Shown in pieces: positions 1 to 64,000 of a DNA stretch of 64,000 bases. The position numbers and the translations under genes were made by a program. The stretch's first letter is position 1. Every line of letters starts with the position of its first letter. The stretch spans positions 1-64,000 of the forward strand of contig JAZDMS010000040.1 of assembly GCA_043800705.1 (NCBI GenBank). Reading direction: 5' to 3'. This DNA is from Candidatus Altiarchaeota archaeon (GTDB lineage Archaea > Altiarchaeota > Altiarchaeia > IMC4 > SCGC-AAA252-I15). The notes beneath the pieces were generated by a model that saw only the letters and a list, made by a program, of their open reading frames with translations, made no database searches and was not told the DNA's origin.

Positions 1-20
1 GGCGCGCTCTGTGCGTGTGT

Positions 21-180
21 TATGGTGCTAGCAACCCGGAGGGTTGCGCATGCATCGGCTTGCGAAAATTGTGTGAGTGTGATCGATGTCCTGCAAACCG
101 AAGGTTTGCTCGGGCATCGGCGCGCTCTGTGAATGGTATGGCGATGTGCTGCAATCCGTTAGGATTGCATGAGCGTCTGC
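21..180. repeat. Array of three ~60-nt stem-loop units (REP-like), probably truncated at the window start
   Basis: GCAACCC-GGA-GGGTTGC (31-47), GCAAACC-GAA-GGTTTGC (93-109), GCAATCC-GTTA-GGATTGC (151-168); GGCGCGCTCTGTG occurs at 1-13 and 119-131. Confidence 0.75.
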
Positions 181-306
181 GCCTGCTTCTGGCGGACTGT
201 AAATTAGGCGATTATCGTTTATATAGTTTTTGGGGGGTATTTCGGAGGTTTCCGTGTTATCCGGCTGTTTTGCGGTTTTTTACTCCCGTTTTCCCGTATC
301 TAATGA

Positions 307-3300
307 GTGAAACTCCCCCCCTACTCTTCATCTCCTGTCGAGTTGGACTCCAAGGTCCGTCAGAGGCTATTGGAGGTACCCGACGTGATGGGCTTTCTCA
401 ACACGAAACGGGGCGAATTCGTCCTGGTATCGCGGTTCTTCGACCGTGCGGGGCTAAGGAGGCTCGTCTTCGAGCTTACAAGGAACGGTTTAGTCGGCTC
501 TGATGAGCGGAGAGAGGTTTTGGCAAAGTTGAGGGACAGGGATTTCGACCCGTCGACGCTCGTTTTCAGAAACGTGTATTTCCGGCATACCCCACGGCTC
601 GGTCATAAGATCGATCCCGTCCGGTTCACGGACGATGTGAGCAAGTCGCAGAGGGTGACCGACGGCATCGACATCATAAGAAAGGGGGAGGAGCCGATGG
701 ATGAGGAAAAGAGGATCGTCTATCGTCTCTATGTCAAATATACTAGCGGGAAGGAGGAGGGTGATAGGGCAGTCAAGTCTGCAGGCAGGCGTTGGAGCTC
801 CAAGAGGTTCACGATCAAGAAGCAGCTGACTCCCCAGGATGCGGAGATCCTATGGCCTTCGGAGCAGGTCAGGGCGGTGATGGGCGAGCAGATCAAAGGG
901 GGCCTCGTCGTCGAGGAGAGGCATCCGGACAGGACGAGTATAAGGCTGGTCGGAAACCACCTTGATGAGAACGGCGCCTGCGTCTTCGCCACCGCCGTTG
1001 CAGGGGCCACCAGGGACATGTTGGACCTTGGGTTGATTTTCAATTATGAAAGATATGGAAATACGCACGTGAGAGCGCTGTTGCAGGGGAATAGGGTCTA
1101 CCCGTTCTACCTCAATACTCCCCTCGGGCAGAATAGATGGGCTGATTCTCAGCGGGCGGATACCATATCCGATCTGATCAGGCGGATAAGGGATTGCAAT
1201 CTTAGGGACCCGAAAAATAACGCCCTCACGCATCACCTGGGGGTTGACGATGAACACCCTACCGGAAGATGGAATCATTTCGCAGATTGGGTCGGCAGGG
1301 CCGTCGGCGACAAGGAGCTTGCAAGTAGGCTGCATGCGGTGAGGTATAACCCAGACGACCCGGAACATACGAGGAGAGAGCTCATGTACCTTCTGGAATC
1401 CGGCATCTATGACGCCAAATACGTCGGAGTCGATAGCTACATAGAACGGCCAGCCGACCCGAACGAGTGGACGGATATTGTCACGAACCAGGTGCGGCAC
1501 ATCCTCTTCATGTTCAGCAACATCGGGGCTAGCATCAGGCCCATCGCATGGAGACGGTTCGAGGACGAATTCAAGGGGGAGCCGTCGACGGATCCGACCG
1601 CCATGAGCCAGGAGATGATCGATTACACCCAAAGATGCCAAATCTTCGACCGGGTCCGTTCTTCGATGCTTGATACGACTGCTGAAGGTCAGACTGACGA
1701 ATACGCACAGGAATATTGGGTGGCGTTCTTCGATTCCGTCGGTCAGAAGGTTCCGCTTCAGTCGCCTGCCTCCGAAGCGGACCACGAACTTCTCACCCTG
1801 AGCCTGGAGCAGTTGAAGATCCCAAGGAAAATCGGCCGTGAAATCGCATGGGATGTGGCCCTGAAGGGAAAGGGTCGGGTCCCGCCCATCGAAGCCCGTA
1901 ACCTGCTTTTCTCGGCCTCGGATTCCGACGGGGGGAGATTGGTCCAGGCATATGACTCTGAAAACAATCCCGTGATGAGGTACCTCATCAAACGGGTCGA
2001 TCCGTCGGAAAAGGAAAACTATGCCATTGCGGCAGGCGAGGGCCTTGGACCCAAGCTGATAGATACCGAAGACAGCGAATGCGTCGTCATGGAATACAAC
2101 AACATGCCTCTGGAAACCATTGCACTGCCTCAGTGTTCGAGATTCGGGGTGGGATTGGCGAGGGCGGTCTCAAGAGGCTATCGCCGCGGGTTCCTTCCTT
2201 CGAATATGGACGCCCGATCGGTGATAGCGGTCGAGGATGAAGGGGGTGTGAAGGTCCTGTTCACTGACTGGTCCAAGCTGATTAAATTCCCAGACCAAAA
2301 ATCGCCTGAGCGGCATCAGGCCATAGTGGAGCATCTGGCCAAGAACATGGATTTCATCCATGCGGTCCCGTCCCCTGACCTAGCATTCAAGTCGATGGAG
2401 CAGGAGCTGCTCTGGTCGAGGGCGAGGGACAAAAAGGAAGCCAAGGTCATCCAAACCCTTCTCAAAGACCTCAAGACCGCCCTTGGGGAAAGGCCTGCCT
2501 GGACGGACCTGATGGCTGCCGCAAGAAAGGCCATACTAATCAATGAAAGATTCAGGAGGGTCCAGTCAAGGTGGCTTAAGACACTCAGGGAGACGGACCC
2601 CCTGACAAACTATCACCCGGATACGCAAAAGAAGATCGAATCGCTCTATGACCCCATCCACGAGGGACTTAAGCAGCTTTTCGAAGAGGGCTTCTTCAAG
2701 GATGTCGCAGCCGATGCCAGGCACATGCACATATATGTTCCCGGCGGCCCGTCAACGGTGATCGATGCAAAGACCGGGGCGGTCGACGTCAGCGAAGGGT
2801 TCTTCCTTTTCGAATTGTACGACCTCGAAGAGGACAAGTCCAGGTACCTTAAGAATATGTTCAAAATCCCGTTCAAGGACGGCAAGATCGGGGGGTATGA
2901 GCTGATAGACAAGGAGGACCTGGAGCGTCTGAAGAGGACGCATGTCAGTCCCGCCGCATTCAAGATACACCTGAGGGTATATCAGGACGGGGAACGCTTG
3001 ATTGGCGACCAAAAATACGGCTTCCAGCCGCCGGAGAGGCTATTCACCGCATGCGAGGACATTGAAACGCTCCGGCAGGCGACAGGTGGCAGGACGCTCA
3101 AGGAGGCAGGCCTTTCAAACTATCGGGCGGGGAGAGAAGCGCTCAATGCCCTCAGGAAGCAGGTGATGGTCGAGGATTCCTGGGAGTTCGCCCTCAACAG
3201 GATCGTCCTTGAATTCGTAGACTGGTATGGCGTCATAAAACACATCCTGGACAAAAGAGACACGATAGAGGTTGATCCTATCCACGGCAATGACGGTCCT

Positions 3301-4488
3301 GAATTAAAGCGCAAGGCCGACATCGAGGCCAGGCGCAGGTTCATGGTGGAGTGCGCCGTTAGGCTCGATCCTGCGAACACCGAATTCCTCCTTGACGGAA
3401 GGATACCTGCGCTCGATCATAGCCCGACGAAGACCCCGGAGCTCGTCGACTTCAAGGCCCGTAGGTATCCACACCTCGACGAGCGCATCAGCTTCCTGAC
3501 GACGCTTGAGAGCGCCATGCCCCTCGTCTACGAGCATGAAAAAAACCAGCTGGGATACAGGATGTCGGAGAGTGAGCAGACTGCGTTCTTGCAGAACCTC
3601 GTTGCTGGCGGCGATTTCGAATGGGTCAAGCTCAGAAGCAAGGTCCCGCACGAATATATCCTGGGCATACAATACCTCCAGGACAAGAGACACTATACCG
3701 TAGCCTTGAAGGTCGCGACTGAAAAGGGCGATAGGTCTGTTGTCTTGAAGAATACCGACCAATTGGGCGAAATAATACCTGCGACGATCCTCATGAACAT
3801 ACGCGGGCCCGACGGCAACCCGTTGATCAGGGTGCCGCATATCGTAGCCATGGACCCGGGATTCAGCTGCATGACCCTGATGGAAGGCATGAAACTCGGG
3901 GAAGCCGGATCCCTTGTCGGGCCGTACTCTGAGAAGCTGGCTTTCGAGTTCGGAGCCCACGCCCACCTAAAATTCGGAGAAGGGCATCCCGGCAATTTCC
4001 TTATCACAACGGACGGGAAGCTTACGAGATTGGACCTGGAGCACATACCCAATTTCGAAACCATCCGCAGGCAATCGCTTGCGAATCTCGGCGTATCCGG
4101 ATTGGATGAAAGGGTCCAAACGCTCGCCTGCTATCCCGTCTGGAATGAGATCATGATGATGCGCTACGTCATACCCGACTTTGCGGAAAGGAGGGGTGTC
4201 TATTGGGCGAAGTTCCAGGAAGGCATGAGGTATGCGGATCCGCAGGTGAAGGCGTCCGCGCCGACGATCATGGGCCTCGTCGAGCGGCTTAACGGCAGTT
4301 ATCCGGTGTCGAGGACGAAGCTGGATGACATGTTCCTGAAGCAGATAATGCTTACGCTTGATGCGCCCTGCGAGGAAGTGCTGAAGGCGATACCCCGCTA
4401 TGCGGCGAATCTATACGAAGGATTAGGCAGAAACATTTCCCCTCAGTACCTCGAAGATGCGGAATTCTGGAGGGCTCAGACTGCATGA
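307..4488 (+). CDS. Large hypothetical protein with two kinase-like modules (Bud32/RIO-like pseudokinase and PI3/4K-like module)
   Basis: 1393-aa ORF; GLGPKL..VVMEY..GFLPSNMDARSVI..TDWS and VPHI..GEGHPGNFLITTDGKLTRLDLE motifs; start uncertain (GTG 307 vs out-of-frame ATG 303). Confidence 0.7.
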   Translation: MKLPPYSSSPVELDSKVRQRLLEVPDVMGFLNTKRGEFVLVSRFFDRAGLRRLVFELTRNGLVGSDERREVLAKLRDRDFDPSTLVFRNVYFRHTPRLGHKIDPVRFTDDVSKSQRVTDGIDIIRKGEEPMDEEKRIVYRLYVKYTSGKEEGDRAVKSAGRRWSSKRFTIKKQLTPQDAEILWPSEQVRAVMGEQIKGGLVVEERHPDRTSIRLVGNHLDENGACVFATAVAGATRDMLDLGLIFNYERYGNTHVRALLQGNRVYPFYLNTPLGQNRWADSQRADTISDLIRRIRDCNLRDPKNNALTHHLGVDDEHPTGRWNHFADWVGRAVGDKELASRLHAVRYNPDDPEHTRRELMYLLESGIYDAKYVGVDSYIERPADPNEWTDIVTNQVRHILFMFSNIGASIRPIAWRRFEDEFKGEPSTDPTAMSQEMIDYTQRCQIFDRVRSSMLDTTAEGQTDEYAQEYWVAFFDSVGQKVPLQSPASEADHELLTLSLEQLKIPRKIGREIAWDVALKGKGRVPPIEARNLLFSASDSDGGRLVQAYDSENNPVMRYLIKRVDPSEKENYAIAAGEGLGPKLIDTEDSECVVMEYNNMPLETIALPQCSRFGVGLARAVSRGYRRGFLPSNMDARSVIAVEDEGGVKVLFTDWSKLIKFPDQKSPERHQAIVEHLAKNMDFIHAVPSPDLAFKSMEQELLWSRARDKKEAKVIQTLLKDLKTALGERPAWTDLMAAARKAILINERFRRVQSRWLKTLRETDPLTNYHPDTQKKIESLYDPIHEGLKQLFEEGFFKDVAADARHMHIYVPGGPSTVIDAKTGAVDVSEGFFLFELYDLEEDKSRYLKNMFKIPFKDGKIGGYELIDKEDLERLKRTHVSPAAFKIHLRVYQDGERLIGDQKYGFQPPERLFTACEDIETLRQATGGRTLKEAGLSNYRAGREALNALRKQVMVEDSWEFALNRIVLEFVDWYGVIKHILDKRDTIEVDPIHGNDGPELKRKADIEARRRFMVECAVRLDPANTEFLLDGRIPALDHSPTKTPELVDFKARRYPHLDERISFLTTLESAMPLVYEHEKNQLGYRMSESEQTAFLQNLVAGGDFEWVKLRSKVPHEYILGIQYLQDKRHYTVALKVATEKGDRSVVLKNTDQLGEIIPATILMNIRGPDGNPLIRVPHIVAMDPGFSCMTLMEGMKLGEAGSLVGPYSEKLAFEFGAHAHLKFGEGHPGNFLITTDGKLTRLDLEHIPNFETIRRQSLANLGVSGLDERVQTLACYPVWNEIMMMRYVIPDFAERRGVYWAKFQEGMRYADPQVKASAPTIMGLVERLNGSYPVSRTKLDDMFLKQIMLTLDAPCEEVLKAIPRYAANLYEGLGRNISPQYLEDAEFWRAQTA

Positions 4489-4826
4489 AAACGAAAGGTG
4501 GCGTCATGGTAAAGTCGGATGCGATCAGGACGGCGATGGAATTGGTCGATTCGATGGACCCTGAAAAACCGTTCGAACTCATCCTCATGAGATCCGACAG
4601 CGGATTGGCCTGCCGCATCCCCGAAAAGATCAGGGCGAAGATGACCCTCTCCCCCGCCCTTTGCAACATCATGGCAGGCGCATACAGGATCCCGGTAGAC
4701 GGCCTCCAGGAATACCTGACTCTTAAGGAGATAAAGTCGTTCGTCAAGGCAGTCCTCGAAACCCAATCCTGGTTCCAGGTTAAGACAGCGGAAACAGACA
4801 TATACTGCATGGAGCCGCCTATTTAA
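4485..4826 (+). CDS. Hypothetical protein, translationally coupled to the large ORF
   Basis: 113-aa ORF with ATGA start/stop overlap. Confidence 0.6.
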   Translation: MKTKGGVMVKSDAIRTAMELVDSMDPEKPFELILMRSDSGLACRIPEKIRAKMTLSPALCNIMAGAYRIPVDGLQEYLTLKEIKSFVKAVLETQSWFQVKTAETDIYCMEPPI

Positions 4827-4859
4827 ACCTCGTGGCCGTATAATATGTCCACACCATAT

Positions 4860-4982
4860 CCCGTCTTAGCGTAGACTGGTTAACGCGGCCGCCTGTAGTT
4901 GGTTTATAGCCTGTTATGGGTTATGCGGCTGGTTTTGTCAGCAGTCAGCGGCAGACCTCCGGTTCAAATCCGGAAGACGGGA
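4860..4982 (+). tRNA. tRNA-Tyr(GUA) with 48-nt intron at 37/38 (4899-4946)
   Basis: Acceptor CCCGTCT/AGACGGG-A (C1:G72), D stem GCGT/ACGC, anticodon stem GCCGC/GCGGC with CT-GTA-G, T arm TCCGG-TTCAAAT-CCGGA; BHB central helix CUGU/GCAG with two 3-nt bulges. Confidence 0.95.
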
Positions 4983-5044
4983 AGCTCCTTTCTTTTCATT
5001 GCCTGTAGCGGGTCGTCCTGAAAAAGATAATAAAGAAATAGTTG

Positions 5045-5066
5045 CGGAGCTGTATCGGCAGCTCCG
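5045..5066. terminator. Hairpin between convergent tRNA-Tyr and gdhA
   Basis: CGGAGCTG-TATCGG-CAGCTCCG 8-bp stem; T-rich tract follows on the minus strand. Confidence 0.45.
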
Positions 5067-5078
5067 TCTTGTCGAGGC

Positions 5079-6482
<1,404 letters not shown>

Positions 6483-6487
6483 TCAAA

Positions 6488-7036
6488 GTGAAACTATCTA
6501 AGAATGATCTGGCTATATTGAAGCTGCTCATAGTGGACGGGCGCATCTCGGCATCGGAGATAGGCCGCCGCCTGAGCTTATCCTCCCAGGGCGCGGGCAA
6601 GATCATCCAAAGGCTTCAGAAGGAGGGAGTCATCAGGGGATTCTCAACCGACATAGATTACTCCGCCATCGGAATCACGGTATTCGCCGTGGCGCTCTTC
6701 AGGTTCAAGTCCGGCGCATGGAGCAGGCTGGAGAAGGAGGACATCCAGAAGAGGGTGAAAGGCCCGCACCTTATAAGGTTCTATCGCTTCTCCGAAGGGG
6801 ACGTGACCCACATGGTCGTCTACGGCTTCCGGAGCCTGAAGGAGCTGGACAACTACTTCCACGTCCTGCAGACAGAACGCGGCCACATATCCGAGCTGAT
6901 GAAGCTGTATGTACTTTCCTCGGAGAGCGTGCTGAAAGACTCCCCCTCGGAACTCTACCTGGAGCTGATAAAGGAATACGGCTCCGAGAAGCTCGCGAGA
7001 CCTGAGTCGCCGGCCAAGGAACACGAATACCCCTAG
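6488..7036 (+). CDS. Lrp/AsnC family transcriptional regulator
   Basis: N-terminal HTH (ILKLL.DGRIS.SEIGRRLSLS...RLQKEGVIRGF) plus C-terminal RAM-like domain. Confidence 0.85.
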   Translation: MKLSKNDLAILKLLIVDGRISASEIGRRLSLSSQGAGKIIQRLQKEGVIRGFSTDIDYSAIGITVFAVALFRFKSGAWSRLEKEDIQKRVKGPHLIRFYRFSEGDVTHMVVYGFRSLKELDNYFHVLQTERGHISELMKLYVLSSESVLKDSPSELYLELIKEYGSEKLARPESPAKEHEYP

Positions 7037-7091
7037 TCATGAAGAGAATCTACCTATTTTTCTAGTATTTTTTTGATGTTTTTGGCAGGAT

Positions 7092-7108
7092 TTTAAGATA
7101 TTCTTAAA
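7092..7108. promoter_or_regulatory. Palindromic candidate operator upstream of second Lrp gene
   Basis: TTTAAGA-TAT-TCTTAAA inverted repeat 25 nt before ATG 7134. Confidence 0.35.
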
Positions 7109-7133
7109 TGTAAACTCATTATATTGTCTGCTT

Positions 7134-7685
7134 ATGAAACTTAGCCTTTCCGAGAACGAGAAGAGCGTCCTTGGGATGGTGATATCCGACGGGCGGCTGA
7201 CCTGTACCGAGATGGGCAGGCGTATCGGCATCTCCTCCCAGGCGGTGGGAAAGATCGTGGACAAGCTGGAGTCTTCGGGCATCGTCACGGGATACACGGC
7301 CACCGTCGACTACGAGCGGCTGGGGGTCGAGGTGTTCGCGGTCGGATTCTTCCGGTTCAAATCCGGCTCGTGGGCGAGGCTGGAGGAGGCGGACATCAGG
7401 GAACGGCTGCGGGGGCCTCACCTCATACAGGTGATGCGTGTCGTAGAAGGCGACGCCACCCACATGATACTCTACGGTTTCAGGAGCATGAAGGAATTGG
7501 ACAACTACTTCCACATACTGCAGCAGGAGCGGGGGCACATCTCGGAGCTGAGGAAACTGTACGTCCTGTCAGCGTCGAGCGTGCTTAAGGACTCCCCAAA
7601 CGAACTCCTGCTGAAGGCTATATCGGAGCTCGGCGAGGAGGTCCTCGGGAGGCCGGAGCCTCCGAAGCCGCTTACCGAATCCTAG
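7134..7685 (+). CDS. Lrp/AsnC family regulator, tandem paralog
   Basis: Shares FRFKSG.W.RLE, GPHLI, YGFRS.KELDNYFH.LQ.ERGHISEL.KLYVLS, SVLKDSP with 6488-7036. Confidence 0.85.
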   Translation: MKLSLSENEKSVLGMVISDGRLTCTEMGRRIGISSQAVGKIVDKLESSGIVTGYTATVDYERLGVEVFAVGFFRFKSGSWARLEEADIRERLRGPHLIQVMRVVEGDATHMILYGFRSMKELDNYFHILQQERGHISELRKLYVLSASSVLKDSPNELLLKAISELGEEVLGRPEPPKPLTES

Positions 7686-8092
7686 AACCTGAAGTCCTTG
7701 AAGTGGTAGGTCTCCTTGAACAGGCGGGGTATGAACTGCTTCACGACGTCCCTTGTGGTGAGTATCCCTATGACTTCGCCCTTTTCGACCACGGGCAGCC
7801 TCCTGAAGCTGTTCTCGTTGAAGACCCTGCATATCTCGTAGAGGTCTGTCGAGCCTTCGATGGTGGTGACCGGCGAAGTCATTATTTTCCCGGCCTGGAC
7901 CTTTTTCGGGTCTTTCCCCTTCGCGACGACCTTGCTGGTGATGTCCCTCTCGGTGAGTATGCCAAGGCCCTTCTTCGACCTGATAAGGACCGAACCGATC
8001 CTCTTCCTGCTCATGAGCCCGGCGACGTCCGTCACCGGCATGTCAGCCTCGACGAACGTGTGCTGGTGCATTATCTTCCTGGCTTCGATCAT
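7682..8092 (-). CDS. CBS-domain pair protein
   Basis: GILTERDI, IMTSPVTTI, RRLPVVE..EVIGILTTRDV. Confidence 0.9.
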   Translation of the reverse strand: MIEARKIMHQHTFVEADMPVTDVAGLMSRKRIGSVLIRSKKGLGILTERDITSKVVAKGKDPKKVQAGKIMTSPVTTIEGSTDLYEICRVFNENSFRRLPVVEKGEVIGILTTRDVVKQFIPRLFKETYHFKDFRF

Positions 8093-8221
8093 TCATACAC
8101 CTCGTCATATCCATTTGTCTCATTGTATATATAACGGCGCATGGAGTAACGCATCATCAGTCCTCATATCATGTATGAACCTCCCCCTGCGTTTTTATTT
8201 CCCGGAGTGCAATACTGAGAA

Positions 8222-10549
8222 ATGGCCCTTTTCATCTTGTTCGGTCTCACTGCGTTCGAACAGGCTGCAATACTCTCCGTCCTCGGCATCTCCCTCCTCG
8301 GCTTACTCTACGCCTACATCCTGCGCAGGCAGATAATGCGTGAGGACACAGGCGACGACAAGATGCGGGAAGTCTGGGGCGCGATACGCGAAGGCGCGGA
8401 GGCATACCTTTGGAGGCAGCTGAAGGCGGTCCTCCCGCTCATACTGATTCTGACGGTCGCATTGTTCTTCTCGGTCTACGTCGTCCCCCCGTCTGAGGCG
8501 GCCGTGGAGCGCTTCAGCGAATACAGGGACCAGCCGGAGATGATCAGGCTCATCGTCGGATTGGGCAGGGCGATCGCTTTCGTCATGGGCGCGACGTTCT
8601 CGCTTCTTGTCGGCCAGCTCGGGATGCGTATCGCCATTCAGGGTAACATCAGGGTCGCAGCGGCGTCGAGGAAATCGTTCGGCGATGCGCTCAGGATCGC
8701 ATACAGGACGGGGACGGTCACAGGCATGCTCACCGACGGTCTCGGACTCTTCGGCGGAACAATCATCTTCCTCATATTCGGCGTCGCATCGCCTGACGCC
8801 CTGTTGGGCTTCGGGTTCGGCGGAACGCTCCTCGCCCTCTTCATGCGGGTGGGTGGGGGCATATACACTAAGGCCGCCGACGTCGGCGCGGACCTTGTCG
8901 GAAAGGTCGAGGCCGGCATACCCGAAGACGACCCCAGGAATCCGGCGGTCATAGCTGACCTCGTCGGCGACAACGTCGGCGACTGCGCCGGGATGGCGGC
9001 CGACATCTTCGAATCATACGAGGTCACCATAGTATCCTCTCTCATCCTCGGGCTGGCGCTGTATCAGATCAGCGGCCACATGGAATGGATAATCTATCCG
9101 CTCCTGGTGAGGGGGATAGGGGTCCTGTGCTCGATATTCGGCACATACATGGTGAAGGCAGGCCCAGGCAAGAGCGGAGACGCGATGGCCGCGATATTCA
9201 AGGGCTACATGACATCAGCCCTTATCTCCATACTGCTCATCGGAGCCCTCGCATACCTCTACATGCAGGCAGTCCCCGGCGGATGGTGGAGGCCGTTCCT
9301 GGCGACTGTAGCCGGAATATTGCTGGCCATACTCATCGACCGCCTGACGGAGCATTTCACAGGCACCAACGGCGGCCCCGTCAACGAGATCAAAAAGGCC
9401 ACAAGCAGCGGCCCCGCCACGACGATTCTCTCCGGTCTGGCCGTCGGCTACGAGTCCGCGGTATGGGCGACGATAGTCATCGCAGCGACGATATTCTCGT
9501 CGGTCCTGATATTCGGGGGCATACCCGGCGTCGGCGCCTCCGACAACGTCACCTACATACTCTTCGGCGTCGCATTGACGGGCATCGGGATGCTCACATT
9601 GACGGGCAACAACGTCGCGATGGACACGTTCGGCCCCATCTCCGACAACGCGAACGGGATAGGGGAGATGGCCTGGCACGACAAAAACGACGAGGAGACG
9701 AAGTCTGCAAGAAGGATCCTATCGGACCTGGACGGCGTCGGGAACACGACTAAGGCGATCACGAAGGGTGTCGCGATCGGGTCTGCGGTCATCGCCGCGG
9801 TCTCGCTGTTCGGCTCATACATGGTCGACGTAAGCCAGGTGCAGGCTGTCATGGGCCTTCCTGCGGCCGAGCTTCTGAAGAACGTGGGCATAAGGGTTTC
9901 AATGCCCAACGTATTCATCGGCATGCTAATCGGGGGTGCGCTGCCCTGGCTGTTCTCGTGCTTTTCGATAATGGCAGTTAGCAGGGCCGCGTCGCTGATA
10001 GTCGAGGAGGTTAGGCGGCAGTTCCGCTCCGGCGTATTGGATGGGCGGGTCAAACCAGACTACCAGGCGGCTGTAAGCATATCCACTGCCGCGGCCCAGA
10101 AGGAACTGGTCAACCTAGCGCTCCTTGGCATCCTGTCCCCCATCCTCGTCGGGCTCCTTTTCGGAGTCGAGGCGCTTGGCGGATTCCTCGCGGGAACCAT
10201 CGTCTCAGGGCAGCTTTTAGCGGTCTTCATGTCCAATGCGGGGGGCGCATGGGACAACACGAAAAAGGTCATCGAGGACGAGCCGTCAGACATCCTGAAG
10301 AACACAGGAAAAGGCTCGGACCGCCACAAGGCGAGCGTCGTCGGAGACACCGTCGGAGACCCGCTGAAGGACACGGCCGGGCCGGCCTTGAACCCCATGA
10401 TAAAGGTCGTCAACCTTGTCTCCGTGATAATCGCGCCGATCATCGTCCAATACGAAAGAAGCGGGGTAGTATACTGGGCGATAGTGGCGGTACTGCTTGG
10501 CATATTGGCATGGGCTATTATGGCGAGCAAAAGGCCGGTGCCGGGTTGA
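8222..10549 (+). CDS. hppA: Membrane-bound pyrophosphatase, probably K+-independent H+-translocating type
   Basis: GGGIYTKAADVGADLVGKVE, EDDPRNP, DNVGD, GDTVGDPLKDT; GNTTKA (Lys) marks the K+-independent type. Confidence 0.93.
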   Translation: MALFILFGLTAFEQAAILSVLGISLLGLLYAYILRRQIMREDTGDDKMREVWGAIREGAEAYLWRQLKAVLPLILILTVALFFSVYVVPPSEAAVERFSEYRDQPEMIRLIVGLGRAIAFVMGATFSLLVGQLGMRIAIQGNIRVAAASRKSFGDALRIAYRTGTVTGMLTDGLGLFGGTIIFLIFGVASPDALLGFGFGGTLLALFMRVGGGIYTKAADVGADLVGKVEAGIPEDDPRNPAVIADLVGDNVGDCAGMAADIFESYEVTIVSSLILGLALYQISGHMEWIIYPLLVRGIGVLCSIFGTYMVKAGPGKSGDAMAAIFKGYMTSALISILLIGALAYLYMQAVPGGWWRPFLATVAGILLAILIDRLTEHFTGTNGGPVNEIKKATSSGPATTILSGLAVGYESAVWATIVIAATIFSSVLIFGGIPGVGASDNVTYILFGVALTGIGMLTLTGNNVAMDTFGPISDNANGIGEMAWHDKNDEETKSARRILSDLDGVGNTTKAITKGVAIGSAVIAAVSLFGSYMVDVSQVQAVMGLPAAELLKNVGIRVSMPNVFIGMLIGGALPWLFSCFSIMAVSRAASLIVEEVRRQFRSGVLDGRVKPDYQAAVSISTAAAQKELVNLALLGILSPILVGLLFGVEALGGFLAGTIVSGQLLAVFMSNAGGAWDNTKKVIEDEPSDILKNTGKGSDRHKASVVGDTVGDPLKDTAGPALNPMIKVVNLVSVIIAPIIVQYERSGVVYWAIVAVLLGILAWAIMASKRPVPG

Positions 10550-10598
10550 ATCCGGTCTTTCAACATTTATCTTCGGGTGCTTCCTTTCTCATTATGCC

Positions 10599-11039
10599 AT
10601 GAATCAGCGAACTATGGACAAGGTCAGGCGGTTCGACCCTGGCATAATAGAGGCCAGTCCGAAGGCCGCCGAAGTCGTGGCGATCGCAATCGACCACGGA
10701 TTCCAGCTGATTGAACCCAAGGGGTTGGGCGATTTCTCCAGGCTTGTCCCCCACCCGTTCGGTGAGAAAACGCCTGAACATAAGCGCGCCAAGTTCGTCT
10801 TTGCCATGAACGGCAGGGGCAAATCACTGGGCCTATCGCTCGAAGACCTCGAAGCAGTGCCCTGGCATCGGATCGACTTCACAGATGCTGACGGCCTGAG
10901 ATTAAAAGAGCGCGTCGGAGCCCAGATAACTCCAGTGGCTGGCCTGGATAACGGGCCTGGCGGCCCTAGAAATCGGATCGGCAAATTATCCACCCGGGAC
11001 CATGAGATGCTGAAAACAGGACAATCTAGGACGATTTAG
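10599..11039 (+). CDS. Hypothetical protein
   Basis: 146-aa ORF filling the gap between hppA and the convergent reductase; no recognised motif. Confidence 0.5.
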   Translation: MNQRTMDKVRRFDPGIIEASPKAAEVVAIAIDHGFQLIEPKGLGDFSRLVPHPFGEKTPEHKRAKFVFAMNGRGKSLGLSLEDLEAVPWHRIDFTDADGLRLKERVGAQITPVAGLDNGPGGPRNRIGKLSTRDHEMLKTGQSRTI

Positions 11040-11046
11040 GTTCGTC

Positions 11047-11991
11047 TCATCCCCAGTAGGGGTTCTTTACGTATTTGAACGCGTTGAGTCCCGCTAGCCC
11101 GCCTTCTCCGACTGCCTGCGGTATCCTTATCCATTTTCCGACGATGTCTCCTGCGGCGAATATTCCCGGGAGGTTCGTGCGCTGGTCGGCGTTGACTGTG
11201 ACACGGCCCCTGTCGTCGGTTTTGACGCCTATCCTTTTGAGGAATTCGGTGTTTGCTTCCGTGCCGAGGCTGAACAGGATGACGTCGGCGTCCCAGACGT
11301 TCTCTGTGTTGTCCTTGTTGTTGAAGAGGCGTGCCCTCTCGACCTTCCCCATGCCTTCGATTTTCTTGATTTCGGTGTTCCAGAGCACGTTGACGCATTC
11401 GTCCTTTACGCATGCGACGTTCTTGTCGGTGGCTCTGAAGGTGTCCTTCCTGTGGACGATGACGACTTCGGTGCCTTTCTTCTTCATCTCGACTGCGCAT
11501 TCGACTGCGGTGTCGCCGCCGCCGACTACAATCGCCTTCTTGCCCCTGTATTTGCCGGGGTCCGGCAGGCAGTAGACGACGTTGTCGAGGGTCTCGCCGC
11601 CGACCCCCAGCTTCCTTGGCGCCCCCAGGCCGCATGCGAGGACAACAGCCTTCGCGGAGTATCTGCCCTTGTTGGTTGTGACAATGAGGTGTTCCTTGCT
11701 GTCGTCGGGGTTCGCTTCCCTCCTGACGTCGGTGACGGTCTCGTTCTCCCTGATCTTGACCCCCTCGTTTAGGGCGTGGTCGGTCATGAGTTTCGCGGCT
11801 TCCGCGCCAGTCTTCTCGTATACGCCGAGGTAGTTGTCGACGTGCTTCCACGGGTACTGGTTGACGGGAGCCCCGCCTGAGTAAGCGGATTCTATGACCA
11901 GCGCCGAGACCTTGTAGTATGCCGCCGTTATCGCAGCCGACAAACCAGCCGGCCCTGCTCCGACCACGACGACGTCGTATTGCTCCTCCAT
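11047..11991 (-). CDS. Thioredoxin reductase-like FAD/NAD(P) oxidoreductase lacking CxxC
   Basis: GAGPAGLSAA, VVGGGDTAVE, HRKDTFRA, FAAGDI; YCLPD replaces CxxCD. Confidence 0.85.
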   Translation of the reverse strand: MEEQYDVVVVGAGPAGLSAAITAAYYKVSALVIESAYSGGAPVNQYPWKHVDNYLGVYEKTGAEAAKLMTDHALNEGVKIRENETVTDVRREANPDDSKEHLIVTTNKGRYSAKAVVLACGLGAPRKLGVGGETLDNVVYCLPDPGKYRGKKAIVVGGGDTAVECAVEMKKKGTEVVIVHRKDTFRATDKNVACVKDECVNVLWNTEIKKIEGMGKVERARLFNNKDNTENVWDADVILFSLGTEANTEFLKRIGVKTDDRGRVTVNADQRTNLPGIFAAGDIVGKWIRIPQAVGEGGLAGLNAFKYVKNPYWG

Positions 11992-12051
11992 CTTAAGATA
12001 CATCTACAACGGGGTTTAAATTTGGCGGGAAACAATATCTTCTCCGATCAA

Positions 12052-14658
12052 ATGGCTGGATACGAGCGTAAATGGCACGGCCTTGAGGCCTCCGACGCGT
12101 TGAGGGAGCTTGGCGGCTCCGAGTCGGGGCTGTCCGATGCGGAGGCAGTGAAGCGGCTGGTGCAATACGGCCGCAACGAGCTTGAGGAGAAGGGGGGCCG
12201 CAGCATGTTCGGCGTATTCCTCGGCCAGTTTAAGGACATACTCGTCCTCCTGCTGATAGTTTCCGCGGTGTTCGCGTTGGCAGCGGGGGAGATGGTTGAC
12301 GGCTCCCTAATCCTCGGGATAGTCGTTTTGAACGGCGTCTTCGGATTTATCCAGGACTACAAGGCCGAGCGGAACATGGACGAGCTGAAGAAGCTCAGCA
12401 AGCCGAAGGCGATCGTAATCCGTAACGGACGCGAGCTGGAGATACGGAGCGGCGAGCTCGTGCCCGGAGACATACTCCTCCTGATAGAGGGCGACAGCGT
12501 CCAGGCAGACGGCAGGGTCATCGAGTCCGTCAACCTAAACGTCGACGAATCATCACTGACCGGTGAGAGCGTCCCCGTCCAGAAGGACGTGGCGAAGATC
12601 CCGGATGGCGCGCCTTTGGCCGAGCGCTACTGCATGGTGTACCAGGGCACGAGCGTCGTCTCGGGCCGCGGCAGGATTGCCGTCGCTTCGACGGGTATGT
12701 CCACCGAGCTCGGGAAGATCGCGAAAGACCTCGATGCGATAGAGGACGAGCGCACCCCGTTCCAGAAGCACATGGACGAGCTAGGCGGAAAGATCGCCGT
12801 TGCGATATTGGGCCTGTGCTTCGTAGTCGGCCTGGTCATCCTCACGACCACGGACACCCCATTTCTGAAGGTTCTACTGATTGCCATCGCCCTCGGCGTG
12901 GCGGCTATCCCGGAGGGCCTGCCCGCCGTCATCACGCTCTCGCTCGCCCTCGGCTCGAAGCGGATGATGCAGAAGCATGCGCTCCTTCGAAAGCTGCCAG
13001 TCGCCGAAGGCCTCGGCTCCGTTGACATCATCTGCACCGACAAGACCGGGACCCTCACCGAGAACCGGATGACCGTCCGGAGGCTGTACTTCGGCGGAAG
13101 GGTCATCGACGTGTCGGGGGCTGGCTACAGCCTCGACGGCGGGTTTTTCTCGCATGGCGTGGAGGTTCCCTTGGAGGAGCTGAAGCCCCTCCTTTATGCG
13201 GGGATGCACAACAACAACGCCCGCCACCTGGACGACGGCACCTTCAGCGGCGACCCCACGGAGATAGCGCTGCTCGTCTGCGGTATGAAGGCCGGCCTGA
13301 GGCCTAAATACCGGCGGGTCGACGAGATAGCGTTCTCGTCAGTGAGGAAGATGATGACGACCGTCCACGAGACGAAGAACGGGATCCTGTCTAATACTAA
13401 GGGCGCCCCGGAATTCATCATCGAACGCTGCGACCGGCTCCTTGAGTCGGGGAAGGTCAGGAAGATGTCTGCCGACGACCGTGCCAGGATCCTGAAGATG
13501 AACGAGGAGCTTGCGTCGCAGGCGCTGCGTGTGATAGGATTCGCATACGAGGAGGATACGGAGTCCCCCGAGGAGGGGATGATTTTCCTCGGCCTGCAGG
13601 GCATGCTCGACCCCCCTCGGAAGGAGGTGCCTGCCGCGATAGCCGACTGCAAGAGCGCTGGCATAAGGGTCATAATGATAACCGGCGACAGCAAGACCAC
13701 CGCCCAGGCCATCGCCCGGGAGATCGGGTTGGATCCGAAGGCTCTCGAAGGCAGGGAGATAGACTCGATGTCGCAGGATCAGATCTACGAGGCCGCCAGG
13801 GACGTCTCCATATTCGCGCGGGTGTCGCCCGCCAACAAGCTTGCTATACTCCTGGCCCTGAAGGCCCAGGGCCACATCGTCGCGATGACCGGCGACGGCG
13901 TCAACGACGCCCCCGCGATCAAGGCCGCGGACGTCGGCGTGTCGATGGGGATCCGCGGCACCGAGGTGGCGAAGCAGACGTCGGACATCGTCCTCCTGGA
14001 CGACAACTTTGCGACGATCAAGGACGCGATCCTCGAGGGTAGGCGGATATTCGACAACGTCAGGAAGTTCATCAACTACCTCTTCCCCTGCAACCTGGCG
14101 GAGGTCCTGGTCGTGTTCATCGCGGCGCTGCCTTTCATAGCGGGCACTCCCCTGGTCATACTCACCGCGGTCCAACTCCTTTGGATCAACATCGCAACGG
14201 ACGGGCTGCCAGCCCTCGCATTGGGCGTCGACCCCCCGGCTGCGGGAATAATGCGGCGCAAACCCCGCCCCAGGGGGGAGGGGATAATCAACCGCCGCAT
14301 GGCATACCACATGGTCCTCATAGGCGTCGCGATGACCGCCGTCATCCTCGGCCTCTTCTACGCGTCCGGGCCGCTGGCAGACTTCCAGAGGGCGCAGACC
14401 ATCGCATTCACCGCCATAGTCGTGTTCAAGATGGTGAGGGTCTACGAGATACGCGTCGAGGACAGGCTCGGCCTCTTCTCCAACAAGTGGCTCCTCCTGG
14501 CCGTGTCAAGTTCGGTGGGGCTGCACCTGGCGCTCCTTTACTCCCCGGCAGCCTCCTACTTCAAGGTCGTCCCCCTCGGGCTCGAGGACTGGGGGATGGT
14601 ATTGGCGGGTATGGCCGCGTTCGCGGCATTGTCGTATGCGATACGGAAAATGGTGTAG
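12052..14658 (+). CDS. P-type (P2A, Ca2+-like) cation-transporting ATPase
   Basis: [51 protein letters not shown]. Confidence 0.93.
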
Positions 14659-14919
14659 CCGGCATGGCCTATTCGGATTCGGCATAGAAGGCCTACAGGC
14701 TCCTGTTTATCTCCGTCGCCTTAGGGGCCGTCGCCCTGGCCCTGTCAGAGGTTGGCTCGAGGCTCCTCAGGACGTGGACATGAACTGTTAGCATGAGGTT
14801 TATATTCTATATAGCATATTTTTTTAATTTATTATTCATATAAGGGTCAAATTTTTATGCTATTATGGATATTTTGAAGCTTTTTATGCTTATGCGAATT
14901 TTACCTAATTTATTCCGGG

Positions 14920-15111
14920 ATGTCACATATCCTATGGATGACCGAAGAGACCGAAGCCTGCTTCAGCGCGCTGTTCGCGCTGGAGGACGTCAGGGAGCTC
15001 CTGAGGGAGAGCGCACCTGAGCACAAGCTGAGCCCAGAGCAGAAGACGCGCCTTGCGGAGGCGCTGTTGAAGGCCAGAAACAATCTCTCCAGACTGGAGG
15101 CGAGGCTGTGA
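14920..15111 (+). CDS. Small helical partner of SepCysS (SepCysSn / SepCysE N-domain-like)
   Basis: 63 aa, FSALFALEDVRELLRE motif, GTGA overlap with the SepCysS start; family assignment from recall. Confidence 0.65.
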   Translation: MSHILWMTEETEACFSALFALEDVRELLRESAPEHKLSPEQKTRLAEALLKARNNLSRLEARL

Positions 15112-16256
15112 ACGTCGGAGGCCTCGAACCCAGGGACAGGGAGGAGGACTACATCAACGTCAACCCGTTGCAGACAGCGGGCAGGCCATATGCGGATGCG
15201 AGGAAGGCGGTACTATCCTACGTCGACGGGTACAGCGTCTGCGACTGGTGCAAGGGGGAGCTATGCGCGATGGAGAAGCCCCCCATCAAGGCGTTCCTCG
15301 ACGACGCGTCGAAGTTCCTCGGCATGGATTCGACGATGCTCACCAACGGGGCGAGGGAGGCAAAGTTCGCGGTGCTGCATTCGATGACTGCCCCAGGCGA
15401 CACGGTCGTCATGGACGGTAACAGGCACTACACGACCTACGTCGCCGCGGAGCTCGCAGGGCTTAAGATACGCGAGGTCCCGTCGTCGGGATCGCCAGAA
15501 TACGTGATAGACCCGGACGGATACGCCGCCGCATTCGAACAGGTCAAGGCCGACACGGGAGCCCCGCCGAAGATGGCTGTCCTCACCCACGTCGACGGCA
15601 GCTACGGGAACCTCGTCGACGCTGAAAAGGTCGGGAAGATATGCAAACAGTACGACGTACCCCTCCTACTGAACACAGCCTACTCGTCAGGGCGGATGCC
15701 CGTCGACGGCAAAAGGCTGGGCGCCGATTTCATGGCATGCTCGGGCCACAAAAGCTGGGCCGCAGGCGGCGGCAACATCGGCCTCCTTGCTGTCTGCGGC
15801 GAATGGGCCGGCAAGGTCTTCGCAAGGAGCGGGAAATACAAGGCGAAGCCGCTCGAGATACTCGGCTGCTCGTCAAGGGGTTCGGCTACGGTCGCGCTCA
15901 TGGCCAGCTTCCCCCGTGTGATGGAGCGGGTTACGCGCTGGGACAAGGAAGTCGATAACGCCCGCTGGCTCGCATCAGAGCTGGAGAAGATGGGGCTCAA
16001 AGTCATCGGCGAGCGGCCAAGAGACCACGACATCCTATTCGTCGAATCCGACCTGCTGTTCCGGATATCCGAGACCCACAAGAAGAAGAACTACTACCTA
16101 TACAGCGAACTGAAGGACAGGGGGGTAGTGGGGGTCAAGAGCGGCCTCACGAAGAACTTCAAGCTCAGCGCCTACGGAAAGACGAGGCAGCAGGTCGAGC
16201 GCATAGCGTGGGCCTTCAGGGACATCATCGAAAAGTTCGGAGCCGAAATGAGTTGA
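15108..16256 (+). CDS. pscS: O-phosphoseryl-tRNA:Cys-tRNA synthase (SepCysS)
   Basis: INVNPLQTAGR, DGYSVCDWC, GAREAKF, HYTTY, SGHKS (PLP Lys), LGCSSRG. Confidence 0.93.
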   Translation: MNVGGLEPRDREEDYINVNPLQTAGRPYADARKAVLSYVDGYSVCDWCKGELCAMEKPPIKAFLDDASKFLGMDSTMLTNGAREAKFAVLHSMTAPGDTVVMDGNRHYTTYVAAELAGLKIREVPSSGSPEYVIDPDGYAAAFEQVKADTGAPPKMAVLTHVDGSYGNLVDAEKVGKICKQYDVPLLLNTAYSSGRMPVDGKRLGADFMACSGHKSWAAGGGNIGLLAVCGEWAGKVFARSGKYKAKPLEILGCSSRGSATVALMASFPRVMERVTRWDKEVDNARWLASELEKMGLKVIGERPRDHDILFVESDLLFRISETHKKKNYYLYSELKDRGVVGVKSGLTKNFKLSAYGKTRQQVERIAWAFRDIIEKFGAEMS

Positions 16257-16308
16257 CGCCCGCTTTTACCTTCCACTAATTAATTAAACTGTGCTGCTTC
16301 ATCTTACT

Positions 16309-17010
16309 ATGGCTAAAGAAGCTCCCGGCCCGAATCCTATCCGGGTGTCGAAAGAACAGGTCATGTCCTTCTATGAAGCCATCCGGGAGGCCGAGTACAT
16401 AGTGGCCTCGAGGAAGCCGGACTTCATAGTGGCTCCTCTGCGCGGAGCAGAGCCATTAATCGAGTCAATGGCCGTTGTCGCCGACCTGGAGGGGCGCGAT
16501 ATGCCCGAAGTCGTGTACATAGAGACCGGGACCATCGGCTCAAGGATTGACGGCAAGCCATTGCGGCCCCTCTTCCCGGAGGGAAAGGTCGCCCTGGTCT
16601 CGGAGAGGCTAGGCTCAAGATTTCGGGGAAAGGATGGGCGTCTGAGCATCTGTCTGGTCGACGAAGTCGAATCCGGCGGCTCCATTGTGAAGAACTTCGA
16701 CTACGTGAATGGGGCGATGCGTCTTTACTACCCGAAGGTTGATTTCGATTTGTACGCCGTTGGCATATGCAGCAGATCACGTGAGAAATGCGGCAGGTTC
16801 GTGCAGCTATTGGGGATGGGCAAGATCACACCACTCTATGTGGATGACCTCTTCACAGTCGACCGCACCCGGTTTCTTTCGCCATTGGTCCGGAAGGACG
16901 ACGACGTCCGCCGGCAAGGATTATACCCCGGCGATTCCAAAAATGAACTCTACAACAATATTGAGCGGATTCACAGGGAGCTTCAGGACAGACATGGCAG
17001 CAAAAAGTAG
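16309..17010 (+). CDS. Hypothetical protein with phosphoribosyltransferase-like fold
   Basis: IVAPLRGA and ICLVDEVESGGS resemble type I PRTase loops; overlaps thiM start. Confidence 0.55.
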   Translation: MAKEAPGPNPIRVSKEQVMSFYEAIREAEYIVASRKPDFIVAPLRGAEPLIESMAVVADLEGRDMPEVVYIETGTIGSRIDGKPLRPLFPEGKVALVSERLGSRFRGKDGRLSICLVDEVESGGSIVKNFDYVNGAMRLYYPKVDFDLYAVGICSRSREKCGRFVQLLGMGKITPLYVDDLFTVDRTRFLSPLVRKDDDVRRQGLYPGDSKNELYNNIERIHRELQDRHGSKK

Positions 17011-17809
17011 GATGTTGTTAGATGCATACGGCATGCTTGAGCGGATACGCCTACGGAAGCCTCTCGTCCACCACATAACCAACTGGGTCACCATCTACGA
17101 CTGCGCCAACATCACCCGCACATTCGGAGCCCTGCCAGTCATGGCCCACGCCAGGGAAGAGGTCCAGGAGATGGTGGCCCTCGCCGGGGCCCTTGTGCTC
17201 AACATAGGCACCCTCACGCCAGAACTGATCGACACGATGGTCCTCGCAGGGAAGGCAGCCAACAAAAAAGGCATCCCCGTCGTACTGGACGCGGTCGGGG
17301 CAGGGGCGACACGGCTTCGGACAGACAGCGTCCTCAGGATGCTTAAGGCGTTCCGCATCGACGTATTGAAGGGCAACTTTGGCGAAGTCGGCGTTATCGC
17401 TGGCGCAAAGGCCGAAGTCAGAGGCGTCGAGTCGATGGGCCTTGACGGGGATCCCGTAAGGCTGGCTAAAGGCCTATCGTCGAAGCTGATGAACACGGTC
17501 GTGATGACCGGGAAGATGGACATCGTCTCAGGGGGCGGCAGGACATACCTCATAGACAACGGCACCGCTCAGATGGGCTCGATAGTAGGGACCGGCTGCA
17601 TGGCAGCCTCCGTCATCGGCGCGTTCTGCGCCGTCGAAAAGGACTACCCGATGGCTTCAGCATCGGCATTGGCCTGCTACGGTATCGCAGGGGAACTGGC
17701 TGCGAAGGAGGCAAAGGGTCCGGGCTCGTTCAAAGAGGGATTCTACGACGCGGTGGCGTCCCTGGACAGAAGGCATGTGGACTCAATGGCGAAGGTATCG
17801 GAAAAATAG
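16994..17809 (+). CDS. thiM: Hydroxyethylthiazole kinase
   Basis: PLVHHITNWVT, GALPVMAH, LNIGTL, PVVLDAVGAGAT, VGTGCM. Confidence 0.95.
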   Translation: MAAKSRMLLDAYGMLERIRLRKPLVHHITNWVTIYDCANITRTFGALPVMAHAREEVQEMVALAGALVLNIGTLTPELIDTMVLAGKAANKKGIPVVLDAVGAGATRLRTDSVLRMLKAFRIDVLKGNFGEVGVIAGAKAEVRGVESMGLDGDPVRLAKGLSSKLMNTVVMTGKMDIVSGGGRTYLIDNGTAQMGSIVGTGCMAASVIGAFCAVEKDYPMASASALACYGIAGELAAKEAKGPGSFKEGFYDAVASLDRRHVDSMAKVSEK

Positions 17810-17927
17810 ATGTCTCACCTGCCAAAAACGCGTCCTATCCATATTTTGCCCCCATATTGGCACTGACTTTACCTCATCTTCTTGTATTGGGACATCCAAA
17901 TGTAGTATAAGGAAAGGGTGAACTTAC

Positions 17928-18095
17928 ATGGACTCTGCAACCGCGCTTACAGGCCTGGTATATATGGCGACCGCGTACATGATGGCGTATATTTTTTACC
18001 TCCTTTCAAGGGAGGCCGGGACCACCGGCATACTGGGTTTCCCGACTCAGCCTTACGACTCCAATCGCGTAATCCTCAGAAGAAGGTATATCTGA
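17928..18095 (+). CDS. Putative 55-aa single-TM small protein (not in ORF track)
   Basis: MDSATALTGLVYMATAYMMAYIFYLLSRE...RRRYI*, preceded by SD-like GGGTGA. Confidence 0.4.
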   Translation: MDSATALTGLVYMATAYMMAYIFYLLSREAGTTGILGFPTQPYDSNRVILRRRYI

Positions 18096-18173
18096 CTTAA
18101 CCGCCCAAATGAAGCCGAATAAGGGGGCATGAGCGCCCACATCATGCCCCCAAAAATCCGGTTTAATGGCCCC

Positions 18174-19082
18174 TTAAACGCACTCCACGTCGGCCTTGCA
18201 GCCATTCACCCCAGGGGACCTGACCATGACGCATTTTCCGCCGACGCATTCGTTGTGCCTGCAGGACGAATCAGTCGTGCATCCGTCAATGCCCTTGCCA
18301 TCAACCTTCCTGCAAAGCCCCCCCGAACATTCCGTGTGGTATTGATGTGCTGTTGTCGTCGGGGATCCGCGGCCGCTTTCTGCGAACTGCGTATCGTTAA
18401 TCTTCGCCCCCGGGGTCGTCTTAATGGTCGACGAGTTCAGCACCAGCTGCCTGATGCATGCGCATGCCTGCGGGCTTCCCCTCCCATGGCAGCCCGAGCA
18501 CCCTCCAAGATCGTATCCCCCCATGACTGCGACCTGGGTGTCCCATTCGCAGGTCGTGTTGTACAGGCACACCGCAAGCCTCCAGGCGGTTGGCGAGATC
18601 GAACAGACGCCGTCGGCTTTCGGGCAAATCCCGCCGATGTCGCATTCCTCTCCCTCATCCAGGATGCCGTTGCCGCATGGCAGGGTCGACGTCGTGGTAG
18701 TAGACGTCACCTGCAGCGTGGTCGAAACCGCGGCAGGCAGGGCCGTAGCCTCCTCCGGGGGCAGGATATGGGACATGTTGAGTTTGCCATAACAGTACCT
18801 CACCCATGTCATGTTCCCCATCCTGTCGCACAATGAAAGGTCGGAAGCGTCTATGGCGAGATTGGTGAGGCACGCAAACCTGAACTCGTCATCGTATTCC
18901 CCCTCGCATTGGCGGATCCTGGCATTATAACCCAACGTCGTCGACACAACCCCCCGGCTCATGCATTCCTCTGGCCCCTGCGCCTGCCTGCCGTCCGGGC
19001 ATGTGTAAGTTTCAGTCCCGCCAAGGCAGCCGCACATAACGGCCAAGGCGACAATCAAGGGCAGATGGGCCGGTTGGCGCAT
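18174..19082 (-). CDS. Cys-rich putative lipoprotein/surface protein
   Basis: Signal/lipobox-like VMCGCLGG, Thr linker, CGNGILDEGEECD, C-terminal Cys repeats. Confidence 0.75.
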   Translation of the reverse strand: MRQPAHLPLIVALAVMCGCLGGTETYTCPDGRQAQGPEECMSRGVVSTTLGYNARIRQCEGEYDDEFRFACLTNLAIDASDLSLCDRMGNMTWVRYCYGKLNMSHILPPEEATALPAAVSTTLQVTSTTTTSTLPCGNGILDEGEECDIGGICPKADGVCSISPTAWRLAVCLYNTTCEWDTQVAVMGGYDLGGCSGCHGRGSPQACACIRQLVLNSSTIKTTPGAKINDTQFAESGRGSPTTTAHQYHTECSGGLCRKVDGKGIDGCTTDSSCRHNECVGGKCVMVRSPGVNGCKADVECV

Positions 19083-19133
19083 ACTAAATATTATCCCCGC
19101 CAACATAAATACTAGCACTTCGTGTCTTATCAT

Positions 19134-19742
19134 ATGCGCGGATTCTACTACATTACCGACTCGAAGATGTGCAGAAAACCCGAGCAGGACGCGGTCAGGG
19201 CGGCGATCGAAGGCGGCGCCGCAGTCGTCCAATACCGTGAGAAGGAGCTGCCGGTCGAGGAAAGGATCCCCATTGCAAGGAAGCTGAGGCTCCTTTGCAG
19301 CGGCAGGGCCATATTCATAGTCAACGACGAAGTCGAAGTAGCCCAGGCATGCGACGCCGATGGTGTACACCTCGGACAAGATGATATGAGCGTCAAGACC
19401 GCACGCTACCTCCTTGGAAAAGACCGGCTGATAGGCGTAACGGTGCATAACGTGCAAGAGGCAGTCGCAGCCGACCAGGCCGGCGCCGACTACGTCACAG
19501 TCTCGCCCGTGTTCGCCACCTCGACAAAGGCCGACGCCGGGCAGCCCGTCGGAATCCAGATGATAAAGGACGTAAAGGCCAAGGTGTTGATGCCGGTTGC
19601 CGCCATCGGCGGAATAGACGAAAATAACATAGACTCCGTCATCGCGGCAGGGGCCGACATGGCCTGCGCCATATCCGCCACCGTCTGCAAAGACGATATA
19701 AAGGCCGCAGTCAAATATTTCTCCACGAAATGGAAAAGATAG
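19134..19742 (+). CDS. thiE: Thiamine-phosphate synthase
   Basis: VQYREK, FIVND, DGVHLGQDD, FATSTK, AIGGI. Confidence 0.95.
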   Translation: MRGFYYITDSKMCRKPEQDAVRAAIEGGAAVVQYREKELPVEERIPIARKLRLLCSGRAIFIVNDEVEVAQACDADGVHLGQDDMSVKTARYLLGKDRLIGVTVHNVQEAVAADQAGADYVTVSPVFATSTKADAGQPVGIQMIKDVKAKVLMPVAAIGGIDENNIDSVIAAGADMACAISATVCKDDIKAAVKYFSTKWKR

Positions 19743-21253
19743 TCGTCCTCGACTTCGGAGGCCAGTACTGCCACCTCATAGCACGGAGGATAAGGGAGCT
19801 TGGAGTCTACTCCGAGGTCATGGCCTCCGACACGTCCGCAAAGGAACTCAAGGCAACGGGCGGCCTCAAGGGTGTCATCCTCTCCGGCGGAGCCGCATCC
19901 GTCTACGACGCAGGCAGCCCGAAATACTCCCCTGACCTACTCGAAGCCGGAGTCCCGATACTCGGCATCTGCTACGGCCACCAGCTGATAGCGCACATTG
20001 CGGGCGGATCCGTCGAAGGCGGGAAGGCCGGAGAATACGGGCTCACGGAGCTCGCAGTCATGAAGGCGGAAGGCATCCTGAAGGGGGTCAACGGCCGCAC
20101 GCCGGTCTGGATGAACCACCGCGACGTAGTGACCAAACTCCCGCCCGCGTACAAGGTCCTGGCCACAACCGCGAACACGCCTGTTGCGGCGTTCGGCAAC
20201 CCTAAACAGAACATTCACGGCGTCCAATTCCACCCCGAGGTGACCCACACCCGCGAGGGGATGAGCATACTCGAGAACTTCGTCGAGATATGCGGCGCAA
20301 GCCGCGACTGGAGCATGAAGGACTTCACCGTCAACTCCGTAGAGGAGGCGAAGTCGGTCATCGGCGGAAGGAGGGCGATCATCGGCCTGTCCGGCGGAGT
20401 CGACTCGTCGGCCGCTGCGGTCCTCCTGTCACGGGCCATCGGCGACAGGCTCACGGCGGTCTACGTCGACACCGGCCTCATGCGCTACCGAGAGACCGAG
20501 TTCATGGAAGAGACCTTCTCGGGCAGGGAGATGGACTTCAGGATCGTCAGGGCCGCCGACAGGTTCTTCGCGGCATTGAAGGGCGTCACCGACCCCGAGC
20601 AGAAGAGGAAGATTATCGGGGGCCTGTTCGTAGACATATTCGAGGAGGAAGCCGTGAAAGTCGGCGCCGAAGTCCTCGTCCAAGGCACGATATACTCGGA
20701 CCGGATAGAGTCCGGGGTCACCAAGCACTCGGACAACATCAAAAGCCACCACAACGTCGGCGGACTCAAGGAGAAGATGAAGCTGGAAGTCTACGAGCCG
20801 CTCCGGGACCTGTACAAGGACGAGGTCCGCGAGATCGCAAGGCAGCTGAAGCTCCCGGAGAAGATAATCACAAGGCACGTGTTCCCCGGCCCCGGCCTCG
20901 CCATAAGGATCATCGGAGAAGTCAACCCGAAGACGGCGGACATATGCAGGAAGGCGGGCAACATCGTCGAGGAGGAGCTGAAGAAGGCGGGAATCTACGA
21001 AAAATACTGGATGGGGTTCGCGGTCCTTCTGCCGATAAAGAGCGTCGGCATCCAGGGCGACTGCCGAAGCTACAAGCACCCCGTCGTCGTGCGCATAATC
21101 GAGTCGAAGGACGCCATGACCGCCAACTTCAGCAAGGTCCCCTACGAGGTGTTGGAGTCCATATCGACGAGGATAACGAACGAGATAGCCGACATCAACA
21201 GGGTCGTCTACGACATAACCAACAAGCCCCCAGCGACCATGGAATGGGAGTGA
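19730..21253 (+). CDS. guaA: GMP synthase (fused GATase + ATPPase)
   Basis: LDFGGQY, GICYGHQ, QFHPEV, LSGGVDS, IKSHHNV, FPGPGLAIR, KPPATMEWE. Confidence 0.96.
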   Translation: MEKIVVLDFGGQYCHLIARRIRELGVYSEVMASDTSAKELKATGGLKGVILSGGAASVYDAGSPKYSPDLLEAGVPILGICYGHQLIAHIAGGSVEGGKAGEYGLTELAVMKAEGILKGVNGRTPVWMNHRDVVTKLPPAYKVLATTANTPVAAFGNPKQNIHGVQFHPEVTHTREGMSILENFVEICGASRDWSMKDFTVNSVEEAKSVIGGRRAIIGLSGGVDSSAAAVLLSRAIGDRLTAVYVDTGLMRYRETEFMEETFSGREMDFRIVRAADRFFAALKGVTDPEQKRKIIGGLFVDIFEEEAVKVGAEVLVQGTIYSDRIESGVTKHSDNIKSHHNVGGLKEKMKLEVYEPLRDLYKDEVREIARQLKLPEKIITRHVFPGPGLAIRIIGEVNPKTADICRKAGNIVEEELKKAGIYEKYWMGFAVLLPIKSVGIQGDCRSYKHPVVVRIIESKDAMTANFSKVPYEVLESISTRITNEIADINRVVYDITNKPPATMEWE

Positions 21254-21266
21254 CGGCGGTCCAAAC

Positions 21267-22007
21267 CTACAATACGACACTCTCTTGGCCGCTGACCCAT
21301 CTGGCTATCTCCTGCGGGCTCGCATGTTCTATCTGGTGCATCCTGACGTCCGCCGCCGACTTGAGAAGCTGGAACAGGATTAGAAGCAGGGTCGGGCCTG
21401 CCATGCTCAGATAGTCCGCCGTGCTCCCCAGTCCAACGAGATACAAGCCCATGGACAGAAAGATCCCGCCGACGTAGATAAAACCCGAGGCGATTATGGT
21501 CAGGTGCATGGGCAAAATCCTGGCGAACGGGATTGCAGCCACGACCCCTATGTTCAACCTTTTTGAGCTATCCTCCCTGACATTGTGTATGTAGGAGAAT
21601 CCGTGGTTGACGAGGAATATTGCCACGGCCAGGAGCATCCACGGAATCTCCCCCGACAGGATCCGGTATCCCATATCACTCAAGGCAAAGAGCAGGAATA
21701 CGGCGTAGGCGGCATGGAAAAATCCGAATCCGATAATAAAAATGACGGTCACCCAGGCTTTCACGGCCGATGAAGGGGTCAACGGCAGGCCGTTTATCTC
21801 CACCCCTTCGGTGGAATAATCCCCGAGGCTGAGCATCCTAAGTAGGCTGAATAGCCCGATGATGAGGCTCTGGCACCAGTAAACCCACAGGACCGTCATC
21901 AGGTTCCAACCCTCCAAGACAGCCAGCAGAATCACGAACAGATTAGAGGCTGCAAGCGACACTGCCGAAGGATCAGACCATGCACTCTTCGCCGCCGCCT
22001 CAGGCAT
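21267..22007 (-). CDS. Membrane protein (DUF6498-like)
   Basis: Multiple TM segments; YW.QSLIIG and P..RILPMHLTII motifs. Confidence 0.7.
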   Translation of the reverse strand: MPEAAAKSAWSDPSAVSLAASNLFVILLAVLEGWNLMTVLWVYWCQSLIIGLFSLLRMLSLGDYSTEGVEINGLPLTPSSAVKAWVTVIFIIGFGFFHAAYAVFLLFALSDMGYRILSGEIPWMLLAVAIFLVNHGFSYIHNVREDSSKRLNIGVVAAIPFARILPMHLTIIASGFIYVGGIFLSMGLYLVGLGSTADYLSMAGPTLLLILFQLLKSAADVRMHQIEHASPQEIARWVSGQESVVL

Positions 22008-22059
22008 AGCCTATATCTGACTGCAGTGATAATAAACCCTCAAACAAAGTAACTATGCT

Positions 22060-22155
22060 ATGAGAATCCGCGACATCGGCGGCGAATTCACGCTAATCAA
22101 CCGACTCGTATACGACATAACCAATAAACCCCCCGCGACCATGGGGTGGGCGTGA
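22060..22155 (+). pseudogene. Chimeric relic: thiL 5' end fused to guaA 3' end
   Basis: MRIRDIGGEFTLINR+LVYDITNKPPATMGWA* vs ThiL MKIKDIGGEFALINRV and GuaA INRVVYDITNKPPATMEWE*. Confidence 0.9.
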
Positions 22156-22158
22156 ACG

Positions 22159-23352
22159 TCAAAGCCCGGTTATTCTGTATCTGATATTCTTTCCGGCAGT
22201 TCCGTAACCCGCTTCGAATTCCAGCCTAGCCTCTTTATCCAGGTATCTGCCGGATATAATCCCTTTATCCTGCCATTGCGTGCCATTACCCTCAGCATCG
22301 AAGGAGACCGCGTAGTCATACTCTCCCCCCTTTACCCCACCGCAGCCGGGCCCTGAAGCCATCCCGTTCAACTGGAATACCATAGTCTTTGTGAACCTGA
22401 CTACGGGCTTCTCGGCGAGATCCTGGTCCAGGAAAGTTCCCTCAGGCATCATATCCCCGTAGCCCCTACCGCCAGTAATCCCCTGGTTCTGGGGCGGGTC
22501 CATGTCGACCCCATCCATCATCAAATTAGTTATCCTGCAATCGACTCCGTTCTTTGAGATTTTAAGGGTTGACCCGTCCAACTCCCCCTCTTCCCCCCCA
22601 AACACCAGGGTGAATACCGATTTGTCCGGCTCCGATGAGCCGAAGAAGGAAATGGGCGCGATAGCCAGCCTATCGAAACCGTCGACCCTTACGACCTCCG
22701 TCGGATTCAGGGGGCTGAGACCCGTCACGGATGAAAAAGCGAGCAGGAAAAAGATTGATGCCCCAAACAGCATCCCCCCCGGAATCAGCCAACATAGGAC
22801 AGCCTTAATAGCGCTCATCCTGCAGGTCTGACGAAGGATAAGCGTCAGCAGATAGAATGAAAAAATATGCGGGATATAGCTTACGACGATAGCCCCCATT
22901 CCAAAGACCGGCGATATGACCCTCTCCAAAATCCCCTGGATCAACGGCTGCACAACAGCGGCGATGAGGATATAAACCGGGAAATAAACCGACGCCATCA
23001 TATAATAGAGCTCAGTGAACGTGCATCTTCCGCCAAGGATCCGTGCGACAAGATACTCCCCTCCTGCAAAAATGAACGAGGCAATGAGGCCCATGATGGG
23101 ATACCCGACCAGGCAGAAGATGAACATGAGGCCTACGATCACAAGGGGGCTCCCGGTTGCCAGCATCATGAGGGGCAGGGCAAACGCAGCAAACAATGAC
23201 GCAATAAGGACGACTTCCACGCCTCTCGTCATGGATGCCCGAGGCAGCTGCCTGGAAATCAGGGCGGAGGGGTTTTTAAACAAAAGAACGGCTTTTTCGC
23301 GGAACCTCAATTCCACGCTCAAATCATTTGCAGAAACCGGCTCACCTTCCAC
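22159..23352 (-). CDS. YIP1-like membrane protein with soluble C-terminal domain
   Basis: LFKNP, ARILGG.CTF, five TM helices followed by a beta-rich tail. Confidence 0.7.
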   Translation of the reverse strand: MEGEPVSANDLSVELRFREKAVLLFKNPSALISRQLPRASMTRGVEVVLIASLFAAFALPLMMLATGSPLVIVGLMFIFCLVGYPIMGLIASFIFAGGEYLVARILGGRCTFTELYYMMASVYFPVYILIAAVVQPLIQGILERVISPVFGMGAIVVSYIPHIFSFYLLTLILRQTCRMSAIKAVLCWLIPGGMLFGASIFFLLAFSSVTGLSPLNPTEVVRVDGFDRLAIAPISFFGSSEPDKSVFTLVFGGEEGELDGSTLKISKNGVDCRITNLMMDGVDMDPPQNQGITGGRGYGDMMPEGTFLDQDLAEKPVVRFTKTMVFQLNGMASGPGCGGVKGGEYDYAVSFDAEGNGTQWQDKGIISGRYLDKEARLEFEAGYGTAGKNIRYRITGL

Positions 23353-23417
23353 TGAATAATCTATCTGCGGGAATCCCTTAAATAATCCCTATATCATCCG
23401 ATCCGTCAGAACAAGGA

Positions 23418-23449
23418 TCAGCAAAGTCCGGTACGAAGTGTTGGCGTCC
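23418..23449 (+). pseudogene. Second relic of guaA 3' region
   Basis: 27/32 nt identical to guaA 21129-21160 (SKVRYEVLAS vs SKVPYEVLES). Confidence 0.7.
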
Positions 23450-23455
23450 CTCACA

Positions 23456-24130
23456 TTATTCCGATCGCCTGCAGTATCCGGTCACACAATACAGGTTGCC
23501 TATCTTTTTGACTTCATGACTGGGGAAGCCGCTTTCCGCCATCAACGAATCCACGCGGCTTCTACTGTAGAAATATACTTCACACCCTCCCAGCATCAGC
23601 CTCGTCTTTCTGATAGGTGCCCTCCAGGTCATCAGCCTGGGAAAAGATAAAACGACCACGTCCCCTGTCGCATCCCGCATCTTCTTGAGTAATGGCAGAG
23701 GCTCCTTAACGTAGTCGAATAATCCCATGCCTATGCACGCATCGAATTTCTCTGCGCCAACGTAGGCGTCTAGGCTCGAATGTATGAAACTGCATCTGTC
23801 ATCAACGCCGTTTTCCCGGGCGTTTCTCCTGGAAAGCCTTACCATGTTTTCCGATATGTCCAGGCCGACCACGCGCAGGGCTCCGTGTCTTGCGGCTTCC
23901 ACGCTGTACTTCCCGCTTCCGCATCCCACGTCAAGAACAGTTTTCCCCTCCAATGGCCGGATCTTTCCCATCGCATACTCGAATCGCCCGTACATGTCTG
24001 CCCTGAAGATGCGGTCGATCAGGTTCGACAACGCCGACTTATCGTGAGAATAAATCTTCTGGAACGACTCCGACTCGCTATTCCAATATTCCCTTTGGGT
24101 TTTCACAGCTCTAGACCCTCCCTTATGCAA
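23456..24130 (-). CDS. Class I SAM-dependent methyltransferase
   Basis: VLDVGCGSG, VVGLDISENM. Confidence 0.88.
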   Translation of the reverse strand: MHKGGSRAVKTQREYWNSESESFQKIYSHDKSALSNLIDRIFRADMYGRFEYAMGKIRPLEGKTVLDVGCGSGKYSVEAARHGALRVVGLDISENMVRLSRRNARENGVDDRCSFIHSSLDAYVGAEKFDACIGMGLFDYVKEPLPLLKKMRDATGDVVVLSFPRLMTWRAPIRKTRLMLGGCEVYFYSRSRVDSLMAESGFPSHEVKKIGNLYCVTGYCRRSE

Positions 24131-24924
24131 GTGAACCTGAAATCATCTAAAAGGCGCTCAAGCCGCCCGCGAGTCCCCCCGAGATTGCGGTAATGCCTGA
24201 ACCTCTTGGTTAAGGGCAGTTCCACGCGAGGCTGCCCGGGATCGAGCTCCCAGGGATGTATATAAAAGACTACTGGCCGGCCATTATTATTGCAATTCCT
24301 GATACAGTACCTTGTATAGGCATACGGGAATATGCGGAAGTAGCCGCCGCCGCTGCAAGGCAGCCGCATGCCGAAAAACTCCGCGCAGGAGAGCGGGAAT
24401 TCGGTTATTCCGGCGGATATCTTGTACGGCTTAAGCGGCGCATCGGGCACGCCATAATCCGGATGGAAAGAGATAGGAAAAACTGACGAGTCATACTTGA
24501 GCCCATATTCCTCCAACACCTCCAACGCCCAAAAAGTCTCCGGTTTTAGCGTGAATGAGGGAGCCCGGTACCCCAGGATTTTCTGTTTAACGCCGCAGTC
24601 CCTGACGCAGTCCAAGGCCTTCCCGACGTCTATCCTAAATTCTTCCTTATCCATCTGGCTCAACAGTGAATGGCCGTATCCGTGAATCCCTATCTCATGG
24701 CCGGCCTCGTCTATCTTCCGGATCAGATCAGGTACACGCTCCGCAATCCATCCCAAAACGAAGAAAGTGGCCTTAACCTTGTGGATTTCGAGCAGATCAA
24801 GTATCTGGTTTAACCCAATCCCGACTCTCAACTCGCATGAGTCCCAATTGCGTCTGTCGATGACCCGGCTGAGATTGCTGACGCAAAACCAATCCTCCAC
24901 ATCCACGGAAAAATAATTCAACAT
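24103..24924 (-). CDS. Polysaccharide deacetylase (DUF3473 type)
   Basis: SVDVEDWF, ATFFVLG, HEIGIHGYGH, GYRAPSF, YDSS, GGGYFR, FYIHPWELDP. Confidence 0.9.
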   Translation of the reverse strand: MLNYFSVDVEDWFCVSNLSRVIDRRNWDSCELRVGIGLNQILDLLEIHKVKATFFVLGWIAERVPDLIRKIDEAGHEIGIHGYGHSLLSQMDKEEFRIDVGKALDCVRDCGVKQKILGYRAPSFTLKPETFWALEVLEEYGLKYDSSVFPISFHPDYGVPDAPLKPYKISAGITEFPLSCAEFFGMRLPCSGGGYFRIFPYAYTRYCIRNCNNNGRPVVFYIHPWELDPGQPRVELPLTKRFRHYRNLGGTRGRLERLLDDFRFTCIREGLEL

Positions 24925-25060
24925 ATGCCGGTATAGTATTACCCCGCAGGATAAAAAATCTCCAGCTTAAAAACCGCCCTCAAACGGGGGATTGATGCGT
25001 CGGATCCTTAGGCGACGACGCTCTTGACACATATGAAGCCAACGGAATACGATAGAACGA

Positions 25061-25657
25061 TCAGGCATCCTTCTCGATGCCGTCGGCTATATCGCATAAT
25101 ACGTTGATCATCTCAGCCATCCTCTTTGGCTCGTAGATTATCCTCCGGCTCTTGAATAAAATCTCCCCCTGTTCTGTCGATACCTCATCCCTGCTGTGAA
25201 TCATCAATCTTTTCAGCCTGGATTCCACCGAATCGGTAAACACTCTGGCAGCTTTTGACTTGTCGGGCGCATAAATGTTCAATTCCCCGTTTTTCCCCTC
25301 GCCTCTTTTTACGAGAAAATTGTCGCTCTCACCCTCGTATGCCGCATATACCCATGTCGCATACCTCTCGATCAATCCTTTCCTTTCGAGTCGCACCCCC
25401 GCTTGTCTCCCCCTCACCTCGAAATCCACGCATGTTCCCGGATTCCATCCATCTGGTATTTCGCACCCCAGTTCCTCTGAAAGCTCCCTCAGCACCCTCT
25501 GAAACCTTGGTTTGGTGCTGATCTCATACCACATATACGGTTGGCTGCCGCTCAGCAGTATCATGCCCCCCTTCGGGCCGATCAAACGGGCGACTAACAG
25601 CATAAAGGCTGCGAAAGCTAACAGGATAATGGACGCCAGAGAAGAACTAATCTCCAT
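25061..25657 (-). CDS. Hypothetical membrane-anchored protein
   Basis: 198-aa ORF with N-terminal TM helix. Confidence 0.65.
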   Translation of the reverse strand: MEISSSLASIILLAFAAFMLLVARLIGPKGGMILLSGSQPYMWYEISTKPRFQRVLRELSEELGCEIPDGWNPGTCVDFEVRGRQAGVRLERKGLIERYATWVYAAYEGESDNFLVKRGEGKNGELNIYAPDKSKAARVFTDSVESRLKRLMIHSRDEVSTEQGEILFKSRRIIYEPKRMAEMINVLCDIADGIEKDA

Positions 25658-25696
25658 GGTGTTTTATTCATCTCAGTACAATAAATGCAAGATAAC

Positions 25697-26641
25697 ATGA
25701 AAATCAAGGACATAGGCGGCGAGTTCGCCCTCATCAACAGGGTTGCTCGGCCTGGCGGGGCGGTCGTCGGAGTAGGCGACGACGCGGCGGTCCTGAAGTA
25801 TACGAAGGAGCGGTATCAGCTTTTCACGACCGACATGCTCTGCGACGGCGATCATTTCCGCCGCGACTGGGCCAGCCCCGAACAGATAGGGATGAAGGCG
25901 ATGGAGGTCAACGTCTCAGACATCGCAGCAATGGGCGGCCTCCCCACATACGCTGTCATCTCAATATCACTGACACATGACACGTCGGTCGAGTTCATGG
26001 ACCGCCTCTACAAAGGCTTGTACCACGTCGCCGACAAATACGACCTCAACATCGTCGGCGGAGACACCACGCACGCGGACATGATGGTCATAAACGTCTC
26101 AATGCTCGGAGAAGTGGAAAAGGACAGATTATGCCTGCGCTCAGACGCGAAGGTCGGCGACCTCATATGCGTCACAGGCGACCTCGGAAAAAGCGCCGCA
26201 GGCCTCGAACTTTTGAAGGGGGGAATGCGCGGCGAGCTCACAGCGTATCTGGAGCCGAAATGCAGGCTAAAGGAGGCCAGGAAAATCTCACACTATGCAA
26301 ACGCGATGATAGACGTCTCCGACGGCCTGGCAAGCGAAGTCAACCACATCTGCCATATGAGCAAGGTCGGGGGCCTCGTGAGAAAGGAGGACATACCCAT
26401 ATCCAAATCCACTATCGAATCCGCGCATAAGGTCGGCAAAGACCCGTACGATTACGCATTGAACGGGGGGGAAGACTTCGAGCTCGTGTTCACCGTCCCT
26501 CAAGCGTACCTGGGGAAGGTGGCGCACATAGATTGCCCGGTCACTGTCGTCGGAGAGATAGTGGAGAAAAGGCAGGGTTTGACGATTGAGTCGTGCGGCA
26601 GGAAAAAGCCCCTGAAGGGAGGATACGACCACTTCAAGTAG
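25697..26641 (+). CDS. thiL: Thiamine-monophosphate kinase
   Basis: GEFALI, GDDAA, TTDML..GDHF, NVSDIAAMGG, GGDT, DVSDGL, GGEDFEL. Confidence 0.95.
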   Translation: MKIKDIGGEFALINRVARPGGAVVGVGDDAAVLKYTKERYQLFTTDMLCDGDHFRRDWASPEQIGMKAMEVNVSDIAAMGGLPTYAVISISLTHDTSVEFMDRLYKGLYHVADKYDLNIVGGDTTHADMMVINVSMLGEVEKDRLCLRSDAKVGDLICVTGDLGKSAAGLELLKGGMRGELTAYLEPKCRLKEARKISHYANAMIDVSDGLASEVNHICHMSKVGGLVRKEDIPISKSTIESAHKVGKDPYDYALNGGEDFELVFTVPQAYLGKVAHIDCPVTVVGEIVEKRQGLTIESCGRKKPLKGGYDHFK

Positions 26642-28277
26642 GTGTTTGGTTGAAGCGGAAAACCGCCATGGCCGGATATTCTCCCATTTCCACGCGCTCG
26701 TATTCGACGCTGTCCTTCATCATTTTCTCCAGTGTGGCGATGTCGACCTGATTTTTCGGAGCTAAACCGGATTCTAACGACACGTAAGCCGGATCATACG
26801 ATCTTAACAGAGCCAGTCCGCCCTCAGGTTTCCACTCCCAATTCCTCAGGATGATTTGATCGCATTTTGCGCCATTTCGGAACCGGAAAAGGGCTGAATA
26901 ATACTTTGCCTCCTGAGCCCGATAATCGTATCCGAAGATCTCGACAATCCTCATAGTACCGTTCGCCTGAAGGCCGCAGGCTTTCTCCATGAATCCCATA
27001 AGCTGCTCTTTATCGCTGTCGTGCGTCTGCAGCCCATTGAGGAAGGCTGTCCCGTCAGGTTTCCCCGCCAAACTGAAAGCCCACGAATCCACAAGGAGCA
27101 ACTGTAATGTTAGGAGCGCTAAGGCGGCAAGCGCGAAAGTTCTCGCATACTTGTCTGCCCGGCTTAAAATCCAACAGGAAACGACTGCGAAATATGGAAG
27201 TAGTGGGAGTAGGAATCTCGGGAACTCGTTGGTGGAAAAGGAAAAGACCAGATAAAACAGGATTATCTGAAAAATCGAGGCCATCAAATATATGTCCCAC
27301 GATTTGAATCCCTTTTTCACCGTGATCCATGCGAGAGCAAAAGGGGCGAAGATGAACATTGCGATCGTGAAGCCTGTTGTCAGGTTCACCCCCGATATCC
27401 CGGCCAATATCTGGAGCTTGCTGATGACATCCGCCCTATGCCCCCATCGGGGGGATGTTGCGGAAGAAACCGCGTGGCCCCAGGCCGGGCCGATGTGTAA
27501 ATAGAACCAGGCGGACGCCGACGCCGCCAAAACCAAGGCTGCGAACGCCAAGAGCGGGTTCAACTTCGCGAAGCCAAAGCCTTTCCCTCGGATTCTGGCC
27601 AACACTAGGGCCGCGGGCCCGATGCAGTAAAGGGGGGAGGACAGTTTCGAGAGGGCTCCTATGGATGCGGCTGCCAAAATGCTTGCAAGGATCGTTGCCT
27701 TGTCCATGGAGGCTGCACGGACCATAATCCTCATGAACAGGGTCACCGACAGGAGGACGAAGACGTCAGAGTAATACTGCCCCGACATTGCGACGAATAT
27801 CGGCGCGGCAGCGATAACGGCGCAGCCCGCAAGGGAGATGAGACGGTTGAAGTACATGGACTTCAGCGTTCCAAACATGATCCCAAGGGTCAGAACCTGC
27901 ACAAGGAAGACCGGCAGCCGAAGGCCGAACTCCATCGATTTCGTCAACAATCCAAGCGGGACGAAAAACTGCCCGACCCAAATCATCAAAGGCGGCTTAT
28001 ATGGGGATATTTGAAAAACCAAAGACAGCCAATTTTTGGGGTTGCTTTTTAGCTCCGAATAGAGCCTCAAAGACTCTTCGGCGTAGTCGAGGCAGTCGCC
28101 ACTCGGAAGTTTGGCGTCTAGGGCTATCCACACCAGACTCGGAGCCGCAAGAAGCAGGATGAAAAGGACAGCATATGTGTCCCCTCCTGCACGGAGACTT
28201 TTCAGCCGAGATTCCGGCAGCATCCAAGGTAATCTATTTTCGATGAATAATAATCGTTTTAAAAATGCCAGCCTCAT
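26634..28277 (-). CDS. GT-C (PMT/GT39-like) membrane glycosyltransferase
   Basis: D..DY, YKPPL, RFLLPLLP motifs; many TM segments; start uncertain. Confidence 0.75.
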   Translation of the reverse strand: MRLAFLKRLLFIENRLPWMLPESRLKSLRAGGDTYAVLFILLLAAPSLVWIALDAKLPSGDCLDYAEESLRLYSELKSNPKNWLSLVFQISPYKPPLMIWVGQFFVPLGLLTKSMEFGLRLPVFLVQVLTLGIMFGTLKSMYFNRLISLAGCAVIAAAPIFVAMSGQYYSDVFVLLSVTLFMRIMVRAASMDKATILASILAAASIGALSKLSSPLYCIGPAALVLARIRGKGFGFAKLNPLLAFAALVLAASASAWFYLHIGPAWGHAVSSATSPRWGHRADVISKLQILAGISGVNLTTGFTIAMFIFAPFALAWITVKKGFKSWDIYLMASIFQIILFYLVFSFSTNEFPRFLLPLLPYFAVVSCWILSRADKYARTFALAALALLTLQLLLVDSWAFSLAGKPDGTAFLNGLQTHDSDKEQLMGFMEKACGLQANGTMRIVEIFGYDYRAQEAKYYSALFRFRNGAKCDQIILRNWEWKPEGGLALLRSYDPAYVSLESGLAPKNQVDIATLEKMMKDSVEYERVEMGEYPAMAVFRFNQTPT

Positions 28278-28320
28278 GGCAATTCCACCGATTATATACT
28301 CCTTCGACAAATATCCCTTT

Positions 28321-29046
28321 ATGGTAGTGAACATCGTCGTGACCGGCAAGGTCCCTGACAATCCAACCATCATCGAAGCGTTCCCGAGCAGGGGATACGT
28401 CAGCACCATAGCAGGCAACCACCTCATCCGCCAGGAGAAGATGGAACAGATCGGCTACATAGAGTCCGACAAGCTCGACGCCATCGCAGTCGTCCACGAC
28501 GGCAAGCCCATGCACCCCATACGGATATACTCGAAGGGCGACCTGGTCGTCCTGTTCTCCGAGCTGATAATCCCCCTCAACCTCACACACGAGTTCAGCA
28601 CCGAAGTCATAAACTGGTTCAAGAAGATCAAGCCGAAGAAGGCGATCCTCCTGGCAAGCATCCCCGGGGTCGAGACCAGCAAGGAGCATGAGATATTGGC
28701 CGTGTCCACCGACGGGCAGATGATCGAGAAGATCAAGGCGTTGAAGATCAAGCAGATGAACGAGGGCGTCCTCACCGGGATGAGCTCGAGCCTGATGATA
28801 AAATGCTGCTGCTTAGAAATACCAGTCACGTCTCTGATGGTGGAGACGACCTACATACCCGACGTGCTCGCGGCGGCGAGCCTCATGAAGATGCTAAGCG
28901 ACATCCTCGGCCTTACCGTCAGCATAGAGGAGCTAACGAAGGCGGGCCACGACATCGAGGAGAAGTTCCGCGAAAACCTCGAACAGATGAAGATCGGCCA
29001 GGAAAACTTCAAAGAGATGCACCAACAATTGCCAATGTACAGATAG
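28321..29046 (+). CDS. Proteasome assembly chaperone (PAC2) family protein
   Basis: IEAFPSRGYVSTIA..HL, HPIRIY, GVLTG, PD..AAA, C-terminal PMYR. Confidence 0.85.
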   Translation: MVVNIVVTGKVPDNPTIIEAFPSRGYVSTIAGNHLIRQEKMEQIGYIESDKLDAIAVVHDGKPMHPIRIYSKGDLVVLFSELIIPLNLTHEFSTEVINWFKKIKPKKAILLASIPGVETSKEHEILAVSTDGQMIEKIKALKIKQMNEGVLTGMSSSLMIKCCCLEIPVTSLMVETTYIPDVLAAASLMKMLSDILGLTVSIEELTKAGHDIEEKFRENLEQMKIGQENFKEMHQQLPMYR

Positions 29047-29186
29047 CGGTCTTCCGTCTATCGCCCTGGCAAACGGTCCCGTCTTGGGCCTTGTTTGCGG
29101 CATGGGCTTGTTGCGGCGTCAGCCATCCATCAGAGAGACTGAGGCCTGAGGCCGAATGTCTCTCATTCGCCGGCCTTAGAAGGCCG
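29047..29186. repeat. Degenerate heptamer/hairpin element between duplicated PAC2 ends
   Basis: Starts TAG-CGGTCTTC like the element at 40939; ACTGAGG CCTGAGG units; CGAATG-TCTCT-CATTCG hairpin. Confidence 0.5.
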
Positions 29187-29234
29187 CAGGAGAACTTCAA
29201 GGAAATGCACCAGCAGCTGCCGATGTACCGCTGA
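29187..29234 (+). pseudogene. Duplicate of PAC2-family 3' end
   Basis: Encodes identical QENFKEMHQQLPMYR* to 28999-29046 with 9 of 16 codons synonymously changed. Confidence 0.92.
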
Positions 29235-29291
29235 CCCCATGAACCGGCCGGGGCGCTGTCTTTATTTTCCTGTCCTCGTCGAATATGTATT

Positions 29292-30173
29292 ATGGCCTCC
29301 GAAGACAACCAACAAAAACTTACCCCCTTGCGGGAAACATCATCCCCCGCCTTGCCGCTGACAATGGGGCCCCTTGAGGCGACAAGCCTGTATTTCCGGG
29401 ATGTCATGATGCGGATTGACTCCCTAAAGCTTAGGCATGAGGTTCTGAAGCTCGGTGAAGTCACCCACTCCCACAAGACCTACCCCCTGTATGCGATAAA
29501 ATCTGGAAGCCGTATGCCGGATGCCCCGAATGTCATAATCTGCGCGGGCATCCACGGGGATGAAAAGGCAGGGGTGCAGGCGGCGCTGGACTTCATGGAA
29601 CAACACCATTCCCCATACTCCGGCAGGCTCAATTTCACCGTCATCCCCTGCATGAACCCATCGGGCTTCGAGGCAACGACCCGGGCATCAGCGTCTGGCA
29701 CCGACATAAACCGCGACTTTGGCGAATCAAGCAGAACCCAGGAGGCCACATTGGTTCGCAGGTTCATAGAGGGAGAAAGCGCGAAATTCGTCCTCGGATG
29801 CACCCTGCATGAGGATAACAGCGAACTATCAGCCGGAGGCCGCCCATTGACCGACAACCCCGATGGATTCTACCTGTACGAGTACCGGTCTAACGCATCA
29901 GGGAGCCTTGGCAGGGGAATTCTCGCGGATCTGGAGGGAAAAGGGGTCAGCGTCTACAAGAAGCCGATGATATACTCGGAAAAAAATGACCACGGCATGG
30001 TCCTCGAGGTAGGGCCCATGGACCCCAAGAGGCCGGATTCAGCCTCATTTGAGAACTTTCTCCGAAGGTGCGCAGCCTGTGTCATAAACACCGAGACACC
30101 AACCTCGTGGTCATGGGACTCAAGGGTCAAAGCGCAAATCCTCGGGATAAAGTCGGCCTTAGACCGACAATAG
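29292..30173 (+). CDS. M14 metallocarboxypeptidase / AstE-AspA family
   Basis: AGIHGDEKAG, PCMNPSG, DINRDF, LHED, ETP. Confidence 0.85.
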   Translation: MASEDNQQKLTPLRETSSPALPLTMGPLEATSLYFRDVMMRIDSLKLRHEVLKLGEVTHSHKTYPLYAIKSGSRMPDAPNVIICAGIHGDEKAGVQAALDFMEQHHSPYSGRLNFTVIPCMNPSGFEATTRASASGTDINRDFGESSRTQEATLVRRFIEGESAKFVLGCTLHEDNSELSAGGRPLTDNPDGFYLYEYRSNASGSLGRGILADLEGKGVSVYKKPMIYSEKNDHGMVLEVGPMDPKRPDSASFENFLRRCAACVINTETPTSWSWDSRVKAQILGIKSALDRQ

Positions 30174-30233
30174 GGGCGCCTATACGCAGAATGAGCCTTT
30201 AATAAGAGCGTCCGCCCTAATAGGTTGGGTAAA

Positions 30234-30401
30234 ATGCCATCTTTGAAGAAGGTTAAAAGGGACGGCCTTGCAGGCGGCGCGGGCCTCATCAGGTACTTCG
30301 ACGTCGACGAGGGAGGGCCCAAGCTCGACCCGAAGATGTTCCTTGGCGCGGTAGTCGCCATAATATTGTTGGAGATACTCTCGAAGATAATCCTCTCCTG
30401 A
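30234..30401 (+). CDS. secG: Preprotein translocase subunit Sec61beta (not in ORF track)
   Basis: MPSLKKVKRDGLAGGAGLIRYFDVDEGGPKLDP + C-terminal TM; AGLIRYF motif. Confidence 0.9.
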   Translation: MPSLKKVKRDGLAGGAGLIRYFDVDEGGPKLDPKMFLGAVVAIILLEILSKIILS

Positions 30402-30445
30402 GGATTCTAGGCCGCCGGAAAGACGGCGGCGACGGTGATACTATT

Positions 30446-31180
30446 ATGGCTTCCGGGGGCCTTGGCGGCAAACGGGTCTGCGTAAACTGCGGCGAGATCG
30501 TCGAAGGGCAGGGCAACTGCCCGAAATGCGGATTCGAACCGAAGACTGTAAAGACATTCGAACGGACCAAGACAGCAGCCCCGAAACCCCCAGAAATCGA
30601 GGGGCCAATAGAGGGGCAAAAAACCGAAACCGCCCCTGCACTCTCGCCGGAGGAGGCGATCATGCAGGCCTCGAAGGAGGCGAGCGAATACCGCCAGACG
30701 CCGAAGCCTGCCAGCAAACCCGACATCAGGGTCGTAGCATTGGCGGGCAGCCTCGTAATCCTGCTGGCGCTCATCGGCCTCGTGTTCATGACATTCTCGG
30801 GAGGACTGAACCTAGACCTTTTAGGAACTACTACTACGACTACGGCGTCATCAACCTCCACTACGTCGACGTCCTCGACTTCCACGACCACTTCCTCAAC
30901 CACGTCGACGACCACATCGTCGACGACCACGTCGACGACCACTACGATGATGTCCTTCCCCTGCTCCGTCAACATGGACTGCGGCAACGTGACCGAGGAG
31001 AGGATATGCCACCAGGGCGATGTCTACCTGAACCGGAGGACTCCGATATGCCAGCACCCCGCGACTCCGTACGCGGTCTGCATAGAGAAGAACACGCTCG
31101 CCCGCTCGCCTGTTCAGGCGTGCAACAACGGATGCAAGGACGGGGAATGCCTGTCTATGTGGGTGAAACCTGGAGTTTAG
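30446..31180 (+). CDS. Zn-ribbon, TM, Thr/Ser linker, Cys-rich extracellular domain protein
   Basis: CVNC..CPKCG, TM helix, poly-T/S, CNNGCKDGEC. Confidence 0.75.
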   Translation: MASGGLGGKRVCVNCGEIVEGQGNCPKCGFEPKTVKTFERTKTAAPKPPEIEGPIEGQKTETAPALSPEEAIMQASKEASEYRQTPKPASKPDIRVVALAGSLVILLALIGLVFMTFSGGLNLDLLGTTTTTTASSTSTTSTSSTSTTTSSTTSTTTSSTTTSTTTTMMSFPCSVNMDCGNVTEERICHQGDVYLNRRTPICQHPATPYAVCIEKNTLARSPVQACNNGCKDGECLSMWVKPGV

Positions 31181-31182
31181 GT

Positions 31183-31453
31183 GGCGGACATCCGGAAGTG
31201 GCTTCTTGGATCGACGCGCAGGTGGCTCCGGCGCGGTTCTCGCCCCCGCACCCCCACAAGCACAGTCCACTGAAGTTATGGCTGCTGCCTTCCGGCCCTG
31301 ACCAGATTCCTAAAATAGACCATCCAGTGAGACGAAGGCTCACGGTTCCGCACCGGACCCGCACGGCAACCCAAGACTCGCCTCCCGGCATTCAGCCCCG
31401 CCTAAGACGATTTGCGGCAACAGGCTACGCCTACCAGCCCGGCCTAGTCCACC
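31183..31453 (-). ncRNA. ffs: Signal recognition particle (SRP/7S) RNA
   Basis: 5' GGTGGACTAGGCCGGG Alu domain; helix 1 GGTGGAC/GTCCGCC; long helix 5; helix 8 TGGTCAGGGCCGGAAGGCAGCAGCCA (31279-31304); TTTTAA ~27 nt upstream. Confidence 0.9.
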
Positions 31454-31528
31454 GGTCAATGTATACGCAAAATCAGATTAAAAAACCAACCTCTCTCGCT
31501 CTTATACCTGGAAAATAATTTTTGTATT

Positions 31529-32923
31529 ATGTCCCCCATTATTCGTGTTCTCTTCGGCAAATCGAAAGGAAGATTTTTTCTGTTCATGCTATCCCTGCTG
31601 TCTGCTTTTATCGTTGTCGGCCAAGCGTCAGCCACCGAAGTCATTGTTGTCGGCAGGGAGCCGGCCACCAAGGTCATTCTTGTCGGCGGGGCGTCAGACA
31701 GGGAGCTTAAGGACTGCTGGGATAGCGGATACGCGCCCGAAAGGGTCTCATGCTATGCGAGGTATGCTTTCGAAATGGACGATCCCGGAATATGCGATCA
31801 AAGCCCCTATCATAGGTTTGACCGGGATCCATGTTTTAAGCTCTTAACAACGTCCTTGAAAAACAACACTCCGTGCGCAAGCATGAGGCGCGGGAATTCC
31901 CAAGCATTGTGCTATCGGATCATGTCCGTCTCAGACGACGGCGCACTCGCAGCATCGGTCCTCGGCAATTTCTCGGCCCCTGAAGACTGCGGTGTAGATT
32001 GCATGTCCCGCATCGCCGTTTTGATGCAAATGCCGGAAATCTGCAATACGATGATGTTCAGTCGCGATTCCTGTTTTGCTGAAGTCGCGATTAGGCTAAA
32101 CGATTCTGGCGTGTGCGAAAGGATGCTAGGAAACAGGGGTCGTTGCTATTCCGCGATGGCTATGAGGCTCGGTAACATTTCATTCTGCGACAAGATTGAA
32201 ACGCCTGACCTAAGGCTCGGCTGCCAGATTGAAATGGCTGTGTGGGCCGGTGACGCGTCAATCTGCCCTAAGGTCGCTGGCATTAACGTCTCCCGCGGCG
32301 ACGAATGCTTCATGAAGCTTGCATTGGGGCTGGGGGACGCCTCCTTATGCGGTAACATATCCTTACATCCCGGGGGAAAATTCCTTAAGAATGATGCTAG
32401 CAGGGACAACTGCTTCGAGGAGGTTGCCTTGAGGCTGAGGAACGAATCCGTCTGCAAGAACATCGAAGGCGAGAAAGATTGGTGCATTGCAAGAATAGCA
32501 AAGGACTATGCCATGTGCGAGAATTTAGAGGGCCCATGCCAGGTATACGTCTGCATGTCCCGTTTGGATGGGGTGAAAATATCCAATCCGGCTCCCAGCG
32601 ATTGCGAGATCTATCGCACCCCCCGGGCCATAGTCACCGTAACCTACAACATCAGGATTTTATTACTGGTCATAAGCATATTCGTAGCGGCTCTATATTG
32701 TCTTGCACAAACCGCGAAAGAGTTGATTTCGTCCCGGAAGGCGGATAGAAGACCGGATATCAAAGCCTTGGCAAAGAAAATGATCCTGTTCGTCCTGATT
32801 TTGGCGGCATTAAACATCCTCGCCTATGCCTACGTATCCATCTATCTCGCATATGAGCCTCCGACGACCGCCGCCGCAAAATTCAGCGAAATGAAATTTT
32901 TTATGGAGGGAGGAGCAATTTGA
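31529..32923 (+). CDS. Secreted Cys-repeat surface protein with two C-terminal TM helices
   Basis: Signal peptide; multiple C....A....D.S.C..I repeats. Confidence 0.75.
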   Translation: MSPIIRVLFGKSKGRFFLFMLSLLSAFIVVGQASATEVIVVGREPATKVILVGGASDRELKDCWDSGYAPERVSCYARYAFEMDDPGICDQSPYHRFDRDPCFKLLTTSLKNNTPCASMRRGNSQALCYRIMSVSDDGALAASVLGNFSAPEDCGVDCMSRIAVLMQMPEICNTMMFSRDSCFAEVAIRLNDSGVCERMLGNRGRCYSAMAMRLGNISFCDKIETPDLRLGCQIEMAVWAGDASICPKVAGINVSRGDECFMKLALGLGDASLCGNISLHPGGKFLKNDASRDNCFEEVALRLRNESVCKNIEGEKDWCIARIAKDYAMCENLEGPCQVYVCMSRLDGVKISNPAPSDCEIYRTPRAIVTVTYNIRILLLVISIFVAALYCLAQTAKELISSRKADRRPDIKALAKKMILFVLILAALNILAYAYVSIYLAYEPPTTAAAKFSEMKFFMEGGAI

Positions 32924-32949
32924 CTGATACCACGGACGAGACAAAGCGT

Positions 32950-33021
32950 CCTCCCGGCACTCAGCCCCGCCTAAGACGATTTGCGGCGGCAGGCTGCGCC
33001 TGCCAGCCCGGCCTAGTCCGC
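32950..33021 (-). pseudogene. Alu-domain-only copy of SRP RNA 5' end
   Basis: 72 nt matching 31381-31452 with 6 substitutions. Confidence 0.88.
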
Positions 33022-33041
33022 TCAGAAAATATGCTGGGCTT

Positions 33042-33560
33042 CTATTTCAGGGCTTCGAAGGCTTCCTTCACCCTCGGGCTGTTGGACAGCCTCACTATGG
33101 CCGACTGTCCCTCCATATCCTTCTTGGGATCGTAAGGATCGATGTAGCCGTTCATCAAGCCCTCATCCCCGTTACCGATCATGAACTTGACCAAAAGGGA
33201 CCGGGCCCTCATATACCCTGTTCCGCTCCTTTGCCCCCTTAGCGTATCAAGGGTGGCCGCATCTTCTGAGGTGGCTTTCATCCTTCTGTTTAACTCGTCA
33301 ACCTCATTCCTGGCAGCAAGATATCGCGCCTTATCCTCTGCCGAAACCTCAGGAGCGATGTTCCGATCAAGTATGACGGCCTTCGCCTCCTCGGCCCGCC
33401 CCCCCAAAACAAGGCAAATTGCTTTGACCATCCTGGCCTCGTCACCCCTGAATGCCGGCTTCTGTGCTGACTTCGCATCAGAGGCTTGAAGAAGCTCGTC
33501 AACTTGCGGAATCATCGGGATAACTTTCCGCTCAGGCCCTCTCTGTAATTCTCCCATCAT
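33042..33560 (-). CDS. Hypothetical helical protein
   Basis: 172-aa ORF, no recognised motif. Confidence 0.55.
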   Translation of the reverse strand: MMGELQRGPERKVIPMIPQVDELLQASDAKSAQKPAFRGDEARMVKAICLVLGGRAEEAKAVILDRNIAPEVSAEDKARYLAARNEVDELNRRMKATSEDAATLDTLRGQRSGTGYMRARSLLVKFMIGNGDEGLMNGYIDPYDPKKDMEGQSAIVRLSNSPRVKEAFEALK

Positions 33561-33715
33561 ATTATACTACTAGGCGTACCCTTTTTTAATACGCTGTAGA
33601 GTGGCTGTGTCTCTTACGTTTATTGCTGGAACCAGAGTCTTGCCAGCAGACTTCTGAAGATTCTTCCCTTATGACGTTGGATTTAAAAGGCCCCACACAA
33701 TAGGTTACGGACATC

Positions 33716-34795
33716 ATGGATTCTATCGTTAATGCTGGCATCGAGCACGGCGTCCTGGAGAAGCGTCTCTATGACGAATTCGAGGATGCGGACCACCTCA
33801 GGATCGTCGTCTGCGGCGTCGGCGGCGGGGGGAACAACACAGTCAACCGTCTCAAACGCATCGGCATCGGCGGAGCCGACCTGGTAGCGGTCAACACAGA
33901 CAAGCAGGACCTCCAAAAACTCAACCCGGAAATCACAAAGATACTGATAGGCGCGAAGCTGATGCGGGGCCTCGGCGCAGGCGGATTCCCGGAACTGGGG
34001 GCCAAAGCCGCGGAATCAAGCAAAGCCGAGCTCACGGACGTCCTGGCAGGCACGCACCTCATGTTCGTCGTCGCCGGCATGGGCGGAGGCACAGGGACCG
34101 GAGCGGCTCCGATAATCGCGGAGATAGGGAAGGGCATCGGAGCGATCGTGGTCGCGATAGTCACCTTCCCATTCAAGCTCGAGAGGGCCAGGCTCATAAA
34201 GGCGCGAGAGGGGATCGATGCGCTCAGGAAGGTCGCGGACACCGTCATCGTCGTCGACAACAACAAGCTCGTCGAATACGTCCCGAACCTGCCCTTGGAC
34301 AAGGCGTTCAGCGTCGCAGACGAGATAGTCGCAAGGGCGGTGAAGGGCGTGACCGAGGCGATAATGGAGCCGAGCCTCATAAACATAGACTTCGCAGACC
34401 TCAAATCCATCATGGTAGGCGGGTCCGTGGCGGTCATAAGCGTCGGAGAGGCCGAAGGCGGGCAGGACAAGGTCGAGGCCGCTGTGAGAAACACCCTAGA
34501 GCATCCGCTATTGGACGTCGACTCCCGCGGGGCCACCGGCGCCCTCATACACGTCACCGGCGGCGAGGGGCTCACCCTCGGCGAAGCCAACAAGGTCGGC
34601 GAGCTTCTGACGAAGGAGTTCGACCCGAAGGCAACCGTCATATGGGGCGCGAGGGTGGACCCGAAGATGGGGGAGAAGATAGAGGTCATAGCCATCGTCA
34701 CCGGGGTGCACAGCCCCAACTTGGTCGGCCAGAACGCGACATCGGAATTCAGCACCCCGGAGGAGCCGATAAACTGGGAAGTAAAAGACGGGTGA
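33716..34795 (+). CDS. ftsZ: Cell division protein FtsZ (FtsZ2-like)
   Basis: GVGGGGNN, AVNTD, GMGGGTGTG, PFKLERAR, NIDFAD, HPLLD. Confidence 0.96.
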   Translation: MDSIVNAGIEHGVLEKRLYDEFEDADHLRIVVCGVGGGGNNTVNRLKRIGIGGADLVAVNTDKQDLQKLNPEITKILIGAKLMRGLGAGGFPELGAKAAESSKAELTDVLAGTHLMFVVAGMGGGTGTGAAPIIAEIGKGIGAIVVAIVTFPFKLERARLIKAREGIDALRKVADTVIVVDNNKLVEYVPNLPLDKAFSVADEIVARAVKGVTEAIMEPSLINIDFADLKSIMVGGSVAVISVGEAEGGQDKVEAAVRNTLEHPLLDVDSRGATGALIHVTGGEGLTLGEANKVGELLTKEFDPKATVIWGARVDPKMGEKIEVIAIVTGVHSPNLVGQNATSEFSTPEEPINWEVKDG

Positions 34796-34798
34796 GGG

Positions 34799-36007
34799 TC
34801 AATCCCCCCTCAATAGCCCCATGAGCCTGTACGATTCGACGGCCTTCTTCGGGCTCCTCTTCCTGATCTCCCGCTCCGTGAACGCGCAAGCGCCCACAGA
34901 TTCCTTCGTCGAATCATATATCGCGTAGGGTATCGGCTCCTTAGTGTGCGTCCTGATTTCGATGGGTGTGGCGTGGTCCGGCAAAAGGAGCATCCTGAAG
35001 TCGCAGCCCATCCTGCCGAGGATCTCGCCCACGACATTCCTGTCGATGTCCTCGATGGCCCTGATCTTGTGCTCTATGCTGCCTTCATGGCCCGCCTCGT
35101 CGGTGCTCTCGATATGTACATATGTGAAGTCCACCCTTTTCAGGCTGTCCAAGGCGGCGTCGGCCTTGCCGATATAATTAGTGTCAATATAGCCTGTCGC
35201 TCCTTTGACGTCCAGCACATCCAAGCCGATGGTCTTGCCAATCCCCTTCAAGAGGTCGACGGCGGAGACAAGCGAGCCTTTCATCCCGAATTTCTCCTCA
35301 AAAGACGGAAGGTCGGGCCTGGTACCCGCGCCCCAGAACCAGACGCTGTTGGCGACGTTCTTGCCACGCGCCTTCCTCCCCCCATTCACGGGATGATCCT
35401 CAAGGACGGAAGCCGAATCGACGATGAGCCTGTTCAGGAGCCTTGCAGTCTCCTCACCCCTCTTCGAAGTCGCCTTGACCATGTTCCTTGAAACCAGGCC
35501 TCCGACGATGTCGTGGGGGGGCTTCGTGGAGATCCTATCCGAAGGCCTCAGGCGCTTCCTTATGACAAGGAGGTTCCTGTAGCTGACGCCTGGATAGAAC
35601 TCCAAACCCGCGACCCCAAGCCTCTCCTTCAATGCCTCGATAAGCTCCGAACCCTCCTGCCTGGATATGTGCCCCGCGGTGAAATCCTTGATCCTGCCAT
35701 CCGCTACGGTTATCAGGTTGCACCTGAGCGCCAGGTCCCCGTCCTCCAAGACGACTCCCAAGTTCGCTGCCTCGAGCGGTGATCGGCCTGTGAAGTATTT
35801 TCTCGGATCGTAGCCGAGTATCCCCATGTTCGCGATGCTCGAGTCATACGGCAGCCCGGAATAGAAGGTCTTGGCCATGCCGCATGCGCCGCCCCTGGCG
35901 ACTGCGTCCATGTTCGGGGTCTTTGCAGCCTCAAGGGGCGTCCTGCCGCCAAGCTCCTTCAGGGGCCTGTCTGCCATCCCGTCCGGAACAACGATCACAT
36001 ACTTCAT
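34799..36007 (-). CDS. apgM: Cofactor-independent phosphoglycerate mutase (archaeal ApgM family)
   Basis: DGMADRP, TPLEAA.TPNMD, DEAGHEG, PDHATP..RTH. Confidence 0.9.
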   Translation of the reverse strand: MKYVIVVPDGMADRPLKELGGRTPLEAAKTPNMDAVARGGACGMAKTFYSGLPYDSSIANMGILGYDPRKYFTGRSPLEAANLGVVLEDGDLALRCNLITVADGRIKDFTAGHISRQEGSELIEALKERLGVAGLEFYPGVSYRNLLVIRKRLRPSDRISTKPPHDIVGGLVSRNMVKATSKRGEETARLLNRLIVDSASVLEDHPVNGGRKARGKNVANSVWFWGAGTRPDLPSFEEKFGMKGSLVSAVDLLKGIGKTIGLDVLDVKGATGYIDTNYIGKADAALDSLKRVDFTYVHIESTDEAGHEGSIEHKIRAIEDIDRNVVGEILGRMGCDFRMLLLPDHATPIEIRTHTKEPIPYAIYDSTKESVGACAFTEREIRKRSPKKAVESYRLMGLLRGD

Positions 36008-36046
36008 GCATCTGTGTTATTATCCGCTGCGTAAATAAATTATGCC

Positions 36047-36502
36047 ATGGCATTCACGGTCAGAGCCTACGAGCACAGGGACGCAGACGGAATACTGCGG
36101 CTCTACCGGCTCGCAGGCTCATGGTTCGAAGACGTGGAAGTCACCAGAGACTTCATAGTAGCCTCCTCGGAGAGGCCTGATTTCAGGTTTCAGGTCGCGG
36201 AAGACGGGAAAAGCATGGTCGGCTTCATCGGCGCCCTATACTTCAAGGCAGTCGGAAGGGCGGAACTGGGGCCGATCGCGGTCGATGAATCCATACGGTG
36301 CATAGGCGTCGGCTCGGCGCTCGTGGCTTCGATGATGCGGTTCCTTTCGGTGGAGGGGATACGGCGCGTAACCGTCAAGGTCAAGTCCGAAAACAAGGCG
36401 GCTATCGGTTTTTTCATCGGCAAGGGGTTCAGCCATGACGCGTATCTGCGCAGGTATACGCTCAAAGGCGAGGATGTTGTGGAGTTGACCGCATCCCTCT
36501 GA
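36047..36502 (+). CDS. GNAT family N-acetyltransferase
   Basis: AVDE..R..GVGSAL, N..AIGFF...GF. Confidence 0.85.
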   Translation: MAFTVRAYEHRDADGILRLYRLAGSWFEDVEVTRDFIVASSERPDFRFQVAEDGKSMVGFIGALYFKAVGRAELGPIAVDESIRCIGVGSALVASMMRFLSVEGIRRVTVKVKSENKAAIGFFIGKGFSHDAYLRRYTLKGEDVVELTASL

Positions 36503-36611
36503 TTGGGGGAACCACCTGCTCCAGGGTGGTCGTTTATATATTCCCCCGCCTTATAGTCAAATGGGGCGGCTGACTGGTGTCATATCAAAAGCAAAATACG
36601 ACGAAAAGCGG

Positions 36612-38717
36612 ATGATGATGGACAACAAAGCCAAGATAACCCTCCTATTGCTGGCATTTTCGTTCATGTGCCCCCTTGCGGGCGCGGTCGAGATAACCAG
36701 CATCAAAATCTCGGAAGACCCCGTATCCTATCTCGGTAAATTCGACGTCACAGCCCGGCTCAGCGGGTTGTCCGGCACCGAATGCAACCTGATCGCGGAA
36801 TTCTACGTCGACGACTTCCGCTTCGACACCCTCAACATCCCCTGCGGCGCAAACGAGATAGAGGGCAGATTCGACCTCTCAGCCGATGACTGGGTTGCGA
36901 AGAACGTCCAATGCGGCGTACGCCAGGCGAGGGTCGAGCTCCACAGGCCCATCGGAAACGCCCTAGTCACCAATAAAACCGTCGAAATAAACATCGGTAA
37001 CGTCCCCAACGTCGAATTGAACCCCTCCCAACCAACCGCTGAGAAGGAGGTCCGGGTCATTCTGACAGACAAGGATACAGGAGACCCCCTCCAAGGCGTC
37101 GACGTCAGGGTCAAGGACATCTATGGCGGGGAAGACATATCACGTAGGACTATACAGGACGGCTCGTTCATGTTCACCCCCAAGGTCGCAGGCGAATATC
37201 ACCTGACCATGTCCAACCGGCTTATCTGCGGCGAAATGGTCATATACGCGAAGCGGCCGCTCATGATAGACGGCCCAAGGCCGGATAATCCAGTCATCAA
37301 CGAGATGGTCATGGTGGCTGTCCCATCCGGCGCCAGCGTCGGCGTCAAGATACTCGACGCCAAAGGGAATCTGTTCAGGATAGTTCCAGTAACATTCAAC
37401 GGCGGCGCCAACTTCTCGATCAGCCAGCCCGGGACATACACCCTAGTAGTAGGCGACCAGAGCACAAAATACTGGCCCCTAAACCGGACATTCGTCGTCT
37501 CAGACCGCCTCATCCCGGAGGTGAAGATCGCACCCGAACAGCCGGTCGTCGGAAAAACCGCCACCATAACCGTGACCTCGAGGGGTGAACCGCTGTCCGG
37601 AGCCGTCGTGACCGTGAAGCGCCCCGACGGGGTCGACAGGGACTATACCACGTCCGACTACGGAACCATCAACTACGAAAACGTCCCCTCCACCGGGACC
37701 TACCCCATGAAGGTCACGAAGGACAGGTTCGGAGTAGGCTCCGCCTCCTTCGAGGCGAAACATGCATTAAACGTCAAATTCGAACCCCTGAGCCCGACAG
37801 TCAAAGACACCATAACGATCATAGTCAATGACCAGAACGACAAGCCAGTCAGCGACGTCCTCGTGGAGATACCCGACACCGGATTCAAACGCATCACTGA
37901 CATGGCAGGCAAGGTCAGCTTCAACCTCCAGGAGGCGAGGGAATACCGGATAAAGCTGACGAAGGACCTCTTCTGGGACTATACGGCTCAGCTGACCCCG
38001 TACGGGCTGCTCACCTTCGGGCAGTGCCTGAGCGAATTCGAACTCGGCAACAGCGTCGAGCTCAAGGTCTTCGACACCTTCAACAATCCCGCGTCCGCAG
38101 AATTGACCGTCCGAGACCCGGACGGCATAATCAAACCATACAGCGGCTCCAGCCAAACACTGACGCCCGACAAACCCGGCCAATACCTGGTCACAGCCAG
38201 CAAGACGAACTACATAAACTCGAACCTCACCTTCACCGTGACCCCCCACCCGCTCGATATAAACACTACTATGGCAAAGGGGCAGCTCACCGTACAGGTA
38301 AAGAGCAAAGGCCAGCCGGTGTCTCAGATGGCAGTGTCCGTGATAAAGGGGCAGGAGACATTCAACGGCACCACGAACGAGGCGGGAGCCGCGGTATTCA
38401 GCATAAACCGCGAAGGAAACGTCTCCATCACGGCGAACCTGGGAAAATTAAACCGGAACTATGGGGAACTAACCGTGCGGCAGATCATCGTCAGGTCATA
38501 CGACCTCATACTGCTGACCACACCCCTCATCATCATATTCGCGATAACCCTCATGACCATCATCGCCATACAGCTCGGCCGCATGTACCTCGGCAGCGAA
38601 TGGAAGATGCCCTCTTTCGGCTCAGGCGGCGTCGGATCGCACAAGGGCCGGACGAAACACGATTCCACCCTCCTTGGCGACAAGAAGCCCCACAAGTCCC
38701 GGCTCTCGAAGATGTGA
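36612..38717 (+). CDS. Surface protein with repeated Ig-like/carboxypeptidase-regulatory-like domains and C-terminal TM
   Basis: Signal peptide; repeated P..GA.V.V...T...G...F...G.Y...A.K units; TM + basic tail. Confidence 0.8.
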   Translation: MMMDNKAKITLLLLAFSFMCPLAGAVEITSIKISEDPVSYLGKFDVTARLSGLSGTECNLIAEFYVDDFRFDTLNIPCGANEIEGRFDLSADDWVAKNVQCGVRQARVELHRPIGNALVTNKTVEINIGNVPNVELNPSQPTAEKEVRVILTDKDTGDPLQGVDVRVKDIYGGEDISRRTIQDGSFMFTPKVAGEYHLTMSNRLICGEMVIYAKRPLMIDGPRPDNPVINEMVMVAVPSGASVGVKILDAKGNLFRIVPVTFNGGANFSISQPGTYTLVVGDQSTKYWPLNRTFVVSDRLIPEVKIAPEQPVVGKTATITVTSRGEPLSGAVVTVKRPDGVDRDYTTSDYGTINYENVPSTGTYPMKVTKDRFGVGSASFEAKHALNVKFEPLSPTVKDTITIIVNDQNDKPVSDVLVEIPDTGFKRITDMAGKVSFNLQEAREYRIKLTKDLFWDYTAQLTPYGLLTFGQCLSEFELGNSVELKVFDTFNNPASAELTVRDPDGIIKPYSGSSQTLTPDKPGQYLVTASKTNYINSNLTFTVTPHPLDINTTMAKGQLTVQVKSKGQPVSQMAVSVIKGQETFNGTTNEAGAAVFSINREGNVSITANLGKLNRNYGELTVRQIIVRSYDLILLTTPLIIIFAITLMTIIAIQLGRMYLGSEWKMPSFGSGGVGSHKGRTKHDSTLLGDKKPHKSRLSKM

Positions 38718-38781
38718 TGTTTTTTAAGGCCCATAATCAATATATATCGGGGAACGGTTGGCTAAAGTAGGTGTTCCCAAT

Positions 38782-40938
38782 ATGAAGTACAGCATGGATT
38801 ATTCAAGGATTTTATCAGCCATATTTTTTGTTGCCGTCCTCTTGACCGCCATACCCCCGGCTAGCGCAGCCACCGGCATAGACGACATGGAAGTCAGCGT
38901 GCCCAATTCGATTGACACAGGCGGTAACTTCGACGTCTTCGTCAAATTCACGGCCGCAGACGACGAGAACAACGCCGACGTCGACGTCGGAATAACAGTC
39001 GACGGAGTCCTCGTGCATCAGAAGGTCAGGTCCATCGACCTTGTCGACGGGCGCAGCTACAACTTCACAATCAACTCGAACGACTTCGAGCTGGAAGAGG
39101 ACGACCTCGGCAGGGTCTGGTCCGAGAACCTCATGAACTACAGATGCGGTGACAACCTGGATGTCGAAGTGACCCTCTCCGGAGACATTGAAGACACGGT
39201 CGAATCAGACAAAATCGACATCAACGGCGACGACGGAGAATTGTCAGTGTCCCTCGACCCAGAGCTGCCAGCAATCGACGAGAAGTTCATCGTGGCGGTC
39301 ATAGACGAGGACGACGACGAACTGAACGGCGCATCCGTCAAACTTACCTGGACGGACTACAACAGCGGGATAGACGACGCCACATGGGACGTCGACGACA
39401 AATCCAAGATCAAGACGACGGACTCCGACGGAGAGGCCGACTTCAAGATATCGAATGACATGGGCAAGAGCGCATACGGCAACTACCAGATAGACGTCAC
39501 AAAGGCCGACTACTGCAAAGAGACCCTGACTATGTCGGTCCTCAACGGCCTCAACATGAGCGGCCCGACGCCGGCCAACCCGAAGGCGGGCGAGCAGTTC
39601 AGGGTCAACGTCACCTCCCTCTCGGGGAAGGCTGCAATAGGCCTCATCGTGACCCTCACGCCAGGAAACGTGAAGAGCCAGGTCCTTCAGGACGGGACAG
39701 CCCCGTTCACGATAGCATCGCCCGGGTCATACACGCTCATAGTCGGCGGCGGAACCACCGGGTATGACGAGGTGATGAAGACCGTCCAGGTCTCGACGAA
39801 GTCACAGCTGACGATCGACTTCTCCTCCGCGATGCCGCCTGTCGGCAAGGAGATGACCCTAACGGTCACGGCAAATGACGCCCCCGTTGAAGGCGCGACG
39901 GTCAAGGTCACTCCGCAGGGCGGCACCGAGCAGACCGTGGGGACGACCTCAAAGGACGGCACCGTAAAATACACCCCCGCCACATCTGTAAGCTACACGG
40001 TGAAGGCCTCAAAGACCACATACGACGAGGCTACCGACACGTTCACCTCAAAGGGGACCTTCCAGATAGAGCTCCCCCCGGCATCCGACCTCAAGAAGGG
40101 CAGCCAGGTGACGGTGACAGTCAAGGACGCATCAGGCAACCCCGTCCCGGCAGCCACGGTCTACGCAGGCCCAGGGATCACAGGACCCACGGACACGTCC
40201 GGCAAATACACGTTCACGCTGCCTGACGTCGGAACATACACGATCTCCGTCACAAAGGCCGGATACTCGGACGGAACGGCGACCCTCAGCACCACCGGCC
40301 AGCTGTCCGTCAAAGTCGACAAGAAGGAGATAGCCCTCGGAGACTCGGTAAAGATAACCGTCATGAATTCTAACGGGCAGCCTGTCGAATCATCCCTGGA
40401 TATAACCGGCCCGTCCGTAGGCGACACGAAAACCGCATCGGAATACTCCTACACCCCGACCAAAGCCGGAGACTACCAGGTGCGGGCGTCCAAGGCCAGC
40501 TACGGCTCATCATCCGACACCTTCAAGGTATTGTCCAAGACGGTCACAGTGACCTACATGTTCCAGGAGGACAAACTATACGTCAACGTGACAAGCGGCG
40601 GCAGGCCCCAACAGGGCGTACCCCTGACTGTCACCCTAGGTAACGCATCACTGAAGGCGTCGACTGACTCCACAGGCATGGCGAGCGTGCCGGCGAACGA
40701 GACAGGCGAATACGTTATCGCAGTCGCAGGCCCCGACTATACGGGAGCCCCGGTGACGGCGCTGAAATCAACGACGGCGATAATCTCCGATCTGTGGGTG
40801 CCAGTCCTCATAGTGCTGGTCGTACTCGTGCTGATCGGCATATTCGCAGTCGTCGCAATCAGCCTGATGCAGCGGCGCGGAGGCGGCTCGAAGCCCACAT
40901 TCAAACGCCGCTCCGACGGGACCCACCTGGGACGTTAG
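38782..40938 (+). CDS. Surface protein with repeated Ig-like domains and C-terminal TM, paralogous architecture
   Basis: Signal peptide; acidic N domain; PV.GATV, GTYTISVTKAGY repeats; TM + QRRGG tail. Confidence 0.8.
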   Translation: MKYSMDYSRILSAIFFVAVLLTAIPPASAATGIDDMEVSVPNSIDTGGNFDVFVKFTAADDENNADVDVGITVDGVLVHQKVRSIDLVDGRSYNFTINSNDFELEEDDLGRVWSENLMNYRCGDNLDVEVTLSGDIEDTVESDKIDINGDDGELSVSLDPELPAIDEKFIVAVIDEDDDELNGASVKLTWTDYNSGIDDATWDVDDKSKIKTTDSDGEADFKISNDMGKSAYGNYQIDVTKADYCKETLTMSVLNGLNMSGPTPANPKAGEQFRVNVTSLSGKAAIGLIVTLTPGNVKSQVLQDGTAPFTIASPGSYTLIVGGGTTGYDEVMKTVQVSTKSQLTIDFSSAMPPVGKEMTLTVTANDAPVEGATVKVTPQGGTEQTVGTTSKDGTVKYTPATSVSYTVKASKTTYDEATDTFTSKGTFQIELPPASDLKKGSQVTVTVKDASGNPVPAATVYAGPGITGPTDTSGKYTFTLPDVGTYTISVTKAGYSDGTATLSTTGQLSVKVDKKEIALGDSVKITVMNSNGQPVESSLDITGPSVGDTKTASEYSYTPTKAGDYQVRASKASYGSSSDTFKVLSKTVTVTYMFQEDKLYVNVTSGGRPQQGVPLTVTLGNASLKASTDSTGMASVPANETGEYVIAVAGPDYTGAPVTALKSTTAIISDLWVPVLIVLVVLVLIGIFAVVAISLMQRRGGGSKPTFKRRSDGTHLGR

Positions 40939-41037
40939 CGGTCTTCGGTTCTCGGTTCTCGGTTTTCCGTCAAGACTGAAAACTGAGAACTGAAAACTGA
41001 AAACTGAAAACTGCAGACAGGAAACCGCAGACCGTGG
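40939..41037. repeat. Inverted heptamer-repeat element
   Basis: (CGGTYYT)x4-CCGTCAAG-(ACTGAAA-like)x9. Confidence 0.85.
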
Positions 41038-41097
41038 GCTGAAGGCCGTGGACCTCCTATTTTAAGCCTTATTCTCCTATTCTTTCTGGATACCATC

Positions 41098-42174
41098 ATG
41101 CACCTTGTCACAAACGTACTCGGATCCTTCGTCATAAAGAACGGGAATATAATCCTGCAGGCCCTTTTCCCGCAGGATGCGATACAGGTCGCAGAAAGGC
41201 TGCGCAAGACGGAGAGATCCTTCTGCCTGGAGGAGGCAAAGCTGATAAGGGAGCTGGTCGCGACCGGGAACAGGAAGGTCGAAGTCAACAATCCCCCAAG
41301 GTTCTCGGGATCCGGGCTCAACATGGCATTCGTCAACGAGGCCGAAAGGATCTCGGTATACAAGATAGCGACGGACCTCTACCTCGACCGCAGGGACGTC
41401 GATTCCATGGTCCGGAAGGTCAACCGCCTCCTGGTCCGCGAACGAATGAAGGAAGTCGACAAAGACCAGATCCTCATGCAGGCCGTCGACAGCCTCAACG
41501 ACATAGACGAGGCCGTGAACCGCCTCGTCGAACGCCTCAGGGAATGGTACTCACTGCACTTCCCCGAACTGGACTACATGGTCGCCGCACACGACACATA
41601 CGCCCGTCTCGTCGCCGAAGTCGGGGAAAGAGGCAACTTCGCATCAGCCAAGCTCAACTTCGAGCCGAAGCTGACCGACAGGATAATCAAATCCACCGGG
41701 GACTCGATGGGGGTCGCATTCGACGAAAAAGACATCAAAGCGGTACAAACCCTGGCCAAACCGATACTCCACCTGTACCAGACCCAGAAGGAGGTCGAGG
41801 ACTACATAGGGGAACTCATGCAGGATGTGGCGCCCAACATCAGCGCCCTCGCGGGAGCCGTCCTCGGGGCAAGGCTCATATCGCTCGCACACGGCCTCCA
41901 AAGGCTAGCGACCCTCCCCGCCGGCACCATACAGCTCCTCGGCGCAGAGGACGCATTCTTCAGGTTCCTCAAGACCGGGAAGAAGCCTCCGAAGCACGGC
42001 ATCATATTCCAGCTGCCTGCGATTAGGGGGGCCAGCCGCAACACAAGAGGGAAGATATCTCGCACATTCGCCGCCAAACTCGCGATAGCGGCCAAAGTAG
42101 ACGCCTTTAAAGGCCAATTCATAGGCGACAAACTGAAAGCCGACCTAGAAAAGAGGATAGCATCCCTGAAATAG
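41098..42174 (+). CDS. nop5: Box C/D sRNP protein Nop5 (Nop56/58)
   Basis: ERLREWYSLHFPEL, APN..ALAG..LGARLI, PAGTIQLLGAE, PPKHGIIFQ, AKLAIAAKVD. Confidence 0.95.
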   Translation: MHLVTNVLGSFVIKNGNIILQALFPQDAIQVAERLRKTERSFCLEEAKLIRELVATGNRKVEVNNPPRFSGSGLNMAFVNEAERISVYKIATDLYLDRRDVDSMVRKVNRLLVRERMKEVDKDQILMQAVDSLNDIDEAVNRLVERLREWYSLHFPELDYMVAAHDTYARLVAEVGERGNFASAKLNFEPKLTDRIIKSTGDSMGVAFDEKDIKAVQTLAKPILHLYQTQKEVEDYIGELMQDVAPNISALAGAVLGARLISLAHGLQRLATLPAGTIQLLGAEDAFFRFLKTGKKPPKHGIIFQLPAIRGASRNTRGKISRTFAAKLAIAAKVDAFKGQFIGDKLKADLEKRIASLK

Positions 42175-42180
42175 GCCCCC

Positions 42181-42828
42181 TCAGAGGCCTCTGAGAAGCC
42201 TCATACCAGCAATGCTAGTCCATCCTGCCAGTATCAACGCCTCTATGAACTCTGGCACTGCGAAACCGACGCCCAGCATGTCGTCGACGCGAAACCAATA
42301 CGCCGAACCTATCACTGCCAGAGCCGACAATCCGGCTCCTATGGAAAGATAGCCGGTACCCGCCTCCCTCAAACGCAGGAGGCCGACCCCTGCAGACACC
42401 ATCCCAAGGGGGTAGGCTATGAAATATACCGCAGAGACCAGGATGTGGGCGTTCAATGACTCCTCGGTGTATACTCCGACAAGGGCGAGGCCGACAGCCC
42501 CGGACAATAGCAGGACTGCAGTGGGCCTGATGAGCCCGCTCCTGCGATGCCTATGGACGAAGCCCAGTATGAAAAGGCAGCTCAAGATCCCAGCTATGAT
42601 GAGGCAGCCGTTGAAGATCCACCCATGGCCGGTGACTCCCAGGTCGCTCAAAGCATTGGACCTCCAGCTGAAACCCCCGTCATCTCCCCGGGCTATCCAC
42701 ACGTTAACCCGGTATGGGACGGTTTCCGAACAACCCGGCCCGCAGGCCGCGACCGCTGCCAAGACGCCGAACACCCCGATCAAAGAGGCAATCACGCCAC
42801 ACAAACCAGCCAATCGGAGCATTTCCAC
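42181..42828 (-). CDS. DUF998 family membrane protein
   Basis: FSW..NALSDLG, IFN..LII.G, LVGVYTE, AVPE. Confidence 0.8.
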   Translation of the reverse strand: MEMLRLAGLCGVIASLIGVFGVLAAVAACGPGCSETVPYRVNVWIARGDDGGFSWRSNALSDLGVTGHGWIFNGCLIIAGILSCLFILGFVHRHRRSGLIRPTAVLLLSGAVGLALVGVYTEESLNAHILVSAVYFIAYPLGMVSAGVGLLRLREAGTGYLSIGAGLSALAVIGSAYWFRVDDMLGVGFAVPEFIEALILAGWTSIAGMRLLRGL

Positions 42829-42879
42829 AGATAGGATATGGGAATAAGGATATTATACCGTCCATCCGAGCTCAGCCCT

Positions 42880-43096
42880 TTCTTGCGAAGAATCCGGAAA
42901 GCTGCGCTTTCTGTCGCCGCGGAACTGCGTTCCGCGTAATCGCTAGCGGAAAGAAACATATTCGGTTGATATGTGCATGTTTGTCCATCAGCAGCTACCC
43001 TTGTCGCAAACTTTTCTTTTGTAAAGAAAAGTTTGACCAAAAGAAACATATTCGGTTGATATATGCATATCTGTCCATCAGCAGCTACCCTTGTCG
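42880..43096. repeat. Hairpin cluster plus 57-bp direct repeat flanking an A/T-tract palindrome
   Basis: 42950-43006 and 43040-43096 (3 mismatches); CAAACTTTTCTTT-TGT-AAAGAAAAGTTTG between them; GAAAGC-TGC-GCTTTC and CGCGGAAC-TGC-GTTCCGCG upstream. Confidence 0.85.
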
Positions 43097-43327
43097 TCAC
43101 TGGTCGGACTACTTCGCTGTCATCACATGAACAATTATACTAAGCATACTGGCTATATATCCGGAACAGTGGCCTCATTTTGCCCCAGTGCTAACCTTCC
43201 CCTCCTCCTTGAACATTATCCGAACGCTTCGCCGCTTTTATACTATTCCTCCAATAACTAAACCTATTCAGGAGGGGGGGTGAATAACACTACCTCTCTG
43301 ATAAGTCAAATTGAGGTGAAAAGAAAA

Positions 43328-43534
43328 ATGGCTGACATATGGGGAGAAGTTGGAACATCCGCTGGAAAGCTATGGACCGCATTGAACAATGGAAAGCCCG
43401 CAACCTTGGCTGAAGTCAAGAAAAAAACAGGGCTCGACGACAACATGATGGCTATGGCCATCGGATGGCTGGCCCGCGAAGAAAAAGTAATCATCGACCG
43501 CAAAGGCGCAGTAGTCTCGGTCAAGCTAAAATAG
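43328..43534 (+). CDS. Small winged-helix protein (DUF2582 family)
   Basis: VG..AGKLW..L, AIGWLAREEKV. Confidence 0.85.
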   Translation: MADIWGEVGTSAGKLWTALNNGKPATLAEVKKKTGLDDNMMAMAIGWLAREEKVIIDRKGAVVSVKLK

Positions 43535-43568
43535 GGATAAAAATACTCATCTAGGGGGGTGAGGGGTA

Positions 43569-44735
43569 ATGCGCATAGCAGTATTCTCATGGGAGACGCT
43601 AAATTCCATACCTGTGGGGGGAGTAGCAGCCGTAGTCACGCAGCTGTCAGAGGCCCTTGCCGCAGGCGGTGACGAAGTCCACGTCTTCACGCGGATGTCG
43701 GAAGGCAAACAGGAGCATGAGCGGATAAACGGCGTCTGGGAACACCGCTGCCTCTGCCCCGCATGCGACGACTTCATCGAATACATGGACCACATGTGCG
43801 ACAGCCTCGTCTCATGCTTCCACTGGGCAGAAGAGAAATACGGCAGATTCGACGCCGTACACGGCCACGACTGGCACGTCGTCAACGCCCTCGCGAACAT
43901 AAAGGCGAACAAGGGCTACACGAACGTCGTCTGGACCGCCCACAGCACAGAATACGGCAGAAACGGCAACAACTACGCAGACAACTGGTTCTCGGCAAGG
44001 ATCCGCCACAGGGAATGGCTCGGCGGCTACATATCCTGCAAAGTAACGACAGTATCCCACATCATGCGAAACGAGCTCGGCCGCGAATACCAGATACCAG
44101 AGAACAAGGTCACAGTCATCTACAACGGCACCAACGTCAAAAAGTTCGAGGGCACCGTCGACGCAGGGCGGATAAAGGAAAGATACGGCTTCCACCCCCT
44201 CGACCCGCTGATACTCTTCTTCGGCCGCGTAGCCTACCAGAAAGGCCCCGACCTCCTATTGGAGGCGATGCCCGACGTCATACGCGAGTACTACAACGCA
44301 AGGCTCATCTTCGCAGGCTCGGGCGACATGATAGAACACCTCAAAGGCAGGGCAGCGTACCTCGGCGTGGGGGATAAGATGCGGGTCCTCGGCTACGTCA
44401 ACGAGAAGACGAAGCTCGAGCTCTTCAAGTCATGCGACCTCGTCTGCGTCCCATCAAGGAACGAACCCTTCGGCATAATCACCCTCGAAGCCTGGGCCTG
44501 CGGCAAACCCGTCGTCGCATGCGACGTCGGAGGCCCATCCGAGATAATCGACAACTTCAGGACCGGAGTGAAGGTCAACATTACGCCGGAGAGCATCGCG
44601 TGGGGGATAAAATACCTCCTCGGCGACCGAAGCGGCCAAAGCCTGATGAAGATGGGCGCAGCCTGCCGCAAAGAGGCCGAAAAATACGACTGGAGAGAGC
44701 TCGCAAAACAATACCAGGCAGTATACCGGGCATAG
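43569..44735 (+). CDS. GT4 glycosyltransferase (glycogen-related)
   Basis: FSWE..VGGV, HGHDWH, HSTEYGR, PSRNEPFGI..LEAW. Confidence 0.88.
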   Translation: MRIAVFSWETLNSIPVGGVAAVVTQLSEALAAGGDEVHVFTRMSEGKQEHERINGVWEHRCLCPACDDFIEYMDHMCDSLVSCFHWAEEKYGRFDAVHGHDWHVVNALANIKANKGYTNVVWTAHSTEYGRNGNNYADNWFSARIRHREWLGGYISCKVTTVSHIMRNELGREYQIPENKVTVIYNGTNVKKFEGTVDAGRIKERYGFHPLDPLILFFGRVAYQKGPDLLLEAMPDVIREYYNARLIFAGSGDMIEHLKGRAAYLGVGDKMRVLGYVNEKTKLELFKSCDLVCVPSRNEPFGIITLEAWACGKPVVACDVGGPSEIIDNFRTGVKVNITPESIAWGIKYLLGDRSGQSLMKMGAACRKEAEKYDWRELAKQYQAVYRA

Positions 44736-44775
44736 GAGTGGATAAACTATAATGACCGCCTTCTTTTTGCCGAAT

Positions 44776-45402
44776 TTATGCCTTCAATATCCCCAAAAGA
44801 TGCTGTTTAACGGCATCTATGTCCCTTTTTAGATGTCCCTTAGCCTTCAGGGACTCCAGATCTTCGATGACTGATTCGAGTTTTTCCCGAAGATCATGCT
44901 GGGTGACTCTTCTCTTGAAGTACTCGTAGTCAAACCTCCCGAGGTGAGTCTGGGAAAGAATCACTGACATGCTGCCTATTTCATCCGATTCGGAACCTTT
45001 GATCGCGAGTTTGGACGCCGCTAAATCCTCAGCTGAGATGAAATTCACAGCGACGCCTTCAAACTCCTCAGTTTGTCTGCGTCTCCATGCCTCATCGTCG
45101 AATTCGAACCCGTCCACCTTTACCCAGAAACCCGCCTCCCCTGCATCAGACCTGAAAACAGTGTAGGAGTTACCCAGGAATTCCCTGAAGGATTTGCCCT
45201 CGACCTGCGAGAAACCCGCATCTTCAAGGGATTAAAAAAGGGAATCCTTTACCGTAGATCTGTCCAATGCGACCTCCAAGTCGAACGTCGCCATTGGCGT
45301 CCCATATTTTACGCTTGCCAAGCCGCCGATGACGAGATATCTAACGCACTCTTCCTCTAAGAGCCGACCTAAGCTCCGAAGCAAACTCCCCATCCTGGCC
45401 AT
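44776..45402 (-). pseudogene. Nucleotidyltransferase (MNT-like) interrupted by one in-frame TAA (45232-45234)
   Basis: YLVIGGLASVKYGTPMATFDLEV..SLF*SLEDAGF..ISAEDLAASKL all in one frame. Confidence 0.75.
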
Positions 45403-45499
45403 CTTCCCTCAGCCTGTCGAACTCGGCGAGCCTCCTGCGCCAATCACATCTTCCTGCCATCTCAAGGCATCGAAGAAGCCGCATCCGCCGACGATCCAT
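45341..45499 (-). CDS. Possible small partner ORF upstream of the nucleotidyltransferase
   Basis: 52-aa MDRRRMRLL..RRRLAEFDRLRE overlapping the NTase start. Confidence 0.3.
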   Translation of the reverse strand: MDRRRMRLLRCLEMAGRCDWRRRLAEFDRLREDGQDGEFASELRSALRGRVR

Positions 45500-45531
45500 A
45501 AGATAATACCTGCCTAAACCGAAATAAAAAG

Positions 45532-46803
45532 TCAAACCCCATTTTTCGGTTTTTTCACGGTCTTTTCGGCCTTTTTCCCGGATCCTCCGTTTTCGAGGTT
45601 GTATCTGACCACCTTCTCCTTGAAATCCATTATCGCCGCGTGGTAGTTGAGGCCCGCGTCGAACGGGTTGCCGTGGTGGCTGAAGTACTCGTGGACGGAG
45701 CCGTCGCCCATCCCCTTCGTGCACATGTAGTAATAGTGGTCGCTTATCTGGAACATCTTCCACACCTTCATCATCTCCGGGTTCTTGGAGGCCCTCACGT
45801 CGTTTTCCATCTCCTTCAGCCTGGAGAAGTTCAAATGCTGCATGTGGTTGCCGAGCCATGCGCTGGCGTCCCGCTCCATGTCAGCCCAGCTGACTGTCTC
45901 ATACCAGGGGACCGTGATCTCCCCCCTCGGATAATACCTGTCCGCGACCTCGCTCGGCGTGTTGAACTCCAGGTTCTGCTTCTCCAGTATCTTATGCGGC
46001 ATCGCATCCAGGAAGTGGAATATGCCAGTGTCCTCCCACTGGTGTTCGCCGAAGGTCTCATAGTCCATGAAGATGTTGATCGTGTCCTCGGCCGACCAGC
46101 TCAGCCAGTCCGCATACTTCTCCGCGGAAAGCGGCCAACCCGGCCACCACTTCGCGCTGAAACGGTATCCGACGTCGTCGGAGAGCTTGTAATTCCTCAA
46201 AAGGACCTTCAGCTTCCCCCCCTTCCTCGTATAGACGAAATTAGGGCTTCTCCACCCGTCCAAGACCCTCTCGATCCCCTCGGTGAGTATGGCCTTGAAC
46301 CCCATCTCCTCAGCCTCCTTCGCGATCGTGTCGTGGTACAGGAGCTCCGTGTTCCTGAACACCTTCGGCTTCTGGCCGAGGTAGTCCTTCACCATCTGCT
46401 GGTGCTCCAATACCTGCTCCCTGAACTCCTCCCTCTGCTCGAAGAGGCTCGCCAAGGAATGGTACCTGGTCTCGTTGATGAACTCGCAGCAGCCGGACTT
46501 CCCCAACTGCCTGAAAAGGTCCAAAAGGTCCGGCTCCCACCTCTCCATCTGCTCTAAAATGGAACCGGAAAGCGAATACGAGACCTTGAACTTCCTGTTC
46601 TGGCCTTTGAGGCGGTCGATGTTGGCCATGATGTTCTTCGTCGCAGGCCAATAACACTTCTTCGCCACCTTATGCAAAGTCCACTCATTGAGGCCGTTGT
46701 CGAAATAATAGTCCTCTAGGCCGTTCTTCGGGACCCCATTCGGCCAGAACCACTTCAGACGAAACGGCTGGTGGACTTGAAAATATAAGCAGACGGATGT
46801 CAT
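45532..46803 (-). CDS. Glycoside hydrolase family 57 (alpha-amylase-like)
   Basis: FQVHQPFRL, YHSLA, FRNTEL, LSDDVGYRF, DYETFGEHQW, SWAD.ERD.SAWLGN, SDHYYYM. Confidence 0.92.
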   Translation of the reverse strand: MTSVCLYFQVHQPFRLKWFWPNGVPKNGLEDYYFDNGLNEWTLHKVAKKCYWPATKNIMANIDRLKGQNRKFKVSYSLSGSILEQMERWEPDLLDLFRQLGKSGCCEFINETRYHSLASLFEQREEFREQVLEHQQMVKDYLGQKPKVFRNTELLYHDTIAKEAEEMGFKAILTEGIERVLDGWRSPNFVYTRKGGKLKVLLRNYKLSDDVGYRFSAKWWPGWPLSAEKYADWLSWSAEDTINIFMDYETFGEHQWEDTGIFHFLDAMPHKILEKQNLEFNTPSEVADRYYPRGEITVPWYETVSWADMERDASAWLGNHMQHLNFSRLKEMENDVRASKNPEMMKVWKMFQISDHYYYMCTKGMGDGSVHEYFSHHGNPFDAGLNYHAAIMDFKEKVVRYNLENGGSGKKAEKTVKKPKNGV

Positions 46804-46830
46804 ATCACTCCCCCCGCTTTATTCGGCCCC

Positions 46831-46882
46831 TCTTTCTTTTTCGCCAGCGTTTTTCTTTCTGGGAGAGAAAGAAAAAGGCTGG
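46831..46882. repeat. A/T-tract palindrome of the same type as 43007-43047
   Basis: TTTCTTTTTCG-CCAGCGTTTTTCTTTCT-GGGAG-AGAAAGAAAAAGGCTGG. Confidence 0.75.
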
Positions 46883-46943
46883 GCTTGAACCACTTCAACC
46901 TGAACGGCTGATGGACTTGAAAGTATAGGCAGACTGAAGTCAT
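46881..46943 (-). pseudogene. Duplicate of GH57 5' end
   Basis: MTSVCLYFQVHQPFRLKWF identical over 19 codons, 8 of them synonymously changed; has its own SD-like GAGGGG. Confidence 0.92.
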
Positions 46944-47108
46944 AACACAACCCCCTCACGGCCTAGATGACAGATGCTGAACGAATATATCACCAATACA
47001 CCCCCTAAAAATTCCCCCTAAAAACGACTGTAGAATCATTAGGCGGACGGATATAAAAGGAGAAGATTGCTTTTCGGCAGTTTTACGCCTATTGGGCCTT
47101 GTAGGCTT

Positions 47109-48434
47109 TTAAAATACGTATCCGAGCGATTTGAGCGCATCCAGTTCGTTGGGGTTCGCGGCCGTTTCGTGTTGCGTCATGTTCGAGTGGCGCGTTAGGG
47201 CGTCCGCCAGAGCCTTTTCCACTGCGGGATATTTGCCTATGAGGTCGTTTTTTTCTTCGGGGCCGTCTTTGAGGTCGTAGAGGTGGTTTTTGTCGGATTT
47301 GGTGTGGACGTATAGGTATCTGCCGTCAGTTATGCCCGCTACGGCATCGTTTGTGGTGCCGTATCCTTCGATGATCTCATATCTCCGGCGGTCATGGAAG
47401 ATGTCGCCTCCTTGATAGCCTTCAGGGACGGTTATGTTCAGCATCGTAAGGACGGTGGGTGCCAGGTCGATCAGCCCGACGGGCTCCTGCACCCTGCGCC
47501 CCCGGCCGTTGAGGGGGTCGTAGATTATTAGGGGTATGCGGAAGACGCTTTGGGTTATCCTCGAATGGCCTATGTGGTTGTGTTCTCCGAGGGATTCGCC
47601 GTGGTCTGCGGTGACGACAATAATTGTCCTGTCCATGATCCCTTCGTCCTCCAGGGTCTTGACTATGGCGCCGACCTGTTCGTCGCCGAATCGCACGCCC
47701 ATATCATATGCGTCATCCACCTCTTCGAGGTCTTCCTTGGCGTATTCCCGGTCCGGCCATTCGCTTAAGCTCATGTTGAGGCTGCCGTTGATCCCCCTAT
47801 CGAACATGGATTTGTATTTGGGGTCCTGGGCGTACGGCGCATGCGTCGCGAGATAGTGGGCGTATATGAAGAATTTGCGGCCTTTTTTCCTTTCGATCAT
47901 GCTTTTTGCGTGCTCTGTCAGGTTCCGGTCGTTGTTCAACTTCGTCGAGAGGATCATACGCACGTACTCCTGGAATCCCTGGCCGTAGTTGAGCGGCGCG
48001 CTTATGAATCCGTTCGAGAAGAAGCCGCCGGTCGCGTAGCCCTCGTAGCTTAGGCTTTCCGCGAACGTTGTCTCCTGGTCAGGCAGCCTGTTGTCGGCGA
48101 TGTCGGGGGATCCGTTTAACGAGTAGGCATATGTCCTGTGAACGGAGGGATATTTGGAGGTGAAGATGGTGGCGACAGACGGCTTCGTCCATACCCCCTG
48201 GGTGAAAGCCCTGTCGTAGACGATCCCTTTTTCGCAGAGCCTGTCTATGTTAGGGCTCGTGTTCCTGTAATACCCGTAGCATCCGAGGTGGTCGGGCCTG
48301 AGGGCGTCGATGACTATTACCACCACATTCATCCCAGCATTCCTCCCCGGGGCGGGCTCTTCCGCCCGCTGGCCTAGGGCATATGCGGCGATCAGAATCG
48401 CAGCCGCAATAAAGGCGAATATCCCCCTGCGCAT
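47109..48434 (-). CDS. Exported sulfatase-family protein
   Basis: IVIDALRPDHLG.YGY, WTKPS, HAPY, TADHGE, EH..IGH. Confidence 0.88.
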   Translation of the reverse strand: MRRGIFAFIAAAILIAAYALGQRAEEPAPGRNAGMNVVVIVIDALRPDHLGCYGYYRNTSPNIDRLCEKGIVYDRAFTQGVWTKPSVATIFTSKYPSVHRTYAYSLNGSPDIADNRLPDQETTFAESLSYEGYATGGFFSNGFISAPLNYGQGFQEYVRMILSTKLNNDRNLTEHAKSMIERKKGRKFFIYAHYLATHAPYAQDPKYKSMFDRGINGSLNMSLSEWPDREYAKEDLEEVDDAYDMGVRFGDEQVGAIVKTLEDEGIMDRTIIVVTADHGESLGEHNHIGHSRITQSVFRIPLIIYDPLNGRGRRVQEPVGLIDLAPTVLTMLNITVPEGYQGGDIFHDRRRYEIIEGYGTTNDAVAGITDGRYLYVHTKSDKNHLYDLKDGPEEKNDLIGKYPAVEKALADALTRHSNMTQHETAANPNELDALKSLGYVF

Positions 48435-48495
48435 GCTACCTTATGCTTTTGTCCTATTATATCTTGTATTTTATCCCGGATTCCAAATAATTGTC

Positions 48496-50391
48496 ATGGT
48501 TGCCTCGGACCGATTGGGCGCTTTGAGCTATACTTGTGTGAAGCCGTCTGAGATGGGTTTGGAGGCCGCCAAGCAGTATGAGTGGCTTTTGCCCAACAGG
48601 CTCGGTGGGTATTCGAGCTCGAGCGTATTGGGCCTTAATACGCGGAAGTATCACGGTCTTTTGGTGGCTTCGAGGGGGAATCTTGAGGCCAGGCGGGTGG
48701 TTTTGGAGAGTTTGACGGAGGAGCTGGTCGCAGGCAACGATGTGTACCCGCTCGGCGTCACGGAGTATTCGGACACCGTCGATTCCAGGGGCGTCCAGCG
48801 GCTGAAGAGGTTCACGAGGGGCGTGGAACATGTGAAGTTCGAGTACGACGTCAACGGGACCACTTTGGTGAAGATAATCTACTCGGTGCCGGGGATGAAT
48901 GCGCTCATAGTCTCGTACGGGGTCAGGAACAACTTCGGCCAGACCGTCACGTTGAATGTCCGCCCGCTCGTCAATTCGAGGGCCATCCACGAGTTGAATC
49001 CTCCGGGGAGGGATTTCAAGAGCGTCATCTACGATGGGAAGATCCTGGGCTCCGGCTGCAACGGCGACAATCTGATGTTCGTCAGCGACGACATGGCTCC
49101 GCGCTCCGAGGGCGTATGGTACAAGAACGTCAGGTATTCAATGGAGGTGGAAAGGGGGGAGGCATCGGACGAGGACGTCTACTGTCCCGGCATACTTGAA
49201 CTCAGGGTCGCTTCCTTCAGCACGCGGGAGGCGGAGCTGTTCGTCCTGTTGGCGGACGGGGAAGTCGATCCTGTCAAGACGTTCGCGGGGATACATGAGC
49301 CGCAGTTTCAGAAGTTCCAGCCGGACCCGGTGCATATCCTTGAGTCGGCAGCGGAGTCGTTCATAATCGACATCGCAGACATGAAGAGCGTTATCGCGGG
49401 TTATCATTGGTTCGCGGACTGGGGCAGGGACACGATGATATCCCTCCCAGGACTCACCTTGGTGAACAGGAACTTCCGGGATGCGGAGGAGATATTCGCA
49501 AGGTGGATAGACAATATCGACGGGGGACGGATTCCGACGAAGTTTACCGTCAACGGCCCGGAATACTACGACTTCGACGGCACCCTTTGGATGCTGGACC
49601 GTTTGGGCGATTATTGCAGGCGCGTCGGCCCCGACCGGGCGGCGAGGTTCCTCGCGCCGAGGTGGCATCTTCTGAAGAGCATAGTCCCGTACTACCTGGG
49701 CCTTCTGGAGAACGGCCTCATAAAACACAAGGCTGGGACGTGGATGGACACCCTGGAGCGGAGCAATGCTGTGGAGGTCCAGGCCCTGTGGTATAATGCG
49801 ATCTTCGTCCTGGAGGACGTCTCCAGGATGGTCGGCGACCCGTTGGACGGGGAGAAGCTGAAGGCGGACTTCGAAGCCTCATTCATGGACAAATACTGGA
49901 ACGGGAATTACCTGAGGGACTGCCTCGAAGACGATTCGATCAGGCCCAATCAGGTCATCGCAATCTCACTTGGCCACAGTCCCGTCCCTGACAGGGACGC
50001 CAAGGAGGTGCTGAAGATAGCGAGGGAGGAGCTTCTGAGTCCGTGCGGCCTCAGGACCCTTGACAAAAACGACCCGAAATACTGTCCGAAATACGCGGGC
50101 GGGGTCTCGGAGCGGGCTAAGGCGTACCATAACGGGACCGTGTGGCCGTGGCTCATCGGGCCGTATGCGAAGGCCTGCACGAATCTATACGGTGAAAAGG
50201 GGAGGAAACTCGCGTTCGAAGCAGTGAAGCCGGTCCTTTCTAGGCTGACCGACGGGTGCATTTGCACGTTGGCGGAAATATACGATGCCGAGCCGCCTCA
50301 TGCTGCGAGGGGTGCCGCGAGCCAGGCGTGGAGCGTCGCTGAGGTGTTGAGGGCGTGTTTGGAGGATGCGAAGGTCGACAGGGTGGAGTAG
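48496..50391 (+). CDS. Glycogen debranching enzyme (amylo-alpha-1,6-glucosidase)
   Basis: EWLL.N.LGGYSS, NTRKYHGLL, AGYHWF.DWGRDTMISLPGL, RPNQ, YHNGTVWPW, QAWSVAE. Confidence 0.92.
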   Translation: MVASDRLGALSYTCVKPSEMGLEAAKQYEWLLPNRLGGYSSSSVLGLNTRKYHGLLVASRGNLEARRVVLESLTEELVAGNDVYPLGVTEYSDTVDSRGVQRLKRFTRGVEHVKFEYDVNGTTLVKIIYSVPGMNALIVSYGVRNNFGQTVTLNVRPLVNSRAIHELNPPGRDFKSVIYDGKILGSGCNGDNLMFVSDDMAPRSEGVWYKNVRYSMEVERGEASDEDVYCPGILELRVASFSTREAELFVLLADGEVDPVKTFAGIHEPQFQKFQPDPVHILESAAESFIIDIADMKSVIAGYHWFADWGRDTMISLPGLTLVNRNFRDAEEIFARWIDNIDGGRIPTKFTVNGPEYYDFDGTLWMLDRLGDYCRRVGPDRAARFLAPRWHLLKSIVPYYLGLLENGLIKHKAGTWMDTLERSNAVEVQALWYNAIFVLEDVSRMVGDPLDGEKLKADFEASFMDKYWNGNYLRDCLEDDSIRPNQVIAISLGHSPVPDRDAKEVLKIAREELLSPCGLRTLDKNDPKYCPKYAGGVSERAKAYHNGTVWPWLIGPYAKACTNLYGEKGRKLAFEAVKPVLSRLTDGCICTLAEIYDAEPPHAARGAASQAWSVAEVLRACLEDAKVDRVE

Positions 50392-50392
50392 T

Positions 50393-52192
50393 CTAGCACC
50401 TGACGTTCCTGACGGCGAGCTGGTGCGCTTTTACGTAGTTCTTGATGAGCATCTTCCAGTCGGCGAGGCCTGCGAGCTCCTTCGCGTTCATCCTTCGGCG
50501 TGTGAGTTCCTTCTTCTCCAGGCCTATTATATCGTACATCTTGTTGTAGAGTTCGTCTACTACTTTGTCGTATTCTATGCCGTCGAGCTTGAGGACCTGG
50601 ATTCCGTCTCCTTTGCCGTCGATGAACTGGCCGAATCCTGCGAGGTCGGTCGTGATGGCGAGCGTCCCCTGCGCCGCGGTCTCAAGGGGAGTGTATCCCC
50701 ATGGCTCGTAGTAGGATGGGAATACGCCGACGTCGCATGTGAGGGTGCCGGGGTTGTAGTCCAGGGATATGAGCCTGTCCGCCGACGAGAGGTAGGCGGG
50801 GTAGAATATGACCTTGACCTTGTCTTCCTCCCTGTTAAGAAGCTCGTTGCGGCGGAATGCCTGGATTATGCTGTCGCTGTCCAGGCTGTAGTTGAGTTCG
50901 AACGCGCACAGGGGCGCGCTCCCCCCCTTCTTCTCCGCGAAGTGGGCGGTCAGCTTCCTTATCAGCGTCAGGAATTCCTCGCTGAAGACGTTGCCGTCGG
51001 GCTTCTGCCCCTTGATGATAAGCTCCAGCAGGTTGTCCTTTATCTCGGGGAGGCTTCCGTCGATCTGGTCGTGGATCTCCTCATAGAGGGCCTTGTTCTT
51101 CAGGACCTGCATTTCCTCGCCCCTGGTGTCGGTGGGGACGAATATGAACGCTACTACGTGCTTCTTGGAGTTTTCGGCCTTCAGTTTCTTGTTCAGCTTG
51201 CCAAGGGCGTCTATGTAGACGTCGATGCCCTTGTTGTGGTACTCGTATCTGCCTGAGAGGAACATGCTGCGGATGTTCATCAGGTCCATGTAGTAGTATC
51301 TGCAGAAGTACGAGATGAGGAATTCCCTCATCCTGATCCTGTATTTGTGCCTCATGACGGCGAGCTCCTCCATCTCCGGGAACTTGCTCGTGTCCAGGCC
51401 GTTGAAAAGGAGGACTTCGGGCTTCTTGCCGAGGATGTAGGCTGCCTCCCTGCCCGTTATCTCGCTGACTGTGGTGAAGACGTCTGCGCTCTTGACGCAG
51501 GCGACCTCTGTCGAGTGCTTGTCCTCGCACCTGTACTGCCTTGCAAGCTCGATCGTTGCGGATTCCTTCTTCCTCAGCCCTTCGTTGACCATCCCGTAAA
51601 GGTCGTGGCCGGAGCCGCTTATGTTTCTGCCGAGCATGGTGGCGTGGGTCGTGAACACGGTCCCGACCGGAATCTTGTTCTTGTGTATGTGGAGTATCGC
51701 GAAGCCGGAGAGCCACTCGTGGAAATGGCCCACGACGCCGCTGCCCTTGTATGGGGCCTCCTTCATCAGCTCCTCGATGAGCCTGCCGACGGCGGTCGAC
51801 CAGAGAAGGGGGTCGTTGAACCATGCGTCGCTGCGTATGGAGTCGATCTCGTAATCTTCCCAGAGGTGCTTCTTGAGGTCGTTGACGTTGGCCTGATATC
51901 CGCGGACGTCGAGCAATATCACATGCGGCCTGCCGGCGGTCAGCCAGGTCCCAAAATGGCATTTGATGCCTTCGGATTCAAGCCTCTTAAAGGCCTTGGC
52001 GAGGCCTGCCGGCGGCTGGGATTCGTCGAATTCCAGCCTTGATTTGGCTAGGTCGTAGTATCCGACGGCACAGTATCCTTCGCCGTACTCTTCGACCATG
52101 CGTGCGGCCTTCGACTTTATGACGGTGTATATTCCCCCTACTTTGTTGCAGACTTCGTAGGAGGCCTCGAAGACGTAATCTACCCCCTTCAT
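50393..52192 (-). CDS. GT3 glycogen synthase
   Basis: FEASYEVCNKVGGIYTV, HFHEW, FTTHATMLGR, SGRYEY.NKG.D, FPSYYEPWGYTPLE; start may lie slightly upstream. Confidence 0.9.
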   Translation of the reverse strand: MKGVDYVFEASYEVCNKVGGIYTVIKSKAARMVEEYGEGYCAVGYYDLAKSRLEFDESQPPAGLAKAFKRLESEGIKCHFGTWLTAGRPHVILLDVRGYQANVNDLKKHLWEDYEIDSIRSDAWFNDPLLWSTAVGRLIEELMKEAPYKGSGVVGHFHEWLSGFAILHIHKNKIPVGTVFTTHATMLGRNISGSGHDLYGMVNEGLRKKESATIELARQYRCEDKHSTEVACVKSADVFTTVSEITGREAAYILGKKPEVLLFNGLDTSKFPEMEELAVMRHKYRIRMREFLISYFCRYYYMDLMNIRSMFLSGRYEYHNKGIDVYIDALGKLNKKLKAENSKKHVVAFIFVPTDTRGEEMQVLKNKALYEEIHDQIDGSLPEIKDNLLELIIKGQKPDGNVFSEEFLTLIRKLTAHFAEKKGGSAPLCAFELNYSLDSDSIIQAFRRNELLNREEDKVKVIFYPAYLSSADRLISLDYNPGTLTCDVGVFPSYYEPWGYTPLETAAQGTLAITTDLAGFGQFIDGKGDGIQVLKLDGIEYDKVVDELYNKMYDIIGLEKKELTRRRMNAKELAGLADWKMLIKNYVKAHQLAVRNVRC

Positions 52193-52251
52193 AGGATATA
52201 GCATTACCTCGTGGAGCTTATATACTAGCTTTTTTATATTCATTCTTTGTC

Positions 52252-52860
52252 ATGGACGACTTCATGAAGAGGAACCGCAGGTTCAGGGACGGATTCGAGG
52301 ATTTCATGGGCGACGACTTCTTCGCCGAGTTCGAGGGGGAGTTCCGGAGGATGCAGGATCACATGAGCCACCTCTTCGACGAGGCGCTGAGGAACAACGA
52401 GACGGACCATGTCAGGAGGTACGTCTACGGCTTCACGATGCATACCGGCCCCGACGGGAAGCCGGTCCTGGAGGAGTTCGGCAACGTCCCCAGGCACGGC
52501 GAGGACCAGATACCCGGCGAGAGGGAGCCGATGGTCGACGTCATAGACGGCAGGGACGAGGTCACCGTCATCGCGGAGCTGCCCGGAGTCGACAAGAAGA
52601 ACATAGACCTTAAGTCGGACGAGACGTCGCTGACGATATCAGTCCGCGACCACGCCCGAAGGTACCACAAGGTCCTGGATATGCCGGGGGAGGTCGACCC
52701 CGAATCAATAAAGGCCCAGTACAAGAACGGCATACTCGAAGTCAAGCTGAAGAAGGCCAGGAAGAAGAACGGATCCAAGAGGATAAAGAACGGCATACTC
52801 GAAGTCAAGCTGAAGAAGGCCAGGAAGAAGAACGGAACCAAGAGGATAAAGGTCGAATAG
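52252..52860 (+). CDS. hsp20: Archaeal small heat shock protein Hsp20 with duplicated C-terminus
   Basis: YGF....GPDGKP..EEFGNV, REPMVDV, AELPGV, AQYKNGILEV. Confidence 0.92.
   Translation: MDDFMKRNRRFRDGFEDFMGDDFFAEFEGEFRRMQDHMSHLFDEALRNNETDHVRRYVYGFTMHTGPDGKPVLEEFGNVPRHGEDQIPGEREPMVDVIDGRDEVTVIAELPGVDKKNIDLKSDETSLTISVRDHARRYHKVLDMPGEVDPESIKAQYKNGILEVKLKKARKKNGSKRIKNGILEVKLKKARKKNGTKRIKVE
52723..52848 (+). repeat. In-frame 63-bp tandem duplication within hsp20
   Basis: 52723-52785 vs 52786-52848, one mismatch (TCC/ACC). Confidence 0.95.
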
Positions 52861-52890
52861 GGTTTAAAGCCCCGTTGTGTATATTGTTCC

Positions 52891-53321
52891 ATGTCCAAGC
52901 TGACGGGAACCGTCGAGGACAAAGGCGGCGGGGCCTGGGTCTGGGTCGCGGCAGCGGCCGCAGTATCGTTAATTTTCCTGGTGTCAGGGGGGGTAGTGGC
53001 TGCGTGGTATCTTGTTTCCACGAGCACCACGACCACGTCCTCGAGCACAACGACCTCCTCCTCCGCGTCGACGTCGTCCACGACGTCACGACCTGGTCGA
53101 CCACCACCACCTCAGTGACGACAACGTCGACCAGCACCACGTTGGCGCCGATAGAACTGGCTACAACGTCGACCATCTCCCTGAAGTGCGGCGGCCTCTA
53201 TCAGCGGGCCTGCCAGGGCGGAAAATGCAGCCACGGGCTCGCCCCCGGCGCCAACAACCTCTGCAGACCCTCTAAAAGCGCATCAAAAGGGCCTAACCCG
53301 TTCCTGGACAAGTGGACGTAA
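52891..53321 (+). pseudogene. TM + Thr-rich + Cys-rich surface protein split by a 1-nt frameshift near 53087
   Basis: MSKLTG..TM..STSSTTS in one frame continues as TTWSTTTT..CGGLYQRAC..C..C in another. Confidence 0.7.
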
Positions 53322-53324
53322 TTG

Positions 53325-53446
53325 CAGTCACCTGTCTACGGTCTTGGGTCATGTTGGGTGTCTTCGGTTTTCGGTTTTCGGTTTTCCGTTTTCCGTCAAG
53401 ACTGGAAACTGAGAACTGGAAACTGGGGACTGCGGACCGGGGACTA
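53325..53446. repeat. Inverted heptamer-repeat element between convergent genes
   Basis: (CGGTTTT)x3 CCGTTTT-CCGTCAAG-ACTGGAA ACTGAGA ACTGGAA ACTGGGG...; same core as 40939-41037. Confidence 0.85.
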
Positions 53447-54163
53447 TTTTAGTTTCCGCGCTACGGTCAGGAATCCCGTATGTCCGAGCATTCGCGTGTC
53501 AGGGGACATCTTGTCTGCCTTCCAGTCCCTTAGCATGGTCTCAAAGGTCTCATGGAGCCAGGTGGTGCCCAGCACCTCCACCAGTTGCCTGTTCTGGTTG
53601 ATGCTCGGCGAGTATGATACGAGTATCCCCCCGACTTTCAGGGCCCCCTCCAGTTTAGGCACTACGCGCCATGGTTCCGTCAGGTCCAAAAACACGGCGT
53701 CGAGGCCCTTCTCGTCTATCCCGTTGTATGTGTCCCTCAGCTCGAGACGGACGTTCTTGGCGCCGAACCTCTCGAAGTTCTTCTTCGCTATCTGCGCGAA
53801 GTCCTCCCTCAACTCGTAGGTGACTACTGTTTCAGGATGCACGATGTGGCTCAGATAAAGCGTGAAGAGGCCGGAGCCGGTTCCGGACTCGAAGACCCTG
53901 CTGCCTGAGCGGATGCCGGAATAGGCGACTGCGAGGCCCATGTCCTTCAGGGTCATCGCCTGCGGGCCGCGTCGGGCTTTGGAGATGTAATCTAGGATGT
54001 TCGGCTCCAGGACCGCGAATTTTATCCCAGTATTAGATTCCAGCACCGCCCCCGGCTGGGCGGCTGCGATGGCGTCAGCCTTCACGACCCCGTATTTGGT
54101 ATGGAGGTCGTTTCCGTCGTTGACCAGGTACCTGTCGCCTTTGGAGTCTATGAGCAGACGCAT
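53444..54163 (-). CDS. trmI: tRNA (adenine57/58-N1)-methyltransferase
   Basis: HTKYG, RGPQ....KD, ESGTGSG, YELREDF, FLDLTEPW, YSPSINQ, HTGFL. Confidence 0.92.
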   Translation of the reverse strand: MRLLIDSKGDRYLVNDGNDLHTKYGVVKADAIAAAQPGAVLESNTGIKFAVLEPNILDYISKARRGPQAMTLKDMGLAVAYSGIRSGSRVFESGTGSGLFTLYLSHIVHPETVVTYELREDFAQIAKKNFERFGAKNVRLELRDTYNGIDEKGLDAVFLDLTEPWRVVPKLEGALKVGGILVSYSPSINQNRQLVEVLGTTWLHETFETMLRDWKADKMSPDTRMLGHTGFLTVARKLK

Positions 54164-54227
54164 AGTGAGTATTAGCGTACCTGTTATTTTAAAGCTTTTT
54201 TTAACGTAGGTCGCACGATATATTATC

Positions 54228-55172
54228 ATGAGCAGTCAAATGCAGCCTGTAAGCGGCAATGTCCCCCAGCTTTTTGGTACGCAAGATGTCGATGTCTTCG
54301 AGATTTCACAGGGTTCAGCCAAGGCCAGACTCGATCCTCATGGTGCCCTATTGAAAAGCTGGGCCGTCGATGGCAGGGAACTGCTCTTTTCGAGTTCGAT
54401 TCCCACCCACAGGCTTCGCGCCACCCATCCGATCGGCCCCATCTGCGGGAGGGCTTTCGACCCGGTCACAAGGGTTATAGACGACATTGTCACACTCGAA
54501 GGACTGCAGGTCAAACTGCCCCTGCACGGCGGCCTAAGGGAGGCCAATTGGGAGAGGATCGGAGGGGATAAGGAAGGCAGCGCCGCCCTGGCTCTAGACT
54601 ATGAAGCGGGCAAACTCGACAACACGCAATATCCGTATGGGAGCAGATGGAATCAGGTGGTAAGCCTAGACGGGAATAAGCTGACCTGGAGCCTTTCCTT
54701 CACCAGCCTTGCCCAAGGCGTCATAGCCCCGGCAGACATGGGTTGCCACCTCTATCTTCCTCATAGCGAAGGATTGAAGATACACGGCTTGGACGGCCTG
54801 CCCTATAAGAACCTCACCGTCTGGGATGCGCCGGCCGAAGGGACAATCCGCGGGCCTGGCGCCTTCAGCGATAACGTGAACCGTGACTGGCAGATACGGT
54901 TGAAGCCTGAGACGGGAGACCCTGTCAGGGCGGTCGAGATCGAATATCCCCGGGAAAAATACGGCATAAAGATGAGGCTATTGTCCCCCCGGGCAGACAA
55001 CATGATCGTATGGTCCAACCCGACATTGGCGACCCAGATCGGGGGCCCGTTCATCTGCCCCGAGTTCTGGCTTGCAGAACGTAACTCCATCACAAATGGC
55101 ACAGCGGCTAAAGTCGGATCTAATCAGACCGAAACGCTGGCTTTCGAGATGGAATACCTGCCGAAAAAATAA
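54228..55172 (+). CDS. Aldose 1-epimerase / galactose mutarotase-like protein
   Basis: GALLKSW..DGRELL, P..GR, LHGGLR, YPY, G.H.Y, FICPE. Confidence 0.75.
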   Translation: MSSQMQPVSGNVPQLFGTQDVDVFEISQGSAKARLDPHGALLKSWAVDGRELLFSSSIPTHRLRATHPIGPICGRAFDPVTRVIDDIVTLEGLQVKLPLHGGLREANWERIGGDKEGSAALALDYEAGKLDNTQYPYGSRWNQVVSLDGNKLTWSLSFTSLAQGVIAPADMGCHLYLPHSEGLKIHGLDGLPYKNLTVWDAPAEGTIRGPGAFSDNVNRDWQIRLKPETGDPVRAVEIEYPREKYGIKMRLLSPRADNMIVWSNPTLATQIGGPFICPEFWLAERNSITNGTAAKVGSNQTETLAFEMEYLPKK

Positions 55173-55251
55173 AAGACTGTAAGCAGCGCACGATGTTCGT
55201 CCATTGTTCCGCGAACGGAATTAATAAATGCGCGGCCTTAATAACTACCCA

Positions 55252-57465
55252 ATGACCGAAGAATCGTCAGACTATAGCCATTTTGGCGCATATCATAGCA
55301 GGGCCGGCCCCCGGGCGGACGCTTTCCTGCTCACCGGAATCGCTATCATATTCGCGGTCTTTGCGTCTTCTGCGTCGGCGGCGTCGACGAATTCCTCGGG
55401 ATCGAACAGCCTCTTCATACAGATGTGGTCCACCGACCTCGGCGGCGAGATCAACGACCTTAAGCTCGTAGACCTCAACAGCGACGGCTCGGGAGAGGTA
55501 GTCGCGTCCAGCCTCTACACCTCCTCCTTCGGCAAGAGCGGGACCATATTCGGATTGGACGGCCGCGGTCAGCAGGTCTGGAAGTTCCTCGCCGGACTCC
55601 TGGAGGATTCATATACTACCGAGCGGGGTTACACCGTCGTGGGTTCCGGCCCCTACCTCGAGTTCATAGGTCCGAGCGGGCAGGAGGCTTGGAAGCGGGC
55701 GACGAGGGTATCTGCTGCGCAGAGCATTACCGCCCAGAAGGTTTATGCGGCGGACGTCAACGGCGACGGCAAAGACGACGCCCTCGTAGGGACCAGCATG
55801 GGGACGAAGGGGGCATCGCTGACCGTCTGGGACAGCGCAGGCGGCGAATTGGCGACGATTCCCTTTAAAAACCTGGACACTCCGTCCGCCATCGACGTGG
55901 CCGACCTCAGCGGCGACGGCAGGAAGGAGATAATGGTCGGCACCGTCAAATACGCCCCTAACACCATCGGTGGCGTGTATCAGGCCGCGCATTCGAAGCC
56001 TACAGTATTCTCGGTGTTCACCTCTACGGGTGCGCTCCTCTGGTCGGACAACTTCCCGGCATCGGTCACTGCCGTCAAGGCGTGCGACCTGGACGCCGAC
56101 GGCAACCTGGAAGTCCTTGCGGGAAGCCAGGGTAAATTATCCGCTTACTCGGTGCAGGGGAAGAGGATGTGGGATGCGAAGATCGACGGGCAGGCCTACT
56201 CCATCGACTGCGGAAGCCTTGAAGGCAACAAGACCATGGACGTCGTCGTGGGGGCTGGCAACGTTTACGCATTCAACGGCGCGACCGGGAAGCAGCTTTG
56301 GATGTACGGGTCTGGGACCGCGTTAGCGGTCAAGGTCTACGACTTCGGGCAGACAGGGACGGCGGATGTCGTAATAGGCACAAGCAGCGTCCGGGTGGTG
56401 GACTCCGCAGGCCAGATGGTCTACCGCTCCGAGGCCATGGGCCAGGTGACGTCCCTCGGCATCGGAAAGATGGGCAGCCTCCTCGCGATAGTGGCCGGCT
56501 CCAAAGACCACCGGGTAAGGGCCATAGACGCATCCGACTATGCGCAGATAAAGTCGGCAGACTACTACTACAAGCTCGCGGAGGCGGCCTACAAGGGCAG
56601 CGAATACAACCTGACAAGCTATTTCGGGCTACAGGCCAAGGACTACTACGAGCTCGGAGGCAAGGCCGAAGGCAAGGTCAAGGCCGCCGCATTGGTCGAC
56701 AAGGCCATGAAATACTCCAACGGCGACACCTACCGCAACTTCACGTTCTATTACTTCGGCATCGGGGACTATGCACAGGCCATCTCATACGCGGACAAGG
56801 CGACGGAGGAATACAAGAGGGTGGGGGAGACCAGGAAACTCGACGAGCTGGCGGATGTGAAGAAGAAGGCCCAGCTGATCCCGAACGCCGAGCTTTACAT
56901 CAACCAGTCCAGGCGGTTCTTCGATGACGGGATGTACGCAAATGCGAGCGCATCCGCCGCATCCGCGAAGACCGCATACGTCGCCCTCGGAAACGACGCC
57001 CTCGCAAGGGAGGCCTCCGGGATCGCGGAAAAGTCGGCGATCTACATCGAATTCTACCGGCAGCTGGACGCGGCGTTCCGGTATGCAGAAGCCAACGACC
57101 ACGGCAACTCCACGCATCACCTCATCCTCGCAAAGGCCGAATACGACAAGCTCAACGACACGTATCTCCTGCCGCAGTACGAGAACGCGTCGACGATGGC
57201 GGGCTTGATAAAGCGCGACAAGGACGTCGTCGTATACGGCGGAATAGGGGTCGTGGCCCTCATCGTCCTGCTCATAGCCGTGGCCGCCGTCCTCATGATA
57301 GTGTACTTCTTCCAGAAGGGCGGGTTTTCCGCGTTCGGGAAAATGCTGGAAGGCAAGGGCCCCAGGGAAAACAAGTACTCAAGCAGCCCGCAGGACGGTT
57401 CGGGAGGCCTCCGGGAGCTGAGGGGCAAACGCGGGGAAAGCATCGGGGACTCGTTCAAGCGCTAA
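55252..57465 (+). CDS. FG-GAP/PQQ-like beta-propeller + TPR-like helical surface protein with C-terminal TM
   Basis: DLNSDG, DVNGDG, DLSGDG, DLDADG repeats; G..LW motifs; A/Y-rich helical region; TM. Confidence 0.8.
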   Translation: MTEESSDYSHFGAYHSRAGPRADAFLLTGIAIIFAVFASSASAASTNSSGSNSLFIQMWSTDLGGEINDLKLVDLNSDGSGEVVASSLYTSSFGKSGTIFGLDGRGQQVWKFLAGLLEDSYTTERGYTVVGSGPYLEFIGPSGQEAWKRATRVSAAQSITAQKVYAADVNGDGKDDALVGTSMGTKGASLTVWDSAGGELATIPFKNLDTPSAIDVADLSGDGRKEIMVGTVKYAPNTIGGVYQAAHSKPTVFSVFTSTGALLWSDNFPASVTAVKACDLDADGNLEVLAGSQGKLSAYSVQGKRMWDAKIDGQAYSIDCGSLEGNKTMDVVVGAGNVYAFNGATGKQLWMYGSGTALAVKVYDFGQTGTADVVIGTSSVRVVDSAGQMVYRSEAMGQVTSLGIGKMGSLLAIVAGSKDHRVRAIDASDYAQIKSADYYYKLAEAAYKGSEYNLTSYFGLQAKDYYELGGKAEGKVKAAALVDKAMKYSNGDTYRNFTFYYFGIGDYAQAISYADKATEEYKRVGETRKLDELADVKKKAQLIPNAELYINQSRRFFDDGMYANASASAASAKTAYVALGNDALAREASGIAEKSAIYIEFYRQLDAAFRYAEANDHGNSTHHLILAKAEYDKLNDTYLLPQYENASTMAGLIKRDKDVVVYGGIGVVALIVLLIAVAAVLMIVYFFQKGGFSAFGKMLEGKGPRENKYSSSPQDGSGGLRELRGKRGESIGDSFKR

Positions 57466-57499
57466 TATAACCCTAATCCAATTAGCTTAAGGTGATCGT

Positions 57500-57928
57500 A
57501 TGGCTCTGAAGGTAAAACGTGCAGCGAAACAAAAAAAGAAATATTTGAAATCCAAAGCCAAGCTCAAGAAGCCCCCGAAGAAGGCCCGGATAAGCAAGTC
57601 CGACTCCGAGCTGTCCCGCATCGGCCGCGAGCTGAGGCGGGATTCCAGGCCCGCCATGTTCCGCTCCGGGGGCTCAGAGGACAGCACGTCGAAGCTTGTC
57701 AAGCTCGACGCCGAGGCGAGGACCGACAGCATGATGTCATACTACAGGGACATGATGTTCCGCTGCGTCAAATGCGACGGGAAATTCGACCACAAGGCGA
57801 GCCTTCCCCCGCTTGAGTACGAGCTCAAATGCCCCCACTGCAGCGAAGTGCACGTGTTGAAGTTCACGCCCGCATCAAACCTTTTCACCGTCCAGTCGAA
57901 GACCGTCGACGTCATGGAAAATGTATAA
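57500..57928 (+). CDS. Lys-rich N-terminus + Zn-finger protein
   Basis: CVKC..CPHC; very basic N-terminal segment. Confidence 0.7.
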   Translation: MALKVKRAAKQKKKYLKSKAKLKKPPKKARISKSDSELSRIGRELRRDSRPAMFRSGGSEDSTSKLVKLDAEARTDSMMSYYRDMMFRCVKCDGKFDHKASLPPLEYELKCPHCSEVHVLKFTPASNLFTVQSKTVDVMENV

Positions 57929-57931
57929 TTA

Positions 57932-58204
57932 ATGTGTGTGGTGTGGGTTGACCTATTGGAAATCATGTGACTGAAGGGCTTCTTTTTCCTGGTCTTTTTC
58001 GGGGGCGGCCTTGCGGTCGGCCTTTTGCAGAAGGTCTATCGCAGGTTGGCATTCGGGGTGATCTTCCTGGTAATCGCCTATTACCTGGAGGAGATCGCAT
58101 ACGGCCTGTTTTTCCTGGTGAGCACGTTCTTCTCATCCGAGCTCAAGGAAGTATTCGCCCAGCGGAAGATTACGCTTGATGGCCGCAAAAGGATCCGCAT
58201 CTAG
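57932..58204 (+). pseudogene. Small membrane protein ORF interrupted by in-frame TGA (57968-57970)
   Basis: MCVVWVDLLEIM*LKGFFFLVFFGGGLAVG...RKRIRI*; its TAG overlaps the convergent stop in CTAG. Confidence 0.5.
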
Positions 58205-58779
58205 CCGCCACCGGTCGCCAGTATCCTGCCGCGGCTGACCTGCAGGTCAGGTCCGTTTTCGGATTCGATCGCGTATCGCGTGACGATATCGTAGGCCACG
58301 CCCGCTCCTATGAGTTTGGTCGTGTCGCATCCAGATGCGCTGAGGGATATGACCCTGCCGTTGTCGTATCCGATCCTCGCGCATTTTCTCCCAGTCTCGT
58401 TGTTTATGACCTCGATGCCTTCGATGGATATCTCCGTCTCGATAACTTTCAGGAACCTTACCTCCAGCGTCCCCCGGTCGATGTCGGCTTCGGTCCCGAT
58501 CGGCTGCAGTACGTTGAATCCGCTGGCCTTCGTCCCGGAGCGTCCTGCGGAGTCGATTGTTGGGGGCGGTTCTACGTAAATGGTGGTGGTTGTCGGGGCT
58601 GCGGGGATCGGAGCCATCTGATTCTTGGCCGCGAAGCCGGTGGGCGGGTCGATGGGGGATGCCACTTGGATGCCCAGTGCGTATGCGAGGATGAACATGA
58701 TGGCGAAATAGGACAATGTGAACCTGTACGGGACTCTAAGGTTGGAATAGTACGGGAACTTCGGATTCCTTGCAGGCAT
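58201..58779 (-). CDS. Membrane-anchored exported protein (pilin-like C-domain possible)
   Basis: TM, Pro/Thr linker, SGFNVLQPI, Cys pair. Confidence 0.6.
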   Translation of the reverse strand: MPARNPKFPYYSNLRVPYRFTLSYFAIMFILAYALGIQVASPIDPPTGFAAKNQMAPIPAAPTTTTIYVEPPPTIDSAGRSGTKASGFNVLQPIGTEADIDRGTLEVRFLKVIETEISIEGIEVINNETGRKCARIGYDNGRVISLSASGCDTTKLIGAGVAYDIVTRYAIESENGPDLQVSRGRILATGGG

Positions 58780-58867
58780 AAGTTATCCCTGGAAAGACAG
58801 ACATATATACTGTACAATGTTCATTTTGTCTAGGTATCAAAATAGAGTTTCGCGTTTTTTATGAGGC

Positions 58868-59022
58868 CAAATTCGCCGCATCGAATTTGACATACTGCGG
58901 CTTTGAAGCCGCAGCCGATATACTTTTCGAAATATAATGCCAAAATCGCGCGTAACGCATTTTGATGTTACCGAATTCGTCTGGGACGAATTCGTCATAT
59001 CGCACCCTTCAGTGTGTGATAT
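58868..59022. other. Run of six consecutive dissimilar hairpins
   Basis: CAAATTCG/CGAATTTG, CTGCGGCT/AGCCGCAG, weak TATA..TATA, CAAAAT-GCG/CGC-ATTTTG, CGAATTCGTC/GACGAATTCG, ATATCGCAC/GTGTGATAT. Confidence 0.7.
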
Positions 59023-59023
59023 T

Positions 59024-59476
59024 TTATTCAATGAGGGGTCTGGCTGCGCACCTTCTCCACGTAGGCGGATTCTCGAATACTGCGGTGAATCTGCTGCTCT
59101 CCCCCGGTCCAAGGCTTTCCTTCTCTATGAGCCTCATCCCGCCTGCAACCATCGTCCCTGTCTCATCCTGCAATTGGACTGCCAGATAGAACTGTCCGGA
59201 GGAGCCGTTGCCCCTATTGGTCACGTATCCTGCGACCATCGTGTTGTTGTAGTCGTCTTCGTCGCAGCCGGCTATGAAAAGTGTCAGGTCGCGGGCGCCG
59301 GCGTGCGCTGTAATATTCGCAGGCTGGCTCGCATCAGGTAATTTGGTGTCGGCTGTTGTGGATGTCGATGTCGAGGGGAGGGGGGGCAATCCCGGGGCGG
59401 TATTCTGCCCGACCTCGCTGCCCATGCAGCCTGCGATCATCAGGAATGCCAAGAGACACATCGGCATTTTTTCCAT
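59024..59476 (-). CDS. FxLYD-domain-like lipoprotein
   Basis: Lipobox IAGC; V.GYVTNRG, VQLQD..G..V, LGPGES..F. Confidence 0.75.
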   Translation of the reverse strand: MEKMPMCLLAFLMIAGCMGSEVGQNTAPGLPPLPSTSTSTTADTKLPDASQPANITAHAGARDLTLFIAGCDEDDYNNTMVAGYVTNRGNGSSGQFYLAVQLQDETGTMVAGGMRLIEKESLGPGESSRFTAVFENPPTWRRCAARPLIE

Positions 59477-59527
59477 GATTATTACATTTCCCAGCGGATT
59501 TATTAATTGTCATTCATAATCATTTCA

Positions 59528-61003
59528 ATGCTTCTGGAGGTCACGGCATTCGTCTGTGGGATGGCTATCATGGTCATCGAGCTGCTCGGAGCAAGGATGA
59601 TTTCCCCGTTTTTCGGCAATTCCTTCTACATATGGACCGGCGTCATCGGGGTCGTGCTTGTATCAATGACCCTCGGATACTGGCGCGGGGGCATTCTCGC
59701 AGACCGGTCCAAGGGCCTGCGGAGCCTCTCGGAAAAGATCTTCATCGCTGGCGTGACCACCATAATACTGCCTCTGCTCGTCACATTCTTCGGCGGGCTA
59801 GGGTTCTTCTTTGGCATGCAGTGGGGCGCGGTCATAACTTCCGTATTCAGCCTCTCGATCCCGTGCTACTTCCTGGCCATGGTCTCCCCCTATTGTATCC
59901 GTCTCTCACCCAAGGATCATGAGAACATTGGGGCAGTCAGCGGAAGGCTGTATTCCATATCGACCCTTGGCAGCATATTCGGGGTCTTCATGTCCGGGTT
60001 CATACTGCTGCCCTATTTCAAGGTGAGGGTGACCCTCTACATACTCGGCGTAGCACTCGTTCTATTGTCCGTAGGCCTATATCTCAAGGGATCCGCGCAT
60101 TCCAAGCTGGACGTCGCCCAAGTGGCCGTGATGTCGGTGTCGTCGCTGGCATTCATCATCCTCCAACTCGTGTATCTTCCGCCGTTCATCCCCGACCTGC
60201 GCGGCACCAACCAGACGATCCTGAGGACGGACGAGACGAAATACAACTCCATCGCCGTAGTCGAGACGAGCATAGGCTCCGAGAGGTACCGGCTTATGTC
60301 GTTGGGCAGCCTGGTCCAGGGTGGGATAGAGGTCTCCTCGAACACCAGCTACTACCGGTATGCCGACTACCTGGAATACATGTGGGCCGTGAACCCCGAC
60401 ATACACGATGTGCTCATCATGGGCAACGGCGCCGCTGTCCTTGTAGGGAAGATCAGGGCGGAGCACCCGGAAGTCATGGTGGATGTAGTGGACATTGACC
60501 CGGTGGTGTTCGAATACGCTTCCGAGTACTTCGGGGAGCGCGAGGACTCGCACACCCGGTTCATCGTCGATGACGCCAGGATGTACCTCAAGGGCACGAA
60601 TAAGAAATACGACCTCATAGTCATGGACATATTTGGCGCCACCCATGTCATCCCGTTCCACATAGCCACGGTCGAGATGCTGGACAGCGTATCCAGCCAC
60701 CTGAATCCGAAGGGGGCCTATTTCCTGAACCTCGTGTCGAGCATCGAAGGGCCGAGGTCCATCCTGTTCAAGAGCGAGTTGAAAACATTCGGGGAGGTAT
60801 TCCCCCAGAACTATGTCGTGCAGGTGAAGGGGAAGGACGCGGTCGACACGGTCCTGCTCATATCCGGGGGACAGGACTATCCCGGGGAGCGGCTGAGATC
60901 GATCGACAACCTGACCGGCCGGCTGTTCGAGTCATCCCACTATGACCTTTCCGATGGCATTATACTGACGGACGAATACGCCCCTGTTGAAGCGATGCTC
61001 TAG
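59528..61003 (+). CDS. Fused membrane domain / spermidine synthase-like methyltransferase
   Basis: MVIELLGARM.SP.FG, GRLYSISTLGSIFG, VDIDP.V, DAR.YL, YDLIVMD, ILTDEYAPVE. Confidence 0.88.
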   Translation: MLLEVTAFVCGMAIMVIELLGARMISPFFGNSFYIWTGVIGVVLVSMTLGYWRGGILADRSKGLRSLSEKIFIAGVTTIILPLLVTFFGGLGFFFGMQWGAVITSVFSLSIPCYFLAMVSPYCIRLSPKDHENIGAVSGRLYSISTLGSIFGVFMSGFILLPYFKVRVTLYILGVALVLLSVGLYLKGSAHSKLDVAQVAVMSVSSLAFIILQLVYLPPFIPDLRGTNQTILRTDETKYNSIAVVETSIGSERYRLMSLGSLVQGGIEVSSNTSYYRYADYLEYMWAVNPDIHDVLIMGNGAAVLVGKIRAEHPEVMVDVVDIDPVVFEYASEYFGEREDSHTRFIVDDARMYLKGTNKKYDLIVMDIFGATHVIPFHIATVEMLDSVSSHLNPKGAYFLNLVSSIEGPRSILFKSELKTFGEVFPQNYVVQVKGKDAVDTVLLISGGQDYPGERLRSIDNLTGRLFESSHYDLSDGIILTDEYAPVEAML

Positions 61004-62385
61004 TACGTCTTGGCAACGTGGATTCCGTGCCCCTTCTTCCCGCAGACGACGCAGGTCCCGTCATCTTCGGAGACAGACAGTATCGTCCCCTCCTCCTCTA
61101 TCGGTTTTGCGCATTCTTTGTTCCCGCACCAGCCGACCTTGACTATCCCCCCCCCGACTAGGTCCTTGAACTTCGGCAGCGTGTCGGCCTCGCAGATCCT
61201 CTCGTCAAATCTCTTCTGCGCCTTGGACCGCATGTTGGACTCTATGTCCGAGAACACGGCCTGCAGGTCGAGATCCTTCACTGGAACGCCTCTCTTTTCG
61301 CCAGTGTCCCTTCTTACAAGCATCACCTTGCCTTCTTTGATGTCCCTGGGGCCGACCTCGATACGAAGAGGGACGCCTTTCTGCTCCCACTTGAAGAATT
61401 TTGCTCCCGGGCGCTCATCGCCTGCGTCGACCTTGACCCTGTAACCCCCCGACTTCAGCGTTTTCTCAAGCTCTTCGACGTGGGCCATGACATCGGCCTT
61501 GTCGGCGTCCTTGAACACTATCGGTATTATCACCGCCTGTACCGGCGCGACCCTTGGGGGCAGTATCATCCCCTTTTCGTCCCCGTGGACCGAAACGACT
61601 GCGGCAAGGAGCCTGCCGAATCCGGGCCCGTATGACGTCTGCCAGACGTGCTTTTTCTGCCCCTTCTCGTCGTCATACTCTATCCCGAAGACCTTGCTGA
61701 AGTGCTGGCCGAGGTTGTGGACAGTCGCGACCTGCAGCGTCCTTCCGTCCGGCATCATCGTGTCGAAAGCGACCGTGAACTCGGCTCCCGGGAACTTGTC
61801 CCAGTCGGGCCTCTGGTTCACCATGACCGGCAGGCACAGTAGGCCGTTTATCATCTGGCTATATATGCCCTTAACGGTCTTCACGTTCTCCAGGGCCTCC
61901 TGCCTCGTCGCGAAGGCGGTGTGGCCCTCGTTCCAGTAGAATTCCCTGCTTCTGATGAGCGGCCTCGTCTGCTTCGTCTCGCAGCGGTAGACCGTCACCG
62001 TCTGGTGGACCTTTATCGGCAGGTCTTGGTGGGTCCTGGTCCATAGGGCGAACATCGGATACATGCACGTCTCGCTCGTCGGGCGCAGGGCAAGCCTCCG
62101 CTCCAGCGGCGTCTTCCCGCCGTGGGTGACCCAGTAGACCTGGTCCTCGAAGCCTGCTATGTGTTCTGCCTCCTTCATGAGGAGGTTCTCGGGTATAAGC
62201 AAGGGGAACAGTGTCGGTTCGTGGCCGTCCTTCTCGAGTTCGGCCTCAAGGAACCTTGACATCTCCCTAATGATCCGCATCCCGTCGCCGCGGTAGACGA
62301 GCATCCCCTTGACGTCGTATCTGTCGTCGACGAGTTTGTTCTCCGAGAGCATCCGCCGGTACCATTCCCCAAAATCCTCTTCCAT
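61000..62385 (-). CDS. proS: Proline--tRNA ligase (archaeal/eukaryotic type)
   Basis: LRPTSET, TRPLIR.REF.W.EGHT, HNLGQHFS, GVPLRIEVGPRD, C-terminal Zn domain ending AKTY. Confidence 0.96.
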   Translation of the reverse strand: MEEDFGEWYRRMLSENKLVDDRYDVKGMLVYRGDGMRIIREMSRFLEAELEKDGHEPTLFPLLIPENLLMKEAEHIAGFEDQVYWVTHGGKTPLERRLALRPTSETCMYPMFALWTRTHQDLPIKVHQTVTVYRCETKQTRPLIRSREFYWNEGHTAFATRQEALENVKTVKGIYSQMINGLLCLPVMVNQRPDWDKFPGAEFTVAFDTMMPDGRTLQVATVHNLGQHFSKVFGIEYDDEKGQKKHVWQTSYGPGFGRLLAAVVSVHGDEKGMILPPRVAPVQAVIIPIVFKDADKADVMAHVEELEKTLKSGGYRVKVDAGDERPGAKFFKWEQKGVPLRIEVGPRDIKEGKVMLVRRDTGEKRGVPVKDLDLQAVFSDIESNMRSKAQKRFDERICEADTLPKFKDLVGGGIVKVGWCGNKECAKPIEEEGTILSVSEDDGTCVVCGKKGHGIHVAKTY

Positions 62386-62489
62386 TACAAGGAGATATTA
62401 GAACCTGTGCGATAAAAACAAGCGGACGGCCCGCCTGCATGCACTCCTTTCCAGCCTTTAAATACCGTCGCGTGGATAGTTTATATCCT

Positions 62490-63479
62490 ATGGATATCCG
62501 GCAGCTCATGAAGGAGAAATCGTCCGCGGTCGAACCCTATCTGCGGGAATATGCGAAGATGGGGGACAGCAAGATCCAGGAGATGATCCTCCACCCGATC
62601 GAAGCCGGCGGAAAACGCATACGGCCCTTCCTGACCCTCTTGGCATGCGAGGCCGTAGGCGGCGACCCTAAACTGGCGCTCCCCGCAGCGGCGTCGGTGG
62701 AGCTTCTGCACACGTTCACCCTCGTACACGACGACCTCATGGACCACGACCTTGAACGTCGCGGGAGGCCTACCGTCCACAGCATATGGGGGGAGGAGAT
62801 GGGCATCATAGTCGGCGACACACTCTATTCAAGCTCGTTCAAGGCTCTGGTCGACACGCGGAAGAAGGGCGTGCCTGCCGACAGGGTGCTCGATGCCGTC
62901 GACGTCCTGGTAGCGGCTAACGGAGACCTTCAGGAGGGGCAGATCATGGACATGCTCTTCGAAGACAGGGGGACCGTCGGCGAGGACGAATACATGGAGA
63001 TGGTGCGCAAGAAGACCGGAGTCCTCATAGAGGCCGCTGTCAAGATCGGCTGCATAGTCGGCGGCGGCTCGCCCACGGAGCTTCAGGCCCTTTCGGTATA
63101 TGGAAACAACATCGGCGTCTCGTTCCAGATAAAGGACGACGTACTCGACCTCACGGCAAACCAGAAGGAGCTTGGCAAGCCTATCGGCTCGGACATCAGG
63201 AAAGGCAAGAAGACCCTGGTAATCGTCCACGCCCTGGAGCATGGGGGGCGGAAAGACAAAAAAACCATCCTAAAGACGCTCGGCAAGGAGAAAGCGAAGG
63301 CCGCCGACGTGAAGAAGGTCATAGAGGCCCTTAAGAGGACCGGCTCCATCGACTACGCAGAGCGGAAGGTCCAGGAGCTTATAGACGAGTCGAAGAATGC
63401 CCTGAACGTATTGCCGGACTCCGAGGCAAGGAAGGCGCTTGCCCTGCTCGCGGACTATCTCATCGAAAGGAGGATGTAA
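62490..63479 (+). CDS. idsA: Geranylgeranyl diphosphate synthase
   Basis: GGKRIRP, FTLVHDDLMD, RRGRPT, GQ.MD, KKTG, FQIKDDVLD, GSDI.KGK.T. Confidence 0.93.
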   Translation: MDIRQLMKEKSSAVEPYLREYAKMGDSKIQEMILHPIEAGGKRIRPFLTLLACEAVGGDPKLALPAAASVELLHTFTLVHDDLMDHDLERRGRPTVHSIWGEEMGIIVGDTLYSSSFKALVDTRKKGVPADRVLDAVDVLVAANGDLQEGQIMDMLFEDRGTVGEDEYMEMVRKKTGVLIEAAVKIGCIVGGGSPTELQALSVYGNNIGVSFQIKDDVLDLTANQKELGKPIGSDIRKGKKTLVIVHALEHGGRKDKKTILKTLGKEKAKAADVKKVIEALKRTGSIDYAERKVQELIDESKNALNVLPDSEARKALALLADYLIERRM

Positions 63480-64000
63480 TGATGAAGGCACGAAAGACCG
63501 ATCACCTCAGGATCTCGGCAAAGGAGGACGTGGAAGCCGGCGACAGCGGACTTGGGCGGATACGCCTCCAGCACAAGGCGTCGCCTCAGATGAGGTTCGC
63601 CGACGTCGACACGACGGTCAGGTTCCTCGGGAAAGACATGGCATTCCCCCTCATATTCGAAGCGATAACGGGCGGCACCCCCGAAGCCGGAAAGATCAAC
63701 AGGACGCTCGCGAAAGTCGCCCAAAAACACGGCCTCGGGATGGGAGTCGGCAGCCAGAGGGCTGCGATAGAGGATCCGAAGCTCGCATCGACGTACCAGG
63801 TGCGCGAGCTGGCCCCCGACATACTCCTCCTAGGCAACCTGGGAGCAGTCCAACTCAACTACGGCTACGGCCTGGAGGAATGCAAGGCCGCCGTCGAAAT
63901 GCTTCAGGCAGACGCGCTCGCCCTCCACCTGAATCCCCTGCAGGAGGCGGTGCAGCCCGAAGGCGACACCGACTTCCGGGGCATCATAGGGAAGATCAAC
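63479..64000 (+). CDS. fni: Type 2 isopentenyl-diphosphate isomerase (partial, runs off window)
   Basis: TAATG overlap with idsA; RK.DHL, ITGG, GVGSQRAA, GNLGAVQL, HLNPLQEAVQPEGD. Confidence 0.94.
   Translation, partial: MMKARKTDHLRISAKEDVEAGDSGLGRIRLQHKASPQMRFADVDTTVRFLGKDMAFPLIFEAITGGTPEAGKINRTLAKVAQKHGLGMGVGSQRAAIEDPKLASTYQVRELAPDILLLGNLGAVQLNYGYGLEECKAAVEMLQADALALHLNPLQEAVQPEGDTDFRGIIGKIN

Follow-up and report, generated by a model that had tools for sequence, protein, structure and literature searches.

Why do copies of the ends of conserved genes lie on the far side of inserted DNA in an archaeal genome? The question arises from a window of 64,000 nt (positions 1-64,000 of contig JAZDMS010000040.1, assembly GCA_043800705.1, Candidatus Altiarchaeota archaeon). 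The window belongs to a 43-contig draft genome that is 87.6% complete, and gene calls and codon statistics were produced with a simple caller written for this analysis. A sequence-only reading had reported such copies at guaA, PAC2, SRP RNA and GH57, and all four are found where it placed them (Table 1), with alignment scores of 49-250 compared to maxima of 23-30 in shuffled controls. Below, X is the copy resident in the gene and Y is the relic.

Table 1. Resident gene ends, inserts and relics in the 64,000-nt window
Feature	Positions	Strand	Basis and remarks
guaA (GMP synthase)	19730-21253	+	Pfam GATase + GMP_synt_C; resident 3' copy X = 21194-21253 (repeat D15)
Cargo 1: DUF6498 membrane-protein gene (21267-22007), between guaA stop and chimeric relic	21254-22059	-	Pfam PF20108
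Chimeric relic: thiL-5'-like head 22060-22101, guaA-3'-like tail 22096-22155	22060-22155	+	Alignments
Cargo 2: Yip1-like, methyltransferase, polysaccharide deacetylase, 198-aa ORF (four opposite-strand genes)	22156-25684	-	Pfam
thiL, resident	25685-26641	+	Pfam AIRS/AIRS_C; 5' region near 25697-25741 homologous to relic head
PAC2 gene 3' end, resident copy X	28999-29046	+	Pfam PAC2; many rare codons
PAC2 insert: unique filler 29047-29129, double-hairpin module 29130-29186	29047-29186	+	
PAC2 3' relic Y	29187-29234	+	Begins at first base past hairpin foot (offset 0)
SRP RNA gene	31182-31454	-	Rfam RF01857, 132 bits; resident 5' copy X = 31381-31450
Between SRP copies: SRP promoter region, 464-aa Cys-rich ORF 31529-32923	31455-32949	+	
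SRP RNA 5' 70-nt relic, probably from another functional SRP RNA	32950-33019	-	
Additional intergenic pair of the same design	42950-43096		57-nt copies flanking 33-nt palindrome; repeat D14
GH57 gene 5' end and ribosome-binding site, resident copy X	46742-46815	-	Pfam Glyco_hydro_57; repeat D7
GH57 insert: T-rich long-stem module variant (TTCGC + 16-bp hairpin, 46840-46881)	46816-46881	+	
GH57 5' relic Y	46882-46955	-	Starts 0-5 nt from hairpin foot

Displaced gene ends recur throughout the genome. Self-matches less than 10 kb apart are direct in 223 cases and inverted in 14. When the terminal 24 residues of 1433 genes were used as tblastn probes, a search that the sequence-only reading had proposed, relics were found 58-143 nt outside about 13 genes, and 24 of the 27 same-strand intergenic C-terminal matches lay downstream of their own gene; control probes from internal segments gave no match within 200 nt. 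Scars of this type are known from bacteria, and in Altiarchaeota they recur across the whole phylum.

The copies are not local duplicates undergoing neutral decay, as had been argued from 17 changed codons among 35, all synonymous, in PAC2 and GH57. We recover this count as 9 of 16 codons (stop included) and 8 of 19, respectively. All 15 sense codons of the PAC2 pair specify the same residues, with eight of them and the stop differing, while the GH57 copies (60/74 identical) agree in residue over the first 19 codons, codon 20 being TGG versus AAG at the repeat edge. Across 11 relic/resident pairs genome-wide, 75 changed sense codons are synonymous versus 16 non-synonymous. The companion proposal, that one copy of each pair came from a functioning ortholog elsewhere, is likewise borne out. 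None of 14 orthologous loci in relatives carries the insertions at XPD, ArgG and an aminotransferase gene, yet the two copies at these genes differ as much as different species do, implying that one copy derives from another functional ortholog. Comparison across relatives further shows the PAC2 site to be empty in the four relatives with an alignable gene end and the ABCE1 site in three of six genomes, and guaA and thiL to be directly adjacent in 4/4 relatives (G001, G003, G006, G016). The SRP RNA copies are identical at 65/70 positions, and each of the five differences in the relic is a transition toward G/C. U-to-C changes make up four of them; read by hand, three of the four would convert a G.U wobble to G-C in a 7-bp helix. 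The resident state at these four sites is present in 5/5 relatives, and five relatives match SRP X together with the DNA upstream of it.

The odd-looking member of a pair varies by locus: at PAC2 and XPD the resident end stands out, whereas at SRP RNA and guaA it is the relic, which speaks against an imported resident end there. Resident ends beside a module are atypical in codon usage from near the duplication boundary onward, ranking no higher than about the 5th percentile among 679 genes in four of six diverged cases. PAC2 X ranks close to the 5th percentile among 679 gene ends, with a mean ln relative adaptiveness of -0.87 versus -0.22 for the preceding 30 codons; PAC2 Y is native-like, and its codons are closer than those of X to relatives G003, G001, G016 and G007. 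At synonymous differences, G/C-ending codons account for 24/61 in residents versus 38/61 in relics, with a core-gene GC3 of 0.80. In alignments of relics with sister orthologs, a further check proposed earlier, the PAC2 relic and the guaA and SRP residents are nearer to the relatives. In a count of sites the relatives are equidistant from both copies (80 versus 79), which leaves codon usage as the sole guide to the probable direction of transfer. No donor was found, a point against import: 61 genomes of the phylum contain nothing that matches the PAC2 block, and a metagenome scan with the PAC2 protein gave no hit. The sequence-only reading also had the DNA anchored by recombination in the core gene; in PAC2, XPD and ArgG, however, codon usage turns atypical close to the duplication boundary, not within a long anchor farther upstream.

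At guaA (50/60 identical), X agrees with four relatives at 6-9 of the 10 sites that differ and ends, as they do, in EWE*, which reads GWA* in the relic tail. The mini-ORF spanning the relic is chimeric. Its first 14-15 codons resemble the thiL start from 25697 onward, a similar resemblance holds between about 25-35 nt in front of the head and the DNA preceding resident thiL, and head and tail meet in a shared ATCAAC... stretch (TCAACAGGGTCG-like), a microhomology of 12-14 nt. Together with the adjacency of guaA and thiL in relatives, this joint fits anchored recombination with an illegitimate second joint, as had been suggested for all four loci; that model finds no support at PAC2 and GH57, where the joint is a hairpin foot and no consistent microhomology was seen by eye at module joints. 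The DUF6498 gene has a low codon-bias score (0.18 per codon versus 0.45 for guaA), and its protein has no match in the guaA regions of four relatives. Cargo 2 genes score 0.11-0.15, and the Cys-rich ORF between the SRP copies, for which no Pfam family was found, scores 0.10 per codon. Inside cargo 2, a second fragment (23418-23449) matches guaA 21129-21160 at 27/32 positions, with an alignment score of 44 versus a maximum of 35 in 300 shuffles. It had been listed under guaA/thiL and proves to be a guaA copy, with no thiL match.

The four loci do not reflect one gene-capture process, as first supposed, since guaA/thiL and SRP RNA carry genes, whereas PAC2 and GH57 carry only a conserved double-hairpin module whose foot is the joint. 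The module is about 55 nt long and consists of a 7-bp stem with a structured loop (hairpin A), TTCGCC, and a second hairpin, CAGCC..GGCTG (hairpin B). Hairpin A shows covariation at six of seven stem pairs. The genome holds 14 strict copies and two variants, versus 0-2 with scrambled prefixes. The PAC2 module has close copies at C22:26487-26542 and C10:6415-6458 (89-91% identity) and matches our covariance model R1 (E = 1.6e-14), with no match in Rfam; its filler has no second copy in the genome or in 61 genomes of the phylum. The GH57 insert is 92% identical over 53 nt to C18:34921-34973, which lies between two ArgG 3'-end copies. In 11/16 modules there is a significant repeat with its second copy beginning 0-5 nt past the hairpin foot. 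The gene is on the hairpin-A side in 10/10 module loci with an identifiable gene, and the relic faces the hairpin-B foot. R1 matches 29/61 genomes of the phylum, at 1-37 copies each, and the best module copy per genome has a significant repeat in 13/29, within 5 nt of the foot in 9/29. MITEs, REP/BIME and Rickettsia palindromic elements are also short, dispersed, hairpin-forming and non-coding, sometimes at gene ends. To our knowledge, these have two defined ends or none, little or no target duplication and no spare gene end; the module differs in having one defined end, a long target duplication and a spare gene end brought with it.

We explain the scars as insertions with long target duplication (ILTD), a category reportedly treated by Nobusato et al. 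in 2000, that bring in a gene end from a diverged ortholog, in two classes, A and B; we assign this reading a probability of about 0.55. A block of DNA would enter a conserved gene near its end, carrying a working gene end that stems from a diverged ortholog, together with adjoining DNA. From then on, the gene would read into the incoming end, and the original end would be pushed to the far side as an untranslated relic. In class A (PAC2, GH57 and at least nine more sites in the genome), the adjoining DNA is unique filler plus the double-hairpin module. The last hairpin's foot always forms the block's distal end and is joined at an arbitrary point 37-155 nt into the target, with the intact gene always on the module's other side. 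Homology to the gene end may position such a block, with the hairpin defining or protecting its other end; in the version that we prefer, a short single strand would anneal at a replication fork, and its 5' hairpin flap would escape trimming and be ligated. In class B (guaA/thiL, SRP RNA), the block carries whole genes, with the illegitimate joint in microhomology or at an arbitrary site, probably through homology-facilitated illegitimate recombination between syntenic but diverged genomes.

In ILTD as described by Furuta et al. (2010; PMC2853133), the insert is flanked by variable-length direct repeats of >30 bp that align to one empty site in relatives, the repeats often span a translation start or stop, and no mobility gene is present. 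Our sites share the long variable repeats, empty sites in relatives, gene-end position and lack of a mobility gene. That description concerns bacterial restriction-modification genes, no archaeal case having passed its authors' screen; the table rows considered give repeat identities of about 89-99%, and the portions used here propose no mechanism. The present cases differ in being archaeal and in showing mostly synonymous divergence and a recurrent small structured module as cargo; those portions report neither synonymous-only divergence nor such a module for ILTD. Homology-facilitated illegitimate recombination and 'C-terminal displacement' (de Vries & Wackernagel 2002, Prudhomme 2002, Jackson 2009, as cited in PMC5361080) are described in transformable bacteria and at toxin/immunity loci, the new end there having a different function. 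In those cases, too, homology to a conserved gene fixes one side while the other joint is illegitimate, as at the guaA/thiL joint with its microhomology, and displaced 3' ends stacked by successive events (PMC5361080) are comparable to the two guaA fragments, 22096-22155 and 23418-23449. Unlike the cases set out in that source, the new end here has the same residues, and module sites have no long foreign anchor tract or visible microhomology.

It is possible, though we consider it unlikely, that a putative, perhaps host-encoded enzyme inserts the module on the spot with a long, variable target duplication, the copies diverging later by lineage exchange or gene conversion. The pairs at C33:4000 and C33:12163 are 100% identical with unrelated, unique fillers, which resembles on-the-spot duplication rather than import. 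Both begin at the 9-mer GTACATGAG, and this common start hints at a sequence-specific cut that ILTD with an imported gene end does not predict. At ABCE1, the three module carriers have relics of 155, 50 and 6 nt. The G001 relic is 50/50 identical to its resident although the module is common to G000 and G003, and in the present genome the pair is mosaic, with 85 identical nt beside the hairpin foot and nine differences clustered in the 70 nt beside the filler. Phylum-wide conservation of the module is also what would be expected of a protein-recognised site. Several observations argue against transposition: the module insert has a single defined end, the other being unique filler, and no terminal inverted repeats were seen by eye; gene-blind insertion should yield both orientations, rather than a relic at the hairpin-B foot in every case; no transposase family was found in the genome, including Y1 transposases and TnpB; and the atypical codon usage of resident ends would require a second event at every old site.

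Prophage e14 of Escherichia coli lies at the icd gene, a case reportedly treated by Hill et al. in 1989. As described in PMC13626634, icd extends into this 15-kb element, a C-terminal pseudogene (icdC) lies at its far end, and excision is site-specific from a single site. Our loci share with that description a replacement 3' end that keeps the gene intact, an original end left as a border pseudogene and conservative differences. This geometry lends some appeal to an otherwise improbable scenario in which plasmids or viruses that target gene ends integrated with a substitute end and later lost everything but their attachment-site arms. The hairpin, which resembles an inverted-repeat binding site, might then be an integrase-binding arm, and tRNA genes are indeed frequent module targets. 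Unlike e14, which carries its own integrase, the inserts here measure 33 nt to 3.5 kb, occupy many sites and carry no recombinase. The sequence-only reading had called the process integrase-free. No recombinase domain was detected in 52 ORFs of the window, no integrase was found in or near any of its inserts, and a single tyrosine recombinase, 283 aa long, is present in the genome; still, the term amounts to absence of evidence, as an enzyme gene could be missing from a genome at this level of completeness, and we infer rather than observe that no dedicated enzyme takes part. Integrase remnants are further disfavored by one module family at 16 or more sites that, judged by eye, share no sequence at the crossover point, by duplications that range in length from 6 to 155 nt within one locus, and by inserts of 33-146 nt that would each require near-total internal deletion.

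Marginally less probable is that the relics are in use, a 5' relic being an upstream ORF translationally coupled to the real start, with the synonymous pattern due to selection on the relic. Both 5' relic ORFs do cross the module and stop at the resident start: GH57 Y opens a 47-codon ORF whose stop overlaps the true start codon as ATGA, and ABCE1 has TAA-A-ATG. The frame is also open back through the insert at PAC2, C10, C33:4000 and an insert of another family, C13. Yet coupling requires the frame to be open but not the peptide to be conserved; 3' relics lack a start codon, and in three of four module cases their frame is not that of the gene; the same design occurs at non-coding relics (SRP RNA, tRNA ends); and in G003 the ABCE1 relic is down to 6 nt with the gene intact. 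Least credible is a chimeric co-assembly or mis-binning of two related populations, since, although the fragmented draft is unconfirmed by reads and its copies diverge in the manner expected of two populations, one conserved hairpin always has the joint at its foot, resident genes are intact and in frame, the same architecture appears in 13/29 independently assembled genomes, 100%-identical pairs included, and an assembler has no reason to place a 55-nt structured module between strain variants.

The additional intergenic pair in Table 1, which the sequence-only reading had not listed, has copies (42950-43006 and 43040-43096) identical at 54/57 positions (95%).

All four duplicated gene ends that the sequence-only reading had named, at guaA, PAC2, the SRP RNA gene and GH57, were found in the sequence of this 2.0-Mb draft genome (43 contigs, 87.6% complete), in which the window is C25:1-64000. 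We call the working end of each gene the resident copy and the displaced second copy beyond the insert the relic. Repeat length is 48 to 74 nt at these loci and 37 to 155 nt at those sites where a repeat accompanies the hairpin module described below; observed alignment scores are 49 to 250, versus 23 to 30 reached by shuffled controls. A second guaA fragment at 23418-23449 is 27/32 identical and scores 44, versus a maximum of 35 in 300 shuffles, and the mini-ORF at 22060-22155 is chimeric, its head resembling thiL and its tail guaA.

Duplicated gene ends in the window and the SRP RNA gene
Feature	First interval	Second interval	Strand	Identity or family
guaA 3' end	21194-21253	22096-22155		50/60 identical
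PAC2 3' end	28999-29046	29187-29234		
SRP RNA 5' 70 nt	31381-31450	32950-33019		65/70 identical
SRP RNA gene	31182-31454		minus	Rfam RF01857
GH57 5' end	46742-46815	46882-46955		60/74 identical

The earlier count of 17 changed codons in 35, all synonymous, proved exact, with 9 of 16 codons changed in PAC2 (stop included), 8 of 19 in GH57 and every residue unaltered; GH57 codon 20, at the edge of the repeat, differs between the copies. The PAC2 stop codon is TAG in the resident copy (29044-29046), TGA in the relic (29232-29234), and TGA or TAA in four relatives. The proposal that a single, uniform gene-capture process made these structures did not hold, as the loci fall into two classes. Class A, comprising PAC2, GH57 and further sites, has an insert with a double-hairpin module, and class B, comprising guaA/thiL and the SRP RNA, carries genes as cargo.

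The PAC2 and GH57 inserts end in a dispersed module of about 55 nt and not in arbitrary DNA. The module consists of a 7-bp stem with a structured loop (hairpin A), a TTCGCC motif and a terminal hairpin, CAGCC..GGCTG (hairpin B), the base of which, here termed the foot, abuts the relic. At GH57, ArgG and an aminotransferase gene, the terminal hairpin is replaced by a long T-rich stem. A strict scan recovered 14 copies, versus 0 to 2 with scrambled prefixes, and two variants were added by hand for a total of 16. Eleven of the 16 have a significant flanking direct repeat with its second copy starting 0 to 5 nt past the foot; between the first copy and the module lie 10 to 90 nt of filler, for which no second copy was found anywhere in the genome. 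The inserts are constant only at the hairpin B end, the other side being this unique filler. At all ten loci with an identifiable gene or tRNA, the intact gene is on the side of the module opposite the foot, and therefore the relic always faces the foot. Other hairpin families hold the same position at additional gene and tRNA ends.

Across 15 copies from six genomes, six of the seven pairs in the first stem covary. A covariance model built from this alignment and run on 61 genomes of the phylum found the module in 29, with 1 to 37 copies each; for the best copy per genome, the flanking repeat is significant in 13/29 and lies within 5 nt of the foot in 9/29. Rfam gave no match for the module at E values up to 5, and an identity as a K-turn or C/D box was dropped after inspection by eye, as the pattern did not fit. 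The TTCGCC-hairpin pattern, with 19 specified bases, is present in both arms (L083, 1-83, and L084, about 985-1070) of an approximately 83-nt terminal inverted repeat on a virus-like IMG/VR contig of 5349 nt, where a sigma-70 region-4-like ORF was also recognized by eye. Given 19 bases, this match may be due to chance.

Local self-matches in the genome number 223 direct versus 14 inverted, and 82 of them are simple two-copy direct pairs within 10 kb, often spaced 90 to 250 nt apart. Using gene calls from our own simple caller (2022 genes), we counted changed sense codons in 11 pairs of a gene end and intergenic DNA, which gave 75 synonymous versus 16 non-synonymous; a random codon change is non-synonymous about three quarters of the time, from the structure of the genetic code. 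This count is without pairs that have both copies inside called genes or a single repeat protein (contigs C15, three pairs, C17, C21, C3 and C6, as well as C25:6679, and C14:96530 with 19 synonymous and 7 non-synonymous), pairs at contig ends or in simple repeats (C27, C10:30225, C25:69824 and C25:69890), two identical pairs on C33 (0/0), and a C39 pair in a doubtful 62-aa ORF (6 synonymous and 7 non-synonymous), the inclusion of which gives 81 versus 23. The genome-wide search with gene-terminal probes that had been suggested earlier confirmed that relics recur beyond the window. Terminal probes 24 residues long were taken from 1433 genes; the C termini yielded 27 same-strand intergenic local matches, 24 of them downstream, and the N termini 16; about 13 genes have a C-terminal relic 58 to 143 nt downstream. 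Control probes from inside the genes, two for each, produced 16 and 6 matches, attributable to tandem paralogues, with none within 200 nt of the gene.

The idea that one copy of each pair came from a foreign functional ortholog is supported by the mostly synonymous differences and by the divergence of the copies despite empty sites in relatives. The PAC2 site is empty in the four relatives with an aligned gene end, and the sites at XPD, ArgG and the aminotransferase gene are empty in 14/14 orthologous loci from five relatives; for GH57 the comparison is limited to the 20 nt preceding the start, and for the SRP RNA to the promoter region. Since as many as half of the codons differ between the two copies at XPD, ArgG and the aminotransferase gene, the change is too great for in-place divergence since the species split. 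No donor for the PAC2 block was found in the 61 phylum genomes, where only the module core and PAC2 orthologs match, and a metagenome scan with the PAC2 protein found no relative.

At the class B loci the relic is the unusual copy. The SRP resident copy and promoter region match five relatives, while the relic departs by five transitions, all toward G/C and four being U-to-C; from aligned sequences read by hand, three of these would turn G.U pairs into G-C in a 7-bp helix, which would amount to an RNA counterpart of synonymous change. Similarly, the guaA resident end matches relatives and, like them, ends in EWE before the stop, where the relic reads GWA. Judged by codon usage, the reverse appears to hold at module sites, with the resident end as the odd-looking copy. 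Among synonymous differences there, 24/61 resident codons end in G or C versus 38/61 in the relics (core-gene GC3, 0.80), and log codon preferences sum to -100.7 in resident copies and to -71.1 in relics. Ranked among 679 gene ends, the resident segment falls at about the 5th percentile or lower in four of six diverged cases. At PAC2, XPD and ArgG atypical usage begins near the duplication boundary and does not reach 30 to 60 codons beyond it, in a test of low power for a donor-derived homologous anchor tract. Relatives are closer to the PAC2 relic than to the resident copy; at the other loci they are equidistant (80 versus 79 sites), and the call of the native copy from relatives is uninformative at GH57, XPD, ArgG and the aminotransferase gene. 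The ABCE1 site holds the same module and filler at the same spot in three of six genomes (G000, G001 and G003), with relics that measure, respectively, 155 nt at 92% identity, 50 nt at 100% and 6 nt, and the site is empty in G004, G006 and G016. Since the relic lengths differ, the foot-side joint shifts with time.

For class B, guaA and thiL abut in four relatives (G001, G003, G006 and G016), with the thiL start overlapping the guaA stop in G003, and therefore the 4.4 kb between them here is inserted. In three of the four, PAC2 lies no more than 1 kb past thiL. The codon-bias score per codon is 0.10 to 0.18 for the guaA-thiL cargo and a 464-aa ORF beside the SRP RNA and 0.37 to 0.45 for core genes. 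The joint of the chimeric mini-ORF lies inside 12 to 14 nt common to the guaA tail and the thiL head, and the relic head also holds about 25 to 35 nt from upstream of resident thiL. A single recombination between two lineages with different guaA-thiL islands, anchored in guaA and resolved at microhomology, would account for both features, and the second guaA fragment hints at a similar event before it. Tandem duplication of the whole island in situ is ruled out, as the 0.8-kb and 3.5-kb inserts share only the stretch upstream of thiL. Between thiL and PAC2 on the opposite strand is a gene for a 597-aa PMT_2 glycosyltransferase (26634-28427), with codon usage so atypical that the gene caller rejected it; no flanking relic was seen, and the thiL-PAC2 interval has no match to it in three relatives and only a 44-aa match overlapping the PAC2 start in G001. 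A sulfatase gene (47109-48434) separates GH57 from a debranching-enzyme gene, and it has no match in that interval in G006 or G016, whose GH57 and debranching-enzyme genes are divergently oriented neighbours.

The apparent lack of a recombinase gene in the window is borne out by a Pfam scan of its 52 called ORFs. Genome-wide, one Xer-like tyrosine recombinase of 283 aa is present, and neither a Y1 transposase nor TnpB was found. The inserts have one constant end, one homologous end and fixed polarity to the gene, with block sizes of 90 to 250 nt and a foreign-looking part that starts near the boundary, an anatomy that fits a block placed by gene-end homology and joined at its hairpin end. In the version we favor, a short single strand would anneal at the replication fork and its hairpin flap would escape trimming. 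We put at roughly one in five the probability that the module is a mobile cassette that carries no genes, ranges across the phylum and crosses lineages without a recombinase of its own, homed by the gene end and ligated at the hairpin. Such a cassette would travel as a short block of about 90 to 250 nt, which is the size range of archaeal Okazaki fragments. One end, a re-coded host gene or tRNA end, would home the block to the orthologous site, and the other, a hairpin resisting flap trimming, would then be ligated. This reading would account for the consistently unbroken host genes and for the relics that remain of their old ends. At 5' sites the cassette would be built to pass translation from the old start to the new. 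At two such sites the ORF of the relic continues across the module and terminates at the real start (ATGA overlap at GH57, TAA-A-ATG at ABCE1), so that coupling may pass on expression driven by the old promoter and start.

Two 100% identical pairs on C33, with unrelated filler, speak against a fork-annealing block. Both start at the 9-mer GTACATGAG, present in 25 copies in the genome, and they indicate duplication on the spot, perhaps with a sequence-specific cut; no target motif was found across sites except this 9-mer at the two identical events. The pairs (C33:4000-4202 and C33:12163-12361) surround different hairpin modules, and in the latter duplication two convergent genes that formerly overlapped by 14 nt each retain an intact end. 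Co-assembly could also generate duplicates artefactually, and the argument against it consists of anatomy and recurrence: the module and flanking-repeat architecture is found in other genomes and therefore cannot be put down to this one assembly. Priming through microhomology at the hairpin 3' end was rejected, with no consistent junction match by eye; nor, by eye, was consistent microhomology of the kind at guaA/thiL seen at the module joints. Simple tandem duplication is ruled out, as the DNA after copy 1 is unrelated to that after copy 2.

Among known systems, the footprint of these insertions agrees with insertion with long target duplication (ILTD), which the available text of its description defines for bacterial restriction-modification genes, with repeats of >30 bp and variable length, often across a start or stop, relatives in which the site is empty, and no mobility gene (PMC2853133). 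Likewise, the flanking direct repeats here exceed 30 bp and, at guaA-thiL, PAC2, XPD, ArgG, the aminotransferase gene and ABCE1, align with one uninterrupted target in relatives, and no integrase or transposase in or beside the inserts was found among the 52 window ORFs. In that text no archaeal case survived and no mechanism is proposed (PMC2853133), and a literature search on "long target duplication" listed, among its matches, no title on archaea or small hairpin cargo. What is new relative to ILTD is a recurrent, structurally conserved cargo in 29/61 genomes of an archaeal phylum, one end of which is always the joint. Class B resembles homology-facilitated illegitimate recombination and C-terminal displacement (PMC5361080). 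The geometry is like that of e14 at icd with its icdC relic (PMC13626634), although the recombinase and single specific site that define e14 are missing here. Unlike an integrative element with an att site, the window has no recombinase, there are at least 16 module sites with junction sequences unrelated by eye, and the boundary differs between species at one locus. Unlike a transposon or MITE, only the hairpin B end is constant and duplications range from 6 to 155 nt; a search by eye found no terminal inverted repeats at module inserts. Copy differences are mostly synonymous and of all types, in contrast to the adenine-specific, largely non-synonymous changes of a diversity-generating retroelement, and no reverse-transcriptase domain was found among the 52 window ORFs.

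Foreign DNA can thus enter the ends of essential genes without damage or a recognizable recombinase, the affected ends being those of guaA, the SRP RNA, PAC2, ABCE1, ArgG, XPD and tRNAs. Most of the interest lies in the conserved module marking the joint, which makes the question of mechanism testable. For annotation, these events account for mini-ORFs resembling gene ends, and they caution that the first or last 15 to 50 codons of a core gene can differ in history from the remainder.

Other repeats were also observed. Long imperfect palindromes of 7-nt units (GGTTTTC/AGTTTTC, then complementary GAAAACT/GAAAACC) are intergenic, often directly past stop codons, at 40934-41035 and 53360-53447 in the window and at C12:76829-77005, C28:2325-2449, C33:4-167 and C25:69824-70319. 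The Hsp20 gene (52252-52860) has an in-frame 63-nt tandem duplication at its 3' end (52723-52848; 21 codons, 98% identical), and two adjacent winged-helix (HTH_24) regulator genes at 6488-7685, encoding 182 and 183 aa, are tandem paralogues with 74% identity over 268 nt.
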